Shown: positions 1 to 64,000 of the stretch, one piece after another | Layout of the letters: each line of letters begins with the position of its first letter | How positions within the stretch are numbered: the stretch's first letter is position 1 | Source of the DNA: an uncultured Actinomycetota bacterium | Lineage (GTDB): Bacteria > Actinomycetota > UBA4738 > HRBIN12 | Length of the DNA stretch: 64,000 nt | Reading direction: 5' to 3' | NCBI GenBank assembly: GCA_963784055.1 | Contig: CAWAPY010000012.1 | Coordinates: 174,865-238,864, forward strand | Position numbers and translations under genes: made by a program | The notes under the pieces: model-generated | The model's input: the letters and a program-made list of their open reading frames with translations, nothing else | Databases searched by the model: none | What the model was told of the DNA's origin: nothing

Positions 1-402
1 CACCTCGCGCAGCTCATAGACCCCGTGCCGGAAGACGATCGCCGCGTCCACGCCGTGCTCGGCCGTCCACGCGCCGACGAACGCCTCGACCTCGGGGATC
101 GCGGCCACGACCCCGGGCAGGTCCTGGCCTTCGGCGATCATCCGGTCGACCAGCGCGTCGAGTGCCGCATCGTTCGAGGGCTGGGCGAGGACGAGGTTGA
201 ACGGCGGTGTCCGCAAGGCCGCCCCGGTCACCTCGTCCCCGTCGGAGGCCACCCAGAGGTCGAACACAGGATGGAGGTCGGGCTTCTGCAAGAGGGTCGA
301 GGAGATCCCGAGGATGAGGTTGTGCCGGGTCTCGTCGCGCACGAGATACGGTGTGGCCACCTCACGGAAGGCGGCGACGTCGTCGAAACGGCGGACCTGC
401 AT
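1..402 (-). CDS. GNAT-family acetyltransferase, N-terminal part (runs off the window edge)
   Basis: Manual translation from ATG at 402: MQVRRFDDVAAFREVATPYLVRDETRHNLILGIS...GAALRTPPFNLVL...LPGVVA, typical of the COG3393-like GNAT N-terminus. Not in the ORF track because the stop is outside the window. Confidence 0.7.
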   Translation of the reverse strand, partial: MQVRRFDDVAAFREVATPYLVRDETRHNLILGISSTLLQKPDLHPVFDLWVASDGDEVTGAALRTPPFNLVLAQPSNDAALDALVDRMIAEGQDLPGVVAAIPEVEAFVGAWTAEHGVDAAIVFRHGVYELREV

Positions 403-557
403 CGCGAGACGGTAGCGCAGCACGCCACCCCGCAGGCGGAGATCGCAGCGTGTGACCTGCGCGTTCGGCGGGTACGGCCATTGACGGTCCGGGCGGCTTC
501 GCTCACACTGGCGCCCTATCGCGCGGGATCCGCGCACCGAAAGAAGGGACAGCTCAC

Positions 558-920
558 ATCGCAGAGATCGAGGTCGGCGCGGTGATCGACGGCACCGTGG
601 CCCGCATCACCCCGTACGGGGCGTTCCTCCAGCTCGAGGACGGACGTCTCGGGCTCGTGCACATCTCGGAGGTCGATCGGAACTACGTCAAGGACGTGCA
701 CGATCACCTCCGCGAGGGAGACGTCGTCCAGGCGAAGGTCGTCGCCATCAAGGAGGACGGCAAGATCGATCTCTCGATCAAGGCGCTGCAGGATCCGGCG
801 CCGCCGCGCGCGCGGCGCGGGTCGGACCCCGAGTTCGAGCAGATGCTGAAGAAATTCATGCGCCAGTCCGAGGAGCGACTGGTCGAGTACAAGCGCGCGG
901 TTGAGCACAAGCGCAAGTAG
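558..920 (+). CDS. S1 RNA-binding domain protein (YabR/YugI-like)
   Basis: S1 motif GTVARITPYGAFLQL..GLVHISEV..KIDLSIK and C-terminal FEQMLKKFMRQSEERL. The ORF track starts at GTG 582, but the in-frame ATC at 558 follows an SD-like AAGAAGGGA (541-549) and restores AEIEVG. Confidence 0.85.
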   Translation: MAEIEVGAVIDGTVARITPYGAFLQLEDGRLGLVHISEVDRNYVKDVHDHLREGDVVQAKVVAIKEDGKIDLSIKALQDPAPPRARRGSDPEFEQMLKKFMRQSEERLVEYKRAVEHKRK

Positions 921-923
921 TCC

Positions 924-2309
924 GTGAGCGACGAGCTCCGGGCGAGCGATCTCGACGCCGTCCGCGAGCAGCTCGGCCGCGAACCCACCGTCCCCTTCTC
1001 GGTGGTGGCACGCTGCAGCGACGGTCATCCGCTCGTGATCCGGAACCGTCCGATCGATGCCGATGGGCACCCCTTCCCCACGATCTACTGGCTGACCTGC
1101 CCCACCGCGGTGAAGTCGGTGTCGCGACTCGAGTCCGATGGCTGGATCGCTCGTCTCGGCGACGATCCCGAGCTCGCGGAGAGGATCGAGCAGGCGCATG
1201 CCGCTTACGCGTCCGAGCGCGGACAGATGGCAGCCGGCGCCGAGCGGTGGGGTGGGGTCGGCGGGACCGCTCACGGTCTCAAGTGCCTCCACGCGCACTA
1301 CGCGTACCACCTCGCCGGTGGGGACGACGCCGTGGGTGCGTGGACGGCAGCGAGGGCGGAGCCCGTGCACGGGCCCGAGCTCGGCGGGAGGGTCGCAGCG
1401 ATCGACCAGGGCACGAACTCCACGCGGCTCCTCGTGCTGCAGCCTCGCGATGGCGAGCCGGTCGAGATCTCCCGAGACATGGTCATCACGCGGCTGGGGA
1501 AGGGCGTCGACGAGAGAGGAACGCTTGATCCCGCGGCGATCGAGCGTGCGGCGGACGCGATCGCGCGGTTCCGACGCCGTGCCCAGGCGTTGCACGCCGC
1601 CGAGGTCCGGATCGGGGCAACGTCGGCGGTCCGTGACGCGAGCGATCGGGGCGACTTCCTCTCGCGCGTGCGGGACGTGGCGGGGATCGAGCCAGAGGTG
1701 ATCGACGGTGAACGGGAAGCGGCGCTCTCGTTCCTGGGGGGGACCCGAGGCCTCGATCCCGCCGACGGCCCGTTCCTCCTGGTCGACGTCGGGGGCGGAT
1801 CCACGGAGTTCGTCCTCGGGCGGGAGCCCGGCGTCGTGGAGCATGCGATCTCCACGCAGATGGGGAGCGTGCGGCTCACCGAGCGGGTGCAACCGTCCGA
1901 TCCGCCGACCAGTGACGACCTCCGGCGCTTCGGGGAGCTCGTCCTCGCGCGGCTCGACGAGGTCGAGCGCACCGTGCCGGTCGGGGAGAGCCGCACGTTC
2001 GTGGCGGTCGCGGGCACCGCGACCACGCTCCAGGCGTGCGCGCTCGGGCTCGAACGCTACGACCCCGACCTGATCCACCGCTCGACGCTCACGCTCGCCG
2101 ACGCCGAGCGGACGCTCCGGGAGCTCGCCGCGATGACGAACGACGATCGCGCCGCGATCCCGGTCATGCCGACGGGTCGCGGGGACGTGATCGTCGCGGG
2201 GGCCTCGATCCTCGTGCACGCGATGCGGCGGTTCGGGTTCGAGCAGGCCCTGGTCAGCGAGACCGACATCCTGGACGGCCTCGCCCTCGAGCTGTTGGGC
2301 GTCCGGTAA
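924..2309 (+). CDS. DUF501 domain fused to Ppx/GppA exopolyphosphatase
   Basis: N-terminal DUF501 motifs (GHPFPTIYWLTCP, GVGG..KCLHAH) followed in frame by the Ppx motifs RVAAIDQGTNSTRLL, VDVGGGSTE and VSETDILDG. Confidence 0.9.
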   Translation: MSDELRASDLDAVREQLGREPTVPFSVVARCSDGHPLVIRNRPIDADGHPFPTIYWLTCPTAVKSVSRLESDGWIARLGDDPELAERIEQAHAAYASERGQMAAGAERWGGVGGTAHGLKCLHAHYAYHLAGGDDAVGAWTAARAEPVHGPELGGRVAAIDQGTNSTRLLVLQPRDGEPVEISRDMVITRLGKGVDERGTLDPAAIERAADAIARFRRRAQALHAAEVRIGATSAVRDASDRGDFLSRVRDVAGIEPEVIDGEREAALSFLGGTRGLDPADGPFLLVDVGGGSTEFVLGREPGVVEHAISTQMGSVRLTERVQPSDPPTSDDLRRFGELVLARLDEVERTVPVGESRTFVAVAGTATTLQACALGLERYDPDLIHRSTLTLADAERTLRELAAMTNDDRAAIPVMPTGRGDVIVAGASILVHAMRRFGFEQALVSETDILDGLALELLGVR

Positions 2310-2321
2310 CCTCGACCGCCG

Positions 2322-3203
2322 ATGTCGAAACGGAGCAGGGATCGTCAGCTCGCGAAGCTCGCCGCCAGACGGCAGGCCGAGCGCACGGCAGCCCTCAGAC
2401 GCCGCAACCTGATCGTCGGGACTCTGGCCGGGGTCGTGGCCGTGGTCGTGGTGATCGTGGGGTTCAGCTTCCTCCTGGGTGACGGCACGGAGACGGCCTC
2501 TCCCACGCCGACACCCACGAGTCCCTCGAGCAGTCCGTCCCCGTCGGCGGAGCCCGGGACGAAGACGGGAACCGTCACGCCCACGGCGGCCACCGAGTCG
2601 GGCGAGGTCGCGTGCGGGGCGGACGAGCCGGCCAAGGCGGGGAAGCCGAAGCCGCAGTTCGCCGGGCCGCCGCCGATGGACATCGACCGGAAGGCGACGT
2701 ACACCGCCACGATGCGGACCTCCTGCGGCACGATCGTGATCGAGCTCGATCCGAAGACCGCCCCCCAGACCGTGAACTCCTTCGTGTTCCTCGCGGAGGA
2801 GGGGTACTTCGACGGGCAGTACTTCCATCGTCTCGACACCTCGATCGACGTGATCCAGGGGGGCGATCCCACGGGGAACGGCGACGGAGGGCCCGGCTAC
2901 GCGATCCCCGACGAGTTGACGGGGAACGAGTCCTACCGGCCCGGCACCCTGGCGATGGCGAACGCGGGCGCGAACACGGGCGGGAGCCAGTTCTTCCTCA
3001 TCACGGGACCGAACGGGACCAACCTCGACGGGAACCCGAACTACACGATCTTCGGGAAGGTGATCGACGGCCTCGACGTCGCGCAGCGGATCCAGAAGCT
3101 TCCGATCGTCGATCCCGATTCGGGTGAGATCTCCGGGCAGCGGCCTTCGGAGGCCGTCTACGTCGAGTCGGTGACGATCAAGAAGTCCAGCGGCGGCGGC
3201 TAG
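2322..3203 (+). CDS. Membrane-anchored cyclophilin-type peptidyl-prolyl isomerase
   Basis: N-terminal TM helix, Pro/Ser/Thr linker, then FHRL..IQGGDP..GGPGY..LAMANAG..GSQFF..YTIFGKV. Confidence 0.9.
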   Translation: MSKRSRDRQLAKLAARRQAERTAALRRRNLIVGTLAGVVAVVVVIVGFSFLLGDGTETASPTPTPTSPSSSPSPSAEPGTKTGTVTPTAATESGEVACGADEPAKAGKPKPQFAGPPPMDIDRKATYTATMRTSCGTIVIELDPKTAPQTVNSFVFLAEEGYFDGQYFHRLDTSIDVIQGGDPTGNGDGGPGYAIPDELTGNESYRPGTLAMANAGANTGGSQFFLITGPNGTNLDGNPNYTIFGKVIDGLDVAQRIQKLPIVDPDSGEISGQRPSEAVYVESVTIKKSSGGG

Positions 3204-3209
3204 GCGCCA

Positions 3210-4214
3210 TCAGCCTTCGCCGGCTCCGTCAACCAGCGCGTCGATCCCCGCGAGGATCTCCGCTTTGACATCGTCGTCCGCGAAGGAGGCGCGCACCCCG
3301 GTGCGTGCGATCTCTGCGAGGTCCGCGTCGTCGAAGCGCCAGGTGTCGCGTGCGCTCCGATAGACGTCGGTGAGCCACGCGCCGAACATCGGTGGGTCGT
3401 CGGAGTTGAGGGTGACGGTGACACCGGCGTCGCGGAGCACCCGGAACGGGTGCTCCGCGAGGGAACCGTAGACGCCGGTGGCCACATTGGAGATCGGTGA
3501 GACCTCGAGCGGGATCCCAGTGGAGGCCAGGTGTTCTACGAGCTTCGGATCGTCCACGGCGCGGACGCCGTGGCCGATCCGATCCGGCAGGTAGTGCTCG
3601 AGCGTCTCCCAGATGTTGCGCGGACCCGCCCATTCGCCCGCGTGGGGGACGGAGCGGAGCCCCGCATCCTTCGCCCGCCGGAACAACGGGCCGAATGGCG
3701 GGACCGGCGCCTGCTCGCTCCCCGCTGCGTTCAGCGACACCACGCCACGCCCGGCGAACTTCAGTGCCACCTCCAGCGATCGCTCGGCCATCTCGATGCC
3801 GCTGTCGCGCACGAGGTCGGGCGCGACGCGGGTCGTGACGCCGAAGTCGCGACGGCCGGCCTCGAGGCCGTCCAGCACCGCTTCGATCGGCCCGAACCAG
3901 TCGTCGCCGAGTCGGGGGGCGTGATTGCTCGGGGAGAAGACGACCTCGGCGTACCGGACCCCGGTGCGAGCCTCGTCCTCGCAGAACTCGTAAGCGATCC
4001 GTCGGAAGTCCTCGGTGGTTCCCAGCAACGCGCACATCGCCGTGTACTGCGCGATGAAGTCCTCGAACCCCGCGAAGCTCCAGCGATCGTTGACGAGACC
4101 GGAAGGGACCGCCGCGCCCGTCCGCTCTGTGAGCTCGCGGACGGTCGCGACTCGCATCGCACCTTCGAGGTGGACGTGCAGCTCTGCCTTCGGGAGCGTC
4201 GAGAGCTCGCGCAT
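3210..4214 (-). CDS. add: Adenosine deaminase
   Basis: Starts MRELSTLPKAELHVHLEG (ATG at 4214); motifs HAGE, RIGHG, NSDDP. A possible 1-bp error near 3235 would give the end IDAWL...* at 3200. Confidence 0.9.
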   Translation of the reverse strand: MRELSTLPKAELHVHLEGAMRVATVRELTERTGAAVPSGLVNDRWSFAGFEDFIAQYTAMCALLGTTEDFRRIAYEFCEDEARTGVRYAEVVFSPSNHAPRLGDDWFGPIEAVLDGLEAGRRDFGVTTRVAPDLVRDSGIEMAERSLEVALKFAGRGVVSLNAAGSEQAPVPPFGPLFRRAKDAGLRSVPHAGEWAGPRNIWETLEHYLPDRIGHGVRAVDDPKLVEHLASTGIPLEVSPISNVATGVYGSLAEHPFRVLRDAGVTVTLNSDDPPMFGAWLTDVYRSARDTWRFDDADLAEIARTGVRASFADDDVKAEILAGIDALVDGAGEG

Positions 4215-4264
4215 CGTGGGATGGTAGCGGTGAGCTTCGGGAGCGGGCGGGATGGAAGCGAGCG

Positions 4265-4703
4265 CTACCAGCCGCCAGTGGCGAACGCCTGTGTGTCGGC
4301 GACGCCACACGCCGGATCTGCGGCGAAGTGCGCACCGGCGCCGTCGATCTCGCGGAGGTAGAAGCAGGTGCCGGACAAGCTCATCGCCGAGACGAAGATC
4401 TCGTTCGGGATCGGATGGAGGTGAAGGTAGACCACGTCGGTGGTGAGGGGGGTGTCTCCGGCCACGTAGGTGATCGCTGCCTCGATCGCCGTCATCTCCG
4501 CGGGGACCGTCGTGTACGTGAGGGTGTCCGAGTAGTACGCCTTCTCGGCTGCGAACGCGTTCCGGACGTCGGACTGCGCGGCGCGGTCCTGGGCCCGGAT
4601 CCCGGGTCCCCAGGAAAGTCGGCAGCGCAAGCGCGATCAAGACGCCGATGATCAACACCACGACCATCAGCTCGATCAGCGTGAACCCGCGTTCGTCTCT
4701 CAC
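4265..4703 (-). CDS. Type IVa-like prepilin (N-terminal cleavage/methylation motif), 1-bp frameshift near 4602
   Basis: RG|FTLIELMVVVLIIGVLIALALPTFLG. Removing one G joins it to RIRAQDRAAQSDVRNA...SGTCF...PACG...GGW* (ORF 4265..4630). Confidence 0.85.
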
Positions 4704-4710
4704 CTGCCAT

Positions 4711-4738
4711 CTATCGGCGGGTTGGGGGACCGACCTGA
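4711..4738 (-). promoter_or_regulatory. Sigma28/WhiG-like promoter of the pilin gene
   Basis: Minus strand TCAGG-N15-GCCGATAG, ending 7 nt before the GTG start. Confidence 0.65.
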
Positions 4739-4775
4739 GGGCCGTGCTTCCTACGGAGCGATAGCATCGGACCGA

Positions 4776-4861
4776 GCCCGGGTGTCGGAACCGGTAGACG
4801 ACGGCGCCTTAAAAGCGCTTGCCCCGGAAGGGGCGTGTGGGTTCGAATCCCACCCCGGGCA
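4776..4861 (+). tRNA. tRNA-Leu, anticodon TAA (reads TTA; bldA-type)
   Basis: Acceptor stem GCCCGGG/CCCGGGC with discriminator A; D-loop GGTAGA; anticodon arm GGCGC-CT-TAA-AA-GCGCT; long variable arm GCCCC-GGAA-GGGGC; T-arm GTGGG-TTCGAAT-CCCAC. CCA is not encoded. Confidence 0.95.
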
Positions 4862-4936
4862 CGCGGGAGCACCGTTCCCGCCGGCGAGGGTCCCCCTGCG
4901 CGAGCCGGCGTCCGGGCCGTCGTAGGATGCCCGTGC

Positions 4937-5848
4937 ATGGACGGTCAACCGGCGCCTGACTTCCCGCAGCCGCCCACGTCGCAGCCCTCGATCCCGTCCC
5001 TGACCTCGCCGCCACTCCCGCCGCCACCGGCACCGCTCGGAGGCATGCGAGGGGATCGCCCGTTCAGCCTGCAACCGATGGGCGTCGGCGAGATCCTCGA
5101 CGCGGCGATCAAGCTGTATCGCTCGCAGTGGAAGCGCCTGATGGCGATCGTCGCCATCGCCCTCGTCCCGATCACGTTCCTCCAGGTGTTCATGACGCGA
5201 AGCTTGGGGAGCTCGTTCTCCACCCCATCCACGGTGCCGGAGGATGTCGACACGACCCTGATCGCGGGAGGCGTCGTGGCACTGATCGAATTCCTCGTGG
5301 TGCAGCCCTTCCTCATCGCGGCGATGGCGAAGGCCTCCGCGGACGTCTACCTCGGCCACCCCGTGCTCGTCGGGCCGACGTTCCGGTTCGCGGTCTCGCG
5401 GATCCACTCGATCCTGTGGATCACGATCCTGTCGGCGCTCGCGATGCTCCTCGGCTTCGTGCTCCTGATCGTCCCTGGCGTCATCGTCCTGGTGCGCTTC
5501 TTCTTCGGGTCGACGGTGTTCGTCATCGAGGGGAAGAAGGAATCGAAGGCGCTCGGGCGATCATGGAGGCTGGCGAAGGGGCACTTCTGGAAGATCCTCG
5601 GGACGTTCCTGCTGGCATCGATCATGGCCGCCATCGTGCAAGGGGTCCTGGCCATCCCTGGGGAAGCCGCCTTCGCTGCGATCGGTCCGGCGGGGTGGCC
5701 CCTCTACGCGATCGGTCTCTCCCTCGCCGCGATCCTCACCGCCCCGTTCACGACGCTGATCGCCGTGCTGCTCTACTTCGACCTCCGCATCCGGAAGGAA
5801 GCGTTCGACCTCGAGATCATGGCCCAGGAGATGTCGTCGCAGCAGTGA
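4937..5848 (+). CDS. Integral membrane protein, first gene of the MoxR-associated cluster
   Basis: Pro-rich N-terminus, LQPMGVGEILDAAIKLYR, several TM helices, C-terminal LLYFDLRIRKEAFDL. Confidence 0.75.
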   Translation: MDGQPAPDFPQPPTSQPSIPSLTSPPLPPPPAPLGGMRGDRPFSLQPMGVGEILDAAIKLYRSQWKRLMAIVAIALVPITFLQVFMTRSLGSSFSTPSTVPEDVDTTLIAGGVVALIEFLVVQPFLIAAMAKASADVYLGHPVLVGPTFRFAVSRIHSILWITILSALAMLLGFVLLIVPGVIVLVRFFFGSTVFVIEGKKESKALGRSWRLAKGHFWKILGTFLLASIMAAIVQGVLAIPGEAAFAAIGPAGWPLYAIGLSLAAILTAPFTTLIAVLLYFDLRIRKEAFDLEIMAQEMSSQQ

Positions 5849-6769
5849 GGCGCATCGTTCCCCTGTGTGTGGTCCTCGCGATGGGACTTCTCCTCGCGGC
5901 GCCGGCGGGGGCGCAGCCGCGGCCGGTCGATCTCGCCCGAGGAGCTCCTGGATCGGCTGAGCGCGGCGGCGGTGCTCGCGGAGGAGGGGGTCGCCGACCC
6001 TTCACCGTCCCGGATGCGCGAGGTGGAGGAGGCGATGGGCCTTCCCACCCTCGTGCACCTCGACGGCGTCGAGGTGGCGGTTCCACTCGATCCGGTGGTG
6101 GCGACGCTCACCGGCGCGCGCGCCGAGGACTTCCGCCGGGCGGCCGACCGCGTCGGAGCGCTGCGCGATTCGCTCGAACGAGCGATCTCGGCGGCCGAGG
6201 TCGACGCGGACGACGTCGAGGCCGCGCTCACCGACGCCTACCGTGGTGTCCTGCAGGTGGATCCCGGGATCGTCGAGCGGATCCGCCGCGCGATCGGGGA
6301 GCTGATCCAGGGTCTGCTCGCACGGCTCTTCTCGTTCCAGGGGGCCGGCACGATCGTCGCCTGGGCCGTCCTCGTCGGACTCGGGATCCTCGCCTTCTGG
6401 CTCATCCGCAGGCTGCGGCTCGTTCCCGAGACCACGATGGAGGTGGCGGGTGGCCGGACGGGCGCACCTCGCGTCGACTGGATCGCGCGCGCCGAGGACG
6501 CGGTCCGGGCAGGTGACCTCCACCTCGCCGTCCATGCCTTCTACCGAGGACTCGTGGGCGCGCTGTCGGGTCGGGGCCTGCTGATCGACGCCCCCGGTCT
6601 CACCGCCGGCGAATGCCGCTCCACCGTGCGCGCCGTCCGTCCCGAGCTGTTCGACGCCGTCGCCGATGCCACCGGAGCCTTCGAGCAGATCGCCTACGGG
6701 GGCGCCGTGCCGGAGCCGGACGACGTGGACACGCTCCGTCGAGCGGTCACGCTGGCGAGGTCGACATGA
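5845..6769 (+). CDS. DUF4129 domain membrane protein, frameshift near 5927
   Basis: GTG start overlaps the upstream stop; signal peptide in one frame, body in the next. C-terminal AVHAFYR...TAGE...FEQIAYGG motif. Confidence 0.75.
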
Positions 6770-7854
6770 GCAGGAGGATGGCGATCGTCTGGATCACGAT
6801 CGTCCTCCTGCTGGGGGTGCTCATCGCCCTGGTCCCGAGGGCCGAGTCCGGGGAGTCCACGCTCGCGTTGCGACGATTCCTCGCCGAGTCGGGGCGGGAG
6901 GTCTCGGAAGGAGGCCCGCCTCCGGAGGCGGGCGGGACCTACGTCCTCCTCCACGACCTCCGCACGCCGGACGAGGCGCGGTCCCTGCTCGCCTGGGCGG
7001 CGTCCGGCGGTCGATTGGTCGTCGCCGATCCTCGGTCGACCCTCGTGACGCTCTCGGGGGCATCCGTGGGGGAACCGGTCGGTCTCGTCGGCGCGCAGTC
7101 GCTGGAACCCGCGTGCCTGGCGGAAGAGACGCGGGGCGTACGGTCGATCGTCGTCCGGGCATCGGATCGGTCGCTCCGCGGCGGTGACCGGTTCGTGTCG
7201 TGCTTCGACGGGCACGTCCTCGTCCGGTCGCACGATCGGGGGACGCTCGTCCTGCTCGGGGGGTTCACGGCGCTCACGAACGAGCACCTCCGCACGGCGG
7301 ACAACGCCGTGCTCGCCTTGCGGCTGGCCGGCTCGGAGGGCCCGGTGGTCTTCGGCCCGCCGGTCCCCGCCGACATGGCGGCTCCGGCCACCGGGGTGTG
7401 GGGTGCGCTGCCGGAGCGGGCCAAGGTGGCGATCCTCGCGATCGGGGTCGCGGCCCTCGCGTTCGCGGCGCTCCGATCGCGCCGGCTCGGGCGGCCCCCC
7501 GTCGAGGAACCGATCGCGCCGATCCCGGCCAGTGAGCTCGTGCGGGCGACCTCGCGTCTCTACCGGCGAGCCCGGAGCCTCGGCCACGCCGCCGGCGTGA
7601 TGCGCGAGGCGACCCGAGCTCGGGTGGGTCGCCGACTCGGCGTCTCCAGGGAGAGCGAAGCGCTACCCACGGTGGCCGCGAACGTGACCGGCCTCCCCCC
7701 GGATCGCGTGGAGCAGGCACTGAGCGGTCCCGATCCGCGCACCGACGAGGAGCTCATCCGACTGGGTAGCCTCCTGTCCGAGATCGAGTCGAGGACGATG
7801 ACCACTGCAGCCGGCATCGGCACCGGCGCCGACGGCAAAGGGGAACGATCGTGA
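6766..7854 (+). CDS. DUF4350 domain protein
   Basis: ATG overlaps the previous stop; N-terminal TM; WAASGGRLVVA, NEHL..ADNAVLA, RRLGRP..E; conserved position before MoxR. Confidence 0.75.
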   Translation: MSRRMAIVWITIVLLLGVLIALVPRAESGESTLALRRFLAESGREVSEGGPPPEAGGTYVLLHDLRTPDEARSLLAWAASGGRLVVADPRSTLVTLSGASVGEPVGLVGAQSLEPACLAEETRGVRSIVVRASDRSLRGGDRFVSCFDGHVLVRSHDRGTLVLLGGFTALTNEHLRTADNAVLALRLAGSEGPVVFGPPVPADMAAPATGVWGALPERAKVAILAIGVAALAFAALRSRRLGRPPVEEPIAPIPASELVRATSRLYRRARSLGHAAGVMREATRARVGRRLGVSRESEALPTVAANVTGLPPDRVEQALSGPDPRTDEELIRLGSLLSEIESRTMTTAAGIGTGADGKGERS

Positions 7855-8801
7855 CGGAGCCGCGAGACGCGCTGAGAGCCGTGCGCGAGCAGGTCGGCAA
7901 GGCCGTGGTCGGTCAAGAGCACGTGATCTCCGGCCTCCTCGTCGCGCTGCTCGTCCGAGGCCACGTGATCCTCGAAGGGGTGCCCGGCGTCGCGAAGACC
8001 CTGATGGTGAAGGCGCTGGCACGCTCCCTGGACCTCGATTTCCGGAGGATCCAGCTCGCGCCCGACCTGATGCCGTCCGACGTCACCGGGAACGTGGTGT
8101 ACGAGGGCAGCACCGGCGAGTTCCGCTTCCGGCCGGGCCCGGTGTTCACGCACCTGCTCCTCGCCGACGAGATCAACCGCACCCCGCCGAAGACCCAGGC
8201 CGCCCTCCTCGAGGCGATGGAGGAGCACCAGGTCACCACCGAAGGAGAGAGCCGCCCGCTCCCGGAGCCGTTCCTCGTCGCGGCCACGCAGAACCCGATC
8301 GAGTTCGAGGGGACGTACCCGCTCCCGGAGGCGCAGCTGGATCGATTCCTGTTGAAGCTCTCCGTCTCCTACCCGGGCCGTGACGCGGAGCGGGCGGTCC
8401 TCGCGATGCATCACGCCGGACGGGATCCGCATGACCTCGATGCGCTCGGCGTCCGTCCGGTGGCCGGACCTGATGACCTCCGCGCCGGGTCGGACGCCGT
8501 CAAAGAGGTGCGGGTCGACGACGAGGTCGTCTCGTACATGCTCGACCTGGTGGAGGAGACTCGCCGCACGCCGGCGCTGTCCCTCGGCGTGAGTCCCCGT
8601 GGGGCGGCGATGCTCCTGACGGCGGTGAAGGCCTGGGCGTACCTCTCGCAACGCGACTTCGTGACGCCCGACGACGTGAAGACGCTTCTCCGTCCGACGT
8701 GGCGCCACCGCGTGGTGCTGCGTCCCGAGATCGAGCTCGAGGGAGCGACCGCGGACTCCGTGCTCGACGGCATCGCCGAGCGGGTCGCCGTGCCCCGCTA
8801 A
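7851..8801 (+). CDS. moxR: MoxR-family AAA+ ATPase
   Basis: Walker A GVPGVAKT, LLADEINR, ATQNPIEFEGTYPLPEAQLDRF. Confidence 0.95.
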   Translation: MTEPRDALRAVREQVGKAVVGQEHVISGLLVALLVRGHVILEGVPGVAKTLMVKALARSLDLDFRRIQLAPDLMPSDVTGNVVYEGSTGEFRFRPGPVFTHLLLADEINRTPPKTQAALLEAMEEHQVTTEGESRPLPEPFLVAATQNPIEFEGTYPLPEAQLDRFLLKLSVSYPGRDAERAVLAMHHAGRDPHDLDALGVRPVAGPDDLRAGSDAVKEVRVDDEVVSYMLDLVEETRRTPALSLGVSPRGAAMLLTAVKAWAYLSQRDFVTPDDVKTLLRPTWRHRVVLRPEIELEGATADSVLDGIAERVAVPR

Positions 8802-8804
8802 CCC

Positions 8805-10109
8805 ATGCATCTTCGGCCCAGGCTCGTCGTTGCCTTCCTCGCGGCCGGCGGGCTCGCCGCCATCGCCCCCGCCGACCCGACGCTCGTCCTCGTCGCCGCG
8901 ACCGTCCTCGTCGCGATCCTCGTGGTCCTCGACGTCGTGCTGGCTCCGAGGGCGAGCGCGTTGCAGCCTCGCCGGGCGGTCGCCGCCGTGCTGCGGATGG
9001 GCCGCCCCGCCGACGTCCTCGTGGAGCTGCACAATCCGACCGATCGTGCGCTCGCGATCGAGACCCACGATGCGACCCCACCGTCGATGGATCGCGAACC
9101 CCTGCGGCACCACGTCTCGATCGAGCCCGGCGGCTGGTCGCAGCTGCCAGCGTCGATCCGTCCGGGACGTCGCGGGCGCGCCTCGATCGGGCCGCTCACG
9201 ATCCGGACGGCCGGACCGCTGGGGCTCGCCGGCCGGCAATCGACCGTCCCGCTGGTCGACGAGGTGAAGGTGTATCCGGCGCTCCGAGGACGCGCCGAGG
9301 TCGAGCTCCGCTTCCGGCGGGCCCAGCTCCTGCAGTCGGGACTGCGATCGACCGCGTACCGAGGCGGGAGCGACGAGTTCGACTCGCTCCGTGAGTACCG
9401 GTCCGACGACGAGTTCCGGCGGATCAACTGGAAAGCCACCGCCCGATCGCCGCGGCCGATCGCCAACGAGTACCGCGAGGAGCACAACCAGCAGGTGGTG
9501 ATGCTGCTGGACGCGAGCCGGGCCACGGCCGGCCAGGTGGCCGGCGTGTCCCGGCTCGAGCATTCCCTGGACGCTGCGATCGCCGTCGCGGACCTCGCGG
9601 CCCGCGTCGGCGATCACGTCGGCGCGCTCGCCTTCGGCCGCGACGTGCGGGCGTTCGTCGAGCCTCGCGGCGGCCCGTCGCAGCCCCCGCGCATCCTGCA
9701 GCTCCTCTTCGACCTCGAGGCGGGTCTGTACGCCCCCAACTACCCGCTCGCGTTCGCCACGCTGCTCGCGCGGCACCGTCGCCGCTCGTGGCTGGTCCTG
9801 TTCACGGATCTCTCGGAGGGATCGGTCCTCGAACCGTTGCTCCGGGCGATCCCGGTGCTGCTGTCGAGACACCTGCTCGTCGTGGCGAGCGTGCGCGACC
9901 CCGAGGTCGAGACGCTCGCCACCTCGGTGCCGTGGACGTCCGAAGACGCCTACGATCGCGCGTCCGCAGCCGGGTTCATGACGTGGCGCGATCGCGCCGC
10001 GGCACGGATCAGAGGGCTCGGCGCCACGGTGATCGACGCGCAGCCGGGCGCCCTCGCCGCCTCGGTGGCCGACGAGTACCTCCAGATCAAATCGCGGGGC
10101 CGACTCTGA
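8805..10109 (+). CDS. DUF58 (vWA-like) protein
   Basis: EFDSLREY..DDEFRRINWKATAR, LLDASR, LFTDL; downstream of MoxR. Confidence 0.9.
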   Translation: MHLRPRLVVAFLAAGGLAAIAPADPTLVLVAATVLVAILVVLDVVLAPRASALQPRRAVAAVLRMGRPADVLVELHNPTDRALAIETHDATPPSMDREPLRHHVSIEPGGWSQLPASIRPGRRGRASIGPLTIRTAGPLGLAGRQSTVPLVDEVKVYPALRGRAEVELRFRRAQLLQSGLRSTAYRGGSDEFDSLREYRSDDEFRRINWKATARSPRPIANEYREEHNQQVVMLLDASRATAGQVAGVSRLEHSLDAAIAVADLAARVGDHVGALAFGRDVRAFVEPRGGPSQPPRILQLLFDLEAGLYAPNYPLAFATLLARHRRRSWLVLFTDLSEGSVLEPLLRAIPVLLSRHLLVVASVRDPEVETLATSVPWTSEDAYDRASAAGFMTWRDRAAARIRGLGATVIDAQPGALAASVADEYLQIKSRGRL

Positions 10110-11091
10110 CCGTCCCGGCCTGTCCGCCCGGCGCCCTCCCGGGGCGCGGGTCCCTCGTCGGGAACAGGAGGAGCGCCAGATAGGCCGTCACGACGATCGC
10201 TCCGATCAGGACCTCGACGATCGCGGCCCCGGTGCGACCGGTGACGAACCCCTCGATCACCGCCGCGATGGCGAACGCCGGGATCGCACCGACGATCAGC
10301 AGGACGGCGTCGCGAGCCTCCTCGCCCAGCGCCGTCACGCGGCCACGGTCCCCTGGATCGATCATCGCCCACCCCACGCGGAGCCCGGCGCCGCCCGCGA
10401 TGCAGATCGCGGTGAGCTCCAGGAAGCCGTGCGGCAGGACGAGCGCCCAGAAGGTCCACCCCTCCCCGGCCGCCTGGAACCCGCCGGCGAGGAGCCCGAT
10501 GAAGACGGCGTTCGTGGTGATCACCCAGATCGTCCCGATGCCGAACGTGATCCCGAGGGCGAAGGCGAGGAACGACACCTGCACGTTGTTCTGGAAGATC
10601 AGGGCGGAGAGAGTGGCCGATCCCGGATCGCCCGGTCCCGCGACGGCACCCGCGTCCCGCATCGCCTGGCGCGAGGCGGACGGCAGGAGGCCCGCCTGCG
10701 CTTCACGGGAGCTCGCGACCCACAGGTCGGTCGCGAGGATCACCACGACCATCAGGATCGCGATCACCGCGATGAAGGGAAGGGTGCGACGGAAGACGGC
10801 GCGATACCGCGTCACGAAGAACCGCAGGAACGAGCGACCCGACGTGGCGCTGCCGCCGTAGATCGCCCCGTGCGCGCGGGACACCAGGCCGTTGAGATAG
10901 CGCTCGAGCCCCGGGTCGTGGTAGCGCGTCTGCACCTCGGCGAGGTGCGAGGATGCGCGGAGGTAGAGCCGGACGGTCTCCGTGATGTCGCCGCCGGGTC
11001 GCGAGCTGAGCGCACGGCTCCCCCCGGCGGTGGTCTGCTCCAGCCGGCTCCATTCCGGCCGATGCGTTTGGATGTACGAGTCGAGATCCAC
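10087..11091 (-). CDS. SpoIIM/DUF95 family membrane protein
   Basis: IFQNNVQVSFLAFALG, LPHGFLELTAI, AAVIEGFVT. Confidence 0.9.
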   Translation of the reverse strand: MDLDSYIQTHRPEWSRLEQTTAGGSRALSSRPGGDITETVRLYLRASSHLAEVQTRYHDPGLERYLNGLVSRAHGAIYGGSATSGRSFLRFFVTRYRAVFRRTLPFIAVIAILMVVVILATDLWVASSREAQAGLLPSASRQAMRDAGAVAGPGDPGSATLSALIFQNNVQVSFLAFALGITFGIGTIWVITTNAVFIGLLAGGFQAAGEGWTFWALVLPHGFLELTAICIAGGAGLRVGWAMIDPGDRGRVTALGEEARDAVLLIVGAIPAFAIAAVIEGFVTGRTGAAIVEVLIGAIVVTAYLALLLFPTRDPRPGRAPGGQAGTVRVGPAI

Positions 11092-11163
11092 CGAGGCGAG
11101 TCTAGGCGCCGCGTCGAGCTGGCCGTCCGAGGTGCACGTTCGAGATGAAGGGATGAGAGAGCA

Positions 11164-11899
11164 GTGAGCACGTCCGGTCGCACGGTGACGCCCGAGGCGG
11201 TGACGATCTCACTCGACGTCGCCGGTCTGGGCTCGCGGATGATCGCGTGGCTCATCGACTCCCTGATCCAGCTCGCGATCGCGGTGCCGATCGTGCTCGG
11301 CATCGGGGCGGGGAACCTCTCCGGCGGCGTGGAGCTGGTCGTGCTCTCCCTGATCCTGTTCCTGCTCTTCTGGGGCTACTACCCGATCTTCGAGCTGAGC
11401 TGGCAGGGACAGACCCCGGGGAAGCGCGCGCAGCGGCTCCGCGTGATCCGGACCGATGGCCAGCCGGCGGGAGGCGCGGCGATCATGGTCCGCAACCTGA
11501 TCAGGATCCTCGACGTCTTCCTGCTGCCGTTCCTGGCGGTGATCTCGATGATCGTCACCGCGCGGGCCCAGCGGCTCGGCGACCTCGCCGCCGGCACGCT
11601 GGTGGTTCGGGAGGCACGGTTCACGGCACCCCGGTCGGTCGCCTCCGCGAGCCGCCCCGATCTTCCGGCGGTGGATGCGACGGGGTTGTCGGAGCGTGAC
11701 TACGACGTGATCCGGTCGTTCCTCGCCCGCCGGGGGATCGCTCGACCCGGCGGCTCGGTGGCGGCTCGCCGCGCAGCTCGCGTCCGCGATCCGCGGTCGT
11801 GTCGGCTCGCTGCCCGACGGACTCGCCGACGAAACAATGCTCGAGGCGGTCGCGCAGTCCTACCGGCAGCGGTTCGAGAACGGCGGTGCCGCGCGCTGA
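11164..11899 (+). CDS. RDD family protein, frameshift near 11733
   Basis: AGLGSRMIAWLID, GQTPGKR, QRLGDLAAGTLVV. Removing one G gives RRGSLDPAARWRLA..LEAVAQSYRQRF..* ending at 11899. Confidence 0.85.
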
Positions 11900-11918
11900 T
11901 CAGGACTCCCCGCGGTGT

Positions 11919-13205
11919 CTACACCCGGCGGCCGACCGCCTCGATCAGGTCGGCGGCGTGGGTCACGCCGTCCGCGTCGCGGATCCGCTCTCCGAGCGCG
12001 TCCAGGCTCGATCGGAGCGTCTCGTCCGCCGCCAGCCCGTCCACCGCGGCGATGAGCTCGTCGTCGGCGAAGTCGTAGGTCGCGAGCCGGACCCCGTAGC
12101 CCAACTCGTGCATCCGCTGGGCGTTGTCGTACTGATCCCAGAACAGTGGGAGCACGACCATCGGCTTGCCGAAGTGCAGCGATTCCGTGACGGTGTTGTT
12201 CCCGCCGTGCGTGATCACGAGGTCCACCTCGGGGATGATGCTCGTCTGCGGCACGCGCGCTTCTCCCCACATGTTGTCGGGGAGCCCGAACTCGTCCGCG
12301 CGCGGTCCCTTCGACACCACGTAGCGGTGCCGGGTGCGCGAGAGCACGTCGACGAGCCGGCGCATCAGCTCGACGTCCGCCGATCCCAGCGAGCCCAACG
12401 ACAGGTAGATCAGCGATCCCTCACCGTCGCGGAGCTGCTCCGGGACGGACCACGCGTCCTCGGTGTCGCGCACCGACGACTCGAGGTGATGCCACGCGGA
12501 TCCGAGCGGCCGCGCGCGGAGATAATCGGCGGCGTCCGGGAACACCGACAGGTTCAGGTGCTCCGACTCGTGGATGAACTCGAGGTCGGGCAGGGCGGGT
12601 GCTCCTTGTTCGAGCATCCAGTCGTTGAAGCCGGACCAGAGATCGCGATGGGTCCGGTCGTACTCGGCTCGGAACTCCTCCCAGCCGCTCTGGTCGTCGA
12701 TCGGGTAGCCGCTGAACGTCGGCGGGAGGTCGGGGTCCTTCCGTTCCAGCGGGTTGCAGCTCATGATCCGCACCCAGGGGGCGCCGTGGGTGAGGAGGGC
12801 CGGGAAGCCGCTCACGTTGTCCTCGACGATCACGTCCGGTTTCGCCCGAGCCAGGATCTCCCGGAGCTGCGGCTCGCAGAACTTCGCTCCGTCGATCAGC
12901 GACTCCCACACCGGTCGGATGAACGTGTCGAGCTGCTCGATCGTCGGCTTGCGGAACTCCGGTGCCGTCTCCGTGATGAAGTCGGTCCAGAACTGCCCGG
13001 CGTCCTGGTCGCCCTCGGCCGGTGGGGCCAGGTCCACGAGATCCTCCTCGAAGCCGAGGGGCTCGAGCCGGCCACGCCACGACGCTTCCGCGGCGAACAC
13101 CACGCGGTGGCCGCGCCCCTCGAGGATCTTGCCGATCCCGATGCAGTTGTTCGTCGGCCCGTACGCGCTCTCGGGCATGAAGACGACGGTGAGCGGATCG
13201 GTCAC
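11919..13205 (-). CDS. GT1 (MGT/UDP-glycosyltransferase) family glycosyltransferase
   Basis: IYLSLGSLG, VPQTSII..DLVITHGGNNTVTESLHFGKPMVVLPLFWDQYDNA (UGT signature). Confidence 0.9.
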   Translation of the reverse strand: MTDPLTVVFMPESAYGPTNNCIGIGKILEGRGHRVVFAAEASWRGRLEPLGFEEDLVDLAPPAEGDQDAGQFWTDFITETAPEFRKPTIEQLDTFIRPVWESLIDGAKFCEPQLREILARAKPDVIVEDNVSGFPALLTHGAPWVRIMSCNPLERKDPDLPPTFSGYPIDDQSGWEEFRAEYDRTHRDLWSGFNDWMLEQGAPALPDLEFIHESEHLNLSVFPDAADYLRARPLGSAWHHLESSVRDTEDAWSVPEQLRDGEGSLIYLSLGSLGSADVELMRRLVDVLSRTRHRYVVSKGPRADEFGLPDNMWGEARVPQTSIIPEVDLVITHGGNNTVTESLHFGKPMVVLPLFWDQYDNAQRMHELGYGVRLATYDFADDELIAAVDGLAADETLRSSLDALGERIRDADGVTHAADLIEAVGRRV

Positions 13206-13260
13206 GATCCCATGTTCCCCGACATCGGGCCGTCCTGCACGTCCGCGCGATGCCGCCGGG

Positions 13261-14403
13261 CTAGTCGACGAGTCGCACAGGGACGAGCCCGAAGTTCTCG
13301 CCGCCGCCGCTGTCGAGGCCCTCGGGCGTGTATCCGACCCACTCGGCGATCATGCAGCGGGCGTTCGGGTCCTCCTCGATCCCCGCGAAGTGACCGCAGT
13401 GTTCGACGACCTCGTCGCGCTCGCTACCCCCTCCCCAGATCTCGCGGATGAACAGCCGCGCGAATCCGATGATGTCGTACTTGTCGACGGCGCAGTTCGT
13501 GGTCGCGAACAGGTCCGGGCTGCAGACGTCCCCGTTCGAATCGACCTGGGTGGTCGGCCGGTTGACCGGGAAGTAGATCGGATCGCCCAGGGCGATGGCG
13601 GCCTCGATGTCGTGGTCGAGGGCCTCTCCGAAGTGCCCCTGGCCGCGACAGACGTACGTGTGATCGTCCCCCGCCGTCCCGCCGTAGATGTTGGAGTCGA
13701 TGGGGAGTGGGAGGTTGAAGCCGCGGAGCATCCATTCCTCGAACTGGGGCGGGGTCGAGTTGTCGCAGTTCACCCCCGTGGTGATGTCCCACTTCAACAG
13801 GTCGAGCGTGCCCCACTCCGCGTTCGCGAGATCGGGCTCGGTGTGCCCGCTCGAGGAGTTGTTCCAGTAGAAGGCGCACTCCAACCCCACGTTCGACGTG
13901 GGGGTGTCGGGTGGGATGTCGCAGTCGCTCAACCGGTTCGCGGAGAGCATCAACGGGGCGACCTTCTCGCCGACCCCCGCGCCGCCCCAGGAGGCGGTCG
14001 CCGCGGTGGTGACGGCCGCGTCCGAGTCGGCGCCGAGCACCGGGGCGAAGAAGAGCGGCCGATCCGTCGTGACGTGCACGGTCACCAGCCCCGCGGGTGA
14101 GTCGCAGCTGGGGAAGAAGATCGGGTACCCCGAGACCAGGTTGGCATCGCTCTGGTTCTCGACGGCGTAGAACCTCGCCTGGACGATGGCCTCTCCCATC
14201 CCCTCCTTCTGCCCACAGGACTGCGCCGCCGCCAGGGCCGCCGCGTCGGCCGCGTTCACGAGCTCTCGGCGGGCGTACAGGAGGGATCCCACGTCGACGA
14301 CCAGGACCATCATGCCGAACATCGCGAGGAGGCTCAGGACGACGATGACGAGCACCGCACCGTCCTCGGCTTGCGGTGTCCGGGGGAAGCGGGGGCGCTG
14401 CAT
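13261..14403 (-). CDS. Orphan TadG-like (Tad domain) Cys-rich pilus-associated protein
   Basis: EDG|AVLVIVVLSLLAMFGMMVLVVDVG..ELVNAADAAALAAAQSC; clear paralog of 46694..48066. Confidence 0.85.
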   Translation of the reverse strand: MQRPRFPRTPQAEDGAVLVIVVLSLLAMFGMMVLVVDVGSLLYARRELVNAADAAALAAAQSCGQKEGMGEAIVQARFYAVENQSDANLVSGYPIFFPSCDSPAGLVTVHVTTDRPLFFAPVLGADSDAAVTTAATASWGGAGVGEKVAPLMLSANRLSDCDIPPDTPTSNVGLECAFYWNNSSSGHTEPDLANAEWGTLDLLKWDITTGVNCDNSTPPQFEEWMLRGFNLPLPIDSNIYGGTAGDDHTYVCRGQGHFGEALDHDIEAAIALGDPIYFPVNRPTTQVDSNGDVCSPDLFATTNCAVDKYDIIGFARLFIREIWGGGSERDEVVEHCGHFAGIEEDPNARCMIAEWVGYTPEGLDSGGGENFGLVPVRLVD

Positions 14404-14470
14404 GGTCTCTCGTCCTCCGAGGGTCGTTCAGGGGATGTCGATAGTCGTACAAAGGTGTCCCCCGGCGCAT

Positions 14471-14499
14471 CCCCCAAAAGCACTAGATGCTGTAGGGGG
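14471..14499. promoter_or_regulatory. Imperfect inverted repeat, candidate regulator site in a divergent intergenic region
   Basis: CCCCC-AAA-AGCA-CTAGA-TGCT-GTA-GGGGG in an AT-richer gap upstream of the orphan tadG. Confidence 0.4.
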
Positions 14500-14528
14500 T
14501 TTGGACAGGGATCGCTGGTTGGGAGGGG

Positions 14529-15840
14529 ATGTCGCGGGGCGGCCTACACTCCGCGTCGTGCGACGAGGCTCCTACGACGCGGCCGAAGAGGGTTGCCTCG
14601 ACCGACCCCTCGGTGCTGCTGCCCACCGCGCTTCCCGAGGGGTCGTCAGGAGGAGCCCGCCACGCTGGCGGATGCGCTCGCGGCCGGGGAAGGCCGTTGG
14701 CTCCTGGTACTCCGTGTCGGAGACGAGCTGTTCACGTCGGCGGTCGTCGAAGAGGAGGGCGGGTTCCGCCGAGCCGTTCCGGGTGACGGCGTCGCCGAGG
14801 AGCTCCTGGCCCGGACAGCGAGTGGGGCGGAGGAGGGGAGCTTCTCCTTCCGCCGACTGGGTGAGATCGGGTCCTGGATCGGCGAGCGGGCGATCGAGGT
14901 GGATCAGGCGAACGAGTCGATCGTGGTGGGCGAGCGGGCGGTGGTGAAGCGATCGGTCCGGATGGGGGCCGACAATCGACGTCCGATGCTGCTGCCGGCG
15001 CACCTGCTCGAAGCCGGGTTCGCCGAGATGCCGGCTCCTCTCGGCAACGCCGGGTGGAGGCACGATGGGGGGGAGGCGCCGCTCGCCTCGATCGCCGCCT
15101 ACCTGCCCGACGCCCGTGACGGGTGGGAGTGGTACGTCGAGCTCGTGGAGCGGTCGCTCGAGGACCCGTCCGTCGACGCGGTCGCGCCGGCCGCAGCGCT
15201 CGGCGCCCTCACGGCACGACTCCACGTCTGCCTCGCGACGCCCACCGAGGTGCTCCCGGCGCCGAGCGGGACGGCCGGGAACGACACGGTGGCGAGATGG
15301 GGCAGCGCTGCCGCGCACGACCTCGAGTTCGCCCTGTCGGCGATCGACGGCGAGGAAGGGGAGCGTCTGCGGCGAGCGGAGCGATCGATCCGCGAGGAGC
15401 TCGCGCAGCTCCCCGTCCGCGCGACGACGACGATCCCGATCCACGGCGATCTCCACGTCGGACAGTTCCTCCGGTGGCGAGAAGGGCTCGCGGTTTCGGA
15501 CCTCGACGGGGATCCGCTCGGGAGCGGGACGCTCGAGGGACCGCCCGCGAGGGACGTCGCGTCGCTCGTGCAATCGCTCGACCACGTGGGCAGGATCGTC
15601 GAGCGGCGGCGCAACAACTCGGTGGGCGCGTGGATCGCAGATGCATCGGAGCGGTGCCTGCGGTCGTATCGGGACGAGCTCGCTCTCCGCGGCGCGGCGT
15701 CGCTGTTCGACGAGGAGCTGCTCCGCCCGCTCCGTGTCGCGCAGGAGTTGCACGAGCTCGTCTACGCCGCCAGGTACCTTCCCGGCTGGCGCTACGTTCC
15801 CGATCGCGCGCTCCCGGCACTGCTCGCGGACGAGAGATGA
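14529..15840 (+). CDS. Maltokinase/aminoglycoside-phosphotransferase-like sugar kinase, N-terminal frameshift near 14655
   Basis: ERAIEVDQANESIVVG..VVK, DGWEW, IHGDLHVGQFL..DLDG, RDVASL, ELVYAARYLPGW. The start is uncertain (ATG 14529 follows GGGAGGG). Confidence 0.75.
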
Positions 15841-17771
15841 GGCGGCTCACACTGCTCGCCGGCTTGGGGGCCTGCGTGGTGGTGCCTTCGCTGCTGTTCC
15901 TGGGCCGATACGCGGTCACCGAGGCGGGGGTGGCGCCGGCCGGCAGCGACACCTCCCAACACGTCTGGCGGTCGGAGGTGGTCGCGACCCTCGGCCTCGA
16001 GGCCCTCCCGTCATTCGACGGACGATCGCAGGCGCTGAACACCAACGCGGATCGTCCCGGCTTGCCGCTCGTGCTCTCCGCCCTGTCGTCCGTCACCGGC
16101 GCGGACGCCCGGGACCTCGCGTACGTCCTTCCGGCCGTGGCCGCGGCCGCGATCGCGCTGGCCGCCGCCGCGCTCGGCGGGTCGATCCCGGGTGTGCCCG
16201 GTTGGGGGATCGCGCTCGCCGGCGTGGCGACCGGCGCCTCCGTCCAGGTGGCGTTCGCCGCGAACGGCTACCTGGATCAGCTCCTGGTCGAGCCGCTGGT
16301 GCTCGTGGCCGCCGCCGGGGCGCTCCGGGCCGCCGGCGGCGGCCCAGGGCGGGCGCTCGGTGCCGCGGCGCTCCTCGCGGCGTGGCTCGTGCACTGGCAG
16401 TTCGCGTTGCTGTTCACGGCGCTCCTGGGGATCTTGACGCTCGCGTGCCTGCCGGCGTCGCTCCGCGATCGCCGGCAGGGACGCTCGCTCGCCGAGACCG
16501 CGTCGGGACGCGTGGGGACCACCGTCGTCGGCGGTGCCGGCCTCGGGGTGGCCGCGCTCCTGCTCGGGACGCCCGGGATCCCGCGTGGGCCGATCGGTCT
16601 CACGCGTGGTTCGGTGGACCGACACCTCTCGGCCCAGCTCCCCTTCTACCGGCTGCCCACGGCCGCGACCGCCGCCGCGATCGGCGGCGCGTGGCTGGCC
16701 GCCAGCGGGAAGGACCAGTCGCGTCGGCACGCCGCCTGGCTGCTCGTCCCCTGGGCTCTCGTGCCTGCGGCCGCCGCCCTCGTCTACGCCGCCGGCCGTG
16801 CCGTCCCGGTGCCACGCGCACTGTCCTTCGCGCTGGCGATCCCGTTCCTCGGCGCACTCGGTCTCGTGGCTGCGGTCCTCTCGGTACGCGAGAGGTTCGG
16901 GAGGATGGCCGCCGCCGTGGCCGCGCTCCTCGCGGTCGTTGCGTTGCTCTTCTCCATGACGTTCGCCTGGGAGAGCTGGCGCACGAGGAAACCCTGGAGC
17001 GACGACCTGGCCTTGGCGGAGTTCCATACGCTGGGCCGCTACCTGACCGATGCGGGTCGCCCGGCGATCGTCGTGGTGGACCAGCCCCGATCGGAGGGCG
17101 ATTTCGGGACCGTCCCGGTGATGCGGCGGATTCGGGCGGAGCTCCCGGCTCATCTCGCGCTCGCCACGACGGTCTACCTCGGCGACCCCGAACTCCTCGG
17201 AGAGCAGCAACCGACCCTCCGTCCGGAGGTGGCGGGCTTCGACGAGGTGTCCCAGGAGACCTGGCGGGCGGCCCGTTCCCTGCTCCCGCGGGATCCGACC
17301 GTCGTGATCCTCCGATCCCATCTCGCCGGCTTCGCCGGAGTGGTGGCCGGGCACCCGGAGTGGAGGACGAACGGGTGGATGGCCGTCGTGGCCGGTCCGC
17401 CGCCCCCGACCGAGCGTCCCGTCGCTCCGGAGCCACCATCGCGAGCGACCCTCGCCGCGTGGTGGGCGTCCTCGCTCGCGGTGATCGCGCTCGCGGGCGC
17501 CGGCTGGGCCGTCCGCTTCGGAGGTGGATCTCTCTCGTTCCTCGTGGGTGTGGCGCCTGCCGTCGGCCTCGCCTCGCTCGTCGTGGCCGGACTGATCGCC
17601 GAACGGGTCGGCATCCGGATGGGCGGAACGGGCGGCGTGATCGTGGTGCTGGTCGTGACGGTGGCCGGTGCGGCGGCCGCCGTCACCCGACCGACGCGCC
17701 CGGACGATCCGAGGCTGCGCTACGGTCCAGGATCGGGGGAGGGTTCGACGGAAGGGGGAGCCGGAGGATGA
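15837..17771 (+). CDS. Large polytopic membrane protein, possibly GT-C fold
   Basis: ATG overlaps the previous stop; many TM segments; first-loop GSDTSQH motif resembles GT-C DxxxH/Y loops. Confidence 0.6.
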   Translation: MRRLTLLAGLGACVVVPSLLFLGRYAVTEAGVAPAGSDTSQHVWRSEVVATLGLEALPSFDGRSQALNTNADRPGLPLVLSALSSVTGADARDLAYVLPAVAAAAIALAAAALGGSIPGVPGWGIALAGVATGASVQVAFAANGYLDQLLVEPLVLVAAAGALRAAGGGPGRALGAAALLAAWLVHWQFALLFTALLGILTLACLPASLRDRRQGRSLAETASGRVGTTVVGGAGLGVAALLLGTPGIPRGPIGLTRGSVDRHLSAQLPFYRLPTAATAAAIGGAWLAASGKDQSRRHAAWLLVPWALVPAAAALVYAAGRAVPVPRALSFALAIPFLGALGLVAAVLSVRERFGRMAAAVAALLAVVALLFSMTFAWESWRTRKPWSDDLALAEFHTLGRYLTDAGRPAIVVVDQPRSEGDFGTVPVMRRIRAELPAHLALATTVYLGDPELLGEQQPTLRPEVAGFDEVSQETWRAARSLLPRDPTVVILRSHLAGFAGVVAGHPEWRTNGWMAVVAGPPPPTERPVAPEPPSRATLAAWWASSLAVIALAGAGWAVRFGGGSLSFLVGVAPAVGLASLVVAGLIAERVGIRMGGTGGVIVVLVVTVAGAAAAVTRPTRPDDPRLRYGPGSGEGSTEGGAGG

Positions 17772-18280
17772 CCACTCGAGAGGAGGCGATCGAGACGCTC
17801 GAGCGTGGTCACCGCGAGATCCGCCGGCTGATCAAGCGGATCCCCCCGCACTGGATGGCGAGGCCCGGTGTCGGCGATGGCGACTGGACGCCGAAGGATC
17901 TCCTCGGACACCTCTGCTCGTGGGAGGAGAAGGTCTTGGAGGCGCTGGCTGCCTGGGACGCCGGGGAGCGCGCGCCGATCGACCGCGACATCCACGCGAG
18001 CTCGATCGGAGCGATCAATGCGGACGGTGTCCGCCGACGCTCGCGACACACCCTCGCGCGCGTGCAGCGGGACTGGGACAACGTGCACGGTGCCTTGATC
18101 CGCGCGATCCGATCGATGCCGGACGCTCGCTGGGAGAAGCCCGCGACCCCACGCGGTAGGAAGTCCCTCGGGCACCGGATCGGGCAGCTGCTCGTCGGCG
18201 CGGGTCCCTTCGAGCACGCCGAGGCGCACGTGCGGGACCTGGAGTCGTTCGTCGAGTCGATCCCCGAAGGGGAGCGTTGA
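17768..18280 (+). CDS. DinB/ClbS-like four-helix bundle protein
   Basis: GDWTPKDLLGHLCSWE...FEHAEAH metal-binding His pattern. Confidence 0.75.
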   Translation: MTTREEAIETLERGHREIRRLIKRIPPHWMARPGVGDGDWTPKDLLGHLCSWEEKVLEALAAWDAGERAPIDRDIHASSIGAINADGVRRRSRHTLARVQRDWDNVHGALIRAIRSMPDARWEKPATPRGRKSLGHRIGQLLVGAGPFEHAEAHVRDLESFVESIPEGER

Positions 18281-18284
18281 CGCC

Positions 18285-19137
18285 CTACGCGTGGATGATC
18301 ACGGGCGTGCCGTACGCGAGCAACGGGAGCAGTCGGTCGAGGGTCGTCTCCGAGACCCGGACGCACCCGGCGCTCACGCTCTGTCCGATCGACGAGGGGT
18401 TGTTCGTGCCGTGGATCGCGAGCTGGTTCCCGCCCGACCAGCCGGCGGGCAAGCGCGGCTGGATGCCGCTGATCCCGAACGCGAAGGATCCGAGGGCGCT
18501 TCCGGCGGAGAAGGGCACTCGATCGGTCACGAAGTACTCGCCGACGGGCGTGGGAGAAGACGGCGCCCCCGTCGCGCCCGGGGCGCGGAACAGGACCTTG
18601 CCGAACTTCCGTACCGTGACCTGGTGTAGGGACAGGTCGACCTCGACCCGCACGCGGGTCGTGTCGCGTTCCAGACCGCGGAGACGGATCCACCCTTCGC
18701 GCCGCGGCCACGTGTACGGGAGCTCGACGCGTCCCCACCTGCCGTCGGACGAGACCTCCTCGACCCAGGCCACGATCCGGATCCCGTAGTACTTGGAGCC
18801 GGAGGGAACCACGCCCACCTGGGCGGCGCCGACAGCCGGGCCGGGCGAACGCGGGAAGGGTGCGCGGAACCTCGACCAGGACGTTGGTCCATCGGGCGAC
18901 GCGGGCGGCTGTTCGCGCGATCTCCTGCGGATCCGGTCGAACGCCGGACGCCGGGAGAGCGAAGCCACGGGGAGGTGCGCTCGCCACCATGACCACGATC
19001 GAGGGTCCGGAGGGCGCCGCTTGGCTCACCGCTCCCGCCTGCGCCCCCACCATGTTCGCCGCCATCGGCGTCAGCAGGCCCAGTGCGACGGCCAGGATGA
19101 CCGTGAGCTTCGAACGTTCGGGGTGACGTCGCCGCAT
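18285..19137 (-). CDS. L,D-transpeptidase (YkuD family), frameshift near 18835
   Basis: Signal/TM N-terminus from ATG 19137; catalytic domain TPVGEYFV...IHGTN...SAGCVRV...GTPV. Confidence 0.85.
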
Positions 19138-19143
19138 GCCTCC

Positions 19144-19181
19144 CTATCGGCGGGTGCGACCGAAGTACCTAAGTCGAGGTA
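19144..19181 (-). promoter_or_regulatory. Sigma28-like promoter overlapped by a palindromic TACCT-N6-AGGTA box
   Basis: Minus strand TTAGG-N16-GCCGATAG, 6 nt before ATG. Palindrome TACCTAAGTCGAGGTA at 19166-19181 covers the -35 element. Confidence 0.6.
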
Positions 19182-19283
19182 TCCGATTGCCCGTGGTCTG
19201 CCGCGGGCCGTAGCCTGGAGCGGCATCGTCGAGCTCGAGCTCGAGCCCGAACGACGAAGCGTTGGCTCGGAAGGAGCGGATGG

Positions 19284-20300
19284 ATGGATGCGATGAGGGA
19301 AACGGCCCGCGAGCTGGTGGCCCCCGGCAAGGGGATCCTCGCGGCGGACGAGTCCAGCGGAACGATCGAGAAGCGGTTCGACCAGATCGGCGTCGGGTCG
19401 ACGGAAGACACGCGGCGTGCCTACCGGCAGCTCCTCTTCACGACGCCCGGTCTCGAAGAGCACATCTCCGGCGTGATCCTCTACGACGAGACGATCCGTC
19501 AGTCGACGGACCACGGGATCCGATTCACCGAGCTGCTCGAGAAGTCGGGAGTGATCCCGGGGATCAAGGTCGACACCGGTGCGAAGCCCCTCGCCCTGTT
19601 CGAGGGCGAGACCGTGACGGAGGGACTCGACGGGCTCCGGGAGCGTCTCGTTGAGTACCGGGAGCTCGGCGCTCGCTTCGCGAAGTGGCGAGCCACGTAC
19701 TTCATCGGCGACGGCCGACCCAGCGACCTTGCCGTGCTCGCGAACGGTCACGCGATGGCGCGCTACGCCGCGCTCTGCCAGGAAGCCGAGATCGTCCCGA
19801 TCGTCGAACCGGAGACCCTGATGGACGGGGAGCACGACCTCGCGGCGTGCGAGGAGGCCACCGGACGGGCGTTGGATGGCCTCTACGCGCAGCTCCGCGA
19901 GCATCGGGTCGATCTCCCCGGCACCCTCCTGAAGGTGAACATGGTGGTTCCCGGGAAGGGCGCCGCGACGCAGGCGGACGACACCGCGATCGCGGAGGCC
20001 ACGCTCCGGACGCTCCGAGGGCACGTCCCCGACGAGGTTCCCGGGATCGTGTTCCTGTCCGGCGGGATGACCGACGAGCAATCGACGAGCCGGCTCAACG
20101 AGATCAACCGACTCGACGACGCGCCGTGGGAGATCTCCTTCTCGTACGGCCGCGCCCTCCAGCAGCGACCGCTGACGCTGTGGGGCGGTGACGCCGCCAA
20201 CAGCGAGGCTGCGCAGGATGCGCTGGCTCACCGTGCTCGGATGAACGGCTTCGCGCGCGACGGCAGGTGGTCGCAGGACCTGGAGGGGTCGGCAGCCTGA
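19284..20300 (+). CDS. Fructose-bisphosphate aldolase class I
   Basis: GKGILAADES, GIKVDTG, FAKWRA, VPIVEPE, LLKVNMV, FLSGG, FSYGRALQ. Confidence 0.95.
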   Translation: MDAMRETARELVAPGKGILAADESSGTIEKRFDQIGVGSTEDTRRAYRQLLFTTPGLEEHISGVILYDETIRQSTDHGIRFTELLEKSGVIPGIKVDTGAKPLALFEGETVTEGLDGLRERLVEYRELGARFAKWRATYFIGDGRPSDLAVLANGHAMARYAALCQEAEIVPIVEPETLMDGEHDLAACEEATGRALDGLYAQLREHRVDLPGTLLKVNMVVPGKGAATQADDTAIAEATLRTLRGHVPDEVPGIVFLSGGMTDEQSTSRLNEINRLDDAPWEISFSYGRALQQRPLTLWGGDAANSEAAQDALAHRARMNGFARDGRWSQDLEGSAA

Positions 20301-20314
20301 CCGAGACGACTCGA

Positions 20315-20845
20315 GTGAGCGAGGAGCTCGTCGACGTCGTCGATGAACAGGACCGGGTCGTCGCGACCGTGACGCGCTCCCGCGTTCGCGCGGAGCACCT
20401 GCTCCACCGCGTCGCCTCGGTACTCGTCTTCCGCCCAGACGGCCGGTTGCTCGTGCACCGCCGCACCGACACGAAGGATGTGTTCCCCGGTGCGCTCGAT
20501 TGCTTCGTGAGCGGGGTCGTGAGCGCTGGCGAGGCGTACGAGCAGGCCCGCGATCGCGAGCTCCAGGAGGAGATGGCGATCGCGGGAGCTGGGGCGGTCG
20601 AGCTCTTCCACCACCGCTACGAAGGCATCGACGATCGATCGTGGAGCGCGGTCTTCGCGATCACCTGGGACGGTCCCGTAGTGCCGCAGGCCGCCGAGAT
20701 CGCTTGGTACGGATGGGAACCGGTCGTGCGCGTCCTCCGCCGCGCCGAGGAACCGACCTTCGTGCCCGACGGTCGAAAGGTGTTGCATCGATGGCTCGAC
20801 GAGGGGGCCCGACTGCCACCGGGAACGGTAGGGTCCGTCGCGTGA
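20315..20845 (+). CDS. NUDIX hydrolase (IDI/YfcD-like)
   Basis: ELVDVVD..LLHRVASV..HRRT..KD.FPG; Nudix box GVVSAGEAYEQARDRELQEEM. Confidence 0.8.
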   Translation: MSEELVDVVDEQDRVVATVTRSRVRAEHLLHRVASVLVFRPDGRLLVHRRTDTKDVFPGALDCFVSGVVSAGEAYEQARDRELQEEMAIAGAGAVELFHHRYEGIDDRSWSAVFAITWDGPVVPQAAEIAWYGWEPVVRVLRRAEEPTFVPDGRKVLHRWLDEGARLPPGTVGSVA

Positions 20846-21828
20846 AGATCCTGACGGTCGGCGGCACGCGGTTCTTCGGGCGCGCCTTCGTCGAGGAGGC
20901 GGTACGGCGGGGTCACGACGTGACCGTCTTCCATCGGGGGGATCCGAGCCCGCGGACCTGCCGTCCGTCGAACACGTCCACGGTGACCGGAAGGCCGGCG
21001 TGGAGACGCTGCGGGGACGCTCGTGGGACGCGGTCCTTGACACGTGTGCCTTCGTCCCTCGCGAGGTCCGCGAGCTCGCGGAGACGATCGGCGACGGGAT
21101 CGGCCACTACACGCTGGTGTCCTCGCTCTCGGTCCACCCGGACGACCTGCCGGTCGGTGCGACGGAGGACACCCCGATCCACCCGCCGCCGTACCCGGAC
21201 ACGGAGGACGTGACCGAGGAAACCTACGGACCCCTGAAGGTGGCGTGCGAGGTGGAGCGCCGCGGCTCGGTTCCGCGACCGGCTGCTCGTGATCCGTCCT
21301 GGCTACATCGTGGGGCCGCACGACCCCACCGACCGCTTCACCTGGTGGGTGCGGCGGGCAGCCGCCGGCGGGGAGATGCTCGCCGCGGGGCCGTCGGACG
21401 CGCTGGTCCAGGGGATCGACGCGCGAGACCTCGGAGCGTTCGTCCTCGATCGCGTGGAGGCGCGCGACTCCGATACGTACGGCGTGGTCGGGCCGGCCGA
21501 GCCTGCGACCACGGCCGACGTCGTGGAAGGCGCGCGGAGCGCGGCCGGCGCCGACACCTCGTTCGTGTGGGTCGACCCCACGTTCGTGCTCGCGCTCGGG
21601 GAGATCCACGAGACCTGGTTCCCGATGTGGCACCCCCACCTGCCGGGGTTCCACGCCTACGACGCCGCGAAGGCGACGGCGGCGGGACTTCGTCCTCGCC
21701 CGTTCGACCGCACGATCGCGGACACCCTCGCCTGGGATCGTGAGCGAGGCGCGCCGTCGCTCGCCGCGGGCGTGCCTCCGGACAAGGAACGTGAGCTGCT
21801 GGACGCGTGGCGGGCTCGCGCGAGCTGA
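20842..21828 (+). CDS. NAD-dependent epimerase/dehydratase (SDR), frameshifts near 20941 and 21270
   Basis: MKILTVGGTRFFG, WDAVLDT, YGPLKVACE, IRPGYIVGPHDPTDRF spread over three frames. Confidence 0.8.
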
Positions 21829-21835
21829 GCGCCCG

Positions 21836-23774
21836 CTACTGCAGGTCGCGCGCCGTCGTCCGCTCCCATCGCCGCTCGGCGATCAGCTCGTCGCCCTCGT
21901 AGACCTCGAGCTCGATCGCGAGGTGCCACGACTCGGCATCGGAGCGGAGGGTCGCTCGCGACTCGGTCCGGACCGACGCTTCGTCCCAGGCGAGAACCAA
22001 CGACGCGCCGGCGCTCGCCCTGCTGTTCCCCGGGGCATGCGTGCCGGCCGTGATCTCTCCCCAATAGTGGTCCGACCCGTCGGCGAGGCCGCTCCGCCCC
22101 CGGACGCCGCCGTGATCTGATCAGCACGCTCCGTTCCCGGGCCAGCACGTCCTCCCGGATCTCCCACCGGACCTGCTCCGGGAACGTCGGCTCCGGGGCG
22201 CCGGGCTCGAAGACGGGGGCCGGCAGGAGCGGCGGACCATCCATCACCGGCAGGACGAGGGAAGAGGCCGCCCGATCGACCTCGAGGGTGCCGGCGAGGG
22301 GCGGCGGCCACGACGACGGGAAATCGCTGCCCGCGAGATCGAGCCGGATCGTGTGCCCCGGCTCGAACACGTAGGCGGTGGCGTCCAGCTCGATCGTCGC
22401 GGTCACCGGCGCGCCCACAGGCACGGGCTCGGGGCGCTCGTCCGAGTCGCGGTGCGTGAGGTTCACGATCCCGCGCGTCACCATCGACGAACGTCCGTCG
22501 GGCGCGACGTCGCAGAGCTTCGCCGAGACGAAGGCCACGGGGACGGACGAGGCGACCGTCAGCTCCACCCGGGGGCGACCCATCACCTCGGTCTCCTCCG
22601 CGACGGGCCAGTCGTACACGAGTGAGAAGGCCTCGTCCGGGCGCTGGTCCCAGGGGAGCCCGAACGGGAGCGTGGCCGCGCACCAGATCGACGCGGTCAC
22701 CCCCACGTCGCCGCGGATCTCGAGCACGTCCTTCTTGGCGGTCGCGTCACCGACGCGGCGAGCGGAGTCGAGCCGCCGGCGATCCTCCACGAGCCTGGTG
22801 GGCGGCCACGTCGGCTCGGCTCGCCAATCGCCGGCGTAGGTGTCCACGTCCGGGGCGGGGTCGGTCCAACGTCGGACGAAGACCGAGATCGGCGACCCGG
22901 TGTCGACACCTGCGTCTCCGCCGAGCCATCGGTGCCACCAGTCGATCATCACGGGCACATGGTCGATCCGTGGTCCCGGCATCGAGAGGCGGGGGCTCAT
23001 ATGGCTCCACGGCCCGAAGAGGACCTTCTTGGGACCTCGCAGGTGCTCGAACGCGCGGAACGCCATGTTGCGGTAGCCGTCGGCGTGGCCGGCGATCACC
23101 AGCGTGGCCGCCTCGATCGCGTCGTAGTCGAAGAAGACGGAGCCGTGGCGCCAGAAATCGTCCTCGTTCTGATGCTCGAGCCAGGCGAGCTCCCACGGAT
23201 CGTTCGCTTCGATCCGACGGTGCCACTCCTCCCGCCAGCCGTCCCCGTACACCGAGGGGACCGGAGGCAGAGCGATCAGCGCCACCATGTACGCCGGGTA
23301 GTCGAGGAAGTCGATGCCGCGCCGCACCCCACCGCCGTAGTGGACATCGTCGGTGTAACGGCGGTCGGTCGCGTAGATCGGGATGATCGCCTTCAGCGCA
23401 GGCGGTCGGAGGGCGGCGACCTGGAGCGCGTTGAAGCCCGAATACGAGGTGCCGTACATCCCCACGCTGCCGTTCGACCAGTCCTGCTCGGCGAGCCACG
23501 CGATCGTGGCGACATGGTCCTGGAGCTCGCGCGCCGTGTACTCGTCGACCGCGTCGCCCTCGGAGGAGCCCGTGCCGCGGACGTCGGCTCGGCAGACGGC
23601 GAGGTTCCCCTCGTCGCACAAGCGTCGGTAGATCGCCGTCGCGTCCGAGAGGTCATCCTTCCGGTACGGGCGTGCCTCGAAGACCACCGGCCAGGGCGGA
23701 GGCGTGTCCGGGTAGTGCAGGGTGAGCGCGATCCTCACCCCGTCGTCCATCTCGAGGAACCGACGCTCGTCCAT
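21836..23774 (-). CDS. CocE/NonD family alpha/beta hydrolase, frameshift near 22117
   Basis: PYRKDD, DVRGTGSSEG, GMYGTSYSG nucleophile elbow, GPWSH. The C-terminus restored as ...WERTTARDLQ*. Confidence 0.88.
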
Positions 23775-23897
23775 GGCGCCCGCACGGTACCCGGCTCCCG
23801 ACCTCGTGCGCCTCGAACCGGCATGACCGGCGACCAGCGCGTTTGACGCCCCCGGCGATCGCCGGTTTGGATGGGGTCCCCACCCAGGAGGTTGCCC

Positions 23898-25453
23898 ATG
23901 CGAGCACGCTCCTTGCGGCGCGCTGTGGTCATTCCGGCCGCCGCCCTCATCGCGGTTCTCGCGGCGCCGGCCGCGTCGGCCGGCGACCCACCGTTCACCG
24001 ACGTTCCCCTGATGGTCACACTGCTCGATCCGTCGACGTCGGAAGCCCTGCCGCTGATCAGCGTCGGTGACACGCTCGATGACTTCTTCTTCGAGGGGAT
24101 CCCCGACGGCATCGGCGCGATGCCCGGCGAAGGCGACCATGTCGAGGTCTTCGTGAACCACGAGCAGACGCGGATCCCGTTCGGAGGCACGGCGGACTTC
24201 CAGATGGCCTCGGTGTCGCATCTCACCCTGGCGTCGAACGGCGAGCCGCTCGACGGCTCGGTCGCGATCCCGCCGACGGCCGGCTTCCAGCGGTTCTGCT
24301 CGGCCACGATGGCCGGTCCCGCCGAGGGGCTCGACGACTACCTGTTCCTCACGGGTGAGGAGGCGCCCGAGGCGATCGACGTCCCGGCTGGGGCGCCGTT
24401 CGGACCCGACCCGGCGTACGCGCCGGCTAACACGCGTCAGTCCGGCCTCGTGGCGGTGCTCGATCCGGTCACGGGCGAGTACGACGACGTCCCGGGCATG
24501 GGGCGGCACAACCACGAGAACGAGATGGTGCTCCCGGGCGACTGGCCGCAGATCGCGATCTACTCCGGTGACGACACGTTCACGCCGCCGGCACCCGCGT
24601 CGCAGCTCTACCTGTACCTCGCGAACGACGAGCAGGAGATCTGGGACGACGAGGGGACGCTCTGGGCGTTCCGCGTCACCGCGAAGAACGGGGCGAAGGT
24701 CGACGCGGCCGACCCGTTCAACGACGCGAACGACTACAGCGACTTCGGGATCAACGACCACCTCGCGGGTCGATTCATCCGTGTGCCGGAGCGGATCGCC
24801 AAGGGCCTGACGGCCGAGGAGCCGCAGACCGCTCTCGAGCGCTGGTCCAACGAGCACAACGTGTTCCAGTTCATCAGGGTCGAGGACACCGCCTACGACC
24901 CGAACGTCGGGCCGGGTGAGAACCCGGTGATGTACCTGACGGACACGGGCAGCGGCAGCGTCGTCGAGAGCGCGACGACGGGTCAGCTCGTCGCCGGCTC
25001 GGGACCGTTCAACCGAGGACGTGTCGTTCGCTTCGAGTTCGCCGCACGATAATCCGAAGAGGGTTCTCGACCTCTCGATCATCCTGGACGGGAACTTCTC
25101 GCCGAACCCGTTCGATCCGACGACCGAAGGCCCCGCGATGCGGGCGCCCGACAACCTCGGAGCGAGCACCGAGAGCCTCATGGTCCAGGAGGACACGACC
25201 AGCCAGGTGTCGAGGATCCTCCGCTATGACCTCGAGAACGGTGAGTGGTCGGTCGTCGCGCGCGTCAACGACCAGGACTGGGAGTCGAGCGGGATCGTGG
25301 ACGTCTCGGCGTTCTTCGGACCGGGTACCTGGCTCCTGGACGTCCAGGCGCACGACGTACGCGTGGGTCCCGAGGACACCACGACGACGCCCGGCGTGAC
25401 GTACAAGCGTGAGGGTGGACAGCTGATCCTGCTCACGCGTCGAGGGCAGTTAG
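23898..25453 (+). CDS. Secreted PhoX-like (DUF839) phosphatase, frameshifts near 25045 and 25440
   Basis: Signal peptide with RR; motifs VNHE, RFCSA, MGRHNHEN, PDNL, VQED, ESSGI, DVQAH, EGGQL. Confidence 0.75.
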
Positions 25454-25461
25454 CTCGGGGA

Positions 25462-25495
25462 GTGGGGGCTCGCCGCCTTCGGCGGCGAGCCCCAC
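25462..25495. terminator. GC-rich hairpin between convergent genes
   Basis: GTGGGGGCTCGCCGCC-TTC-GGCGGCGAGCCCCAC immediately after the PhoX-like stop. Confidence 0.7.
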
Positions 25496-25529
25496 CTGCC
25501 CGCCGGATAGTCGTCGCGACGAAGGCTGG

Positions 25530-26618
25530 TCACCGCCGGTGCCGCTTCCCACGAGCCCCGAGATCCTCGGCCAGGTCGTAGGTGACCGGCTCCTCGAGCT
25601 GCTCGTAGGTGCACGAGCGTGGGTCGCGATCGGGGCGCCAGCGCACGAACTGGGCTGTGTGCCGAAGCCGCGGACCCTCCATGTGGTCGTAGCGGACCTC
25701 GATCACGCGCTCGGGGCGAAGCGGGACGAACGTCAGGTCCTTCCCGGCGCTCCAGCGGCTGAACTCGGAATGTCGCGGCGTGCGGGTGCCGAGCTCTTCC
25801 CTCGCCCAGTTCCACGGATGCTCCTCGAACGTGGTGACGAGCGGCTGGAGCTCCTCGAATAGCCGCCGACGCTGCGTCATCGGGAGGGCGCCGACCACGC
25901 CGATGTTCGCGAGGTGGCCGTTCGCGTCGTACAGACCGAGCAGCAGCGACCCGATCGCACGCTGATCCGTCTTGTGCACCCGGTAGCCGGCGACGACGCA
26001 GTCGGCGGTGCGCACGTGCTTGACCTTGAACATCACCCGCTTGTCCGCCTGGTAGGGCAGGTCGAGCGGTTTGGCGACGACGCCGTCAAGCCCCGCGCCC
26101 TCGAACTCGTCGAACCATCGCAGTGCGATCCGCCGGTCGGTCGTTGCCGGCGTGAGGTGCACGGGCGAGCGAGCGTCGGCCAAGGCATCCTCGAGCGCCC
26201 TTCGCCGGTCGGCGAAGGGGTCTGCCAACATCGAGCGGTCGCCGAGCGCGAGCAGATCGAACGCCACGAGGTGCGCCGGCGTCTGTTTCGCGAGGAGCCG
26301 GACGCGGCTGTCGGCCGGGTGGATGCGCTGCTGGAGTGTCTCGAACTCGAGCCGCTTGCCGGAGGAGTCGGGCACGACGAGCTCGCCGTCCACGACGCAG
26401 CGTTCGGGCAGGTTGGCCCTGATCGCGTCGACGACCTCGGGGAAGTAGCGGGTCATCGGCCGCGCGTTCCGGCTGCCGATCTCGACCTCGTCGCCATCCC
26501 GGAACACGATCGAGCGAAATCCGTCCCACTTGGGCTCGTAGGCGAGGTGATCCATCGGAACCTCAGCGACGGACTTGGCGAGCATCGGTAGAACGGGCGG
26601 CATGACGGGCAGGTGCAT
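25530..26618 (-). CDS. ligC: ATP-dependent DNA ligase LigC
   Basis: PMLAK, YEPKWDGFR (adenylated Lys), DGELV, AFDLL, GLDGVVAK, KVKHVRTADCVV, WRPDR. Confidence 0.92.
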   Translation of the reverse strand: MHLPVMPPVLPMLAKSVAEVPMDHLAYEPKWDGFRSIVFRDGDEVEIGSRNARPMTRYFPEVVDAIRANLPERCVVDGELVVPDSSGKRLEFETLQQRIHPADSRVRLLAKQTPAHLVAFDLLALGDRSMLADPFADRRRALEDALADARSPVHLTPATTDRRIALRWFDEFEGAGLDGVVAKPLDLPYQADKRVMFKVKHVRTADCVVAGYRVHKTDQRAIGSLLLGLYDANGHLANIGVVGALPMTQRRRLFEELQPLVTTFEEHPWNWAREELGTRTPRHSEFSRWSAGKDLTFVPLRPERVIEVRYDHMEGPRLRHTAQFVRWRPDRDPRSCTYEQLEEPVTYDLAEDLGARGKRHRR

Positions 26619-26729
26619 GCGGGAGACGATATCGCCGTCGCCCGGCCGTCACTCTGCGGGATCAAGGGTCGGATCCGGCGCGCCGTTCCAGCACCGGCAC
26701 CGACGCGATCTGGGGGCTTGCACGTGGGC

Positions 26730-28118
26730 TCAGCTCGGCGAGTCTCCACCGTCCTGGGACTGGGACGAGGGCTGACCCGGCCACTCGACGCCCTCCCATG
26801 GGTCGTAGTCGACCTCCAGGGCCTCCTGGGGAGGCCGTTCGGCCTCGGGGACGTTCCGGAGGTTGAGTCGGATCCGGGTCCACGTGGTGCTCCGACCGCG
26901 CATGGAGTCGACCAGGACGTCGTTCGCCGCCAGGAGCGCCGCGGCATCCGGATGCCGCTCCTTCCATCGCTCGAGCCCTTCCTTCGCTTCCACTTCGGTC
27001 GCCGCCCGGGCGACCTCGATCAGCGGCATCCTCGTGCGGCGACGCCCGGTCGGGCCGCTCTGCTTGCCCGGCGCCGGGGGAGGCACGGTCGCTTCGTCGG
27101 CCTCGCCCTTCTGGCGACGCCTGGAGGGCTGGGCGCGGACGGGCTCCCCTTCGGCCTTCGGGAAGTGCGGCGGGTACGGTGCCTCGCCCTGTCCCTCGGC
27201 GGCCTGCCGATCAGAGAGCTCGAGGAGCGCCTCGAGGCTCGCGGCCCGGTCGTCGATCCCCGCCCCCGGATCGCCGACACGCTCCAGCCGAGCCGGAACC
27301 GTGCGGATCGTGAAGGCCTCGGGCTCCACGCCGGGCACCTCGTCCCATCCGAGGGGCGTCGAGACACGTGCGTCCGCGACCGGGCGGACGCTGTAGGCGG
27401 ACGCCACCGTCCGGTCGCGCGCGTTCTGGTTGTAGTCGATGAACACGCCGTGGCGCTCCTCCTTCCACCACTTCGTGGTCGCGAGGTCGGGGACGCGGCG
27501 CTCGACCTCCCGGGCCATGGCCAGCGCAGCGCGCCGGACCTCCGTGAAGGACCAGTCGGGCCGGATGCGCGCGTTGACGTGGATCCCCTTCTTGCCGCTC
27601 GTCTTCGGGAAACCGACCAGTCCGTGCTCCTCGAGGACCTCCTTCGTGACGAGGGCCACCTCGCGCACGTGGTCGAACGGGATCTCGGGCCCCGGGTCGA
27701 GGTCGACGCGGAGCTCGTCCGGATGGTCGACGTCGTCTGCACGCACCGGCCACGGGTTGATCTCGAGACATCCGAGGGTCGCGGCCCACGCGAGGTGCGC
27801 CGCGTCCGCCATCACCGGCATGTCGGCGGTCCGTCCGCTCGGGAACCGGATCAGCGCCGTCTCCACCCACGAGGGCGCTCCCTTCGGCAGACGCTTCTGA
27901 TAGAAGCCCTCGTCGCCGGCTCCATCCGGGAAGCGGTGCAGGGTCGTCGGCCGGTCGCGGCACCCGACGAGAGCGGCGTCCGCGACCTCGATCCAGTACC
28001 GGACGAGGTCGAGCTTGGTCACCGGTCCGTCCGGCGCGTCGGGGAAGTACACCTTCTGCGGGTTCGTGACCCGGATCTCTCGTCCTGCGACGTCGAGGGT
28101 CTCGGCTGGCGTCGGCAC
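26730..28118 (-). CDS. LigD-type primase-polymerase domain protein (Prim-PolC-like) with C-terminal extension
   Basis: TNPQKVYFP, RFPDG..FYQK, PDELRVDLDP, KTSGKKGIH, VFIDYNQNARDRTVASAYSVR; adjacent to ligC. Confidence 0.9.
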   Translation of the reverse strand: MPTPAETLDVAGREIRVTNPQKVYFPDAPDGPVTKLDLVRYWIEVADAALVGCRDRPTTLHRFPDGAGDEGFYQKRLPKGAPSWVETALIRFPSGRTADMPVMADAAHLAWAATLGCLEINPWPVRADDVDHPDELRVDLDPGPEIPFDHVREVALVTKEVLEEHGLVGFPKTSGKKGIHVNARIRPDWSFTEVRRAALAMAREVERRVPDLATTKWWKEERHGVFIDYNQNARDRTVASAYSVRPVADARVSTPLGWDEVPGVEPEAFTIRTVPARLERVGDPGAGIDDRAASLEALLELSDRQAAEGQGEAPYPPHFPKAEGEPVRAQPSRRRQKGEADEATVPPPAPGKQSGPTGRRRTRMPLIEVARAATEVEAKEGLERWKERHPDAAALLAANDVLVDSMRGRSTTWTRIRLNLRNVPEAERPPQEALEVDYDPWEGVEWPGQPSSQSQDGGDSPS

Positions 28119-28171
28119 CCGACCACCGTACCCGTGGCCTCGAGCTCGCGCCCCTCGGTACGCTCGCTGTC

Positions 28172-28700
28172 GTGGAGGAGGGCGCCTTCGAGACGGAACG
28201 TCTGCGGCTCCGGCCGTTCGCGGCGGACCTGTCGGATCTGGACGCTCTGCACGAGATCCAGTCCGACGCCCACCACATGCGCTTCTACCCGCATCCGTTC
28301 AGCCGGGAGGAGTCGCGCGCCTGGATCGAGCGGTCCCTCGACCGGCAGGAGCGGCACGGCTACAGCCTATGGGTGATCGAGGATCGGCGATCGGGGGAGT
28401 TCCTCGGCAACTGCGGGCCGATCCCGCAGGTGATCGACGGCGTCGGCGAGGTCGAGATCGGCTGGTCGGTCACGCCACGCCGCGCGCGTCAGGGGATCGC
28501 GACCGAAGCGGCCGCGGCGTGGCGTGACCGCTGCCTCGGGCCGCTCGGGATGGGTCACGTGATCTCGCTGATCCGTCCCGAGAACGTGCCGTCACGCGGC
28601 GTGGCCGAGCGGATCGGCATGACCGTGTGGAAGGAGACGCTGCACGGCGCGGAGCGCTGGCTCCACCTCGTCTATCGGGTGGACGCCGCGCCCGGGCTAG
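28172..28700 (+). CDS. RimJ/RimL-type GNAT acetyltransferase
   Basis: [41 protein letters not shown]. The stop is probably TAG 28698-28700 (1-bp error); the ORF track reads through antisense to ppiA. Confidence 0.8.
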
Positions 28701-29206
28701 TCGGCCACGTCGATCCGATCGATCACGACGTCGTCCACCGGCCGGTCCTGCGAACCGGTCGGAGCGCCGACGATCGCCTCGATCACCTCGTAGCCCTCGG
28801 TCACCTCGCCGAAGATCGTGTGCTTCCCGTCCAGCCAGGGCGTCGCGGCCACCGTCACGAAGAACTGGGAGCCGTTGGTGCCCGGTCCCGCATTCGCCAT
28901 CGCCAGGAGCCCGGGCCTGTCGAACGACGGTCCGTCGGAGGGCACCTCGTCCTCGAACTGGTAGCCGGGTCCCCCCATCCCCGTTCCGGTCGGGTCTCCG
29001 CCCTGCACCATGAACCCGGGGATCACGCGATGGAAGATCGTGCCCGGGTAGAGCGCGGTGGACTTCCTCTCGCCATCGCGTGGGTCATCCCACTCCTTCG
29101 AACCGCTCGCGAGACCGACGAAGTTCTCGACGGTCTTCGGTGCGTGATCGGGCATCAAGCGGACGGTGAACGAGCCCTTGCTCGTGTGGATCGTGGCTGT
29201 GGGCAC
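28697..29206 (-). CDS. ppiA: Cytoplasmic cyclophilin peptidyl-prolyl isomerase
   Basis: [50 protein letters not shown]. Confidence 0.93.
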
Positions 29207-29348
29207 TGATCGTCCTTCCTGGTCGCGAAGGTCGCGAGTCTAGTCATCGCTCCGCCGGACGTTGCTCCCCATGGCTCCGGATCTCGGCGTTCGTGCGGAT
29301 CCGCAGGGGAAGCTGGCGACGTCGATTCCGGGCCGCTAGCCTTCGCCG

Positions 29349-31346
29349 ATGCGCCGACAACGCCTCGAGCTGGTGGCGGCGAGTTTCCTGATGCTCTTCG
29401 TCGAGCTGGTCGCGATCCGGTGGTCCGGCGCCTGGATCGTGCACCTGTCGTACTTCGCCAACTTCGTCCTGCTGGGCAGCTTCCTCGGCATCGGGATCGG
29501 ATTCCTTCGGGCCCACAAGGGACCTGACCTGTTCGCGTGGTCCCCGGTGGTGATCGCCCTCTTCCTCGGTCTCGTCAGCGCCTTCCCCGCGCAGATCGAC
29601 CGCACCGGCGGGGACCTCGTGTATTTCGGCGTGCGGCAGACGGGACTTCCGGCGTGGGTCCTGCTGCCTGTCGTGTTCTGTGCGACCGCGGCATCCCTCG
29701 CGACCGTGGCCCACGGGGTCGCCGTCAGGTTCGCTCGGTTCCCGCCACTCGAGGCGTACCGGCTCGACATCCTTGGATCGATCCTCGGCATCGTGGTGTT
29801 CTCCGCCCTCGCGTTCACGGGAACGGGGTCGCTCGCTTGGGGTGTCATCATCGTTGCGACGAGCCTCTGGCTGCTGGGGAGAGCCAGCCTGCTCCAGTGG
29901 GTCGCGTTGGGCGCGCTCCTGGCCGTGCTCGCGCTGGGCACCTTCCGGTACGAGACGATCTGGTCTCCGTACTACCGACTCCGCGTGGGGCACGCGCGGG
30001 ACACGGTCCTCGTCGACGCGAACGGCGTCCCTCATCAGGCCGCGATCAGGACGCAGGGGACCGACTACGAGATCCCCTACGAACGCATCGCCACGGAGCC
30101 CGACCGCGTGCTCGTCATCGGCGCGGGGAACGGGAACGACGTATCCGTGGCACTGCGCCAGGGTGCTTCCCGCGTGGACGCGGTGGAGATCGACCCGAAG
30201 CTGATGGAGATCGGTGAGCGATTCCATCCGGAACGACCGTACGCCGACCCTCGGGTTCGGCAGGTCGTCGACGACGGCCGGGCATTCCTCGAGCGGACCG
30301 ACGACCGCTACGACCTCATCGTGTTCGCCCTTCCGGACTCGCTCACGCTGCTCAGCGGGCAGTCCGCGGTTCGTCTCGAGAGTTACCTCTTCACGCGGGA
30401 GGCCTTCCAAGCCGCGGCCGATCACCTCGACCCCGACGGTGCGTTCACGATCTACAACTTCTACCGAGAGCAGTGGCTGGCCGATCGGCTGGCGGGAACG
30501 CTCACCGAGGTGTTCGGCGAACGCCCCTGTTTCGACCTGGGCGAGAGCAAAGGCGGAGAGGAGGTAGGTCGTCTCAGCGTGTTCGTGGCGAGCGCTGACC
30601 CGACGGTCCTCCGTTGCGAGGAGCGATGGGACCCGCGAGACCGCTCCGTCGTCGTCCCCGCCGTGGACGACCGACCGTTCCTGTACCTGCAAGAGCGATC
30701 GATCCCAACCCGCTACGTCGTCGCGCTCGCGCTCGTGCTGCTCGCATCCATGGTGTTCGTCCGAGTCGGCGGCGGGTCGTTCCGCCCGATGCTCCGGTAC
30801 GTGGACCTCTTCTTCATGGGCGCGGCGTTCCTCCTCCTCGAGACGAAGAGTGTCGTGCAGTTCGCACTGCTGTTCGGAACCACATGGTTCGTCAACTCGC
30901 TCGTGTTCGTCGGCGTGTTGCTCTCCGTCCTGCTCGCCATCGAGGTGGAGCGGAGGATGCGTATCGCTCGGCCGGGACTCCTCATGGGGATCCTGTTCAT
31001 CGGGCTCGCCATCGGGTGGTTGATCCCCACGGGATCGCTGCTCGGCCTGCCGATCGCCCCTCGACTCCTCGCCGCGGTCGCGCTCGCGTTCTTCCCGATC
31101 TTCATCGCGAACCTGATCTTCGCGGAGCGGTTCCGCGACACCGTGGATCCGACCGCCGCCTTCGGCGCGAACCTCCTGGGTGCGATGGTTGGCGGCACGC
31201 TCGAGTACCTGTCACTCCTCACCGGGTTCCGAGCGCTCTTGTTCCTCGTCGCCGCGCTCTACGCAACGGCATACGTCTTGTCTCCACGAACCAGCGGGCA
31301 GGAGGTACCCGCGGGGTCCGGTCACGCGGCCGGTCCAAGCGGCTGA
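29349..31346 (+). CDS. Membrane-embedded spermidine-synthase-like SAM methyltransferase
   Basis: TM domains flank a class I MTase: WSPYY, VLVIGAGNGNDV, AVEIDP, DDGRAFL..YDLIVF, ESYLFTREAF, DDRPFLY, FFMGAAFLLLET, NLLGAMVGG. Confidence 0.85.
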   Translation: MRRQRLELVAASFLMLFVELVAIRWSGAWIVHLSYFANFVLLGSFLGIGIGFLRAHKGPDLFAWSPVVIALFLGLVSAFPAQIDRTGGDLVYFGVRQTGLPAWVLLPVVFCATAASLATVAHGVAVRFARFPPLEAYRLDILGSILGIVVFSALAFTGTGSLAWGVIIVATSLWLLGRASLLQWVALGALLAVLALGTFRYETIWSPYYRLRVGHARDTVLVDANGVPHQAAIRTQGTDYEIPYERIATEPDRVLVIGAGNGNDVSVALRQGASRVDAVEIDPKLMEIGERFHPERPYADPRVRQVVDDGRAFLERTDDRYDLIVFALPDSLTLLSGQSAVRLESYLFTREAFQAAADHLDPDGAFTIYNFYREQWLADRLAGTLTEVFGERPCFDLGESKGGEEVGRLSVFVASADPTVLRCEERWDPRDRSVVVPAVDDRPFLYLQERSIPTRYVVALALVLLASMVFVRVGGGSFRPMLRYVDLFFMGAAFLLLETKSVVQFALLFGTTWFVNSLVFVGVLLSVLLAIEVERRMRIARPGLLMGILFIGLAIGWLIPTGSLLGLPIAPRLLAAVALAFFPIFIANLIFAERFRDTVDPTAAFGANLLGAMVGGTLEYLSLLTGFRALLFLVAALYATAYVLSPRTSGQEVPAGSGHAAGPSG

Positions 31347-31380
31347 GGGAAGACGCACTGCGGTGAGAGCGACTCGCTCC

Positions 31381-32343
31381 CTATCCCTGCACGTGTTCCT
31401 CAGGGGCATCGGTCATCGATCCGCGCATCCACTCGATCGTGTTCGCGAGCCCTTCGCGGAGGGGGACTCGCGGCGTCCACTCAAGGAGATCGCGCGCGAG
31501 GGTGGTGTCGGGTCGTCGCATCTCGGGATCATCGACCGGCCGTTGCGTGTAGCTGATCGAGGAGCCGCTGTCAGCGAGATCCCGGATGAGCTCGGCGAGC
31601 TCGCCCATCGAGATCTCCTCCGTGTTCCCGAGGTTGATCGGCCCCATGAGATCGGTGTTGACGGCCCGCCAGATGCCTTCGACCAGGTCCTCGACGTAGC
31701 ACAGCGAGCGCGTCTGGGAGCCATCTCCGTGGACGGTCATCGGTTCGCCCAGAAGGGCCTGATGGATGAAGGTCGGTACCGCCCGCCCGTCTCCATGACG
31801 CATCCTCGGGCCATAGGTGTTGAAGATCCGGGCGATCCGAACCGCCGTCCCGTGCACCCGGTGGTACGCCATCGTGGCCGCTTCGGCGAACCGCTTCCCT
31901 TCGTCGTAGACCGAGCGCGGTCCGATCGGGTTCACGTTCCCCCAGTAGGTCTCCGGTTGAGGATGCACCTTCGGATCTCCGTAGACCTCCGACGTGGACG
32001 CCAGGAAGAGACCGGCGTGCTTCGCGTGCGCGAGACGGAGGCAGTGCAGGGTGCCGAGCGCGCCGACCTCGAGCGTCGGGATCGGGTGCAGGAGGTAGTC
32101 GCGAGGGGACGCGAGAGATGCGAAGTGGAACACCCAGTCCACGGGACCGTCCACGTCCGCCCCGCGCGAGATGTCCGCTTCGTGGATCGTGAACCGGTCG
32201 CTCGACAGGGCGTCCGAGAGGTTCGCCGTTGCCCCTGTGAGCAGGGAATCGATGCAGACGACCTCCCAATCCTCGGCGAGGAGCCGGTCGCAGAGATGGG
32301 ACCCGACGAAGCCGGCTCCTCCCGTGACGACGGCGCGCATCAT
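31381..32343 (-). CDS. UDP-glucuronate decarboxylase (UDP-xylose synthase)
   Basis: TGGAGFVGSHL, ASTSEVYGDP..HPQPETYWGNVNPIGPRSVYDEGKR, RIFNTYGPRM, DDP..RRPD. Confidence 0.92.
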   Translation of the reverse strand: MMRAVVTGGAGFVGSHLCDRLLAEDWEVVCIDSLLTGATANLSDALSSDRFTIHEADISRGADVDGPVDWVFHFASLASPRDYLLHPIPTLEVGALGTLHCLRLAHAKHAGLFLASTSEVYGDPKVHPQPETYWGNVNPIGPRSVYDEGKRFAEAATMAYHRVHGTAVRIARIFNTYGPRMRHGDGRAVPTFIHQALLGEPMTVHGDGSQTRSLCYVEDLVEGIWRAVNTDLMGPINLGNTEEISMGELAELIRDLADSGSSISYTQRPVDDPEMRRPDTTLARDLLEWTPRVPLREGLANTIEWMRGSMTDAPEEHVQG

Positions 32344-32352
32344 CCTCGAAGG

Positions 32353-33367
32353 CTAACCGGCGGTGACGCCGGGTCCGCGCGGCGGGGGTGAGAACGTGGT
32401 CGCGAGCCGCTCCGGGTCTTCCCCGCGTTGCTCGATCTGCGCTCGATCCACCTGGCCGAGGAACCGTCCCGCCTCCGCAGATGTACGGGATCTGTTCCGG
32501 ATCGAAACCCATCAGCGATGCGCCGACCGTATCGGCGGCGACCGGGTCGTCCGCGAAGACCAAGACTCCCGACCCGATGGGCTCGCCCGAGATCGGCCCG
32601 TTGCCCTCCATCCCGACGATCCCGTCGATGATCGCGTAGGCAGGCCGCACGGAACCGGCGATGTCCAGGATCGACTGCTCGATCCCCGCCCAGTGCAGGA
32701 CGTTCTTCGGCCAGCCGTAGACCCTGCCGGGCAAGGTCCCGAAGAGGTTCTTGAGCGAAAGGGTGACGCCGGCCCAGTGGTGCGTCTTCATCTTCGGCAT
32801 CGAGACGACCACGTCGGCGTCGAGCACAGGTGTCGGGAGCCACAGCTCCCCGAGGTCGGTGTAGTGAGAACGCAAACGCACCCGACGGATGGCGGCGGTG
32901 TTCAGGTCGACGAACGTCGCGTCCACATCGGCGAGGACGTCGGTGAGCCCGGAACGCGTCACCACGTCCTGGACGTCGCGCCGGTGGCCCGGTCCCTCCC
33001 CGACGCGGACGGAGGTCGCACCCAAGCGTCGGAGCGCGAGCACCGAAGCTGCGATCAATCGCGGGTCCGTGTTGACGGCCGTGGTGGGATCGAACTCCAC
33101 GAGGTTCGGCTTCAACAGGACGTTCGCTCCACGGACGTCCGCTCCGATCGCGCGGAGCCCGTCCAGTACGGTCGCCTCGAGCGGTCCGTCGTAGTCGGAG
33201 GCGGCCAGGACGGCGACGCGCGCGTCCCCTGGTGGAGGGAACGCCGCTTCGTCCCAGCTCTCGGGCTGCCGCAGGAGGGCCCGAAGCCCGAGACCGCTCG
33301 CGAGCGCGACCGCGGACCCGGCGGCGGCCCCCCGAAGGAACGTCCGGCGATCGACGTCACGGCTCAT
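32353..33367 (-). CDS. DUF362 domain protein with Tat signal, frameshift near 32480
   Basis: DRRTFLRG twin-arginine signal; VLLKPNLVE, PKMKTHHWAGVTLSLKNLFG, DGIVGMEGNGP, DPVAAD. Confidence 0.85.
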
Positions 33368-34179
33368 GCCGCGCCCCTGGGCATCGGCGCGTCCAAGGCA
33401 AGAGCGGCCCACGCGAGAGCGACGCCGTCGCCGAGCAGGCCGGTATCGGCGATGAGGTGCTCGAGCTCGATCCGGACGGCCCGTGCGTCTGCGGCCGCGT
33501 CGTGGGTGCGGAACGCCGCCAGTGCGGTCGCCAGTGAGAGACCACCCGCGGATTCGTCTCGCCAGATGCGGCGCAGGGTGTCCAGGCCACGGTCCTCGAG
33601 GTCGTGGTCCAGACCGGACAGGCCGACCAGCGAGATCGCCGTGGTTTGCACGAACGGTGGCAGATCCACTCCGAGGACCTCACGGTTCCCGTAGTTCCAC
33701 CCACCCCCCACGCACTCGCGGTCGCGGAGAAGGTTCGCCGCGTCCTCGATCCTGGCGGACGACGGCCGTGCAACCCGAAGCGCCCAGAGCGCGCGCGCGG
33801 TGGGCTCCACCCACGAGGCGGTCCCGCGCGTCCACGCCCAGCCGATCGCCGATTCATCGATCGGAGTGGCGGCGGTGGAATCGACGCGAGCCGCCCGAGA
33901 CGCCTCGAGGGAGTCCAGCGCGCGCTCGCGCTCGGCCCCCGGGCCGAGCGCGAGCGCGCCCAATCCGGTCGCGGAGTCGTTCACGTACGGGCCCACGACG
34001 GTCGCGAACGAGCCGTCGTCGCGCTGGTGCTCGGCCAGCCACCTCCGGGCTCGCTCATCGCTCAGGGCGAGGGCGGCCAGGGCCGTCGGCTCCGGCTCGC
34101 TCGGCTGACCGAGACGCGGCCCGAATCCTCCATCAGCGTTCTGCAGGCGGGCGACGAGGCTGGCGGTGTCGATCGGCAT
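33364..34179 (-). CDS. Prenyltransferase/squalene-cyclase repeat (alpha/alpha barrel) protein
   Basis: QNADGGFG, EPTALAALAL, QRDDGSF, GWAW...SWVEPT, GGWNYGN. Its stop overlaps the DUF362 start. Confidence 0.75.
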   Translation of the reverse strand: MPIDTASLVARLQNADGGFGPRLGQPSEPEPTALAALALSDERARRWLAEHQRDDGSFATVVGPYVNDSATGLGALALGPGAERERALDSLEASRAARVDSTAATPIDESAIGWAWTRGTASWVEPTARALWALRVARPSSARIEDAANLLRDRECVGGGWNYGNREVLGVDLPPFVQTTAISLVGLSGLDHDLEDRGLDTLRRIWRDESAGGLSLATALAAFRTHDAAADARAVRIELEHLIADTGLLGDGVALAWAALALDAPMPRGAA

Positions 34180-34187
34180 CTCAGGGA

Positions 34188-34215
34188 CTATCGGCTCCTT
34201 CGGTGGCGCTGCGTA
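34188..34215 (-). promoter_or_regulatory. Sigma28-like -10 element for the prenyltransferase/DUF362/UXS operon
   Basis: Minus strand GCCGATAG 8 nt before ATG 34179; the -35 element is weak (TACGC). Confidence 0.5.
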
Positions 34216-34320
34216 CTCGACGCCGTCGATCTCTCGACCCCTGATGTCGGCTGTCGGCCTGCCAAGGCATCAGTGCATAGGATGATATGCCCCCAGATGG
34301 GGACTCCTCGGCGTCGCCCT

Positions 34321-34347
34321 TCAAGTCCGTTGCTGGGACGCCGAACA
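34321..34347 (+). promoter_or_regulatory. Sigma28-like promoter for the GT2/GT-C/UGD operon
   Basis: TCAAG-N14-GCCGAACA upstream of GTG 34379. Confidence 0.45.
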
Positions 34348-34378
34348 TTCGTTGAGGATCGGTGACGAAGGGAACGAC

Positions 34379-35779
34379 GTGAAGCTGTCGGTATTGATGC
34401 CCGTCTACAACGAGGCACGAACACTGCGGACGATCGTTCGGCGCGTCCTGGACGCTCCCGTCGACGGGGACTTGGAGCTCGTCGCGATCGATGACGGAAG
34501 CACCGACCATTCGTTCGAGGTCCTGCAGGAGCTGGCATCGTCGGACGACCGCATCGTCGTCCTCCGACACTCGGTCAACCGCGGAAAGGGAGCCGCCATC
34601 CGTACCGGGATCGCCCGGATGACTGGGGATGTCGCGGTGGTTCAAGACTCCGACCTGGAATATGACCCCGCGGAGTTCCCTCGGTTACTCAAGCCGATCG
34701 TGGAGGATCGAGCCGACGCGGTCTTCGGCTCGCGTTTCGCGGCGAGCCCCGAGCGCCGGGTGCTCCTGTACTGGCACTCTCTCGGGAACCGGGTCCTCAC
34801 CTGGCTCACCAACATCCTCAACGACCTGAACCTCACCGACATGGAGACCTGCTACAAGGCCGTGCGGGCAGACATCCTCAAGGATCTCCGGCTCAGCAGC
34901 GAGCGGTTCGGGATCGAGCCGGAGCTCACCACGCGCCTGGCGCAGGCGGGCGCCAGGATCTACGAGGTGCCGATCTCCTATCACGGCCGCACATATGCCG
35001 AGGGCAAGAACATCGGTTGGCGCGATGGGGTGCAGGCGATCTGGCTGCTCTTCAAGTTCCGTTTCGTCGACACGAGGTTCACGGAGGACCACGGCCGCGC
35101 GGCCCTCGAGAGCCTTGGCACCACACCGCACATCTCCCGATGGATGGTGGAGCAGTTCGACGGATCGATCGGGGACCGGGTACTGGAAGCCGGGTCCGGC
35201 ATCGGCAATCTCACGCCGTTGTTGTTGGACAGGGATCGGATCGTGGCGCTCGACGTCGACCGCTCGTACGTGCGCCGACTCGACCACCGGTACGGACATC
35301 TCGAGAACTTCACGGTGATCGAGGCCGACCTCGAGGATCCCGACCTCTTCTCGGAGCTGGAGAAGGAGGACCTCGATACCGTCGTCTGCGTCAACGTGCT
35401 CGAGCACCTGGATCGGCCGGACATCGCCGTGCGAGGGTTCCATCGGATCCTCCGGCCCGGTGGCAGAGCGCTCGTCCTGGTCCCGGCCCACGGCTCTCTG
35501 TATTCGGCGATGGACAAAGCGATCGAACACCGTCAGAGATACGAGGGCCCAGATCTCCGCGCGCTCTTGGAAGATGCGGGTTTCGAGGTGGAACGGCTGT
35601 CGCAGTTCAATCGCCTCGGCGTCGTCGGCTGGTCCGTCAATCGTTGGAGAGGGAAGACGTCGATCAGCCGGCCTGAGGTCTTCGCATTCCGCTTGATGTT
35701 GCCGCTCGCCCGCACCCTCGAACGGGTGGGAGGCCTTCCGGGCCTGAGCTGGATCGCGATCGCGCGGAAGGCCGAGTGA
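34379..35779 (+). CDS. GT2 (polyprenol-phosphate glycosyltransferase-like) fused to class I SAM methyltransferase
   Basis: LSVLMPVYNE, IDDGSTD, NRGKGAA, QDSDLEYDP, TDMETCYK, then VLEAGSGIG and VNVLEH..ILRPGG. Confidence 0.9.
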   Translation: MKLSVLMPVYNEARTLRTIVRRVLDAPVDGDLELVAIDDGSTDHSFEVLQELASSDDRIVVLRHSVNRGKGAAIRTGIARMTGDVAVVQDSDLEYDPAEFPRLLKPIVEDRADAVFGSRFAASPERRVLLYWHSLGNRVLTWLTNILNDLNLTDMETCYKAVRADILKDLRLSSERFGIEPELTTRLAQAGARIYEVPISYHGRTYAEGKNIGWRDGVQAIWLLFKFRFVDTRFTEDHGRAALESLGTTPHISRWMVEQFDGSIGDRVLEAGSGIGNLTPLLLDRDRIVALDVDRSYVRRLDHRYGHLENFTVIEADLEDPDLFSELEKEDLDTVVCVNVLEHLDRPDIAVRGFHRILRPGGRALVLVPAHGSLYSAMDKAIEHRQRYEGPDLRALLEDAGFEVERLSQFNRLGVVGWSVNRWRGKTSISRPEVFAFRLMLPLARTLERVGGLPGLSWIAIARKAE

Positions 35780-35816
35780 GTGCCCGCGGGGATGATGGGG
35801 ATCCTCCGCCGAGGAT

Positions 35817-36902
35817 GTGACCCGCAGTGGGATTCCTGCGTGGCTCGTAGGGGTCGCCGGCCTCTTGATCGGCATCGCGATCGCGCTTCCGACCTTGATC
35901 AAGCACGAGATGGATCCGACGATCTTCGTCGCCCTCGGTGAGGGATCCACGGTCGAGACCGAGTACGCGATCCGACTCCTCGGTGATGTGACCACGCGGC
36001 AGGGCCTTGGGCACGATGGGAGGTTCTTCTTCGCTCAGGCGAACGACCCGTGGTACATCGAGCCGGAGGTGCACGCCACGGTCCTCGATGAGCCACGGTA
36101 TCGAGCGCAACGGATGCTCTTCCCATCGGTCGCCGGTGGGTTCGGTTTCTTCCCGCCGGGCGTCGTCGCCTGGTCGATGCTCGTGACGAACCTGCTCGCG
36201 CTGGGACTCGGGGCCTACCTGGCCGCCCTGCTGGCGCTGCGTTGGGGCGGAGCCGCGTGGCTGGGTCTCGCGGTACCCATGAACATCGGATTGATCTTCG
36301 AGCTCGACATCGGCGGGGCAGGGATCCTTGCCTACGCGTGCTGCCTCGGCGCGGTCTCAGCCCTCGTCACGGAGCGGATCGGTCTGGCATCACTCTTGTT
36401 CGCGGCCGCTGCGCTGAGCCGGGAGGTGATGCTGCTGTTCGCCATCGGGGTGTTCGTCCTCTGGTGGTTGGAGGAGCGACGGTTCGTGTGGCAGATCGTG
36501 ACGGCCCCGATCCTCGCGACGGCGGGCTGGTACGTATACCTTTGGTACCGACTGATGGGCATCTCCGGTGTGGGTGGCAAGACCGCGAACTTCGCCCCCC
36601 CATTCGTCGGGATCGTCGAGTCGTTCCGGTCGTGGCTCATGGATCCGATCGATCTTGTCGTGAGTCTGGTCTTGGTCGCGATCGTCGTCGCGCTCGTCCC
36701 CCTCACACTCCGGAGCCGCTTGCCGCTCGCGTGGGGCGCTCTCCCGTTCATCGCGTTGGCGACCGTGCTGTCGGTCGAGGTGTTGCGCGAGCCCTTCAAC
36801 CTTTCCCGAGCGCTCGCCCCTGTCTTCACGGCGATCCCGTTCCTCATCTTCGGTCCGAAGCGTGTGGCGACAGGTGCCGATCGGCTCGGACGAGCCCCAT
36901 GA
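35817..36902 (+). CDS. GT-C-like polytopic membrane protein, paralog 1
   Basis: GHDGRFFFAQANDP, YRAQRMLFP, ALSRE; many TM helices. Confidence 0.7.
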   Translation: MTRSGIPAWLVGVAGLLIGIAIALPTLIKHEMDPTIFVALGEGSTVETEYAIRLLGDVTTRQGLGHDGRFFFAQANDPWYIEPEVHATVLDEPRYRAQRMLFPSVAGGFGFFPPGVVAWSMLVTNLLALGLGAYLAALLALRWGGAAWLGLAVPMNIGLIFELDIGGAGILAYACCLGAVSALVTERIGLASLLFAAAALSREVMLLFAIGVFVLWWLEERRFVWQIVTAPILATAGWYVYLWYRLMGISGVGGKTANFAPPFVGIVESFRSWLMDPIDLVVSLVLVAIVVALVPLTLRSRLPLAWGALPFIALATVLSVEVLREPFNLSRALAPVFTAIPFLIFGPKRVATGADRLGRAP

Positions 36903-38066
36903 CGCGGGCCCGCTCCTCTCAGAGTCGAGATCATGCACGGGCTCCCCGAACCGATCCGGGCTCCCCGCATCCCTCCGGACGCGGGATGTCCGGGGAGCAG
37001 CTCCCAGCCTCAGCCTTCGGGATCATCGGTCTCGCGATCGGTGTGGTGATCATGCTTCGCGTCCTGATCCCCAGCGGCATGGATCCCACCGTCTTCATCG
37101 GGTTCGGCGAGCAAGCGCCCGTCCAGACCGGATACGCCCGTGCACTCTTGGGCGACGTGGAGACTCGCCCCAATCTCGGTCACGACGGCAAGTACTTCTT
37201 CGCTCAGGCGAACGACCCTTGGTACCTGCAGCCCGAACAGCATGCGGCGGTACTCGACCGGCCCCTGTATCGGGGTCAACGGATGCTCTTCCCCATGATC
37301 GCGGGGGGGTTCGGCTTCTTCCCCCCGGAGGTCGTGGTGTGGTCGATGCTGGTCACGAACCTCCTCGCATTGGGGGTCGGATCGATGCTGGCAGCGCGTC
37401 TGGCATCGCTCTGGGATGCGCCTACGTGGCTGGGCCTCGCGGTGCCGGTGAATCTCGGTCTGCTCTACGAGATCGTGATCGATGGATCCGGTGTGGTTGC
37501 CTATGTCTTCTGTCTCGGCGCCTTGTATGCGCTCGCCACCGATCGAACATCGATGGCTTCAGCCCTGTTCGCCGCCGCGGCTCTGAGTCGCGAGGTCATG
37601 GTGGCATTCGCCGTCGGGGTGTTCGTCCTCTACCTGTACCAACATCGAGCCCTGTGGCGCATCGTGTTGGTGCCGCTGGCAGCGATGGCGGTCTGGTACC
37701 TCTATCTCAGATCTCGATTGGCGGGGGTATCTGGAGTCGGCGGCAGCCTCTCGGCCTTCGCTCCGCCGTTCGTGGGGATCTGGCAGGCCATGGAGTCGTG
37801 GGCCAGGAAGCCGGGGGATCTCGCCGTCAGCTCTCGTGATCCTCGTCATCGTGGTCACGTTCACGATCCTGGCATGGCGGAGGCGGTTGCCGATCGCGTG
37901 GGGCGCTCTCCCATTCGTGATCCTGGCGACCATGCTCTCCGTGCACGTGTGGCGTGAGCCCTTCGACCTCTCGCGGGCTCTCGTCCCGGTGTTCACGGCA
38001 GCCCCATTCCTCCTGGTCGTCGCTGACCGAAGGCCAACCGGCCATGCGGCCGACCGAGTGATGTGA
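36899..38066 (+). CDS. GT-C-like polytopic membrane protein, paralog 2, frameshift near 37832
   Basis: GHDGKYFFAQANDP, YRGQRMLFP, ALSRE, REPFDLSRAL; colinear with paralog 1. The start may instead be ATG 36986. Confidence 0.7.
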
Positions 38067-38073
38067 GAGCGAA

Positions 38074-39432
38074 GTGACCACTCATCAGACACTCGGCGCG
38101 CCTGTGACCGTCGGCGTGGTCGGAACCGGTCATGTCGGGATCGTGACGAGTCTGTCGCTCGCCGCGGTTGGCCACCGGGTGGTCGGATGCGACTCGGATA
38201 CGGCGAAGGTGAAGGTGCTCGCGAGTGGCCGCATGCCGTTCCACGAACCGGGTGGCCAGGAGATGCTCGAGGAACAGTTGGCCGGCGGTCGCTTGACCTT
38301 CGCGACCGAGACCGCAGCCGCGGTGTCGAACGCCCACGTGGTGTTCATCTGCGTGGGCACGCCGGCACGTGCCTCCGGCGAGGCCAATCTGCTGGCTGTC
38401 GAGGATGCGGCCCGGGAGATCGCCCAAGCTGCCACGGGGCCACTCGTCGTGGTGGAGAAGTCGACGGTTCCCGCAGGGACCGCGGGCCACCTCGAACGGA
38501 TGTTGGTGCGGGAGCGCCCCGATCTGGCGGGAGCACTGGATGTGGTTTCCAACCCGGAGTTCCTTCGCGAGGGTCGGGCGCTGAACGACGCGCTGTCTCC
38601 CGCACGGATCCTGGTCGGGGCATCCACAGCGCGGGCCTTCGACGTGATGCGCCGGTTGTACCGGCCGTTCCTCGACGACGGAGTGCAACTGATCGAGACG
38701 GATATCACGAGCGCAGAGCTCGCGAAGCACGCCTCCAACGCGTTCCTCGCGCTCAAGATCTCCTACGTCAACGCACTCGCTCGTCTCTGTGAGGCATCGG
38801 GCGCCGATATCGAAGCGGTGGCCCGCGTGATGGGCTCGGATCCCCGGATCGGACCCGAGTTCCTCGGGGCGGGCCTTGGCTTCGGCGGATACTGCTTCCC
38901 CAAGGATCTGCGTGCCTTCGAGCGCTTGTCCGAGCGCTTGGGGTATCCGTTCCCGTTGCTCGCGGAGGTCGCACGCATCAACGACGAAGCCATCCAAGCC
39001 GCGCTGGCGAAGATCCGAGACATCGTCTGGAACCTCGAGGGGAAGCGGGTCGCATTGCTCGGCCTCTCGTACAAGCCGGATACCGACGATGTCAGGTTCT
39101 CTCCCGCCCTGACGCTCGCGCGCCATCTCCTTGCCGAGGGAGCCACCGTCGTGGGGTTCGATCCCGTCGCGGGAGCTGCGGCCCGGGCTGATGTCCCCGA
39201 GCTCGAGCTCGCCGCCGATCCCTACGAGGCGGCGACGGATGCGCACTGCATCGTCGTCTGCACCGCATGGGACGAGCTGCGGGGGCTCGATCTCCAGGAG
39301 CTCGGTGAACGGATGGCCGCGAAGAACCTCGTGGACGGACGGAACCTTCTGGACGGACCAACCGCGACCGCGGCAGGCTTCACCTACCGAGCGATGGGGC
39401 GCCCCGACTCCTCGATCGGATCCGTTCCGTAG
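38074..39432 (+). CDS. ugd: UDP-glucose 6-dehydrogenase
   Basis: VVGTGHVG, ICVGTP, KSTVPAG, SNPEFLREG, AELAKHASN, GFGGYCFPKD, YKPDTDDVR. Confidence 0.93.
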   Translation: MTTHQTLGAPVTVGVVGTGHVGIVTSLSLAAVGHRVVGCDSDTAKVKVLASGRMPFHEPGGQEMLEEQLAGGRLTFATETAAAVSNAHVVFICVGTPARASGEANLLAVEDAAREIAQAATGPLVVVEKSTVPAGTAGHLERMLVRERPDLAGALDVVSNPEFLREGRALNDALSPARILVGASTARAFDVMRRLYRPFLDDGVQLIETDITSAELAKHASNAFLALKISYVNALARLCEASGADIEAVARVMGSDPRIGPEFLGAGLGFGGYCFPKDLRAFERLSERLGYPFPLLAEVARINDEAIQAALAKIRDIVWNLEGKRVALLGLSYKPDTDDVRFSPALTLARHLLAEGATVVGFDPVAGAAARADVPELELAADPYEAATDAHCIVVCTAWDELRGLDLQELGERMAAKNLVDGRNLLDGPTATAAGFTYRAMGRPDSSIGSVP

Positions 39433-39470
39433 GGCGGGCGGGGGCTCGAGCTCGCCGATCCATCTGACGA

Positions 39471-41477
39471 TCAGATCTCCGTGAGCTGGTCCGCGAGATC
39501 TTCGGGATCCGTCACGGGGAGGCGACAGGTGAAGCGCTCACACACGTACGCGGTCGGGAGGCCGTCCACCTGCGGGCGGTCGCGAAGGAGCGCCACCGCG
39601 TCCATCGCCTCCTCGTCGTGAGGTTCGCCCATGGCGATGACCGCGTTCGGGAGGAAGCGGGCGCCGTGCACCTCGTTCACGAGCGACCGGGTGCGCTCGT
39701 CCTCGAGATCCCCGACGATGGCCACCTCCCGGGACGGACCGAGGGAGAGGTCGAGGGCGCAGAGGGCGTGACCGAACGCCGTTGGCGCCCTCCCCAACAC
39801 GTCACGGACCAAGCGGATCGCCGAGACGCCGATCCGCTCTCGGTCCGGGTCGCCGGAGAGGAGGGCGATCCGTTGGAGGACGTCAGCGGCCACCGAGTTC
39901 CCGGAGGGCACCGCGTTGTCGTACAGCTCCTTCGGTCGGAGGACGAGCGGGTCGTCGTCGGATCCCGTCTGGAAGAACCCGCCGTGCTCCGCGTCGAGGA
40001 ACAGGTCCACCACCGCGTCGATGAGCCCGACCGCCTCGCGGAACCACTCGACCGTTCCCGTGGTCGAGAAGAGCGTGAGGCAGGCCGAGGCCAACAGCGC
40101 ATGGTCATCGCAGAAGCCGGCCCGCCCCGGCACCCCTTCCCGCCATGAGCGCAGGAGTCGTCCGTCCGGCCGGCGGAGGTTCTTCAACAGGAAGCGCCCG
40201 CAATCCTCGGCGGCGTCGATGAACCGGGGCTCCCCGAACGCCCGGCCCGCTTCGGCCAATGCCGAGATCGCCATGGCGTTCCACGCGGTGAGCACCTTGT
40301 CGTCCGTTCCCGGCCGGACCCGCGCCCCTCTCGCCTCGAAGAGCGCGCGTCGTGCCGTGGAGAGGTCGAGCCCACTCGGCTCCGAGCCGCCCGGAAGCCA
40401 CAGCACGTTCGTGCCCTCCCAGTTGCCCGCCGGCGTGGCGCCGAAGGCGTCGGCAACGTCGGCGCCGATGAGGTCGACGAGGTCCTCCCAGGTCCACGTG
40501 AAGAACTTGCCCTCGACGCCCTCGGAATCCGCATCCTGACTCGAGAAGAACCCGCCCTCCGGGTGATGCATCTCGCGGAGGAGGTAATCGAGGGTGTCGG
40601 TCGCCACCCGGCGATACCGGCCATCGCGCGTCAACAACCATGCCCGGACGTAGAGCTGCGCGAGCTGCGCGTTGTCGTAGAGCATCTTCTCGAAGTGGGG
40701 GACGTGCCAGGCAGCGTCGGTCGAGTACCGCGCGAACCCGCCCCCGACCTGGTCGTAGATCCCGCCGGAGGCGATCCGATCCAAAGTCGTCGTGAGCATC
40801 TCGAGCGCGTCGGGCTTCCCGCGGACCGCCATGCGCAGGACGAACTCCAGCGTCATCGGCTGCGGGAACTTGGGGGCCACACCGAAGCCACCCCATCGCT
40901 CGTCGAATGCATCCCGCAGCTCGGCCAACGCACTCGTGCTGATCTCGTCGGTGAGCGGCTCCTCGGAACCCGTGACCGACAGGGTCCTCGAGATCGCCTC
41001 CACGACCCGGCTGCCTTGCCGTTCGACGTCGTCGCGGCGGTCCCTCCATGCTTCCGCGATCGCCTCGAGGACCTGCCGGAACGATGGCATGCCGTGGCTC
41101 GCCTCCTTGGGGAAGTAGGTGCCCGCGAAGAAGGGTCGTCCGTCGGGCGTGAGGAAGGCGGACAACGGCCAGCCACCCTGACCGGTCATCGACTGCACCG
41201 CATCCATGTAGATGGCGTCGAGATCGGGTCGTTCCTCCCGGTCCACCTTGATAGGAACGAAATTCGCGTTCAGGAAGGCGGCCGTCTCCTCGTCCTCGAA
41301 CGACTCGCGCTCCATGACGTGGCACCAGTGGCACGCGGCGTAGCCGATCGATAGGAAGATCGGACGCTCCTCGGCTTCCGCGACAGCGAGCGCTTCGTCC
41401 GCCCATGGGAACCAGTCCACCGGGTTCTCCGAGTGCTGGAGCAGGTACGGGCTCGTTTCCTGTGCCAGACGGTTCAT
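39471..41477 (-). CDS. YyaL/SPATA20-like thioredoxin-domain protein (DUF255)
   Basis: [55 protein letters not shown]. Confidence 0.93.
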
Positions 41478-41510
41478 CGCGCCAGTGTCCCGCAGGCGCC
41501 GAGGAACGGC

Positions 41511-41538
41511 TCATCTTTGGACCCGGAGATGCCGATGT
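41511..41538 (+). promoter_or_regulatory. Sigma28-like promoter of the first atypical response regulator
   Basis: TCATC-N15-GCCGATGT, 9 nt before ATG 41548. Confidence 0.5.
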
Positions 41539-41547
41539 TCCGGGCAG

Positions 41548-42213
41548 ATGATGGACACGATCCGCATCCTCGTGATCGGCGAGAGCCTTGGCCTCACACA
41601 GGATCTCCTGCTCGCGATCCGTCGACGGACGGGATTCCACGTCCTCGGTCCGGTCCCCGACGAGGTTGCGGCGCTGGAGCTGTTGTCCGAGGCCCTGCCC
41701 GACATCGTCGTCGTGGAGCTCGACCGGCCCGACGGCCGGGGTGTCGCGATCGTGTCCGAGATCAGGCGTCAGACGCAGATCCGCGTGATGGCCGCCACGC
41801 GCTTCCCCGCAGCGCCGGCCGTGGAGCTCGCTCTGGCCGCCGGTGCGTGTGGCGTCCTCGCCGCCGATCGGGATCCGTCGAGCCTGGTCAGCGCGTTCCG
41901 GCGGGCCGCCGCAGGCGAGCTCGTCCTTCCAGCTGACGACCGGCCACTGCTCGTTGACCAGCTCCAGGAAGCCCGTATCAGGCACTCGCGCCAGGACCTC
42001 CTGGCCACGCTGACGAGGAGGGAGCGCGAGGTGATCGAGGCGATCGCTCGCGGAGCGACGACGACGGGCATCGCACGCGAACTCGGGATCAGCCCCGGAA
42101 CGGTCCAGTCCCACGTCAAGAACATCCTGCGCAAGCTGGAGGTCCACTCGAAGGTGGAGGCTGTCGGCGTGGCGTGGCGTGGCGGTGTCGCGCTCGACGC
42201 GCGATCGGCCTGA
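41548..42213 (+). CDS. NarL/LuxR-family regulator with degenerate receiver (RR1)
   Basis: HTH LTRREREVIEAIARG..IARELGISPGTVQSHVKNILRKL. The receiver has VIGE instead of DD, VVVE instead of the phospho-Asp, and lacks the conserved Lys. Confidence 0.9.
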   Translation: MMDTIRILVIGESLGLTQDLLLAIRRRTGFHVLGPVPDEVAALELLSEALPDIVVVELDRPDGRGVAIVSEIRRQTQIRVMAATRFPAAPAVELALAAGACGVLAADRDPSSLVSAFRRAAAGELVLPADDRPLLVDQLQEARIRHSRQDLLATLTRREREVIEAIARGATTTGIARELGISPGTVQSHVKNILRKLEVHSKVEAVGVAWRGGVALDARSA

Positions 42214-42229
42214 GCGCTAGCCTCGCGCG

Positions 42230-42883
42230 ATGGCCGACATGGGGCGCGCGGTCGTGGTCGCCTCCCATCGGACCGTTCGGGCCGTGATCGAGCTGGCGTG
42301 CCGCGCGCTGGATGTGATCGTCGTCGGCACTGCCGATACCGCGGCCGAGGCGACCGCCGCATGCCGTTCGAGCGCCCCGGACCTGTTGGTCCTGGATCTC
42401 GATCTCCCCGATGCCGATGGCTTCCGCGTCCTGACCGACCTCGACGACGATCGGCCCGGGGCCGTGCTGGTGCTCGCCGACCGCGCCGATGGGGACATGG
42501 TCCTCCGGGCGCTGCGCCTCGGCGCACGCGGGTACGTGACGAAAGCAGACGGGCTTGGGGACCTCACCGCGACCATCCGTCGTGTTCTCGCCGGGGAACG
42601 TGTCATGTCCCCGGGGCTGGAGCACGACGTGATGGGGGCTCTCGGGCGCATGGCCAGACAGGCGAGGGAGGGCGCCGCCGTGGATGCCGATCTGACGCCG
42701 AGGGAACGACAGGTCCTCGAGCTCCTCAGCGGAGGCATGACGCTCGGACAGATCGCGTCGAGGCTCGGGATCTCACCACGCACCGTCGAGACCCACGTGG
42801 CCAAGCTCTATCGGAAGCTCGGAGTGCGAACCAGGGTGCAAGCGATCTCTCGCGCGGCCACGCTCGGGTTGGTCGACCTGTAG
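42230..42883 (+). CDS. NarL/LuxR-family regulator with partly degenerate receiver (RR2)
   Basis: HTH LTPRERQVLELLSGG..ISPRTVETHVAKLYRKL. It keeps LVLD and GYVTK but lacks the acidic pocket (VVASH) and the Thr/Ser (VLAD). Confidence 0.9.
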   Translation: MADMGRAVVVASHRTVRAVIELACRALDVIVVGTADTAAEATAACRSSAPDLLVLDLDLPDADGFRVLTDLDDDRPGAVLVLADRADGDMVLRALRLGARGYVTKADGLGDLTATIRRVLAGERVMSPGLEHDVMGALGRMARQAREGAAVDADLTPRERQVLELLSGGMTLGQIASRLGISPRTVETHVAKLYRKLGVRTRVQAISRAATLGLVDL

Positions 42884-42948
42884 CCTCACCGCATCGATCC
42901 CAGACCCTTTCGAACGAAGAGAAGATCCGCCCCAGCCACCGAGGACGC

Positions 42949-43653
42949 GTGAGCGAGAAGCGAACAGACGCAGACGACCGAACGTCCGCCGTGCGTCTGG
43001 GCGTGTTCGTGGTCGAGCCGTTCGCCGTCGTGCGTGCCGGTCTCGTACGGACCATCGATGAGAGCCCGGGCCTCGAGGTCCTCGGCTCAGCGGCGAGCGC
43101 CTCTGAAGCGATGGACGTCGTCGGTCGGCTCGATCGATCGCGAGTGGTCATCCTCGTGGCGATGGGCCTCGCCGGCGAGCAGGACGCCTACTGGCTGATC
43201 CGCGCCCTGCGTGAGCGATCCCCCGGACATGTGATCCTGGGGATGGGTGCGAACGCCGATCCGAACGCGGTCTCCCGGGCCCTGTTCACGGGCGCCGACG
43301 GTTTCGTCGACAAGAACGTGGAGGTCGAGGAGTTCCTCGCCGCTCTCCGGGCTTCGGGCGAGGAGGAGGTGGTGATCGCGGGACCCGCCGCCGCGTCGGT
43401 GGGCACGATCGCGGAGGGGATCGAACGCCGTCGGAGTCCGACCTTCCGCCTCACGCGACGCGAGCGAGAGGTTCTTCTGATCGCCTCGGAGGGACTCACG
43501 GCGCGGGAGATCGCCGAGCGACTCGGCGTACGGGAGCGAACGGTCACGACGCACCTGGCAAGGATCTACGGCAAGCTCGGCGTGGGGAACCGTCTCGCAG
43601 CTCTTCGCATGGCCGCACGATCCGGGCTCGTGTCGATGCGTCACGACGAGTAG
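42949..43653 (+). CDS. NarL/LuxR-family regulator with degenerate receiver (RR3)
   Basis: GTG 42949; HTH LTRREREVLLIASEG..VRERTVTTHLARIYGKL. The phospho-Asp position is Ala (VILVA). Confidence 0.88.
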   Translation: MSEKRTDADDRTSAVRLGVFVVEPFAVVRAGLVRTIDESPGLEVLGSAASASEAMDVVGRLDRSRVVILVAMGLAGEQDAYWLIRALRERSPGHVILGMGANADPNAVSRALFTGADGFVDKNVEVEEFLAALRASGEEEVVIAGPAAASVGTIAEGIERRRSPTFRLTRREREVLLIASEGLTAREIAERLGVRERTVTTHLARIYGKLGVGNRLAALRMAARSGLVSMRHDE

Positions 43654-45111
43654 CTAGGATCGGACGAACACGGAGCCGGCCGGGCCGTCGACAACTCGCC
43701 GCCAGCCGTCCGCCTCGGAGAGCTCGTCTTTCAACACCGCGTCAGGCGGTAAGACGACACCGTCGATCCGGTGCTCGTCGAGGATCTGTCGCCAGCTCTC
43801 CGTCGCGGCGATCGCTCGATCGTAGTCGTGCCACACCCCGTCGGGGAAGAGCTCGATCCTCGAATCGACCATCACGGGATCCTCCGGAAGCGAGTACTCG
43901 AACCAGGACGCGAACGGCTGATACACCAGCAGGCGGGATCCAGCCGGCAGGGTTGCGCGTGTCGCCTCGACGAGGACCTCGGGCGCGTCTGCCGCGAGTC
44001 GCTGCGTGGTGCCGGTCACGGGGTCGATCCCCGCCCGAAGGACCAGCGCGATCGGGATGAGCGCGACGATGCAGGTGGAGGCCGCGACCTTCAAGGGATC
44101 GACCCGATGAGCTCCATCGTCCGGTTGCTCCGGCGATCGGAACCATCGGGACACGACCGGGGGCGCCGCCAGCGCCCACCAGAGCGTGCCCCTGATCGCG
44201 GGGACGCCGAGAGCGAAGAACACGATCAGCCGCGCGATGTCGATCGGACGGACGCTTCTGCGCTTCCACAGTGCCGTCACGAGGACGATCACACCGGAGG
44301 CCCAGAATGGACCCCCGCTCAGCGACAAGGGGGTTGGAGCACGCCATTCGGCCACCCAATTCCGGATCGTCTCGTTGCGAGAGATCTCGACGGCGTATGA
44401 CCACACGCTCGGTCCGAAGGGTGTGACGAACGTCGCCGCAACGGTTGCCAGCAACACCAGCGAGGTCCGTGCCGCCGGTTTGCGGTCGAAAAGATCCTCA
44501 CCGAAAGCGAACGCCACCAAGAGCGGGGCGAGCACGAAGCTTCCGTGTACGTTCGCCCAGCCCAGGGCAAGGATCGGCACCAACCACATCCACTTGTCGC
44601 GCCTCGTGAGGAGCAGCCAGGTTCCCGTGAAGAGGGGCACGGCGAGCGCTTGGGGCCGAGGCGCAGGGGGTCCGGTGGCAACGAGAAGCGCCGACAGTGT
44701 GAGCACGGCAGCCGTTCGTGGGCGAGCTCCGGCCCGCCGACAGCTCGCGAAGAGGAAGCCGAAGCCAGCTCCGACCGCCGCCGCCATGGTCATGGCGACC
44801 CCAAACCACCCGAGCAACCGATGTGCCCCGGCGAAGACGAGCTGCGCCCCCCACTGCTGGTTCACCCAGGGAAGACCGCCACGAGTGAATGTGAACGGAT
44901 CCGTTCGGAGGAGATCCCCCGACTGCAGGGTGAGGGCGCCCGCCTTCACGTGGTAGGCAAGGTCGATGGCTCTCATCCTCGTCAGCAGCGAGGCCGTCGC
45001 GGGGAGCACAGAGGCCAGGAGCGCCCAAGGAGGTTGAGAGCGTCCGTGAGCCGCGGCCCCCGTTCGCCCAGTTCGGGACGCGGTGTTCGCAGGTGTGCCC
45101 AACCGGAGCAT
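43654..45111 (-). CDS. GT-C-like polytopic membrane protein divergent from flp
   Basis: DLAYHVKAG...DPFTFT.GG.PWVNQQW, RPQ, WANVHGSF, TPFG, EW, DSRIELF; many TM helices. Confidence 0.75.
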   Translation of the reverse strand: MLRLGTPANTASRTGRTGAAAHGRSQPPWALLASVLPATASLLTRMRAIDLAYHVKAGALTLQSGDLLRTDPFTFTRGGLPWVNQQWGAQLVFAGAHRLLGWFGVAMTMAAAVGAGFGFLFASCRRAGARPRTAAVLTLSALLVATGPPAPRPQALAVPLFTGTWLLLTRRDKWMWLVPILALGWANVHGSFVLAPLLVAFAFGEDLFDRKPAARTSLVLLATVAATFVTPFGPSVWSYAVEISRNETIRNWVAEWRAPTPLSLSGGPFWASGVIVLVTALWKRRSVRPIDIARLIVFFALGVPAIRGTLWWALAAPPVVSRWFRSPEQPDDGAHRVDPLKVAASTCIVALIPIALVLRAGIDPVTGTTQRLAADAPEVLVEATRATLPAGSRLLVYQPFASWFEYSLPEDPVMVDSRIELFPDGVWHDYDRAIAATESWRQILDEHRIDGVVLPPDAVLKDELSEADGWRRVVDGPAGSVFVRS

Positions 45112-45162
45112 CGTACGGGCTTCGGTCCGGTTCCCTGGCAGCCGGCGAAGAAGTCCAAATCG

Positions 45163-45178
45163 TACGTCGAAGTACGTA
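45163..45178. promoter_or_regulatory. Palindromic NarL-type box upstream of flp copy 1
   Basis: TACGT-CGAAGT-ACGTA, followed by GGAAT-N5-ATTCC (45191-45205) and a -10-like TATCGT (45225-45230). Confidence 0.6.
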
Positions 45179-45235
45179 CTGAAATGCAGTGGAATACGGG
45201 ATTCCTTGGTGCATGGGGCGCTTCTATCGTTCCCA

Positions 45236-45290
45236 ACTGGCGGAGTAGCAGTTCGCCTGTGGGGCGAAAGCCCCGAGGACGGGATCTCGG
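45236..45290 (+). ncRNA. Candidate structured 5' leader of flp copy 1 (no known family recognised)
   Basis: ACTGGCG..CGCCTGT stem, GGGGC-GAAA-GCCCC tetraloop hairpin, and an overlapping CCGAG..CTCGG stem directly before the SD. Confidence 0.45.
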
Positions 45291-45308
45291 AGGAAGGAGG
45301 TGTATCGG

Positions 45309-45516
45309 ATGCTTAAGCTCTACACGGGTCTTCAGACTTGGTGGGCCGACCTCAAGGCTCGCGCCACGGAGGAGCACGGCGCGACCGCGGTCGAGTACGC
45401 ATTGATGGTCGCTCTGATCGCAGTGGTCGATCATCCTGGCGGTGACCTTCATCGGCACGTCTGCTTCCACGAAGTTCAGCGAGGTTGGATCGGCAGTCAA
45501 CAGCGCCGGTTCGTAG
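45309..45516 (+). CDS. flp: Flp/Fap type IVb pilin, copy 1 (one extra C near 45428)
   Basis: EHG|ATAVEYALMVALIAVV; differs from copy 2 by GTGGTCGATC versus GTGGTGATC. Confidence 0.9.
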
Positions 45517-45528
45517 CTCCAACCGATC

Positions 45529-45593
45529 GAGCGGCCATCGGCCGCTCTCGCCGCTCTCGCCGTCAGGCGCAAGGGCGGCGAGAGCGGTCGAGA
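45529..45593 (+). terminator. Tandem hairpins after flp copy 1
   Basis: GAGCGGCC-ATC-GGCCGCTC, then CCGCTCTCGCCGT...GCGGCGAGAGCGG. Confidence 0.6.
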
Positions 45594-45820
45594 CCACCGG
45601 CATCCCCATCGGGATCGCTCATTCGACCCCGCAGAACCACTCGCCAGAGCGCAACCGGATCCTGGCGACCTCTCCCACCGCAGCGCAGGGTCAGTCAGAC
45701 CTTCGCCCTACGTCGGCATCGTTACTCCAGGCACGAAAAGGTATCCCTTTGGGGGTTCCACTTCCGCACCCAACGGGGTACCATGCGGCGTCTTCTTCGG
45801 GCACTCCTCGAGAGGATGCG

Positions 45821-45836
45821 TACGTAGAAACACGTA
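45821..45836. promoter_or_regulatory. Palindromic NarL-type box upstream of flp copy 2
   Basis: TACGT-AGAAAC-ACGTA, same spacing to GGAAT-N5-ATTCC (45849-45863) and TATCGT (45883-45888) as in copy 1. Confidence 0.6.
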
Positions 45837-45893
45837 GACAACTCCAGTGGAATACGGGATTCCCTGGAGGATGGGGCGCTTCTATCGTTCCCA

Positions 45894-45948
45894 ACTGGCG
45901 GAGTAACGGTTCGCCAGTGGGGCGAAAGCCCCGAGGACGGGATCTCGG
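45894..45948 (+). ncRNA. Candidate structured 5' leader of flp copy 2
   Basis: Perfect ACTGGCG/CGCCAGT stem, GGGGC-GAAA-GCCCC hairpin, CCGAG/CTCGG stem. Confidence 0.45.
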
Positions 45949-45967
45949 AGGAAGGGAGGTGTATCGG

Positions 45968-46174
45968 ATGCTTAAGCTCTACACGGGTCTTCAGACCTGG
46001 TGGGCCGACCTCAAGGCCAGCGTCACGGAGGAGCGCGGCGCGACCGCGGTCGAGTACGCGTTGATGGTCGCTCTGATCGCAGTGGTGATCATCCTGGCGG
46101 TGACCTTCATCGGCACGTCTGCTTCGACGAAGTTCAGCCAGGTCGGATCGGCAGTCAACGGCGCCGGTTCGTAG
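45968..46174 (+). CDS. flp: Flp/Fap type IVb pilin, copy 2 (intact, 68 aa)
   Basis: MLKLYTGLQTWWADLKASVTEERG|ATAVEYALMVALIAVVIILAVTFIGTSASTKFSQVGSAVNGAGS; strong SD GGAGGTG. Confidence 0.95.
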   Translation: MLKLYTGLQTWWADLKASVTEERGATAVEYALMVALIAVVIILAVTFIGTSASTKFSQVGSAVNGAGS

Positions 46175-46186
46175 CTCCAACCGATC

Positions 46187-46231
46187 GAGCGGCCATCGGC
46201 CGCTCTCGCCGCCGCCTCAAGGCGGCGGCGA
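46187..46231 (+). terminator. Tandem hairpins after flp copy 2
   Basis: GAGCGGCC-ATC-GGCCGCTC and TCGCCGCCGCC-TCAA-GGCGGCGGCGA. Confidence 0.6.
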
Positions 46232-46244
46232 TAGGAGCCGATGG
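46217..46244 (+). promoter_or_regulatory. Sigma28-like promoter of tadE
   Basis: TCAAG-N15-GCCGATGG, 13 nt before ATG 46258. Confidence 0.6.
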
Positions 46245-46257
46245 ATTCTCAGGAGTG

Positions 46258-46686
46258 ATGGGTGTGAGCGTGCGAAGCAAGCTGCGCCGGGAGGACGGGG
46301 CTGCCGCGGTCGAGTTCGCCTTGATCGTCGGGCTGCTCGCCGTCCTTATCTTCGGGTTGCTCGAGTACGGACTCGCGTTCTGGCAGGTGCAGAACCTGCG
46401 TTCCGCGGCCCGTGAGGGAGCGCGGGTGGCCGCGGTGCGCGGCGACGCCACCGCGGTGCGGAGTGCGATGGTCGATTCCTCCGCAGGCTCTCTGAGCGGA
46501 TCGTGGACGTACACACAGAATCGAACGTGCGACGGATCGACCGCGAACACGGGTCAGCAGGTGACGATCCAGATCACCAACAGCTCGCTGTCCGGACCGG
46601 TGCAGGAGGCCTTCCAGGTGTCCATCCCCTTCCTCCCGCCGCTCCAGCTCGACCCCGTCTTGCGAGGCAGCTTCCGCTGCGAATGA
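46258..46686 (+). CDS. tadE: TadE-like pseudopilin
   Basis: EDG|AAAVEFALIVGLLAVLIFGLLEYG...AAREGARVAAV; ends FRCE. Confidence 0.9.
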   Translation: MGVSVRSKLRREDGAAAVEFALIVGLLAVLIFGLLEYGLAFWQVQNLRSAAREGARVAAVRGDATAVRSAMVDSSAGSLSGSWTYTQNRTCDGSTANTGQQVTIQITNSSLSGPVQEAFQVSIPFLPPLQLDPVLRGSFRCE

Positions 46687-46693
46687 GCGTCCG

Positions 46694-48066
46694 ATGAGGA
46701 GGCGACCCCCCTTGGCCGATCCCAACACGCTCCGCGACGACGAACGCGGAGCGACCGCCGTCATCGTCGTGTTGAGCCTGATCGCGCTGTTCGGATTGAT
46801 CGTGCTCACGGTGGACGTGGGGCAATTGCTCTTCCAGCGCCGCGGGATGGTGAACGCCTCGGACGCGGCGGCCCTCGCCGCCGCTCAGTCGTGCGCGGGG
46901 CTCGATGATTCCGACGTCCCGGAGGCGATGGCCGATACCTTCGCGGTGAACAACGTCGGCAGCGCCATCACGGCGGTCCCGAACATCACGGAGATGGTCG
47001 GATGCGACGGTCCGGCGTACGGCCACGTCAGCGTCGAATACGCGATGAACCAGGATCTCTTCTTCGCAGGCGTTCTGGGCTTCAACGGACCGGCCTCCGT
47101 GCGGACCGCCGCCACGGCCGGATGGGGTCCCGCCGGCGGCGCGAACCCGCTCCCGATCGTCGTCTACACGGGGAACGACCAGGGCAACTGCGACATCGAA
47201 GAGGGAACCCCGGCGGGGGTCCCGTGCTACCTCTGGTACGACAACGACCTGTTCGAGAACTCCGCGTTCGGGTTCCTGAACCTCTGCACCGCCACGGACC
47301 CCTGCACGCACGGGTGGGATGTCGTGTCGGATGCGAACTGCCCGAACGTGGGATCGAGCCTCCGTGACGACTGGATCCTCGGGCAACTGGACGGGCGGGC
47401 CCAACGAGCTCAACTACCCGGATCCGACCTACGTCTGTGTCGTCACGGGAGTCTCATCGGCCAACTGGCAAGACCTCGAGCGGCGGGCCGGATTCCCGGA
47501 TGAGCGATTCCGACCTCATCTTCCCGATCGATGATTGCACCACCAACGTCGACAACAACGGGAACATCGTCGGCTGCGACGCGTTCCCGAACAAGTACAA
47601 CATCATCGGGTTCATCACCCTCCACCTCGACGAGGTGCTGCAGAGCGCCGCGGAGTGGGGCGGCATCGCGCAGACCTCCTGCCAGCGGAACAACCTCGAC
47701 GTGACGCCCGGGTTGGTCGTGCCGTTGTCGTCCTTCCCGGGAGGGCAGTGCCCCAACGGGAACACGCCCACGGGTGTGGTCGACTTCAGGATCGACAGCC
47801 AGACGTCGAGCCCGAACTGGACGTACGACAACCTGAACAAGCAGTTCACGTGGACGGGACCGGCGGACAGGGTCGACGTGAACTTCGACTGGTGGCTGGA
47901 CGGCGAGTGTGGCCAACCGCCTGCGAACTCCAGTGCCGTCTGCATCAAGGTCCACACGGTGAAGGTTCGCTTCGGTGGAACGGATCCCGGCGGAGGGGCG
48001 GACTTCGGAACGCGGGCGATCAGGCTCTGCGACCTCGCGATCGGGAGCTGTCCCGAACAAGATTGA
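46694..48066 (+). CDS. TadG-like Cys-rich pilus protein, frameshifts near 47380 and 47500
   Basis: ERG|ATAVIVVLSLIALFGLIVLTVDVG..NASDAAALAAAQSC; continues NWTGGPNELNYPDPTYVC and LIFPIDDC...GGGADFGTRAIRLC in other frames. Confidence 0.85.
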
Positions 48067-48076
48067 GCGAGAACAC

Positions 48077-48104
48077 TGAAGCCGGCACGGCGTCCGGCCG
48101 ATAG
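48077..48104 (+). promoter_or_regulatory. Sigma28-like promoter of the cpaB-tadC operon
   Basis: TGAAG-N15-GCCGATAG in the tadG-cpaB gap. Confidence 0.65.
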
Positions 48105-48144
48105 AGGAGACACACTCTGAGGATGGGTTGAAAGGAGCAAGAGG

Positions 48145-48939
48145 ATGAGGTCACGAGGTCTGGTGGTAGCGATTGCGATCGTGCTCGCCGTGGGCGCGGC
48201 TGCGGCCGTGGTTCTGTACACGCAAGGGGTGAAGGAAGACGCGGTGGAGGGCGGTCAGCTCACGACCGTCATCGTTGCGACCCAGGAGATCCCGGCCAAT
48301 CAGCGTCTGGACCCCCTGATCGAGCAGGGCCTGTTCACGGAGATCGACGTCCCCGCGGACGCGCTCGTCGGTGGGGCCGTCACCACCCTCGCCGAGCTCC
48401 AGGGAGCCACCACCACGACGCCGATCCTGGCGAACGAGCAGATCTCGACCTCCCGACTCTCTACCTCGGGAAGGCCCCTCAACATCATCGGTGTGAGCGA
48501 AGGCCACATCGGCCTCTCCGTGGAGCTCGATGCTCCTCAGGGCGGCGTCGGTAACATCCAGCCCGGCGACAACGTCGCAGTCTTCGCCACGTACCAGGGA
48601 GTCACATCATCCCCGGCAACCTGCGTCAGTACATCACGCAGCCAGCGGACGCGCAGACAGGCGGCCAAGAAGGACCTGCCCGACTTCACGGTGACACTCG
48701 TCCCGACCGTCCGGGTTCTCCGGATCCAGAACCCCCCGGTGGACAGCGAGACCGGACGGAGCGACAGCGCGCGGATCCAGGTCACGTTGGATCTCTTGCC
48801 GCAGGACGCGCAGAACCTGGTCTTCGCGCAGGAGAACGCGCGGATCTGGCTCGGCCTCCTTCCGCCGGATGAGGACGGGACGCAGCCACAAGCTTCGACC
48901 GTTCCGATCGAGCTCCTGCTTGGAGCGAAGCTCGGATGA
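48145..48939 (+). CDS. cpaB: Flp pilus assembly protein CpaB/RcpC
   Basis: N-terminal TM, SAF-like VIVATQEIPA, GVGNIQPGDNVAVFAT, VTLDL.PQDAQNLVFAQE..IWLGLL. There are probably compensating indels at 48600-48660. Confidence 0.88.
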   Translation: MRSRGLVVAIAIVLAVGAAAAVVLYTQGVKEDAVEGGQLTTVIVATQEIPANQRLDPLIEQGLFTEIDVPADALVGGAVTTLAELQGATTTTPILANEQISTSRLSTSGRPLNIIGVSEGHIGLSVELDAPQGGVGNIQPGDNVAVFATYQGVTSSPATCVSTSRSQRTRRQAAKKDLPDFTVTLVPTVRVLRIQNPPVDSETGRSDSARIQVTLDLLPQDAQNLVFAQENARIWLGLLPPDEDGTQPQASTVPIELLLGAKLG

Positions 48940-50157
48940 CGGACGCCAGCGTCGTCGCCGTCGGGACGCCGCAATCGTTCCGCCAACAGGTCGCCAGGGC
49001 CGTCGAGATGGGCCCGGACGAGGTGGGTTGGGTGCAGTCTGCAACGGCTGCAGAGGAGTTGTTGATCAACGCCTTCCAGCCCATCGACGTCCTGGTCCTC
49101 TCGCCCGAGGTCAAGGAGCCCGACGCGCTCGGCCTCGCCGAGTTCGTCGGGCGCCAGGCCCCCGGGACCGCCATGGTGCTGGTCCGGGATCACACCTGGA
49201 ACGGACTGTTGCCGGCGGCGATGCGGGCGGGTATCCGCGACGTCGTCGACATGACCCAGGGGACCGAGGAGCTCCGCGATGCCGTGGAGCGCGCGATCGT
49301 CTGGGCGGGGAACCTCCGCTCGGTCAACGTCACTGCGACGGACGGGCAGCCGGTCACTCGCGGCAGGATCCTGTCGGTCTTCTCCTCCAAGGGAGGGACC
49401 GGCAAGACCTTCCTGACGTCCAACCTGGCCACCGCGATCTCCGAGGTCACCGGGCAGGACACCGCCGTGGTGGACCTCGACATCGACATGGGCGACGTCT
49501 TCACGTACTTCGGCCGGGAGCCGACCGCCACGATCCAGGACCTGATGGAGCTGGGCGAAGGCGCCGAGCGCTCCCGGATCAAGCAGATCGGCGTCCAGCT
49601 GTCGGAGCACCTGTGGGGCTTCGGCGCCCCGCCGGACCCGGCGGCTGAGGCCCCGGCGGGCGAGGCGATCGGGAAGTTCCTGCGCGCGCTCCGCAACGAG
49701 TTCAGCTGGGTCGTCGTGGACGCCTCGGTGGACTACTCGGACTCCGCGCTGGTGTGCTTCGATCTGTCCGACGCGATCTGCCTGGTGACGGGCCTCGACG
49801 TCGTCGGCGTGAAGCACCTGTCCAAGTCGCTCGACACCCTGCTCACGATCGGCCTGCCGCGCGAGCGGTTCCGGGTCGTCTTGAACCGGGCGGACTCCAA
49901 GGTCGGCCTCGACGCCTCCGACGTGGAGCGCGTGATGAAGATCAACGTGGACGCGATGATCCCGTCCAGCCGGCTCGTGCCGACGTCCCTCAACAAGGGC
50001 CGGCCGGTCGTGCTCGACGAGCCCAACTCCGAGGTGGCGCAGGCGGTCCGGCAGCTCGCCACAGCGTTTCGCCGGCCAGGCCGAGATGGTCGCCGCCGGC
50101 GAGGCGGGGATCGACACCTCGAACAAGAAGAAGCGCAAGTTGTTCGCTCGAAGCTGA
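48936..50157 (+). CDS. cpaE: CpaE/TadZ pseudo-receiver plus MinD-like ATPase, frameshift near 50070
   Basis: Deviant Walker A SSKGGTGKT, VVDLD..GDV, VVLNRA. Removing one T gives the end ..NKKKRKLFARS* at 50157. Confidence 0.88.
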
Positions 50158-50201
50158 ACCTGAGGCCAAAAAGAAGGCAGAAGAAGGCAGAGGAGGCACC
50201 C

Positions 50202-51518
50202 ATGTCCCTGGCAGACAGGCTGCAGAAGGCCCAACAGAAGGATCGGATCGCCGAGGTCCGCATCCGGGTGCAGGAGCGCCTGGTCGAGAGCCTCGGACCC
50301 CGTCTCTACGACGCGACCCTGTCCGACACCGAGCTCGAGGGGATGGTGCATCAGCGCCTCCGCGAGCTCCTCGACGAGGAGGAGGGACCGCTCGCCGCGC
50401 AGGAGAAGCTCCTGATCGTCCGGCAGATCGGTGACAGCGTCCTCGGTCTCGGCCCGCTCGAGCCCTACATCCGCGACCCGGAGGTCACCGAGGTCATGGT
50501 GAACAACTGGGACACGATCTACGTCGAGCGCTCGGGCAAGCTGTTCTGGACCGGCACGAAGTTCCACGACGAGGGCCAGCTCCGCCGCACGATCGACAAG
50601 ATCGTCGCGAAGGTCGGTCGTCGCGTGGACGAGGCGAGCCCCATGGTGGATGCGCGGCTGCCCGACGGTTCACGTGTGAACGCGATCATCCCGCCGCTCG
50701 CGATCGACGGCCCCACGCTCACGATCCGGAAGTTCGCCGCCGACCCGTACCAGGCGGACGACCTGGTGGAGTTCGGCACGATGAGCTCGGCGGTGTCGAA
50801 GTTCCTCGAGTCCTGCGTCCGCGGCCGCATCAACGTGATGGTGGCCGGAGGAACCGGCGCGGGGAAGACGACGACGCTGAACGTGCTTTCGTCCTTCATC
50901 CCCGACGACGAGCGCATCGTCACGATCGAGGACGCGGCGGAGCTCAAGCTCCAGCAGCCGCACGTGGTCCGTCTCGAGGCTCGTCCGCCGAACATCGAGG
51001 GCAAGGGCCAGGTCTCGATCCGCGACCTCGTCCGGAACTCGTTGCGGATGCGGCCCGACCGCATCGTCGTCGGTGAGGTCCGTGGCGCCGAGGCGCTGGA
51101 CATGCTCCAGGCCATGAACACCGGTCACGACGGCTCGATCTCGACGATCCACTGCAACTCGCCGCGTGACGCCCTGTCCCGTCTCGAGACCATCACGATG
51201 ATGGCGGGGATGGACCTCGGCTCTCGCGCGATCCGCGAGCAGATCGCCTCGGCGATCCAGCTGATCGTCTACCAATCGCGGCTCAAGGACGGCACCCGCC
51301 GCTTCACGCACGTGACCGAGGTCGCCGGGATGGAGGGCGAGGTCATCACGCTCCAGGACATCTTCCTGTTCGACTACTCGGCCGGCCTGGACGATGAGGG
51401 TCGTTTCCGGGGCCGCCTCAAGTCCACGGGTCTGCGGCCCAAGTTCGTCGAGAAGCTCCAGGAGCGCGGCGTCAACATCGACCCTGAGCTCTTCGCGCTG
51501 GAATCGAAGGGCCGATAG
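50202..51518 (+). CDS. tadA: Tad pilus ATPase TadA/CpaF
   Basis: SD AGGAGG before ATG 50202; [56 protein letters not shown]. Confidence 0.95.
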
Positions 51519-51521
51519 ACG

Positions 51522-52530
51522 ATGCTGGCAGCAGACACCTTCTTCTCGAGCCAGGCGATGCTGGCGGTCGTCGTCGCGCTCGTCGCGCTGGCGGCGTTCG
51601 CCCTCGGGTGGCTCCTGTTGGGGACCGCCGCTCGCGTCAAGGCGGACCGTGACATGGCGGCGAGGATGGCCGCGATCGGCCGCCCGGTGCCGCAGCAGAC
51701 CGCGTCCGCGGTCGGCAAGCCGGGCTCCGGCTGGATCCCCGAGAGCGTTTCGTCCTTCGGCGAGCGGTTCGCCAAGGCGCAGGGCTTCGGAGAGAAGCTC
51801 GATGCCCAGCTCGAGGCCGCCGGTGTCAGCCTCCGGTCGGGTGAGTTCGTGGTCGCTACCGTCGGGGCCGCGATCGTGGGCGGGGTGCTGGGCGCGGCGT
51901 TGCTTCAGGATCCTCTCCTGGCGGGTGTGATCGGTCTCCTCAGCGGGGTTGTGCCGATCGCTCGTCCTCCGGATGTCCCTCGGTCGCCGAGGGGACAAGA
52001 TGCGCGAGCAGCTGCCGGACGTCCTGACCATCATGGCGTCGTCGCTGCGCGCGGGACATTCGTTCCTCCAGGCGCTCGACACCGTGGCCCGGGAGATCCC
52101 GGCGCCAGCGGATGTGGAGTTCCAGCGGCTCGTGGCCGAGATCCGACTGGGCCGTCCCCCGGAGGATGCCCTCGAGTCGTTGGCGGACCGCGTCGGGAGC
52201 GCCGACTTCCGCTGGGCCGTCCTCGCCGTGAACATCCAGCGCGAGGTCGGCGGCAACCTGGCAGAGATCCTCGACAACGTGTCGGACACGCTCCGGGAGC
52301 GCGCGATGATGCGCCGCCAGATCCGGGTGCTCACGGCCGAGGGCAGGCTCTCCGCCTGGGTCCTGGCGATCCTCCCGTTCGGGATCGCCCTCTACATGTT
52401 CGCCGTCAACCCGGAGTACATCTCGTTGCTCTTCACCACACAGGTCGGCCTGATCATGTTGGGCACTGGCGGGGTCCTCATGGTCCTCGGGATCCTCTGG
52501 ATGAGAAAGATCGTGGATATCGATGTCTGA
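51522..52530 (+). CDS. tadB: TadB (T2SS-F family), frameshift near 51958
   Basis: QLPDVLTIMASSLRAGHS, IQREVGGNLAEIL, LTAEGRLSAWVL. Confidence 0.9.
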
Positions 52531-53467
52531 GGTCTGGTTGGTACTCGCTGTCGGATGCGTCGCCGGAGCCATCGTGCTCTTCGGCATCTTCTTCGACCTG
52601 AGCCAGTCCGAGCGCCGTCGGGCCGTTCGGATGCTCGAATCGCAGGTCGCGGGCACGTCGAGCGAGAACGTGAACCTCCGGGAGCAACATCTGTCCGAGA
52701 GCTTCGGCGCCCGGATCATCGTGCCGGTGGTCGCCGGCGCCACGAGGGTGGCTCGACGCGTCACACCGATCGATGCGCGAGATCGCCTCGCTCGCAAGCT
52801 CTTGTTGGCAGGAACGCCCGCGGGATGGGACGCGGAGCGCGTCCTCGCGTTCAAGATCATCGGACTGGTCTCCGGGATCGTCTTGGCGTTGGTCGTGGCG
52901 TCCGTCATCGGGGACGTCACCCCGTTCATCCGGATCGTGCTGTTCGGGTTGCTGGGATTCGTCGGGTTCGTTGCGCCCGACTCCGTGTTGAACCGGCGCG
53001 TCGACGAGCGGCAGAAGGAGATCCTCCGCACGCTCTCGGACACCCTCGACCTCCTGACGATCAGCGTGGAGGCGGGACTCTCGCTGAACGCCGCGATCGC
53101 GCAGGTCGTGCAGAACGTGCCCGGCATCCTCTCCTCCGAGTTCGCTCGGATGCTCCAGGAGATCCAGCTGGGCGTGCCGCGAGGCGACGCGTTCCGCAAC
53201 CTCGCCGAGCGCACCGACGTCGAAGAGCTGAACGCGTTCGCGCTGGCGATGATCCAGGCCGACGTCTTCGGCGTCTCGATCGCCAGCGTCCTGCGGACCC
53301 AGGCGCAGCAGCTGCGGATCAAGCGGCGACAGGCGGCCGAGGCGAAGGCGCAGCAGACGCCCGTGAAGATCGTGTTCCCGCTGATCCTGTGCATCCTGCC
53401 CGCGCTGTTCGTCGTGATCGTCGGGCCGGGCGCGATCCAGATCTGGGAACAGTTCATCAACGCGTGA
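52523..53467 (+). CDS. tadC: TadC (T2SS-F family)
   Basis: LSDTLDLLTISVEAGL, IQADVFGVSIA, AQQTPVKIVFPLILCILPALFVVIVGP. Confidence 0.93.
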   Translation: MSEVWLVLAVGCVAGAIVLFGIFFDLSQSERRRAVRMLESQVAGTSSENVNLREQHLSESFGARIIVPVVAGATRVARRVTPIDARDRLARKLLLAGTPAGWDAERVLAFKIIGLVSGIVLALVVASVIGDVTPFIRIVLFGLLGFVGFVAPDSVLNRRVDERQKEILRTLSDTLDLLTISVEAGLSLNAAIAQVVQNVPGILSSEFARMLQEIQLGVPRGDAFRNLAERTDVEELNAFALAMIQADVFGVSIASVLRTQAQQLRIKRRQAAEAKAQQTPVKIVFPLILCILPALFVVIVGPGAIQIWEQFINA

Positions 53468-53510
53468 GCGGGCTGTCGGCTCGCCCGCCGACCCGTTAGC
53501 CTCCCGCGGC

Positions 53511-54332
53511 ATGAAGGTCGCCTACCAGGGAGAGCCCGGCGCGTACAGCGAACGGGCGGTCCGCTCATTATTCGCCGACGCGGAGCCCCTCCCGTGCGAC
53601 ACCGTGCGGCACGCGTTCTCCCGGGTCACGAGCGGCGAGGCGTCCTTCGGCGTCGTTCCCCTCGAGAACTCGCAAGCGGGCTCCGTGAACGAGACCTACG
53701 AGCTGCTCTCCAACACCAGCCTGCTCCAGATCGTGGGGGAGTCCATCGTGCGGGTCGACCACGCCCTCCTCGGTGTGCCGGGCGCGCGTCTGGAAGACGT
53801 GCGCCGGGCGCACTCCCATTGGCAGGCCCTCGCGCAGTGCGAGGACTTCCTGACCTCCATGCGGATCGAGCCGGTTCCCGAGCACGACACCGCGGGTGCC
53901 GCCCGGAAGATCGCGGAGACGAACGACCCCGCGGACGCCGCGATCGCGAGCGTGGATGCCGCCGGGCTCGCCGGCCTGATCGTGCTGGCGGAGCGCATCC
54001 AGACCGAGAAGGAGAACTTCACGAAGTTCGCGGTGATCGGCGGGACCGATCCCGGGTTCGGCCCTGCGGACAAGACGTCGATGGTGATGGCGGTGCTCGA
54101 CGAGCCGGGGTCGCTCCTTGGAGCGCTGGAGCCGTTCGCGGCGCGTGGGATCAACCTCCACAAGCTGGAGTCGCGACCTCGGCACGGGGCGGCCTTCGAG
54201 TATCTGATGTACGTGGACTTCATGGCGGCGGTCGACGATCCCGAGGTGGAGTCCGCTCTCAAGGAGGTCCGGGAGCACACGTCCCTCCTGAAGATCCTCG
54301 GCTCCTACCGCTCCGCGGGGGAACCGGTCTGA
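53511..54332 (+). CDS. pheA: Prephenate dehydratase
   Basis: VAYQGEPGAYSE, VPLENSQAG, SH.QALAQC, NFTKF, ACT domain LESRP. Confidence 0.93.
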   Translation: MKVAYQGEPGAYSERAVRSLFADAEPLPCDTVRHAFSRVTSGEASFGVVPLENSQAGSVNETYELLSNTSLLQIVGESIVRVDHALLGVPGARLEDVRRAHSHWQALAQCEDFLTSMRIEPVPEHDTAGAARKIAETNDPADAAIASVDAAGLAGLIVLAERIQTEKENFTKFAVIGGTDPGFGPADKTSMVMAVLDEPGSLLGALEPFAARGINLHKLESRPRHGAAFEYLMYVDFMAAVDDPEVESALKEVREHTSLLKILGSYRSAGEPV

Positions 54333-54349
54333 CGGCTTAGCATGGGTCG

Positions 54350-55888
54350 GTGGCCCGTGCGAGTCGTGCGACGTCCCGGGCGCCGGTGACGAAGAGGTTC
54401 CCCGTCCTTCCGATCATCTCGGGCGCCCTCGTGATCGGGGTCGCCGTCCTGCTGATCGCGTTCATCGTGTCCCAGGTCGAGGACGAGCAGCACCGCGGCG
54501 GCCCGCTCAAGAACGATTCGCCGCCGGAGGGTGCCGCACCGATCAACACGGCGTTCGAGGGTCTGGTCACGTTCCGGGGCAACGCGGCGCGCAGCTACTA
54601 CGGCGAGGGGCCCGTTCCGCTGGATCCCGTGATCGGGTGGCGCGCTCCCTCGACCCGGCTCTGCTCGGTGTCCTTCGTGGGCATCGAGCGGAGCGAGTGG
54701 TGCGGGACCGGCTGGACGGGGCAGCCGAACGTCGTGGTGGGCGAGGACGGCTCGATCGAGGTCCGCGAGGGCGCCTACGACGGCATGTATCACTTCCTGG
54801 ACGGGCTCACGGGCCTCCCGCTGCGGCAACCGCTCGCGACCCGCGACCTCGCGAAGGGCTCGGCGACGACGGACCCGGACGGGTTCCCGCTCTACTACGT
54901 GGGCTCGCGCGATGGCCGATTCCGGATCGTGGCGACGGATCGCCACGCTCGCGGCGAGCCCCTCGTGCTCTGGTCGATCGATGGCGCCACGAGCGTCGAC
55001 CGGCCGCTCCGCAACGACGACTGGGACGGCGCCGCGCTGGTCGTGGACGACGTCCTGTTCGAGGGCGGTGAGAACGGGTGGCTCTACGTGATCCGTCTGC
55101 ATCGCGACTACGACGAGCTCGGGCTGGTCACGGTCGATCCCGAGGTCGTGGCGACCGTCCCGGGGTTCGACGACGAGCTCCTCCGAGCGCTCGGCGATAC
55201 CGAGGTCTCGATCGAGAACTCGGTCTCCCTCCACGAAGGGGTCCTCTACTTCGCGAACTCGGGCGGTCTGGTGCAGGGCTGGGACGTCTCCGACGTGCTG
55301 GCCGGCGGCTCCGAGCTCGAGCGCGTGTTCCGGTTCTGGACCGGCGACGACACCGATGCCACGGTCGTGATCGACGACGCCGGCGATCTCTACGTGGCCA
55401 GCGAGTATCAGCGGTTCGAGGAGCGGAGCACCGAGGTGGGCCAGCTGATGAAGCTCGACCCGTCGCGTCCGAGCGATCCGCTCGTGTGGTCGATCGACGC
55501 CCGGGAGATCGGCTTCGAGGGTGCCGGTGGCAGCTGGTCGACGCCGGCTCTCTACGGGGATCTCGTGTACTTCACGACGGCCGCGGGCCGCGTGCTCGCC
55601 GTGGAGCGGGGAACCGGCGACATCCGCTGGGAGCGACAGATCGGCGCCCCGGCGATCGGCTCGCCGGTCGTCGTGGACGGCGTGCTGATCCAGGGCGATT
55701 GTGCGGGGGACCTGTGGGCATGGGACGTATCGGAGCCCGAGGCGGATCCGGTGCTGCTCTGGAAGCTGCACTTCAGCGACTGCATCGAATCGACGCCGGC
55801 CGTCTGGCGGGGCTGGATCTACCTCGGCACGCGACAGGGGTACCTCTACGGGCTCACCGAGCGCGGGAGCGTCGACACTTCGCCCTGA
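54350..55888 (+). CDS. Membrane-anchored PQQ-like beta-propeller protein
   Basis: One TM helix, TFRGN, repeated Trp-docking blades (TG...W, SWSTPA, SPVVVDG, IESTPAVW). Confidence 0.75.
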   Translation: MARASRATSRAPVTKRFPVLPIISGALVIGVAVLLIAFIVSQVEDEQHRGGPLKNDSPPEGAAPINTAFEGLVTFRGNAARSYYGEGPVPLDPVIGWRAPSTRLCSVSFVGIERSEWCGTGWTGQPNVVVGEDGSIEVREGAYDGMYHFLDGLTGLPLRQPLATRDLAKGSATTDPDGFPLYYVGSRDGRFRIVATDRHARGEPLVLWSIDGATSVDRPLRNDDWDGAALVVDDVLFEGGENGWLYVIRLHRDYDELGLVTVDPEVVATVPGFDDELLRALGDTEVSIENSVSLHEGVLYFANSGGLVQGWDVSDVLAGGSELERVFRFWTGDDTDATVVIDDAGDLYVASEYQRFEERSTEVGQLMKLDPSRPSDPLVWSIDAREIGFEGAGGSWSTPALYGDLVYFTTAAGRVLAVERGTGDIRWERQIGAPAIGSPVVVDGVLIQGDCAGDLWAWDVSEPEADPVLLWKLHFSDCIESTPAVWRGWIYLGTRQGYLYGLTERGSVDTSP

Positions 55889-56853
55889 GCGCGTCGGGTC
55901 AACCCGGGAACAGGATCGACGGAATCCGCGGTGATCTGCGCGCTCCGGTAGGCGACGAGCGCCGCTGCGACCACGAGCAACGCCACCAGGCCGCCGGCGG
56001 CCGCGACCCGACGGATCGCCGCAGGCCGGGATGGATCGACCGCGAAGCCCGCGACGAGGCCGGCGACGAGTCCTCCGACGTGGGCCCGCCAGTCGATCAC
56101 GGGGATCGAGAAGCCGATCACCAGGTTGATGAGGAGCATCGAGAGGGCGGAGCGGAGCCTCGCTTGCGCCATCACGTGGCTCCGGCGGAGGTAGTTGTAC
56201 GCAACGAAGGCACCCACGAGCCCGAAGATCGCACCTGATGCGCCGACCGCGACACTGAACCTGGAGGCGAACGCGAAGGACGTCGCACCCGCGAAGACGC
56301 CGGTGACCAGGAACACCGCGAGCGTGGAGAAGCGGCCGATGTCCCGCTCGATCGTGGTGCCGAAGATCCACAGGACGTAGGCGTTGAGCCCCAGGTGGAT
56401 CACGCCGGCGTGGAGGAAGATCGAGCTGAGGAGCCGCCACCACTCGCCTCCCACGATCCCGCCGACGAGCTGCGCGCCGTTCGTCCCGGTGAACGGCACG
56501 AGTGCTCCTGCGTCGATCAGGGCCTGTCCGGTGGGTCCCTGGAACAGCGAGCCCGGCCCCCCCGCGATGACGAGCTCCCAGACGTACCCGATCGCGATCG
56601 CGATCAGCACGAGCTTCGTGACCGACGTCGACTTCACGTTCGCCACCGCGATCTGGCGGCCCGGGCCGCGCCGATACTCGCGCCGTGCCTCGGCCACGCA
56701 CTCCGGGCACTGGTGACCGACCGGCGCGGGGATCATGCAGTCGGGGCAGATGGGTCGGCCACACCGTGTGCAGTGCACGCCGGTCTCGACGTCGGGGTGC
56801 CGGTAGCACCGTTCCCGGATGGGCGGCGGGGGCATCGTGGGCGTCTGTTCCAC
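55846..56853 (-). CDS. Rhomboid intramembrane serine protease with N-terminal zinc finger
   Basis: CYRHP..CTRCGRPICPDC..CPEC; WWRLLSSIFLH, GASGAIFG, AHVGG. Confidence 0.92.
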   Translation of the reverse strand: MEQTPTMPPPPIRERCYRHPDVETGVHCTRCGRPICPDCMIPAPVGHQCPECVAEARREYRRGPGRQIAVANVKSTSVTKLVLIAIAIGYVWELVIAGGPGSLFQGPTGQALIDAGALVPFTGTNGAQLVGGIVGGEWWRLLSSIFLHAGVIHLGLNAYVLWIFGTTIERDIGRFSTLAVFLVTGVFAGATSFAFASRFSVAVGASGAIFGLVGAFVAYNYLRRSHVMAQARLRSALSMLLINLVIGFSIPVIDWRAHVGGLVAGLVAGFAVDPSRPAAIRRVAAAGGLVALLVVAAALVAYRSAQITADSVDPVPGLTRRAQGEVSTLPRSVSP

Positions 56854-56887
56854 CGGGCAATCGTACGTGGGGGGCGGTGGAACGAAG

Positions 56888-57858
56888 CTAGGCGTCCATC
56901 GGCGGGAGCGCCTCGAGGGCGGCTTCGACGTCCGCGGAGTCGAACAGCGAGCCCCATCGGTCAACGATGATCCCGTCCGCGCCGATCAGGTAGAGCCACG
57001 GCTCGGTCATCTCCGGGGTTCCGTCGGGCAGCTCGCGAAGGAGCCAGTCCGCGGCGGCCTGGTTCACGACCTGGGCCTCGGGCGGCTTGTATTCCTTCCA
57101 CACCTCGATGTGGATGTAGACGGCCCGGTCGGGGAAGGCTTCGGCCAGCCGCGCGAGCTCGTCGACCTCGGGGCCGCAGAAGCGACTCGTGCAGTAGGCA
57201 GGCGTCCCGATGAGCACGAGGGCCGGGCGCCCCTGGTCGATCGCGTCGGCGACCGTCCAGCGGTGGAGCTCGGAATCGGGGACCTCACCGCCGCCGTCCG
57301 CCCTGGAGTCGATCGCCCCTTTCCGGACCTTCGAGTCGATCGTCAGGTTCTCGGTCCTCGGGGCGGGGTCGCCGGGGGCAGGGATCGCCGATTCCTCGGC
57401 GACCGCGAAGGTTGCCGTCCAGCCGTCGGCCGACGCCGTCGATGTCGGCGGTGACCATGACGCGCCAAGGTCCCGCGTCGGTCGAACACGACGCCTCGGC
57501 CTCGTAGACGCCGTTGCCGGTGGAGAGCGTGGGAGCGCCGCCGGCCGGGCCACTCCCGGGGACCGGGAGGAACGTCCGCGGTCGCGGTCGGGCCTGCAGC
57601 GGGCTCGCCGCTCCCGTCGGTGCCGAGGTAGTCGAACGCGAGGTCGATGCTGCCGCCGGTGACGAGCCGGACACCCTCGGCGCTGCTGCCGAAGATGCCG
57701 ATCTCGCACGCGCTGGGGGTCGCCGCATCCAGTGCCAGGTGCTCGCCATCTGGGCCGAGTAGTTCGTGCCGAGGTCATCGCTCCCGTCCTGGGGCGCATC
57801 GGAGCAGGCCGCCGCCATTCACAACGATCAGGACCGACAGGAGGGCTCGAGCGATCAT
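56888..57858 (-). CDS. Lipoprotein with C-terminal thioredoxin-like domain, several frameshifts
   Basis: MIARALLSVLIVV..AAAC lipobox across frames; C-terminal IGTPAYCTSRFCGP..YIHIEVW..EPWLYLIGADGII. Confidence 0.6.
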
Positions 57859-57871
57859 CGCTTCCACCTTC

Positions 57872-58387
57872 TCACGGCCGGGGAGAAGGACCGGGGAGAG
57901 CTCCCTCGAGCAGCAGGAGGAACCGCCGCCGGTCGTCGTGGCGCCCGTAGCTCCCGAGGCTCGGTCCGGCGCGGACCACCCGGTGACAGGGGACGAACAG
58001 CTCGATCGGGGAGCGCGCGAGGGCGCTTCCCGCCGCCCGGCCGGCGCGAGCGGCGCCGACGCCCGTGGCCACGTCACCGTAGGTCCAGAGCTCGCCGTAG
58101 GGGATCGTCCGGACCATCTCCAGCACCCGCCGGATGAAGCCCTCTCCGATCGCCGAGAGGTCGGCCGGCGTCTCGAACGCTCGCAGCGAGCCGCGGAAGT
58201 AGGCGTCGACCTCGCGGCGGATCGGCGCGGTCCTTCGCGGGTCCTCCACGGCGTCGAGGTCATCGTCGGGGTCGTCGTCCTCGCCGAAGTGCGTGCGCAC
58301 CACGCCGGCATCGCCCAGGAGGATCGTGAACGGGCCGAGCGGGGTCTCGGTGGTGGTGCGCCATAGCGCCGAGCTCGCGTGCGCCAT
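57872..58387 (-). CDS. ogt: Methylated-DNA-protein-cysteine methyltransferase
   Basis: TPLG, IPYGE..TYG, RAAGSA, PCHRV active site. Confidence 0.9.
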   Translation of the reverse strand: MAHASSALWRTTTETPLGPFTILLGDAGVVRTHFGEDDDPDDDLDAVEDPRRTAPIRREVDAYFRGSLRAFETPADLSAIGEGFIRRVLEMVRTIPYGELWTYGDVATGVGAARAGRAAGSALARSPIELFVPCHRVVRAGPSLGSYGRHDDRRRFLLLLEGALPGPSPRP

Positions 58388-58392
58388 CGGCT

Positions 58393-59136
58393 CTAGATCG
58401 GAGGCCACGGGAACGGGCGATCCGGTCCCGGCTCCGGGAACCGTTCCGTCGCGGCCACCGTCTCCGCGCGGACCGCCAGTGCATCGAGCTCCGCCTCCGC
58501 GAGGAGGTTGGCGAGCTCGTCGCGCACGTGTCCGCGGCGGATCTCGCCGGCCAGGCGGCGCACGTCGGCTCTGGCCCCGTCCTCGAGCGGGTCGCCGATG
58601 AAGTCCCAGATCACCGTTCGGAGCTTCGGCTCGTCGCTGAAGCACACCCCGTGATCCACCAGGAAGACCCGGCCATCCTCTCCCAGCAGGCAATGCCCCG
58701 ATTTCCGGTCCGCGTTGTTGACGACCATGTCGAAGGCAGCGACGCGGCGGAACTCCTCCGGGAACCGCTCGGCGAGGGTGAAGTAGTGCTCCTCGGGATC
58801 GTGCGGGACGAACCGCTGCACCGAGCCCACCCCGTAGGGCCCGTCACGGAGGACGGTGGCGGGCACGTTCGGCCAGCCCAGGGCTCGCGAGACCACGTAG
58901 GCCGCCACCTCGCGGGCGCAGAGCGTCCCTTCCGGGAAGTCCCATAACGGCGCCTCGCCGCGACGGGGCTTGTAGACGGCGAGGAGCTCCTCGTCGGCGC
59001 CCCTGGCACGAGCGAGGAACGTGTGGTTCGACGCGTTCGGCAGCCGACCGAGCACCTCGAGCTCGCCGGCGCCCAGGACGCGAGGGACGGCGGGGTCGCT
59101 CAATCCCGCTTCGAGTGCCCGTTCATCGCGGGACAC
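58393..59136 (-). CDS. SCO1664 family (PI3/4-kinase-like) protein
   Basis: ASN.TF, VYKP..GE.PLWDFPEGTL..REVAAY, NNADRKSGH, VDHGVCF..KLRTV.W. Confidence 0.88.
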   Translation of the reverse strand: MSRDERALEAGLSDPAVPRVLGAGELEVLGRLPNASNHTFLARARGADEELLAVYKPRRGEAPLWDFPEGTLCAREVAAYVVSRALGWPNVPATVLRDGPYGVGSVQRFVPHDPEEHYFTLAERFPEEFRRVAAFDMVVNNADRKSGHCLLGEDGRVFLVDHGVCFSDEPKLRTVIWDFIGDPLEDGARADVRRLAGEIRRGHVRDELANLLAEAELDALAVRAETVAATERFPEPGPDRPFPWPPI

Positions 59137-59675
59137 GCGTGGCCCTCCGCGTCGATCGGGTTGCCGCAGAACTGGCACGTCGGCCGTCCCCGGGCGGCGA
59201 CCTCCGCTCCATGCCGCGAGAGCGCCAGCATCTGGGCGGGCGAGGCCCAGATGCGGATCGATTCCGGCTCCGCTCCCACCTCCGCTCCGAGCACCGACCC
59301 CGGATCGTCCTCGTCCAGCCCCTCGGGATCGGGCCGGAACTCCTCGACCTCCAAGAGGAAGAGGTCGCGATCCTGGTCGAAGCCGATCGACAGGCGGCCT
59401 GCTCGCCAGCGCGGATCGATCGGCTCCTCGAGGGACATCGCCGATCCCTCCGGGGCGGGCGCTCCGGCGGTCCCGGTCCCGAGCTCCGTGACCAGCTCGG
59501 CGCTGGGGACGTCCTCCAACAGCTCGAGCACGGAGGCGGCCAGCAGCTGCACCTGTTGCTTCTCCACGATCACGGTGACGAGCTCGAGACCCGCCCGTGC
59601 CTGGATGTAGAAGACACGGGCTCCCGGCTCTCCGACGGCGTCTGTGGTGATGCGATCGACCGGTCCCAGGTCCAT
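59100..59675 (-). CDS. DUF3090 family protein
   Basis: AVGEPGARVFYIQA..EKQQV, GRPTCQFCGNPID..GHACP..NGH. Confidence 0.88.
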   Translation of the reverse strand: MDLGPVDRITTDAVGEPGARVFYIQARAGLELVTVIVEKQQVQLLAASVLELLEDVPSAELVTELGTGTAGAPAPEGSAMSLEEPIDPRWRAGRLSIGFDQDRDLFLLEVEEFRPDPEGLDEDDPGSVLGAEVGAEPESIRIWASPAQMLALSRHGAEVAARGRPTCQFCGNPIDAEGHACPAMNGHSKRD

Positions 59676-59679
59676 CGAC

Positions 59680-60399
59680 CTATCCTCGCAGCTTCCCCTT
59701 GTGAGCGACCCCTCCGCCGCCGCCGCCGGTGCGTGCCCGGGCCCGAGGAGAAGCCTTCCCGCCCTTCCGGGGCGCAGGCGCGAACCGTAGGAGGCTTCCG
59801 GTGTCGTTCACCAACAAGATCCGGGGAAGGCCGGCGCCGAGGTGCACCACGGACACGGAGGCGGTATCCACCGTGACTCGTTGGAACTGGTCGAGGTGCG
59901 CGCCCGCGTAGTGGGACACGAGCATCCCGACGAGATCACCGTGGGTACCGACGACGACACGGCCGCGAGGGTGTCGTGCAACGATCCGTTCGATCTCGTC
60001 GAGGAGGCGTGCTTCTGCGTCCACGAAGCTCTCGCCGGAAGGGAACTGGAAGCGAGACGGGCTGCGCTGCACCGTGTCCCAGAGCTTCGTGCGCCTGAGG
60101 GACGGTAGGGTACGGCCCGTCCAATCGCCCGCGTCCATCTCGATCAGCGCATCGGAGGTGCGCATCTCGAGCCGGCGGGCCGTCGCGAGTGGCTCCAGTG
60201 TCTCGACGCAGCGTTCGAGGGGGCTCGAGTAGATCGCGCTGAGCCGAACGCCCGCGAACCGCTCGACGAGCGCGGCCGCCTGCCGGTGGCCGCGCTCGTC
60301 CAGGTGGATCCCCTTCGTGCGGCCGTACAGGCGCGATCCCGTCACGGCCGTGAGGCCGTGACGGACGAGGAAGAGGGTGGTCATGGCGTCGGGGAGCAT
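59680..60399 (-). CDS. Histidine phosphatase (MSMEG_4193-type phosphomutase)
   Basis: LVRHG, SSPLERC.ET, E.D.GDWTG, HGD, HLDQFQR; conserved DUF3090-SCO1664 synteny. Confidence 0.85.
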   Translation of the reverse strand: MLPDAMTTLFLVRHGLTAVTGSRLYGRTKGIHLDERGHRQAAALVERFAGVRLSAIYSSPLERCVETLEPLATARRLEMRTSDALIEMDAGDWTGRTLPSLRRTKLWDTVQRSPSRFQFPSGESFVDAEARLLDEIERIVARHPRGRVVVGTHGDLVGMLVSHYAGAHLDQFQRVTVDTASVSVVHLGAGLPRILLVNDTGSLLRFAPAPRKGGKASPRARARTGGGGGGVAHKGKLRG

Positions 60400-60423
60400 A
60401 CGAGGACCGAGCGGGAGGGCTGC

Positions 60424-61574
60424 TCAGCCGGTCGGCGACGCCGGGAACGTGACCAGGAACGTCGTCCCGCTCCCCAGCTCGCTCTCGACATGGATCCTTC
60501 CTGAGTGGTTCTCCGTCACATGCTTCACGATCGCGAGGCCGAGCCCCGTCCCTCCGGTCTCTCGCGAGCGCGCGCGATCCACGCGGTAGAAGCGCTCGAA
60601 GATCCTCGGCACGTCCTTGGAAGGGATCCCCACACCTGAGTCGCTCACCCGGAGGAGCACCTCGCCGTCCATGGTCTCCACCTCGACCCGGACGTGTCCC
60701 CCTTCCTGGCTGTAACGGATCGCGTTGTCCACGAGGTTCCGGACGAGTAACGCGAGATCGCCCTGGATCCCCGCACGGGTGGCACGTCGGCCGCCACACC
60801 CTCGAGCGCCACGCCGGCTCGCTGCGCCGATGCGTCGAGGCGCTGGATCTCCTCCCGGACGACGGTCCCGAGCGAGACGAGATCGTCGAGCGCGCTTCCG
60901 GATTCGAGCCTCGAGAGGTCGAGCAGGTCGGCGACGATCCTGGAGAGCCGTACGGCTTCCCGCTCCAGTTGCGACGCGAAGTGGGGGATCGCTTCCGGGT
61001 CCTCCCTCGTTGCCCGGAGCAGGGTTTCGGCCGTCACCTGGATGGTCGCGGCGGGCGTCTTCAGCTCGTGCGAAGCGTTCGCGACGAAGTCCCTTCGTAC
61101 CGACTCGAGGCGTCGTTGCCGGGTGACGTCCCGGACGACGACGAGGGTAGCTCCGTCCGCCGTGGGGGTAACGGTCCCGCGGAGCCATCGAGGCGGGACG
61201 CCCGTCTCGACAAGGACCGACGTGGGCGCGTCGCCTTCGCGCGAATCCTCGATCGCCGCGCGGAGCGCGAGCGGAAGCACGGTCTCGACAGAGGTGGGTT
61301 CGGGGAGCAAGAGTTGGCCGACCGCTGCGTTCGAGAAGACCACCGCACCGTCCCGCCCGATCAACAGGATGCCGTCCTCCATCGTCGACAGGACCAAGTC
61401 GCGGACCTCGCGCTCCTCGCGTGCGCCGGCCAGCTGCTCCACCGTGGTCGCTTCCGCCCGATCGGCTCGCTGGCTCTGGCGCGATGCCGAAAGGACCGCC
61501 CGGCGCCACCCGATCGCCGCGCCGGCGGCGACCGAGACAGCGGCGGCCGCTCCCACGATCGCCGCGATCTCCAC
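60424..61574 (-). CDS. SenX3/PhoR-like sensor histidine kinase, frameshift near 60768
   Basis: One TM, PAS-like region, H-box DFVANASHELKTP, NLVDNAIRY, FERFYRVD.ARSRETGGTGLGLAIVKH. Confidence 0.88.
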
Positions 61575-61613
61575 GGGCGGCAGTGTAGGCGCGCGTGCGC
61601 GCTCGCCGAGGCG

Positions 61614-61646
61614 GTTCTCACATCGTTCACCTGAAGGCCACCCCGC
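61614..61646. promoter_or_regulatory. PHO-box-like 11-nt direct repeats, kinase side
   Basis: GTTCTCACATC GTTCACCTGAA GGCCACCCCGC. Confidence 0.65.
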
Positions 61647-61686
61647 GAGCCGCCGCACGCGGATCGGGGCCTTTGGCTCCGGGATG

Positions 61687-61730
61687 GTTCATCTGCCGTT
61701 CATCCGGGAGCCACGGTCCCGTCAACCGTC
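61687..61730 (+). promoter_or_regulatory. PHO-box-like 11-nt direct repeats upstream of pstS
   Basis: GTTCATCTGCC GTTCATCCGGG AGCCACGGTCC CGTCAACCGTC. Confidence 0.7.
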
Positions 61731-61787
61731 ACACCTAGCATCGCGACGGCGCCCGGATCCGGGGCCGAGCCGACAAGGGGGAGACGG

Positions 61788-62807
61788 ATGGTGGGGTGGA
61801 AGCCGCGCGTGGCCATGGTGGCAGGTGTCGTGACGCTCGCGATCGTCGCAGCGGCATGTGGTGGTGACGGAGGAGACGGGGACGTTCCCCAGGGGCTCAC
61901 CGGATCGATCGCGATCTCCGGGTCGTCGACCGTCGAGCCGATCTCCTCACTGGTGGCGGAGCTCTTCAACGAGAGCAACCCGGACGTCGAGATCTCCGTC
62001 GACGGACCCGGGACAGGGGATGGGTTCGAGCTCTTCTGCCAGGGTGAGACGGATATCTCCGACGCGTCACGGCAGATCGACGAGGAGGAGATCGCTGCCT
62101 GTGAGAGCGCCGGGGTCGAGTACCAGGAGCTCGAGGTGGCCCTCGACGGCATCACGGTGATGGTGAATGCGGCGAGCCAGATCGAGTGCCTCTCGAGCGC
62201 GGACCTCTACGCGATCTTCGGACCGGCGTCAGCGGGGATCGACTCCACCTCCGATGCGAACGCGCTCTCTGCCCAGGTGGGCGGGACGGGAGACCTCCCG
62301 GCACAGGACCTCGAGATCACGGCGCCCGGCGATGAATCGGGCACGTACGACGCGTTCATCGAGCTCTCGGGCATCCCGGATCTCGCCGTGGGCAACGGGG
62401 TCGCCGAAGAGGATGCGGAGGCGTTGCGAGGCGACTACCAGTCCTCCGGGAACGACAACGTGATCATCCAGGCGATGGAGGGAAGCCCCAATGCCATCGG
62501 GTTCGTGGGATTCGCGTTCGCGGAAGAGGCCGGGGACCAGGTCCGGGAGGTGGGCATCGACGCGGGTGACGGGTGCATCGTGCCGACGACCGAGACGATC
62601 GCCGACGGGAGCTACCCCCTGTCGCGCTCCCTGTACATCTATCCCAACGTCGAAACGGCTGCGGAGGAAGAGGCCGTGAAGGCGTACATCGACTACTACC
62701 TGACGGAGGAGGGCTTGGGCGCCGTGGTCGAGGAGGCTCGATACATCCCGTTGCCCGTGGATCGTCAGGATGCCACCCGGACCGCGTGGGCGTCGGCGGT
62801 CTCGTGA
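61788..62807 (+). CDS. pstS: Phosphate ABC transporter substrate-binding lipoprotein
   Basis: Lipobox AAAC; SGSSTVEP, GTGDGF, DASR, SGTYDAF, YPLSRSLYIY. Confidence 0.93.
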   Translation: MVGWKPRVAMVAGVVTLAIVAAACGGDGGDGDVPQGLTGSIAISGSSTVEPISSLVAELFNESNPDVEISVDGPGTGDGFELFCQGETDISDASRQIDEEEIAACESAGVEYQELEVALDGITVMVNAASQIECLSSADLYAIFGPASAGIDSTSDANALSAQVGGTGDLPAQDLEITAPGDESGTYDAFIELSGIPDLAVGNGVAEEDAEALRGDYQSSGNDNVIIQAMEGSPNAIGFVGFAFAEEAGDQVREVGIDAGDGCIVPTTETIADGSYPLSRSLYIYPNVETAAEEEAVKAYIDYYLTEEGLGAVVEEARYIPLPVDRQDATRTAWASAVS

Positions 62808-62862
62808 TCGACGGTCGGCGACGGGATGAACGCCGCGGTAGCGGCGCTCATCCCCCGGCACC

Positions 62863-63834
62863 GTGGCGATAGGCTCCGATCCGATGGCCACCGTCGCGAC
62901 CGGCCCCCGGGACGGCGTCCTGTCCTCCCTGCGCGGGAACCCGCGGCGGCGGCGCAAGGAGACGGTGATCCACGGGCTCCTCGCGGCGGCAGCGGGCCTC
63001 TCGATCCTGGTCAGCGTCGGGATCGTCCTCGCCCTGCTCTTCCGGGCCCTCGACTTCCTCGCGGACGTCGACCTGCAGGAACTCTGGTCCGGGACATGGC
63101 GCCCCCGCCAGGGGCAGTTCGATCTCGTGTCGCTGTTCCTCGGGTCGCTGGTCGTCACGGGGATCGCGATGCTCGTGGCGACACCGCTCGGTCTGGGCGC
63201 GGCGATCTACCTCGCCGAGTACGCGCGACCGAGGGCTCGGCGGATCCTGAAGCCGATCCTCGAGACCCTCGCGGGCATCCCGAGTGTGGTGATCGGCTTC
63301 TTCGCGCTGACGGTCATCAATCCGGTCCTCGTGCAAGGGCTGTTCGGTGGGACCCACTCGTTCACGATGATGGCCGCCGGGATCGGGGTGGGGATCCTGA
63401 CGCTGCCGTTGGTGGCATCGGTGGCAGAGGACGCTATGTACGCCGTGCCCGGCGCGCTCCGCGAAGCCGCCTACGGGATCGGCGCGCGCCCCCGAACCGT
63501 GACGCTCCGCGTCGTGTTCCCGGCCGCCATCTCCGGGATCGTCGCTGCGCTGATCCTCGGGATCTCTCGCGCGCTCGGCGAGACGATGGTGGTCGCGATC
63601 GCCGCGGGAGCCACGGGCAACGCGAGCCGTACCCTGGATCCGCTCGAGCCGAACCAGACCCTCACTGCCGCGATCGCGTCGCTCGCGATCGGATCCGACC
63701 AGGTGAAGACGGCCGGCTCCGGGCTCAACGCCTTCGAGGTGCTCTACGTCGTGGGCTTGGTCCTGTTCCTGTTCACGTTCCTGTTGAACGTCGCCAGCGA
63801 GCGATTCGTGCGTCGTGTTCGGAGGTTCCACTGA
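62863..63834 (+). CDS. pstC: Phosphate ABC transporter permease PstC
   Basis: AAIYLAEYA, LAGIPSVV.GFFAL, LREAAYGIGA, SRALGETM. Confidence 0.93.
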   Translation: MAIGSDPMATVATGPRDGVLSSLRGNPRRRRKETVIHGLLAAAAGLSILVSVGIVLALLFRALDFLADVDLQELWSGTWRPRQGQFDLVSLFLGSLVVTGIAMLVATPLGLGAAIYLAEYARPRARRILKPILETLAGIPSVVIGFFALTVINPVLVQGLFGGTHSFTMMAAGIGVGILTLPLVASVAEDAMYAVPGALREAAYGIGARPRTVTLRVVFPAAISGIVAALILGISRALGETMVVAIAAGATGNASRTLDPLEPNQTLTAAIASLAIGSDQVKTAGSGLNAFEVLYVVGLVLFLFTFLLNVASERFVRRVRRFH

Positions 63835-64000
63835 TGGCGCTCACGGCGAGTGCGGCGACCCGCTCGACGGTGGAGCTCGCCCTTCGAGGGAACCGGCGCG
63901 ATGTCGGAGGACGGATCTTCTCCGGCGCCCTCCTCCTCACGCTCCTCCTCTCCCTCCTGATCCTCCTCGTCCTGCTCGGATCCGTTGTCGCCGACGCCTG
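63834..64000 (+). CDS. pstA: Phosphate ABC transporter permease PstA, N-terminus (runs off the window edge)
   Basis: ATG overlaps the pstC stop; open frame with a first TM helix. The call rests mainly on operon position. Confidence 0.7.
   Translation, partial: MALTASAATRSTVELALRGNRRDVGGRIFSGALLLTLLLSLLILLVLLGSVVADA

Follow-up and report, generated by a model that had tools for sequence, protein, structure and literature searches.

A promoter class probably read by WhiG ahead of pilus, envelope and regulatory genes in a non-flagellate actinobacterium

A two-box element recurs ahead of pilus, envelope and regulatory genes in a 64,000-nucleotide stretch of DNA from an uncultured actinobacterium (the window), and it very probably constitutes a promoter class read by the host's WhiG, a sigma factor of the sigma-28 family. 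The consensus of this class is a −35 box (C)T[CG]A[AG]G, a spacer of 15 nt (at times 16) and a −10 box GCCGAT[AG]N. These features are those of sigma-28 promoters, which combine a T(A/C)AA-like −35 box with a GCCGATAA-like −10 box that contains a CGA core about 16 nt from the 4-mer. The elements stand ahead of the genes that they face and are conserved in relatives; the site before tadE is an exception, and those at 34188 and 34321 are at most weak candidates. An initial annotation had proposed seven strings as one sigma-28/WhiG-type class that marks a dispersed regulon of pilus, envelope and regulator genes (Table 1). All seven strings are present where it placed them, all are intergenic, and all face the next gene in the correct orientation. 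The proposal of such a regulon is supported by the encoded WhiG and its anti-sigma factor RsiG, by spacing-specific enrichment in non-coding DNA and by conservation of the boxes. The grouping of the seven sites stands in part: four (type IV pilin, L,D-transpeptidase, the LuxR-type regulator RR1 and cpaB) have boxes that are conserved in same-genus genomes while the spacers drift, the tadE site is a hairpin, and the prenyltransferase and GT2 sites are unsupported.

Table 1. Features of the window, with strand, sequence elements and score from the position weight matrix (PWM)
Feature	Position	Strand	Elements	PWM score
Probable WhiG-type promoter of type IV pilin gene	4711..4738	-	CTCAGG-N15-GCCGATAG (4738-4711)	23.7
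Conserved promoter-like element before L,D-transpeptidase gene	19144..19172	-	TTAGG-N16-GCCGATAG (19172-19144)	13.3
-10-like octamer before prenyltransferase-like gene	34188..34195	-	GCCGATAG (34195-34188); ATG 34179 8 nt on	
Candidate weak site before GT2-methyltransferase gene	34321..34347	+	TCAAG-N14-GCCGAACA	<9.5
Probable WhiG-type promoter of LuxR-type response regulator RR1	41511..41538	+	CTCATC-N15-GCCGATGT	16.4
Tad/Flp pilus cluster	45959..53467	+	flp, tadE, Tad-domain (TadG-like), unknown gene, cpaB, cpaE/F-like fused ATPase, unknown ORF, T2SSF-domain (TadC-like)	
Conserved RNA hairpin between flp and tadE	46193..46244	+	Previously proposed "-35" is the loop, "-10" the 3' arm	
Probable WhiG-type promoter of cpaB-cpaE/F-tadB/C operon	48077..48104	+	TGAAG-N15-GCCGATAG	24.2
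Eighth GCCGATAG, absent from the initial annotation	51511..51518	+	Overlaps TAG stop of cpaE/F-like ATPase gene	

The strongest statistical evidence comes from the genome as a whole. The motif T[CG]A[AG][GC]-N15-GCCGAT[AG]N has 12 matches in non-coding DNA against 0.88 ± 0.86 expected (maximum 3), and none of 100 dinucleotide-preserving shuffles of the 576,698 nt of non-coding segments gave as many. The anticipated enrichment over shuffled sequence is therefore real. The spacing test involved no fitting beforehand. Ahead of 216 non-coding GCCGAT[AG][AGT] words, the count of T[CG]A[AG][GC] is 12 at spacer 15 and four at spacer 16, compared with a mean of 1.76 per spacer for the other 29 spacers between 5 and 35. 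Among 898 coding words of the same form, the −35 box stands at spacer 15 only four times (4/898 versus 12/216), and the motif is thus not equally frequent in coding DNA; the non-coding set still contains some missed genes, because gene calls span just 82% of the genome. A PWM scan placed 20 of the 22 matches scoring at least 18 in the non-coding 18.7% of the genome, a result that is partly circular because the PWM was seeded from non-coding sites picked at spacers 15–16. Some high-scoring matches lie in odd places: two of 21.4 are antisense within flp genes, and another, of 23.7, faces into tRNA-Pro on the antisense strand. As tadE and flp illustrate, a hairpin arm or the antisense strand of a conserved coding word can earn a high score, and the filter to use is therefore conservation combined with spacer drift.

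Four sites in the window pass this filter. At the cpaB promoter the boxes are identical and in the same place in 14 of 14 same-genus loci, and the spacers vary. The ATG of cpaB (48145) lies 40 nt beyond the octamer, with an AAAGGAG Shine-Dalgarno sequence in between. Upstream of cpaB in six loci or genomes from other families of the order, none has a site scoring at least 13. The Tad/Flp cluster to which this operon belongs encodes the Pfam domains Flp_Fap, TadE, Tad, RcpC/SAF, CbiA+T2SSE and T2SSF; a Pfam search with the ORF at 51522–52601 gave no match. The pilin site, which precedes a protein with an N_methyl domain (Pfam) over residues 1–27, is found in 11 of 11 same-genus loci, where the −35 box CTCA[GT]G, the −10 box [GA]CCGATA[GC] and the position of the start codon are all kept. 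At RR1, whose product combines Response_reg and GerE domains (Pfam), all 10 same-genus loci share GCTCA[TG] and TGCCGATG; their spacers are unrelated, and the ATG lies 9–10 nt further on. The L,D-transpeptidase element owes its modest PWM score to the TTAGG −35 box. Of 11 same-genus loci, 10 have an identical −35 region GACTTAGGTA, 9 have an identical −10 region GCCGATAGG, and all retain the ATG. This element is part of a longer conserved block, CAATCGACTACCTCGACTTAGGTAC. The YkuD domain of this gene lies at 18285–18968, in a different frame.

The initial annotation had also pointed out that in four cases the start codon follows 6–9 nt past the −10 box, and this count is correct: 6 nt for the L,D-transpeptidase (ATG 19137), 7 nt for the pilin (GTG 4703), 8 nt for the prenyltransferase-like gene and 9 nt for RR1 (ATG 41548). 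Counted from the octamer, these start codons accordingly begin at the 7th, 8th, 9th and 10th nt. The octamer of the Pseudomonas aeruginosa fliC promoter spans −15 to −8, which makes +1 the 8th nt (PMC12784957). If the same geometry applied here, the pilin GTG would coincide with +1 and the other three start codons would fall within −1 to +3. The close start-codon positions are kept in 10–11 relatives. As judged from sequence, this arrangement fits leaderless mRNAs for the genes concerned. Metatranscriptome contigs are short pieces from relatives in which no ends are visible.

The genome encodes the protein that such promoters call for. A sigma factor of the FliA/WhiG family scores 270.9 bits with TIGR02479 (cut-off 189.6) and 333.7 with the WhiG model NF004935, slightly below the cut-off of 343. 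Its closest solved relative is the sigma factor chain of PDB 6pfj (6pfj_A, E 3.2e-84, 236 residues aligned), which we take to be the WhiG–RsiG complex of Streptomyces venezuelae. Members of this family occur in 39 of 41 relatives, five unpublished genomes included. A homologue of the anti-sigma factor RsiG, a twin-helix protein of 176 aa, is encoded at G000:C16:82741-83268(-). It matches Pfam PF22802 with 66.5 bits (cut-off 27), PDB 6pfj chain T with E 1.6e-18 (residues 26–170) and 7lq4_D with E 0.003, and it occurs in 36 of 41 relatives (unpublished genomes included). A search for FlhA, Flagellin_N and FliG_C in the 70%-complete genome found none, in agreement with the claim of an organism without flagella. 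FlhA was likewise found in none of 25 genomes of the genus, of which 11 are at least 90% complete (three unpublished genomes included). The lack of a flagellar cluster distinguishes the WhiG2–RsiG switch from WhiG1.

A strict six-frame search for the canonical c-di-GMP signature, E(X)3S(X)2R(X)3Q(X)3D, returned no RsiG-like match. Alignment of 24 RsiG sequences from the order gives R(X)3S(X)2R(X)3Q(X)3[E/D] for repeat 1, apart from one sequence with S for the first R and one with H for Q, and E(X)3S(X)2R(X)3[H/L/I/V](X)3D for repeat 2. Both repeats depart from the canonical signature, so c-di-GMP control is not assured. It is a speculative and rather unlikely scenario that the WhiG–RsiG switch of this order, uncultured and without flagella, moved onto Tad/Flp pili and that its twin-helix RsiG also lost one canonical c-di-GMP contact per repeat. 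The replacements, E to R in repeat 1 and Q to H, L, I or V in repeat 2, are shared by nearly all 24 genomes, which represent seven families. Such an RsiG may bind c-di-GMP differently or more weakly, or may answer another signal.

Elsewhere in the genome, the class precedes genes for a second Flp pilin (flpB), T2SSE/PilT-like ATPases, a PAS-GGDEF-EAL enzyme, an RR-GGDEF protein and a CheY-like regulator. The boxes are kept in 19 of 19 same-genus genomes at the PAS-GGDEF-EAL site and in 9 of 10 at the flpB site, and in both cases the spacers drift. The targets thus include pilus genes as well as DGC/PDE enzymes, as is typical of WhiG2–RsiG systems. From these observations we infer the following mode of action. 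WhiG-bearing RNA polymerase would initiate about 8 nt past the octamer. Where the start codon follows after 6–9 nt (pilin, L,D-transpeptidase, RR1), the mRNAs would be leaderless or nearly so; those of cpaB and GGDEF-EAL would carry leaders of 30–45 nt with a Shine-Dalgarno sequence. The regulon would join Tad/Flp and type IV pilus genes (cpaB, the downstream ATPase and T2SSF-domain genes, the second Flp pilin, the type IV pilin and PilT-like ATPases) with c-di-GMP enzymes and small regulators. By homology, RsiG would hold WhiG inactive, which in Streptomyces and Rubrobacter requires c-di-GMP to be bound; the making of pili would therefore depend on the c-di-GMP level.

The other sites of the window are of a different kind. 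The previously proposed tadE promoter (TCAAG-N15-GCCGATGG, 46217-46244(+), PWM 24.9) was rejected as a conserved promoter, because it belongs to a conserved flp–tadE RNA hairpin with compensatory changes. The 91-nt stretch that holds this hairpin (window:46172-46262) has a folding energy of −52.9 kcal/mol (z −4.96), and 0 of 200 shuffles are as stable. All 12 relatives have the hairpin; in 9 of these the arm pair CCATCGGC/GCCGATGG is replaced by CCGTCGGC/GCCGACGG, and the loop, where the supposed −35 box sits, is variable. At the prenyltransferase-like gene, a −35 box was sought at 14–17 nt from the octamer and is absent. Just two close relatives align at this locus, with about 86% identity throughout, and the octamer is not supported as a promoter. 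The GT2 site has invariant boxes and a variable spacer in a comparison that comprises two close relatives only. In the ORF that opens with TTG 34352, residue 13 is the first of the Pfam GT2 domain, which makes GTG 34389 the likelier start of the GT2 gene. With this start the leader would measure about 41 nt, and the mRNA would not be leaderless. For the prenyltransferase and GT2 sites there is too little evidence either way. The eighth octamer gave no match in the PWM scan and is most likely a chance match.

Could the sites be compositional coincidences? GCCGAT is a common word at 70% G+C (127 occurrences in the window), and words that contain A and T (...ATAG) pile up between genes. Within the window the excess of GCCGATAG is indeed marginal (5 copies versus 1.52 expected, with 3 of 100 shuffles reaching 5), CTCA-N16/17-GCCGAT occurs three times versus 0.68 expected (2 of 100 shuffles reach 3), and the sites at 34188 and 34321 have no further support. 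These two may be coincidences. For the class as a whole it is contradicted by a −35 box that peaks solely at spacers 15–16 and solely in non-coding DNA, by the genome-wide excess that no shuffle equalled, and by boxes kept over 10–19 genomes despite changing spacers, all of which makes this account very improbable. We consider it just as implausible that, instead of promoters, these are terminators, stabilizing hairpins or similar structures in RNA or DNA. This description holds for the tadE site, with its stable fold, its variable loop and arms that show compensatory changes in 9 of the 12 relatives. At cpaB, pilin, RR1, flpB and GGDEF-EAL, however, the boxes are not complementary to each other and the spacers vary freely with no paired changes; inspection by eye revealed no conserved pairing at sites other than tadE.

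A somewhat more serious, though still improbable, alternative is that the motif is real and is read by another alternative sigma factor or by a DNA-binding regulator with a bipartite site. The genome contains at least three further genes of the sigma-70 family, and the block CAATCGACTACCTCGACTTAGGTAC before the L,D-transpeptidase could also hold a regulator site or a divergent aldolase promoter. Against this stand the match of boxes and spacing to the published FliA/WhiG consensus, the directionality of the sites at 6–45 nt ahead of start codons, the 236-residue alignment of WhiG to the 6pfj sigma chain (E 3e-84), and target classes that agree with known WhiG regulons. Reading by WhiG is the explanation we favor.

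The closest solved sigma and anti-sigma pair is that of 6pfj, presumably from S. venezuelae, and RsiG has the twin-helix form in both organisms. The Streptomyces regulon, however, serves sporulation (whiH, whiI) and not pili, and Streptomyces RsiG carries the canonical signature E(X)3S(X)2R(X)3Q(X)3D twice, whereas here R replaces the first E in repeat 1 and H, L, I or V replaces Q in repeat 2. The FliA (sigma-28) promoter of P. aeruginosa fliC has a similar −10 box, GCCGATAA, and a TAAAG-like −35 box (PMC12784957). The classical spacing TAAAG-N14 is one nt shorter, the −35 box here is TCAAG, TGAAG or TCAGG, and proteobacterial FliA controls a flagellar regulon with FlgM as anti-sigma factor instead of RsiG (PMC12784957). 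In Bdellovibrio, reporter fusions showed that FliA drives a Tad operon including flp pilin genes; this flagellated proteobacterial predator differs from our case in that FliA also drives flagellins and RsiG plays no part (PMC5430801).

Two actinobacterial studies come closer. WhiG–RsiG control of pili in non-flagellate actinobacteria has been published for Rubrobacter: the (RsiG)2-(c-di-GMP)2-WhiG switch of R. radiotolerans likewise pairs a WhiG-type sigma factor with RsiG in a non-flagellate, non-sporulating actinobacterium, and sigma-28-type promoters occur within its pilus cluster and before DGC/PDE genes, with about 12–20 sites per genome (PMC8325347). Rubrobacter RsiG is a small homodimer with a single motif, in contrast to the 176-aa twin-helix form; its targets form a type IV pilus (pil) cluster, whereas the clearest ones here are Tad/Flp genes, a type IV pilin and PilT-like ATPases; and its sites have mapped starts, whereas the starts here are predicted (PMC8325347). 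A phylum-wide prediction of WhiG1 and WhiG2 regulons reports a WhiG2 consensus T(A/C)AA-N16-GCCGATAA with an invariant CGA core, which TCAAG-N15-GCCGAT fits, and a WhiG1 −35 box that corresponds to our CTCA variants (bioRxiv 10.64898/2026.01.14.699351). According to the same study, WhiG2 is found together with RsiG but not with flagella, and the WhiG targets that recur across the phylum are c-di-GMP enzymes, response regulators and type IV pili (bioRxiv 10.64898/2026.01.14.699351). That work covers genera with named representatives, whereas the present lineage is known only through metagenome-assembled genomes, and the main text of that work does not contain the words Tad, Flp or leaderless (bioRxiv 10.64898/2026.01.14.699351). 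The variant motif of RsiG offers a testable lead on the evolution of the anti-sigma factor's c-di-GMP contacts, and the footprinted promoters (cpaB, pilin, flpB, GGDEF-EAL, RR1, L,D-transpeptidase) could anchor regulon prediction in uncultured Actinomycetota. Earlier work tied the WhiG–RsiG circuit to sporulation in Streptomyces and to type IV pili in Rubrobacter and several further families. The circuit, already described in Rubrobacter, now probably extends to a new lineage represented by a non-flagellate soil actinobacterium, with two modest additions: targets of the Tad/Flp type and an RsiG whose c-di-GMP motifs are non-canonical.

The initial annotation had listed seven copies of a promoter motif, six of them with a -35 box and a -10 octamer separated by N14 to N16, and one, before the prenyltransferase operon, as the octamer alone. 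All seven strings occur at the claimed coordinates and strands, are intergenic, and each faces the next gene. An additional eighth GCCGATAG lies at 51511, where it shares bases with the stop codon of the Tad/Flp cluster's ATPase gene. Within the window alone the motif is no more than marginally in excess: there are 5 octamers where 1.52 are expected (at least 5 in 3 of 100 shuffles), and CTCA-N16/17-GCCGAT occurs 3 times against 0.68 expected (at least 3 in 2 of 100 shuffles). The genome-wide scan against shuffled sequence that the annotation had proposed came out in favor of the motif. The assembly (2.94 Mb, 20 contigs, about 69.5% G+C, 70% complete), in which the window occupies positions 174865-238864 of contig C12, was called with a dicodon model, giving 2977 genes, 82% coding sequence and 18% of the genome uncalled; this low coding figure is due in part to several genes broken by frame shifts. 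We then placed the annotated -35 pattern, T[CG]A[AG][GC], at each spacer of 5-35 nt upstream of all GCCGAT[AG][AGT] words in the genome. Before the 216 non-coding words, spacer 15 gives 12 occurrences and spacer 16 gives 4, with a mean of 1.76 across the remaining 29 spacers; before the 898 coding words spacer 15 gives 4, and the counts there track the codon period only. The N15 pattern is found 12 times in the non-coding segments (576,698 nt in all), compared to 0.88 ± 0.86 (maximum 3) in 100 dinucleotide-preserving shuffles. A weight matrix (PWM) seeded on 17 non-coding N15/16 matches returned 22 hits scoring at least 18, 20 of them in the 18.7% of the genome that is non-coding, a figure that is partly circular.

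Features, predicted targets and their positions. Positions without prefix are window coordinates; G000 is the source assembly, C numbers its contigs, L numbers are loci in it. Targets are genes behind non-coding PWM hits, ranked by PWM score.
Feature	Position	Start codon	Octamer end to start (nt)	Target rank	PWM score	Remark
Pilin		GTG 4703	7			Pfam N_methyl at residues 1-27
L,D-transpeptidase	17809-19137(-)	ATG 19137	6			
Prenyltransferase-like ORF	33364-34179	ATG 34179	8			
LuxR-type response regulator (RR1)		ATG 41548	9	lower-scoring		
tadE		GTG 46255	10	4	24.9	
cpaB		ATG 48145	40	6		start preceded by AAAGGAG
156-aa protein	L007			1	27.5	
PAS-PAS-GGDEF-EAL enzyme	L008			2		
Small zinc-finger-like protein				3		
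Flp pilin, flpB	different contig			5		
Type IV pilin (the pilin of the first row)				7		
167-aa membrane protein				8		
983-aa protein				9		weak histidine-kinase-like matches
CpaB-like protein				10		
T2SSE ATPase				11		
CheY-like receiver				12		
PilT-family N-terminal piece				13		
1045-aa coiled-coil protein				14		
RR-GGDEF protein				lower-scoring		
PAS-GGDEF-EAL leader, 45 nt	G000:C19:171120-171164					
Sigma factor, FliA/WhiG family	C11:43817-44491(-)					
RsiG candidate, 176 aa	G000:C16:82741-83268(-); L195:501-1031					
flp-tadE hairpin	46193-46244					
Match in first flp copy	45449-45478(-)				21.4	antisense
Match in second flp copy	46107-46136(-)				21.4	antisense
Match at L011	G000:C17:82902-82930(-)				23.7	
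tRNA-Pro	L011:1406-1489(+)					
tRNA-Leu	4776-4862					
Histidine kinase	60424-61658(-)					

The genome encodes a single sigma factor of the FliA/WhiG family, scoring 270.9 bits with TIGR02479 (cut-off 189.6) and 333.7 with the NCBIfam WhiG model NF004935, below its cut-off of 343. Among solved structures, the sigma factor chain of PDB 6pfj, which we take to be WhiG of S. venezuelae, comes closest (E 3.2e-84, residues 7-242). A sigma factor of this family occurs in 39 of 41 relatives, a tally that takes in unpublished genomes. Searches of this 70% complete genome for FlhA, Flagellin_N and FliG_C came up empty, and FlhA was not detected in any of 25 genomes from the genus, of which 11 reach 90% completeness or more (again including unpublished genomes). 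We regard both the existence of this motif class and its attribution to WhiG as well supported and very probably correct.

A strict search of the genome for the signature of RsiG, the anti-sigma factor of WhiG, returned nothing RsiG-like, as did the first relaxed searches. A partial-motif search recovered a protein of 176 residues that matches Pfam PF22802 (RsiG-like) with 66.5 bits (cut-off 27) and the anti-sigma chain T of 6pfj, presumably S. venezuelae RsiG, with E 1.6e-18. It also matches RsiG-labelled chains of 7lq2-7lq4, one of them labelled 'RR RsiG', with E 0.003-0.005; we assume that these entries are from Rubrobacter radiotolerans. RsiG was found in 36 of 41 relatives. We aligned 24 published sequences of the order (30 loci fetched, minus 4 from unpublished genomes and 2 fragmentary ones), and neither repeat of the twin helix holds the canonical c-di-GMP signature, E(X)3S(X)2R(X)3Q(X)3D, in full. 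The first repeat has the pattern R(X)3S(X)2R(X)3Q(X)3[E/D], with R replacing the first E in 23 sequences and S in one, and Q retained in 23 and H in one. The second has E(X)3S(X)2R(X)3[H/L/I/V](X)3D, with Q replaced by H, L, I or V in all 24. No WhiG-type site scoring at least 10 in the correct orientation precedes whiG or rsiG, and autoregulation of the pair is not supported.

Synteny surrounding the window is retained within the genus, and orthologous regions from published genomes were used for footprinting. Upstream of cpaB, TGAAG-N15-GCCGATA[GAC] stands at the same position in 14/14 same-genus loci, whose spacers differ; at the 6 cpaB loci taken from the order's other families, no site reaching a score of 13 was found. 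The pilin site keeps CTCA[GT]G and [GA]CCGATA[GC] in 11/11 loci, with a GTG or ATG start at unchanged offset. Before the L,D-transpeptidase gene, 10 of 11 loci share an identical GACTTAGGTA and 9 an identical GCCGATAGG, and the ATG is present in all 11. Ten of ten loci retain GCTCA[TG] and TGCCGATG before RR1, with unrelated spacers. Outside the window, TCAAG and GCCGATG are invariant before the PAS-GGDEF-EAL gene in 19/19 loci (23 loci of relatives, minus 3 unpublished and 1 covering the first 77 nt only), and spacer and upstream DNA are unalignable; a GGCCGCC...GCGGCC stem-loop directly before the ATG is conserved in the leader of these 19 relatives. A site lies immediately upstream of flpB in 9 of the 10 genomes where an orthologue was identified. 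At the prenyltransferase-like and GT2 sites the alignment is limited to two close relatives of about 86% identity, too few to decide; in both the GT2 boxes are invariant and the spacer is altered. The block CAATCGACTACCTCGACTTAGGTAC (19160-19200) is near-invariant in 10 of 11 relatives and extends far past the -35 box of the transpeptidase site; a regulator site, or the promoter for the divergent class I aldolase gene, may lie within it as well.

The tadE site presents a different picture. Despite a matrix score of 24.9, it lies inside a 91-nt stretch (46172-46262) with a folding energy of -52.9 kcal/mol (z -4.96; 0/200 shuffles equally stable). TCAAG forms the loop, and GCCGATGG is the 3' arm that pairs with CCATCGGC. 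12/12 relatives share the hairpin, and in 9 of them the arms read CCGTCGGC/GCCGACGG, a two-sided, compensatory change by which the stem is preserved and the supposed -10 modified; one relative has a single-sided change giving a G-U pair. The loop varies (TCGA, TCCA, TTCA etc.). The element is probably a terminator or stabilizer hairpin after the pilin gene rather than a conserved promoter, and it probably governs how much pilin is made relative to the pilus machinery. Four of the seven annotated sites (pilin, L,D-transpeptidase, RR1 and cpaB) are solid members of the motif class, tadE is a hairpin, and the prenyltransferase-like and GT2 sites are unsupported candidates. The PWM scan shows no WhiG-type site ahead of either of the tandem flp copies (45300-46174), and the antisense matches within them were rejected as coding artefacts, since the same matches recur within flp of relatives. 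The copies lie 658 nt apart and show up as GCCGAT triplets (45451/45489/45537 and 46109/46147/46195); for the first, only a partial Flp_Fap match was obtained. Downstream, 48936-51518(+) encodes an 860-aa fusion of a CbiA/ParA-like (CpaE/TadZ-like) N-terminal half with a T2SSE (CpaF/TadA-like) ATPase.

WhiG-bearing RNA polymerase would bind both boxes and start about 8 nt past the octamer. The initial annotation placed start codons 6-9 nt past the -10 in four cases, as the distances for the pilin, L,D-transpeptidase, prenyltransferase-like and RR1 genes confirm. A similar near-leaderless start of GT2 at TTG 34352 is unlikely, because the GT2 domain begins at residue 13 of the ORF and GTG 34389 has a GAAGGGA Shine-Dalgarno sequence. 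Leaderless mRNAs are common in Actinobacteria, and the pilin, transpeptidase and RR1 mRNAs are plausibly leaderless or nearly so, as predicted from their start positions. With the octamer at -15 to -8, as in the P. aeruginosa fliC promoter (PMC12784957), the GTG of the pilin gene would fall at +1 and the ATGs of the transpeptidase and RR1 genes at -1 and +3, respectively. Other targets have predicted leaders of 30-45 nt with Shine-Dalgarno sequences. By homology, RsiG would sequester WhiG once c-di-GMP is bound, and WhiG-dependent DGC/PDE genes would feed back on the c-di-GMP signal. Nineteen RNA runs cover small shares of 44000-52000, at most 0.13. Four of these (X1, X2, X4 and X5) gave short contigs that are mostly 90-95% alike, hence from relatives, and concentrated on the conserved ATPase gene, with no starts, ends or strand readable. 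In one X4 contig the cpaB promoter sequence of a relative appears as a loose end, which is uninformative on transcription.

Among the predicted targets, the top-ranked protein was tried as an anti-sigma factor and dropped; it is without a Pfam, NCBIfam or PDB match. The match at L011 faces the antisense strand of tRNA-Pro; the pilin promoter of the window also adjoins a tRNA, tRNA-Leu. The pilin N-terminus (GTG 4703, N_methyl) is in frame with an adenosine deaminase ORF running down to 3210 (-), and the coding potential of the pilin body (region 4265-4703, -) lies in another frame at 4265-4630, which suggests a frame shift or assembly indel near 4630. In the L,D-transpeptidase gene the start codon and the YkuD domain (18285-18968) are in different frames, and HisKA and HATPase_c of the histidine kinase are in separate frames. 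These two split genes and the 82% coding density suggest indel errors in the assembly. Elsewhere in the window, an ATP-dependent DNA ligase gene adjoins a LigD primase-polymerase gene (25530-28118, -), a pair that looks like an end-joining repair module, and 5867-10109(+) holds a string of DUF4129, DUF4350, MoxR AAA ATPase and DUF58/VWA genes.

Related circuits are documented. According to a PNAS 2021 study (PMC8325347), the genome of R. radiotolerans was searched for TAAA/GCCGATAA, and start-site mapping confirmed 12 promoters, 3 of them in the type IV pilus cluster and 5 before DGC/PDE genes. A 2026 preprint (bioRxiv 10.64898/2026.01.14.699351) assigns T(A/C)AA-N16-GCCGATAA to WhiG2 and CTCA-N16-17-GCCGAACT to WhiG1, and names pili, c-di-GMP enzymes and regulators as recurrent WhiG targets across the phylum; Tad, Flp and leaderless do not appear in its main text. 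In Bdellovibrio, a Tad operon that contains flp genes has been shown to be under the control of FliA (PMC5430801). The target mix described here, pili and c-di-GMP enzymes, is that reported for WhiG in Rubrobacter and phylum-wide. The WhiG circuit is thus already published, and the present case is a further member, which adds a lineage represented solely by metagenome-assembled genomes, the Tad/Flp targets, the conservation of start-codon offsets and a variant of the RsiG motif.

Follow-up and report, generated by a model that had tools for sequence, protein, structure and literature searches.

Actinobacterial Tad loci, such as those of Micrococcus luteus and Bifidobacterium and the mycobacterial Rv3654c-Rv3660c type, comprise flp, tadE/tadG-like pseudopilins, a cpaE-like ATPase, tadA, tadB and tadC, have no secretin, and have their prepilin peptidase encoded elsewhere, all of which applies to the locus described here, found in a 64,000-nt stretch of DNA (the window). 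We know of no other actinobacterial Tad locus with an embedded regulator trio, sigma28 promoters or conserved flp boxes, and a literature search returned no report of any of these in such loci.

The nearest regulatory counterpart is the (RsiG)2-(c-di-GMP)2-WhiG switch and type IV pili of Rubrobacter radiotolerans, likewise a non-flagellated actinobacterium (PMC8325347). In both organisms sigma28-type promoters lie inside the pilus cluster and both WhiG and an RsiG homolog are present, although the Rubrobacter cluster is of the type IVa pil kind rather than Tad/Flp (type IVc), and its promoters were confirmed by start-site mapping whereas those here are predicted from sequence alone. The RsiG encoded here aligns full-length to the twin-helix Streptomyces protein rather than to the short single-motif form, and the present locus differs further in a putative regulator tier between sigma factor and pilin.

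In architecture the regulator tier resembles that of Streptomyces, in which WhiG drives WhiI, the partner of BldM: here too an orphan regulator of the NarL family whose receiver is degenerate stands behind a WhiG-type promoter, next to other orphans of NarL type. The Streptomyces output is sporulation genes whereas here it is presumably the pilin gene, and the three regulators in tandem differ from the WhiI/BldM arrangement. Both pili and atypical regulators under WhiG control have already been described (PMC8325347; bioRxiv 10.64898/2026.01.14.699351), and the first-pass annotation of this DNA was too strong in calling the system undescribed. It is a further variation on regulons already attributed to WhiG, which cover pili in Rubrobacter and WhiI in Streptomyces, and is not categorically new.

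The genes of that annotation all lie at 29349-53467, and profile searches (Pfam and NCBIfam) identified flp, tadE, tadG, cpaB, cpaE, tadA, tadB and tadC among them. By comparison with relatives, this block falls into two parts, a conserved regulator/pilus core and a set of accessory sugar genes. The core (~41.5-53.5 kb) encodes a Tad/Flp (type IVc) pilus in an Actinomycetota lineage that is uncultured and apparently non-flagellated, and is probably wired into the WhiG (sigma28) regulon via the regulator tier, with the sugar genes as accessories. Its features and those adjoining it are as follows.

39471..41477, - strand: DUF255/thioredoxin-domain protein (PF03190, 261.2 bits), a conserved neighbour by synteny, divergent from RR1
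41510..41537, + strand: predicted sigma28/WhiG-type promoter of RR1; CTCAT (41510-41514), N16, GCCGATG (41531-41537)
41548..42213, + strand: RR1, atypical NarL-type regulator (GerE/REC); acidic pair GE, acceptor Asp replaced by Glu, Lys lost
42230..42883, + strand: RR2, atypical NarL-type regulator (GerE/REC); acidic pair AS, Thr/Ser replaced by Ala, Asp and Lys kept (aligned to NarL 1a04)
42991..43653, + strand: RR3, atypical NarL-type regulator (GerE/REC); acceptor Asp lost (VAMGLA), acidic pair EP
43654..45111, - strand: GT-C-fold glycosyltransferase by predicted structure, 485 aa, between RR3 and flp and divergent from flp
45163..45205, + strand: putative operator region of flp1; Box 1 TACGTCGAAGTACGTA (45163-45178), Box 2 GGAATACGGGATTCC (45191-45205)
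45309..45516, + strand: flp1, frame broken by one extra base at ~45428
45821..45863, + strand: putative operator region of flp2; Box 1 (45821-45836), Box 2 (45849-45863)
45968..46174, + strand: flp2, intact Flp prepilin with RG/ATAVEY processing site (PF04964, 52.5 bits)
46193..46244, + strand: inverted repeat forming a hairpin with 25-nt arms after flp2, likely an attenuator or terminator before tadE
46258..46686, + strand: TadE pseudopilin (PF07811, 50.8 bits)
46694..48066, + strand: TadG-like protein (PF13400), split by an indel at ~47500
48076..48103, + strand: predicted promoter of sigma28/WhiG type ahead of the cpaB operon; CTGAA (48076-48080), N16, GCCGATA (48097-48103)
48145..48939, + strand: CpaB/RcpC (PF16976, 50.4 bits)
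48936..50157, + strand: ParA-like ATPase CpaE/TadZ, spuriously joined to tadA by one additional base near 50059-50061
50202..51518, + strand: TadA secretion ATPase (PF00437, 220 bits)
51522..52530, + strand: TadB (PF00482, 81 bits), one extra base at ~51961
52523..53467, + strand: TadC (PF00482, 71.4 bits)

Comparison with relatives gives the core gene order as RR1-RR2-RR3, flp, tadE-tadG-cpaB-cpaE-tadA-tadB-tadC. In 17/17 Tad loci with at least 5 kb of flank on both sides the regulators are linked to the tad genes, and the same is true of 5/5 loci without the GT-C gene. The linkage of regulator trio and pilus genes expected earlier holds in related neighbourhoods, and that of the glycan genes (2/9 relatives) largely does not. 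No prepilin peptidase was found in the genome, which is 70% complete; in 5/5 relatives the gene is present and unlinked to the locus. The source is an uncultured soil actinobacterium, and Tad/Flp pili are of the adhesive type.

WhiG is encoded elsewhere in the genome (TIGR02479, 270.9 bits against a cut-off of 189.6; NF004935, 333.7 bits), as is its anti-sigma factor RsiG (PF22802, 66.5 bits against a cut-off of 27; PDB 6pfj_T, E=1.6e-18), so that both proteins sought on the strength of the annotation were found above family cut-offs. No FHIPEP or flagellin match was found in the 70% complete genome. WhiG occurs in 39/41 relatives and its presence therefore does not co-vary with the pilus. Upstream of RR1 and cpaB, the -35 and -10 elements are kept around a variable spacer in 6/6 and 8/9 relatives, respectively, bearing out the claim of sigma28-type promoters at these two genes; of the loci more distantly related, about half have no cpaB promoter. 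In a set of 78 related loci already published, the two-part pattern precedes RR1 in 25/28, cpaB in 8/20 and RR3 in 4/29, counts that overstate independence because the loci are kin and the promoter and box patterns were partly derived from sequences later counted. The cpaB site carries GCCGATA; the RR1 motif is GCCGATG, a correction to the annotation, and a third site, before the gene at 33364-34179, is a -10 half only. The RR1 start codon lies 10 nt past the heptamer and its mRNA is for this reason likely leaderless.

The two flp cassettes, at 45161-45554 and 45819-46212, are copies of a direct repeat of 395 nt (90-97% identical), with a similar hairpin after flp1 (45538-45591), and their palindromic boxes, noted at first pass, are conserved upstream of flp, where two operator-like boxes are followed by a TAnnnT -10. 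GGAATACGGGATTCC occurs once per cassette (two matches against 0.01 expected), and Box 1 and Box 2 occur together in 26/32 of the related loci, the background being 0.01 per 270 nt. Regulators and boxes are linked by co-occurrence, for which there is a single negative case: in just one relative (G025) are the regulators missing, and the boxes are missing there too. We propose that c-di-GMP-armed RsiG would release WhiG, and that WhiG-RNA polymerase would then transcribe the cpaB-to-tadC assembly operon and RR1. Together with constitutively made RR2 and RR3, RR1 may bind the boxes independently of phosphorylation, as BldM and WhiI do. Box 2 would overlap the flp promoter at its -35 position, and binding would switch on a highly expressed pilin gene, with the strong hairpin limiting read-through into tadE. 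The two-tier cascade suggested earlier, from sigma28 to RR1 and the machine and then to flp, is a good reading of the core because of the WhiG/RsiG pair, the conserved promoters, the atypical regulators and the flp boxes.

At lower coordinates than DUF255 lies the other part of the block, whose features are as follows.

29349..31346, + strand: membrane protein whose methyltransferase domain resembles spermine synthase (PF01564, 42.6 bits), in the variable island
31381..32343, - strand: UDP-xylose-synthase/4,6-dehydratase-like SDR (UXS), in the variable island (PF01370, 161.9 bits; NCBIfam matches all below cut-off)
32340..33367, - strand: DUF362 protein with a TAT-like signal (PF04015, 167.6 bits), 1-nt frameshift near 32490
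33364..34179, - strand: 271-aa protein, read as prenyltransferase-like repeats
34352..35779, + strand: GT2 glycosyltransferase-methyltransferase fusion (PF00535, 114.7 bits)
35817-36902 and 36862-38066, + strand: two tandem paralogous polytopic membrane proteins (NF046093, AZOBR_p60025 family, 102 bits, below the cut-off of 150), the second with a frameshift at ~37800
38074..39432, + strand: UDP-glucose 6-dehydrogenase (UGDH), in the variable island (PF03721, PF00984, PF03720)

This ~9-kb island is predicted to encode UDP-GlcA/UDP-pentose synthesis, a GT2 of polyprenyl-phosphate-sugar type and membrane transferases. The families nearest to the GT2 fusion are polyprenyl-phosphate sugar synthases, with AglJ, ArnC and PpgS below their cut-offs; no Pfam family matched the 271-aa protein, for which a prenyltransferase fold is a reading of the protein sequence only. 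As in lipid-linked sugar transfer of the ArnC/ArnT or AglJ type, UDP-GlcA-derived sugar synthesis, a GT2 and polytopic membrane transferases occur together, but here all named-family scores are below cut-off, the GT2 is fused to a methyltransferase, and DUF362 and the 271-aa protein are present. The island most likely serves to decorate a glycopolymer or protein at the surface, and Flp could be its acceptor.

In Pseudomonas aeruginosa, TfpW and TfpO are pilin accessory glycosyltransferases, of which TfpW reportedly takes pentose from a polyprenyl-phosphate donor. The likeness here is one of position, a strain-variable membrane glycosyltransferase gene adjoining the major pilin gene; unlike the Pseudomonas system, the pilin is a 45-residue Flp and its modification is putative. 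The 485-aa protein matched no Pfam family, including the O-antigen-ligase domain of TfpO/PglL; its model (pLDDT 70.2) returned GT-C enzymes as the top 34 Foldseek matches. Three GT-C-like proteins had been claimed, and the fold is borne out for this one, the tandem paralogs being no more than candidates, with a family match below cut-off and a predicted structure of poor quality (pLDDT 53.5). The GT-C gene occurs in 15/24 genomes of the genus and is accessory to the pilus locus.

A single integrated system spanning all 24 kb and making a xylosylated or methyl-glycosylated Flp pilus, as first proposed, is unlikely. In its favour, the GT-C gene is divergent from flp; relatives of this GT-C adjoin UGDH, UXS and GT2 in 19/23 loci that have no tad genes, most of them labelled as Chloroflexota, and the enzyme and such a sugar pathway therefore belong together somewhere; in addition GCCGATAG at 34195-34188, 16 nt before the ATG of the 33364-34179 gene (counted from the first G), is kept as a -10 in three relatives (G020, G015 and L053). 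That site has no -35 element, however, and the glycan genes are largely unlinked from the pilus in relatives. The block sits between two housekeeping genes in only 2/9 compared relatives, in neither of which UXS or the membrane methyltransferase was seen (0/9 at the site), and just 2/17 Tad loci with at least 5 kb on both sides hold two or more of UGDH, UXS and GT2. Where the block is missing, the genome has no close counterpart of the GT2-methyltransferase either (31-34% identity at best), the GT-C gene is cleanly absent from 5/5 inspected loci that are otherwise intact, and Flp C-termini do not sort by its presence. With both sugar components accessory, pilin glycosylation is possible but unproven.

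The regulators could instead be ordinary two-component outputs, perhaps repressors, served by an unlinked kinase, with the sigma28-like motifs playing a minor role or none. RR2 retains the acceptor Asp and Lys and so could be phosphorylated by such a kinase, RR1 orthologs keep the DD pair in four genomes of the genus and the acceptor Asp in one, and at another place in the genome a sigma28-type promoter precedes the gene of a receiver-HisKA-HATPase protein. We nevertheless find this quite improbable, given that the pocket is incomplete in every ortholog of RR1 (always without Lys) and of RR3 (always without Asp), that RR2 has no metal-binding acidic pair in any genome of the genus, and that no other non-coding feature of the locus is as well conserved as the RR1 promoter footprint. 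No HisKA or HATPase domain was found among the locus proteins scanned and the pockets are degenerate in all three regulators, which are, as annotated, orphan and atypical in every ortholog examined. Very improbable is a plain Tad cluster with housekeeping promoters in which GCCGAT(A/G) is read by a different sigma factor or reflects chance or composition. Other sigma-70-family matches do occur in the genome and the -35 elements (CTCAT, CTGAA) differ from the textbook TAAA, but both sites fit the actinobacterial consensus given in a recent report (-35 T(A/C)AA or CTCA, N16-17, -10 GCCGAnnn; bioRxiv 10.64898/2026.01.14.699351). The window contains 12 copies of GCCGATA where 4.17 are expected, and 0/100 shuffles reach 12; CTNAR-N14-16-GCCGATA occurs 11 times in the genome against 0-4 for nine control heptamers, and at many genomic sites a start codon follows 12-18 nt after the heptamer's first G. 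The elements are, moreover, conserved around variable spacers, and RR3 apart, the pattern is absent from control genes (RR2 0/28, tadE 0/17, tadG 0/16, cpaE 0/22, tadA 0/20, tadC 0/21, DUF255 0/24, pheA 0/12) save for GT-C (1/26).

RNA-library contigs from one study match cpaE-tadC with 90-99% likeness, a weak hint of expression that may be DNA carry-over. The 1-nt indels breaking flp1, DUF362, the second tandem paralog, tadG, cpaE and tadB are assembly errors; if all six were genuine, this strain would carry a decaying locus. Both flp copies are intact in G020, tadG is a single reading frame in G020 and G015, and short-read contigs are two bases shorter at tadG. An apparent 860-aa CpaE-TadA fusion was rejected as an artefact of one of these indels, the tadA reading frame being separate in 22/22 relatives.

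Judged from gene content and promoter sequence, the core of this region is a Tad pilus locus of the WhiG regulon, with candidate operators and three conserved, atypical orphan regulators, and glycosylation of Flp by an accessory GT-C, a glycosyltransferase-fold membrane protein, is a possibility. The window (C12:174865-238864) belongs to a 2.94-Mb genome in 20 contigs that is 70% complete and has ~69% G+C. Genes were called from third-position G+C and named by Pfam and NCBIfam, and every gene class named in the first-pass annotation was found in its place. Pfam matches include flp2 (PF04964, 52.5 bits against a cut-off of 32.2; processing site RG/ATAVEY, of the G/xxxxEY type), TadE (PF07811, 50.8 bits), TadG (PF13400, 34.9 bits), CpaB/RcpC (PF16976, 50.4 bits), the ParA-like ATPase CpaE/TadZ (CbiA, 48.7 bits), TadA (T2SSE, 220 bits), TadB (T2SSF, 81 bits) and TadC (T2SSF, 71.4 bits). 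The two flp cassettes are copies of a 395-nt direct repeat (90-97% identical), each with one occurrence of GGAATACGGGATTCC (two matches against 0.01 expected). Prepilin peptidase (Peptidase_A24) has no match in the 70%-complete genome and is present, unlinked, in all five more complete relatives. A second TadA-like ATPase (51-52% identity) is encoded elsewhere in four of the five genus genomes searched (G007, G013, G016 and G024), which therefore probably have a second Tad-like or type IV system.

Features of the window
~4265-4718, (-) strand: orphan type IV pilin gene
18285-19151, (-) strand: gene region headed by the promoter-like site at 19151
29349-39432: glycan island (membrane methyltransferase, UXS, DUF362, 271-aa gene, GT2-methyltransferase, tandem paralogs, UGDH)
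35817-38066: tandem paralogs
41548-43653, (+) strand: RR1, RR2 and RR3, tandem NarL-type regulators
43654-45111, (-) strand: GT-C, 485 aa
45236-45308 and 45894-45967: flp leaders
48076-48103: complete sigma28-type promoter before cpaB

Single-base indels are numerous in the assembly. Relative to flp2, flp1 has one additional base at ~45428, and mid-gene frame changes also break DUF362, the second membrane paralog, tadG, cpaE and tadB. In relatives, tadG is a single frame in both G020 and G015, and tadB in G020; related-strain contigs from public runs have one base fewer at 50059/50061 and at 51961, and are 2 bases shorter over 47105-47766. On these grounds we take the gene breaks as assembly errors. 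None of the related-strain contigs listed spans the flp1 break at 45428; phase variation or a pseudogene was not favoured as the reading of that break, since similar indels occur in at least five other genes. The best-matching public DNA runs share only 0.33 of sampled words and so represent related strains, not the source strain. An 860-aa frame joining CpaE to TadA was rejected as an artefact: tadA is its own ORF in all 22 relatives compared (L049, a record from a genome flagged unpublished, among them), and cpaE has a stop at residue 406 in all four relatives read. This false fusion illustrates how indel-rich long-read MAGs can generate spurious gene fusions.

The proposal that sigma28 drives the locus finds a candidate factor in the genome, which encodes a single sigma factor of the FliA/WhiG family that exceeds the curated cut-off (TIGR02479, 270.9 against 189.6 bits), scoring slightly below the cut-off of the WhiG equivalog (NF004935, 333.7 against 343 bits); its gene adjoins xerC-like and M23-peptidase-like frames. 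A homolog of the anti-sigma factor RsiG is also present (Pfam RsiG-like PF22802, 66.5 bits) and matches PDB 6pfj_T over residues 26-170, nearly full length (E=1.6e-18). That chain was deposited as ‘AmfC protein’, and we take it to be Streptomyces RsiG in complex with WhiG. The homolog was first located via the published c-di-GMP motif with Q or H allowed, a scan with Q only finding nothing real, and it has one exact E(x)3S(x)2R(x)3H(x)3D motif, with only a near-motif on the other helix. Neither FHIPEP nor flagellin was found in the 70%-complete genome. Since WhiG is present in 39 of 41 relatives, its presence is uninformative about that of the pilus. In Rubrobacter, WhiG-type promoters drive a type IVa pilus cluster, and RsiG with c-di-GMP sequesters WhiG (PMC8325347). 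WhiG regulons predicted across Actinomycetota include type IV pili, response regulators (WhiI, BldM) and c-di-GMP enzymes (bioRxiv 10.64898/2026.01.14.699351), and Tad, Flp and glycos- are absent from the main text of that study. The present locus would bring Tad pili, in a widespread lineage of uncultured soil and rhizosphere Actinomycetota, under the WhiG-RsiG-c-di-GMP switch known from type IVa pili in Rubrobacter and from sporulation in Streptomyces.

GCCGATA is enriched, with 12 copies in the window against 4.17 expected and none of 100 shuffles reaching 12; there are 170 copies genome-wide. The bipartite CTNAR-N14-16-GCCGATA occurs 11 times in the genome, against 0-1 for nine control heptamers; the exception among these, a heptamer five times as common, gives 4. 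At many sites a start codon follows within 12-18 nt, an arrangement typical of leaderless mRNAs. Complete sites in the window stand before cpaB (CTGAA-N16-GCCGATA) and before the orphan type IV pilin gene, and RR1 is preceded by CTCAT-N16-GCCGATG with the ATG 10 nt further on. The RR1 and cpaB sites match the reported actinobacterial WhiG consensus of -35 T(A/C)AA or CTCA, N16-17 and -10 GCCGAnnn (bioRxiv 10.64898/2026.01.14.699351). The site at 34195 (-) has the -10 half only, and that at 51511 overlaps the tadA stop, too near the tadB start. The 19151 (-) site, where GCCGATAG precedes a start codon by 14 nt and a YkuD L,D-transpeptidase gene lies downstream, was also counted as a -10 half only and has a -35-like CTTAG at 17-nt spacing. 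Before cpaB, CTGAAG...GCCGATA(G/A) is kept in eight of nine relatives with varying spacer and flanks, and CTCA(T/G)-N16-GCCGATG before RR1 is kept in six of six.

Loci with the bipartite pattern [CT]T[CG]A[GTA]-N15-17-GCCGAT[AG] before each gene, among 78 published loci encoding GT-C relatives (leaving out two records from genomes flagged unpublished). The counts are descriptive, not tests, because part of the same sequences served to derive the pattern and the loci are kin.
RR1: 25/28 (-10 alone or with -35, 26/28)
cpaB: 8/20 (-10 alone or with -35, 10/20)
RR3: 4/29 (-10 alone or with -35, 14/29)
RR2 (control): 0/28
tadE (control): 0/17
tadG (control): 0/16
cpaE (control): 0/22
tadA (control): 0/20
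tadC (control): 0/21
DUF255 (control): 0/24
GT-C (control): 1/26
pheA (control): 0/12

In other lineages (L054, L056, L060, L062, L068, L073 and L088), RR3 is preceded by a GCCGATAGG element of its own, and CTCAG frequently stands 16 nt before that element; the corresponding stretch is degenerate in the window.

All three regulators comprise a receiver and a GerE output domain with a degenerate phosphorylation pocket, read by aligning RR2 to NarL (1a04) and then RR1, RR2 and RR3 mutually.

Receiver-pocket residues of the three regulators
RR1: acidic pair GE; acceptor Asp replaced by Glu; Lys replaced by Ala
RR2: acidic pair AS; acceptor Asp kept; Thr/Ser replaced by Ala; Lys kept
RR3: acidic pair EP; acceptor Asp lost (VAMGLA); Lys kept

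Across six to seven orthologs per regulator, RR1 orthologs all lack the Lys and have E, D or G at the acceptor position; the acidic pair is found in no RR2 ortholog within the genus, and the Asp in no RR3 ortholog. Pfam detects no kinase domain in the locus, and NCBIfam gives generic NarL-family matches only, all under cut-off. By their domains, the absence of a kinase and their pockets, RR1-RR3 fit the BldM/WhiI type of atypical orphan response regulators. This would place a sigma28 to degenerate-receiver regulator tier, with candidate operator sequences, outside Streptomyces, which bears on the origin of the Streptomyces developmental cascade. One bold possibility is that the WhiG to WhiI/BldM sporulation cascade descends from a cascade running from sigmaWhiG through an atypical regulator to a pilus.

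Three elements upstream of the first flp are kept in relatives down to ~37-42% GT-C identity, namely Box 1 (TACGTA-N4-5-TACGTA), Box 2 (GGAAT-N5-ATTCC in the genus, GGGAAAC-N-CGGAATTCC elsewhere) and, ~20 nt further downstream, the flp -10 TA(T/A/C)C(G/T)T. Among 32 loci with flp and at least 330 nt upstream, Box 1 is found in 27, Box 2 in 31 and both in 26; either box has a background of 0.01 per 270 nt. G025, alone among the relatives in having tad genes and no regulators, is missing both boxes and the cpaB motif, and its control circuit appears to have been replaced. Ahead of cpaB, the G025 loci (L029/L030) have two copies of the direct repeat TCTAGACT(T)CTTGG, and flp is preceded by a TATAAT-like element. 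The flp leaders each contain two small hairpins kept in relatives via compensatory changes and paired insertions, and in a leader hairpin with covarying pairs three of nine pairs have changed on both sides; a search of the flp region against Rfam gave two chance-level matches only. A further hairpin with 25-nt arms lies downstream of flp.

The conservation of the regulators and tad genes does not extend to the glycan genes. In 40-kb comparisons with nine relatives, the order primase-like gene, cyclophilin, DUF255, RR1-3, GT-C, flp, tad genes, pheA is kept in six genus genomes (the G003 and G026 loci are truncated at contig ends and G025 is without regulators). The glycan block occurs between cyclophilin and DUF255 in only two of the nine (G020 and G015), with UXS and the membrane methyltransferase missing at that site in both, and genomes without the island have no close ortholog of the GT2-methyltransferase (31-34% identity). 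Of 40 published loci with at least 5 kb on both sides of a GT-C relative, 17 have at least three tad genes; all 17 have at least two regulators, and two have at least two of UGDH, UXS and GT2. On both counts, the single glycosylated-pilus system of the first-pass annotation is not borne out as stated. The other 23 loci, mostly labelled Chloroflexota, have no tad gene, and 19 of them have at least two of UGDH, UXS and GT2. These counts link the GT-C family to either a pilin locus or a UDP-GlcA-derived sugar pathway, a two-context pattern that is the best argument that the island could feed GT-C; the missing close GT2-methyltransferase ortholog in island-free genomes and the lack of sorting of Flp C-termini by GT-C presence speak against it. 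In the Chloroflexota-labelled loci L075-L125, GT-C relatives (35-41% identity) adjoin UGDH, a UXS-like SDR and GT2, often also with a spermine-synthase-like membrane methyltransferase, and there are no tad genes within 10 kb. DUF362 and the 271-aa gene are paired without GT2 or UGDH elsewhere, after a cyclophilin gene, in L128 (G024) and L053; the glycan island is thus itself mosaic.

Three GT-C-like proteins had been proposed. The 485-aa protein is demonstrably one, its top 34 Foldseek matches all being GT-C enzymes (STT3, DPY19, AftA, ArnT, PglB, AglB, ALG, PimE and Pmt4; model pLDDT 70.2, pTM 0.68), but the tandem paralogs have no significant fold match: their poor model (pLDDT 53.5) gave no Foldseek match at E<=0.001 and weak GT-C rows only, and they score 102 bits against the AZOBR_p60025 ‘cell surface glycopolymer formation’ model, under its cut-off of 150. 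GT-C is divergent from flp, a position that is the same in related loci, and Box 1 precedes its start codon by 50-70 nt. It contains no Pfam family, the O-antigen-ligase (Wzy_C) domain of TfpO/PglL type being missing. GT-C is found in 15 of 24 genus genomes (a count that takes in two flagged unpublished), and all five inspected genomes without it have the locus DUF255-RR1-RR2-RR3-flp-tadE... with both boxes intact, so GT-C is dispensable for the pilus. The Ser/Thr of the Flp C-termini do not sort with GT-C presence and show no clean pattern.

We regard it as conceivable, though rather unlikely, that GT-C is a strain-variable Flp-pilin glycosyltransferase with the island supplying its donor, a Tad-pilus counterpart of Pseudomonas TfpW. 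GT-C would then share the flp control region and use a polyprenyl-phosphate pentose from a UGDH-UXS-GT2 pathway, in the source genome provided by its glycan island, and some strains of the lineage would display glycosylated Tad pili. Flp glycosylation has been raised in a review merely as a possibility (PMC6370729), and the Caulobacter Tad pilus structure shows no added density (PMC10710030). A search of the literature on Flp-pilin glycosylation and on Tad regulation in Actinobacteria returned no report of such a system. More broadly, GT-C belongs to a large family in Actinomycetota and Chloroflexota MAGs, whose alternative contexts, a pilin gene or UGDH-UXS-GT2, hint at a candidate acceptor as well as a donor.

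Most candidate WhiG targets in the rest of the genome match no Pfam family. On contigs C2, C3, C11, C12, C14 and C15 (L007-L013), additional bipartite sigma28-type sites precede start codons by 12-18 nt. The genes behind these sites encode, among others, a receiver-HisKA-HATPase protein, a pair of paralogous membrane proteins with bPH domains, a secreted protein of 319 aa and a membrane protein of 983 aa that matches no Pfam family. Within the window, the orphan type IV pilin gene, with the N-terminal sequence GFTLIELMVV, has only unrelated genes around it, is frameshifted past its hydrophobic helix and has the complete sigma28-type promoter CTCAG-N16-GCCGATAG upstream.

Follow-up and report, generated by a model that had tools for sequence, protein, structure and literature searches.

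Three tandem NarL/FixJ-type regulators with degenerate receivers probably control adjacent Tad/Flp pilus genes without a sensor kinase

Three regulator genes lie in tandem in the window, the whole 64,000-nucleotide stretch of DNA from an uncultured Actinomycetota bacterium that was analyzed here. Each of the three encoded receivers lacks a different part of the phosphate-accepting site, and the trio is conserved beside Tad/Flp pilus genes throughout an uncultured family of soil actinobacteria, which together suggest that these regulators probably control the pilus genes without input from a sensor kinase. We put at roughly 60% the probability that the trio is a lineage-specific, phosphorylation-independent transcription module for the adjacent Tad/Flp locus, a reading that is built from comparisons of sequence. 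The regulators are as follows.

41548–42213, + strand: RR1, 221 aa, NarL/FixJ-type receiver (REC) plus HTH protein, with E57 at the Asp site, A106 at the Lys site, and G11 at the first acidic position
42230–42883, + strand: RR2, 217 aa, NarL/FixJ-type, with D56 and K105 kept, and with A11, S12, and A83 in place of the pocket and the Thr/Ser
42949–43653, + strand: RR3, 234 aa from a GTG start, NarL/FixJ-type with a pseudo-receiver (A71, P24, G100) in which K122 is kept

All three proteins pass the Pfam cut-offs for Response_reg (PF00072; 33.9, 60.7, and 34.7 bits for RR1, RR2, and RR3 against 30.2) and for GerE (PF00196; 72.2, 68.8, and 61.0 bits against 23.5), and none reaches an NCBIfam equivalog cut-off. 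Active-site residues were mapped by phmmer alignments to the solved NarL, DevR, and VraR, together with a MAFFT alignment that included E. coli NarL from NC_000913. At the positions of NarL D13/D14/D59/S87/K109, the alignment places G11/E12/E57/T84/A106 in RR1, A11/S12/D56/A83/K105 in RR2, and E23/P24/A71/G100/K122 in RR3. The full DD-D-T/S-K quintet is absent from each, with three of the five residues missing in every case. The earlier note, which was made from this DNA alone, had proposed alignment to NarL as a check on its residue assignments, and the alignment finds a canonical active site in none of the three. Its description of RR2, as keeping the Asp and Lys while losing the acidic pocket and the Thr/Ser, is borne out in full. 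For RR1, the claimed Glu at the Asp site and missing Lys are both seen, but the pocket is not entirely gone, as one acidic residue (E12) is kept, as is the Thr. The Ala claimed at the Asp site of RR3 corresponds to A71, or to M72 in the pairwise alignment with DevR (one of three), with no Asp either way; to this we add the loss of the Thr/Ser and of the acidic residue at the second position. By the definition set out in PMC12632262, RR1, RR2, and RR3 are all pseudo-receiver, or atypical, response regulators, and RR1 (E57) and RR3 (A71) belong to its Aspartate-less receiver subset, from which RR2 is excluded by D56.

The closest solved relatives of the three proteins in phmmer searches are NarL, DevR, VraR, and DesR. 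An AlphaFold2 model of RR3 (mean pLDDT 78.5) consists of a (beta-alpha)5 receiver, a linker helix, and a four-helix GerE domain; its best Foldseek matches are LiaR, ChrA, VraR, and RcsB, and an ESM Atlas look-up returned generic LuxR-type response-regulator clusters only. The recognition helices read SPGTVQSH in RR1, SPRTVETH in RR2, and RERTVTTH in RR3, identical to the three distinct helices listed previously (PGTVQSH, PRTVETH, ERTVTTH) and within GerE domains that score well over the cut-off. The helices are conserved among orthologues, and the base-contact residues at NarL K188/V189 differ among the three, being Q-S, E-T, and T-T, respectively. The RR3 recognition helix, RERTVTTHLARIYGKLGV, is almost invariant across the order.

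A scan of 46 ORFs across the window revealed no kinase gene, with one exception.

60645–61658, − strand: HisKA ORF beside pstS-like genes, 17 kb from the trio

The 15 HisKA_3 matches in the assembly all lie elsewhere in the genome, none of them on the contig that carries the trio, and the claim that no kinase is adjacent holds in both searches. Nor was a kinase found next to the regulators in the four related loci that were examined. RR1, RR2, and RR3 are orphans in this sense, though at 70% completeness the assembly may lack the gene for a cognate kinase.

The degenerate active-site pattern recurs in orthologues from 30+ genomes, and it differs in kind among the three regulators. Neither Asp nor Glu occurs at the phosphorylation site of RR3 in any of 36 orthologues, every one of which is a pseudo-receiver. 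RR1 orthologues, found in 22 of the 24 other genomes of the genus, vary at the Asp position (D, G, E, Q, N, and T among 30 orthologues; E, N, D, G, and Q within the genus); the Lys is present in only 2/30, and a complete quintet occurs in 2/30, likewise in orphans. RR2 orthologues retain the Asp in 33/33 and the Lys in 32/33, mostly with an aromatic residue at K-3, and 6/33 carry the complete canonical set, all of these orphans outside the window's genus. Within the genus, both metal-binding acidic residues are present in 0/15 RR2 sequences. As judged from these orthologues, RR3 is a pseudo-receiver everywhere, and the degeneration of RR1 and RR2 is recent and graded because canonical forms of each persist in a few lineages.

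The dN/dS values, taken over 105–136 genus pairs, range from 0.07 to 0.33 over every domain: 0.33 for the REC and 0.21 for the HTH of RR1, 0.18 and 0.11 for RR2, and 0.19 and 0.07 for RR3, the most conserved of the three, whose HTH is nearly invariant. Pseudogene decay is rejected on these values and on the conservation across the order. Likewise, recent tandem duplication is rejected on the pairwise identity among RR1, RR2, and RR3, which is only 24–28%, and on a quick tree in which each regulator forms one side of a branch (SH-aLRT 97, 99, and 100). By these measures, the trio is a set of old paralogues under purifying selection.

The retention of D56 and K105 in nearly all RR2 orthologues, the mostly kept aromatic at K-3, the complete quintets that survive in some RR2 and RR1 orthologues although these are orphans, and the HisKA_3 matches elsewhere in the genome would all suit a different account, in which RR2 and the Asp-bearing RR1 orthologues are phosphorylated by a distant kinase or by acetyl phosphate, and RR3 alone is a true pseudo-receiver. 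We consider it improbable that phosphorylation persists to this extent. It is at odds with the lack of a complete acidic pair in every RR2 of the genus and with the Ala that the window's RR2 has at the Thr/Ser position, and the Asp position of RR1 varies freely within the genus. Furthermore, a conserved Asp need not be phosphorylated, as it can serve dimer contacts; in GlnR, according to a paper cited in PMC12632262, a conserved unphosphorylated Asp reportedly does so. Given that RR2 keeps its Asp and Lys and that RR1 orthologues often have the Asp, phosphorylation may still contribute some control, or the Asp may be needed for a contact between dimer subunits.

The genes and elements downstream of the trio are as follows.

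43654–45111, − strand: membrane protein of no known family, 485 aa, divergent from flp, an optional member of the locus
45163–45178, no strand assigned: box 1, candidate operator with the palindromic sequence TACGTCGAAGTACGTA, upstream of the starts of flp1 (by 146 nt) and of the membrane-protein gene (by 52 nt)
45179–45308, + strand: flp1 leader, second copy of the conserved leader
45309–45500, + strand: flp1, Flp pilin copy whose frame shifts after ~40 codons relative to flp2
45821–45836, no strand assigned: box 2, candidate operator with the palindromic sequence TACGTAGAAACACGTA, upstream of the flp2 start (by 147 nt)
45837–45967, + strand: conserved flp2 leader, probable structured 5' UTR
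45968–46174, + strand: flp2, intact Flp/Fap pilin of 68 aa
46261–53467, + strand: Tad assembly genes, beginning with a TadE-like gene, assigned by Pfam and NCBIfam matches, as are the five named next
46694–47503, + strand: TadG-like
48145–48939, + strand: CpaB
48936–51518, + strand: TadZ-TadA fusion
51949–52530, + strand: TadB
52523–53467, + strand: TadC
47437–48066, + strand: ORF of no known family within the tad genes

Pfam and NCBIfam gave no match for the membrane protein, for the ORF at 47437–48066, or for a further ORF at 4265–4630. The flp unit is duplicated over 658 bp, and only 40 aa of flp1 and flp2 align; no contig in three DNA runs covers flp1 at 45336–45499, and its frame shift is that read in the assembly.

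The gene order, with a thioredoxin-like gene on the minus strand followed by RR1-RR2-RR3 and flp-tad, is the same in 30/30 family loci fetched, comprising 16/16 loci of the genus, one of them truncated where its contig stops, and 14/14 loci that represent 10 further genera of the family. In all 30, the thioredoxin-like gene (DUF255) is divergent and adjoins RR1. In three other families of the order, the RR2–RR3 pair occurs with tad in 4/6 loci, where the upstream genes are unrelated and no kinase is present. Altogether, RR2 lies next to RR3 in 33 of the 35 RR3 loci used for extraction, which span four families. The membrane protein between RR3 and flp is present in 9 of 15 assessable loci of the genus, and it recurs in several further genera. 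The constancy of the DUF255 neighbor and the position of box 1, which also precedes the membrane-protein gene, would be expected if the trio regulated one of these two genes and stood beside tad by chance. That is very doubtful, however, as elsewhere in the order RR2–RR3 stays with tad while the upstream neighbors change, and in the 6/15 genus loci that have no membrane protein the box is still there.

The palindrome provides a candidate target for the module. TACGT-N6-ACGTA (16 bp) occurs twice in the window, where 0.23 occurrences would be expected, and these are the only exact sites in the 2.94-Mb assembly, both at flp promoters, with none for the reversed control. Across the loci, the box lies upstream of 29/31 flp copies at ≤1 mismatch (24 exact, 5 with one mismatch); its half-sites are invariant, the spacer is variable, and the single mismatches are not accompanied by a compensatory change. 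An exact box occurs in 85/115 genomes with RR3 versus 15/86 without it, compared with 18/115 and 14/86 for the reversed pattern, and RR3 is present wherever the box is seen beside tad; this link is one of co-occurrence and proximity, is equal for RR2 and for the whole tad locus, and comes from related genomes that are not independent. The proposal of the earlier note that the trio controls pilin expression is thereby strengthened in two respects, the linkage to flp/tad by synteny (family-wide and partly order-wide) and a palindrome specific to flp promoters. The layout of the box, a 16-bp, 7-2-7-like arrangement that starts with TAC, presumably resembles that of NarL-family sites.

Directly after each box, the conserved leader contains hairpins A (GGAAT..ATTCC) and B, a GNRA hairpin, and a CUUCUA motif with the potential to base-pair to the ribosome-binding site. 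In hairpin B, 85.8% of cells are paired versus 77.3 ± 1.8 in shuffles (0/500 reach this value), and 4/6 pairs show compensatory changes. The flp leader is, on this covariation, probably a structured 5' UTR. A soil metatranscriptome contig spans 45842–46175, covering flp2 and its leader with two differences, and starts 6 nt after box 2; contig ends need not be true RNA ends, and DNA carry-over is possible in that RNA library. An Rfam scan of 41000–47000 at E≤1 returned no family. Over 41300–46300, a scan for sigma-70 consensus promoters found none, and a terminator scan found two terminator-like sites, both on the minus strand and no more than chance would give. One flp promoter model was rejected here, in which a TANNNT located 47–52 nt downstream of the box served as the −10, the box was centered near −66, and GGAAA-N3-GGAAT was a second operator at −35; it is contradicted by the start of the RNA-library contig, and its motifs fall in the leader with the covarying hairpins.

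The box might instead be a promoter element, or a 5'-terminal RNA hairpin, of the flp transcript, with the regulators acting elsewhere or the leader RNA being the main control on pilin. Such an arrangement fits the location of the box, which marks the 5' edge of the duplicated unit and comes immediately before covarying hairpins and a few nucleotides upstream of the start of the RNA-library contig, and RNAalifold pairs the box arms. Indeed, the arms are all that RNAalifold pairs on the MAFFT leader alignment, because that alignment is not structure-aware. Within the box itself, however, four pairs (TACG with CGTA) are invariant in 22 aligned sequences with compensatory changes in 0/4, and the fifth is broken by the one-mismatch variants without compensation. 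Invariant arms without compensation are the pattern of protein–DNA half-sites rather than of an RNA stem; this, the likeness of the layout to NarL-family sites, and the co-occurrence with RR3 make an RNA or promoter element unlikely.

Upstream of the regulators, two promoter-like motifs are found.

41510–41538, + strand: sigma-WhiG-type motif CTCA-N17-GCCGATGT, separated from the RR1 start codon by 9 nt
42218–42223, + strand: TAGCCT, −10-like element of the TANNNT type, separated from the RR2 start codon by 6 nt

The WhiG consensus has CTCA as −35, a spacer of N16–17, and a −10 that begins GCCGA (bioRxiv 10.64898/2026.01.14.699351). The motif before RR1 is a match to this consensus, but its −10 reads GCCGATGT and not the published GCCGAACT or GCCGATAA. 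In its strict form, CTCA-N16-17-GCCGA occurs upstream of RR1 in 20/30 loci, and in a loose form with variable spacer in 27/30; the organism's own genome has 33 matches to the WhiG-type motif versus 9 in the reversed control. A WhiG-family sigma gene is present (TIGR02479, 270.9 bits; cut-off 189.6) and exceeds the cut-off in 24 of 26 relatives, and the flagellar export gene FlhA (PF00771) was found in 0/26 genomes. The WhiG-type motif also precedes RR3 in other genera, though its strict form was found upstream of RR3 in 0/16 sequences of the window's genus. A similar motif before tadE (46216–46244) was rejected as a conserved promoter, as it occurs in 3/24 loci and overlaps an inverted repeat. 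As for RR2, TANNNT stands 5–8 nt before the start in 22/33 loci, and TAGCCT may be its own promoter, giving a leaderless mRNA. The WhiG-type promoter at RR1, as predicted from its consensus, would offer expression-level control in place of phosphorylation.

We favor a phosphorylation-independent module that would work as follows. The receivers of three anciently diverged NarL/FixJ-type regulators would no longer run on Asp phosphorylation, and since there would be no kinase input, the activity of each regulator would be set mainly by the amount of protein made. RR1 would be made from its WhiG-type promoter, in an organism with a WhiG-family sigma and no flagellar export gene found, and RR2 probably has a −10 element of its own right at its start codon. 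At least one of the regulators would bind TACGT-N6-ACGTA before flp as a dimer. RR3 would be the best candidate, because it is the most conserved of the three, its helix is near-invariant order-wide, and it is present wherever the box is beside tad. The pseudo-receivers would be retained as dimerization or partner surfaces rather than as phosphorylation switches.

What the dimer consists of bears on a further possibility, that of obligate heterodimers of RR2 and RR3, with RR1 added in the family, which would act combinatorially as do BldM and WhiI and turn the pilus on when separately controlled partners coincide. The adjacency of RR2 and RR3 across four families and the different base-contacting residues would fit such partners, and the different upstream motifs (WhiG-type at RR1, TAGCCT at RR2) would suit coincidence detection of the kind described for BldM–WhiI (PMC4125116; PMC12632262). 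On the other hand, the sole clearly conserved site is a perfect palindrome, which is the type bound by the BldM homodimer, whereas the heterodimer site described in PMC4125116 is non-palindromic, and we could separate no second, non-palindromic DNA element from the structured leader. By analogy with BldM, the perfect palindrome suggests that the protein bound there is a homodimer and not a heterodimer. Obligate heterodimers are an explanation that we entertain only tentatively. A broader evolutionary scenario seems improbable to us in its entirety: the locus would preserve an ancestral actinobacterial circuit headed by a non-flagellar WhiG, perhaps gated by c-di-GMP, that drives atypical NarL-type regulators and, through these, surface pili, with RR2–RR3 as an obligate heterodimer and RR1 as a WhiG-timed third partner. 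The Streptomyces WhiG to WhiI/BldM pathway of sporulation would then be a rewired descendant, and the orthologues would record a stepwise release from the kinase.

PMC12632262 acknowledges as an open question what turns pseudo-receivers on and off. The present locus offers a natural series of orthologues, with the active site intact in certain genomes and degenerate to various extents in others, together with one well-defined candidate target, a palindrome found in the assembly only at pilin promoters, and a plausible replacement input for phosphorylation in the WhiG-type promoter. What substitutes for phosphorylation, and whether homodimers or heterodimers act, are questions that could be tested with three small proteins and ~300 bp of DNA. 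In addition, WhiG-family sigma factors, already associated with pili, would here be tied to those of the Tad/Flp type, in a soil lineage that is abundant and uncultured. In the literature searched, we found no description of a tad-linked trio of atypical regulators.

The nearest parallel is BldM/WhiI of Streptomyces, which are likewise orphan NarL/FixJ-type regulators that act independently of phosphorylation (PMC4125116), an independence that we infer for the trio. As described in the same source, the pocket of WhiI is degenerate, the Lys and one of the paired Asp residues being absent, much as the pockets of the trio are degenerate; whiI is transcribed by sigma-WhiG, and a motif of the WhiG promoter type precedes RR1; and the BldM homodimer binds a 16-bp palindrome, the length and symmetry of the flp box. 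The systems differ in that BldM and WhiI are encoded by two unlinked genes and target sporulation genes, whereas here three genes are in tandem, the putative target is a Tad/Flp pilus locus, and all three receivers are degenerate, two of them without the Asp. PprB of Pseudomonas aeruginosa, a NarL/LuxR-family regulator, is similarly encoded beside the flp-tad genes that it controls, but it works with the kinase PprA as a classical two-component system (PMC3510237), in contrast to the pseudo-receivers without an adjacent kinase found here. Among regulators with a REC-like domain and a LuxR-type HTH, VpsT/CsgD, the RcsB partners, and SecR also dispense with phospho-acceptor chemistry, and in such pseudo-receiver LuxR/NarL-type proteins the receiver is described as serving multimerization or ligand control (PMC12632262; PMC13199381). 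No c-di-GMP motif was identified in the trio at the VpsT position; RR3 does have a conserved W82-L-I-R85 on helix 3, in a place that differs from that of the VpsT motif, and VpsT ranks only 45th among its Foldseek matches. Finally, the predicted WhiG targets in Actinomycetota include response-regulator genes (bioRxiv 10.64898/2026.01.14.699351), and in Rubrobacter, as reported for RsiG-WhiG in PMC8325347, WhiG controls type IV pili, a non-flagellar WhiG being linked to pilus genes in unicellular actinobacteria, as it appears to be here. There the WhiG promoters lie inside a type IVa pil cluster, whereas in the present case the motif precedes RR1 and the pilus locus is of the Tad/Flp type.

The three tandem NarL/LuxR-type regulator genes, RR1, RR2 and RR3, lie at the coordinates given in the earlier note, between a DUF255 gene and a Tad/Flp pilus (flp/tad) locus. 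The features on which the argument turns are as follows.

39471-41477, minus strand: DUF255 thioredoxin-like gene, divergent, upstream of RR1
41510-41538: (C/T)TCA-N17-GCCGATG upstream of RR1, ending 9 nt before the ATG
41548-42213, plus strand: RR1
42230-42883, plus strand: RR2
42949-43653, plus strand: RR3, GTG start
43654-45111, minus strand: multi-pass membrane protein, 485 aa, divergent, between RR3 and flp
45179-45308: flp1 leader
45837-45967: flp2 leader
48936-51518: TadZ-TadA fusion, one 860-aa ORF joining TadZ (MinD/ParA-like ATPase) to TadA (secretion ATPase)

The regulator genes are separated by 16 nt (RR1-RR2) and 65 nt (RR2-RR3), and each product scores above the Pfam cut-offs both for a receiver and for a GerE/LuxR HTH domain, with none reaching the cut-off of a named NCBIfam regulator. 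Their best solved-structure relatives by phmmer are NarL, DevR/DosR, VraR/LiaR and DesR. In an AlphaFold2 model of RR3 built on a 33-sequence alignment (mean pLDDT 78.5), a (beta-alpha)5 receiver is followed by a linker helix and then by a four-helix HTH domain, and the model's top Foldseek matches are LiaR, ChrA, VraR and RcsB. Downstream of RR3 follow the membrane-protein gene, two flp copies, TadE-like, TadG-like, CpaB, the TadZ-TadA fusion (kept in related loci), TadB and TadC. The membrane protein matches no Pfam or NCBIfam family; its gene lies between RR3 and flp in many relatives, not all. A second TadE/G-like gene (PF13400) is found at 13261-14403 (minus strand), 30 kb from the tad locus.

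Alignment to solved structures (phmmer) and, with MAFFT, to E. coli NarL (from NC_000913) gave the residue assignments below.

Residues at the active-site positions of NarL
D13/D14: RR1 G11/E12; RR2 A11/S12; RR3 E23/P24
D59: RR1 E57; RR2 D56; RR3 A71
S87: RR1 T84; RR2 A83; RR3 G100
K109: RR1 A106; RR2 K105; RR3 K122

The differently degenerate receivers described earlier are thus borne out, with two small additions: RR1 retains one acidic residue (E12) and the Thr (T84), and RR3 additionally lacks an acidic residue at the second pocket position as well as the Thr/Ser. The aspartate-less receivers are RR1 and RR3. The recognition helices also differ as had been claimed, with Q-S-K, E-T-A and T-T-A in RR1, RR2 and RR3, respectively, at the positions of NarL K188/V189/K192, which we take to be its base-contacting residues. 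A scan of 46 ORFs in the window agrees that no kinase adjoins the trio; the sole kinase-like ORF is a HisKA protein (60645-61658, minus strand) beside pstS/pstC-like genes, 17 kb off. HisKA_3 has 15 matches in the genome's own assembly (2.94 Mb, 20 contigs, 70% complete) and none on the window's contig. Since a pseudo-receiver is defined in a review as a receiver lacking any one of the five residues (PMC12632262), all three proteins are pseudo-receivers in that sense. RR1-RR3 are NarL/FixJ family members by architecture, and atypical and kinase-less by active site.

The arrangement is conserved. Of 24 further genomes in the genus, 22 have an RR1 orthologue (59-93% identity), the two lacking one being 58% and 83% complete, and 16 genomes of other families yielded no RR1 match above 37% identity. 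The order DUF255 (minus strand), RR1, RR2, RR3, optional membrane protein, flp through cpaB and tadZA is identical in 16/16 genus loci, one of them cut by a contig end. One genus locus (L010 6632-7292, G024) has a frameshift that breaks RR2 in two, perhaps through misassembly or through a loss particular to that lineage. The trio also stands between DUF255 and flp/tad in 14/14 loci that represent 10 further genera of the family, and RR2-RR3 lie beside tad without RR1 in 4/6 loci from three other families; upstream genes at those four loci are unrelated, with no kinase among them. RR3 was found (E<=1e-35) in 115/201 genomes of the order, including 97/129 in the family, and in 23/401 genomes of a phylum-wide draw, only 3 of the 23 outside the order. 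The genome tallies (RR1, RR3, WhiG-family sigma, FlhA, phylum draw and palindrome) include genomes flagged as unpublished; the analysed loci include none.

In a quick maximum-likelihood tree a branch separates each of RR1, RR2 and RR3 from all other sequences (SH-aLRT 97, 99 and 100), with NarL placed among the three groups. Because of these separate branches and a pairwise identity of only 24-28%, we regard RR1-RR3 as old paralogues; the same data rule out a recent duplication.

The distribution of active-site residues across orthologues argues that RR3 degenerated early, and RR1 and RR2 later, lineage by lineage. The RR3 phospho-site is Asp or Glu in 0/36 sequences (A, S or G instead), the second pocket position is acidic in 0/36 (P, rarely A) and the Thr position is Gly in 35/36, with Lys retained in 33/36. 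RR2 keeps Asp in 33/33 and Lys in 32/33, and both acidic residues plus Thr/Ser in 6/33, all six outside the window's genus. Within the genus the RR1 Asp position varies (D 7, G 5, E 2, Q 2, N 1), and Lys is present in only 2/30 RR1 sequences (L023 and L028), which carry the complete quintet of active-site residues. Judged from these patterns, RR3 was already a pseudo-receiver when the order began to diversify, and RR1 and RR2 were canonical at the outset, their residues being lost in differing lineages. The Asp two residues past the phospho-site (RR1 D59) hardly ever changes among RR1 orthologues, including those with different phospho-site residues (VELDR, VGIDR, VQLDR); its counterpart is D58 in the window's RR2, and part of the RR2 orthologues also have Asp there, with Glu often in its place (DLDLP, DLELP).

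Median dN/dS (Nei-Gojobori, 105-136 genus pairs; a crude method for a 70% GC genome)
RR1: receiver 0.33, HTH 0.21
RR2: receiver 0.18, HTH 0.11
RR3: receiver 0.19, HTH 0.07

Both domains of all three proteins are under purifying selection. RR3 shows almost no variation in helix 3 (D79, W82-L-I-R85, R88) or in the alpha4-beta5 region, which points to a conserved contact surface.

The candidate operator is the palindrome TACGT-N6-ACGTA, which occurs exactly twice in the window (45163 and 45821; 0.23 expected by chance, two reached in 1/100 shuffles), each time 146-147 nt upstream of an flp start codon. The assembly as a whole contains no other exact copy, and a reversed control pattern does not occur in it. 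Box 1, preceding flp1, also lies 52 nt before the start codon of the membrane-protein gene. With at most one mismatch, the palindrome precedes 29/31 flp copies in the fetched loci at 121-165 nt, including one at an other-family locus that has RR2 and RR3 only. The exact form is present in 100/201 genomes of the order versus 32/201 for the reversed control, and in 85/115 genomes with RR3 versus 15/86 without it, related genomes not being independent. Its half-sites are invariant, the six central bases vary and one-mismatch variants are uncompensated, a pattern that fits recognition by a symmetric protein dimer. The earlier note had proposed combinatorial homo- and heterodimers of RR1-RR3; heterodimers are possible but not favoured by the palindromic site. 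BldM homodimers bind a 16-bp palindrome, and BldM-WhiI heterodimers a site that is not palindromic (PMC4125116). Since RR1 is absent from the other-family locus with the box, the binder, if any of the three, would be RR3 or RR2, and the near-invariant recognition helix makes RR3 the first-choice candidate. In the genus represented by L022 (G104), palindromes at 3891-3906 and 3929-3944 lie just upstream of RR3 (3968-4684), which hints at autoregulation; one of them (TACGTGCCGATACGTA) includes a WhiG-type -10 sequence.

Box, leader and flp form a 658-bp tandem duplication (45161-45554 and 45819-46212, 90-97% identity) whose 5' edge is 2 nt before the palindrome. Relative to flp2 (45968-46174), flp1 (45309-45500) has one extra base near 45429 that shifts the frame after about 40 codons; either a genuine pseudogene or a mistake in the assembly could explain this, no DNA contig spans the site, and both copies are full-length in the closest relative (L001).

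A 334-nt contig from a soil metatranscriptome run matches 45842-46175 with 2 differences, covering flp2 and 126 nt of leader; the rest of 41400-46300 was uncovered in that run, bar very short or chimeric pieces. The contig starts 6 nt after box 2, though a contig does not reveal where an RNA really begins or ends, and some DNA may be present in the library. The leaders, about 130 nt from palindrome to start codon, are conserved across the family and have no Rfam match. When 22 leaders were folded by minimum free energy (z from -4.7 to +1.2), the same hairpins kept appearing: A, GGAAU..AUUCC; B, GGCGGAAU-AGC-AUUCCGCC; and C, GGGGC..GCCCC with a GNRA cap. The share of paired cells in hairpin B is 85.8%, versus 77.3 +/- 1.8 in shuffles (0/500), with slid controls at 28-74%, and compensatory changes occur in 4/6 pairs. 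Several folds have the GGAGGAAGG ribosome-binding region paired to a conserved CUUCUA. The region from box to start codon thus behaves like a structured 5' UTR, and could represent a so far undescribed cis-regulatory leader for flp genes in actinobacteria. Contig start and structured leader together would place the box immediately before the transcribed region or right at its 5' end; they contradict a first promoter model with a -10 element 47-52 nt past the box.

The motif upstream of RR1 is conserved, with a variable spacer, and agrees with the WhiG-family consensus reported for Actinomycetota (-35 CTCA or T(A/C)AA, N16-17, -10 GCCGA..; bioRxiv 10.64898/2026.01.14.699351; PMC8325347).

Loci with CTCA-N16-17-GCCGA upstream of each gene
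RR1: strict 20/30; loose form 27/30
RR2: strict 0/33; loose form 0/33
RR3: strict 8/35, none in the window's genus; loose form 12/35

CTCA-N16-17-GCCGAT has 33 matches in the genome versus 9 for the reversed control. The genome encodes a FliA/WhiG-family sigma factor (270.9 bits; cut-off 189.6), and 24/26 relatives also score above the cut-off; FlhA was not found in any of 26 genomes, of which 13 have a completeness of 90% or more, so this sigma factor serves no flagellum. RR2 may have a separate leaderless promoter from TAGCCT, 6 nt before its start codon (TANNNT at that place in 22/33 loci). We infer both promoter readings, WhiG-type for RR1 and TAGCCT for RR2, from motifs. A further CTCA-N17-GCCGATGG match at 46216-46244, between flp2 and tadE, overlaps a 25-nt inverted repeat (46193-46244); present in only 3/24 loci, it is probably no conserved promoter. 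Another exact match (4713-4739, minus strand) lies 82 nt before a 121-aa ORF of no known family (4265-4630, minus strand).

The three-regulator observation is real and not due to chance. In the best-supported reading of these sequence patterns, RR1-RR3 would be a dedicated phosphorylation-independent module for the Tad/Flp pilin promoter, with output set by regulator abundance, partly via the WhiG-type promoter. The literature searched contained no description of such a tad-linked trio. Its component ideas do have published precedents: Streptomyces whiI is a sigma-WhiG target (PMC4125116; bioRxiv 10.64898/2026.01.14.699351), Rubrobacter has WhiG promoters within a type IV pilus cluster (PMC8325347), and BldM-WhiI, PprB, the link of WhiG to pili and pseudo-receivers at large are already described (PMC4125116, PMC3510237, PMC8325347, PMC12632262).
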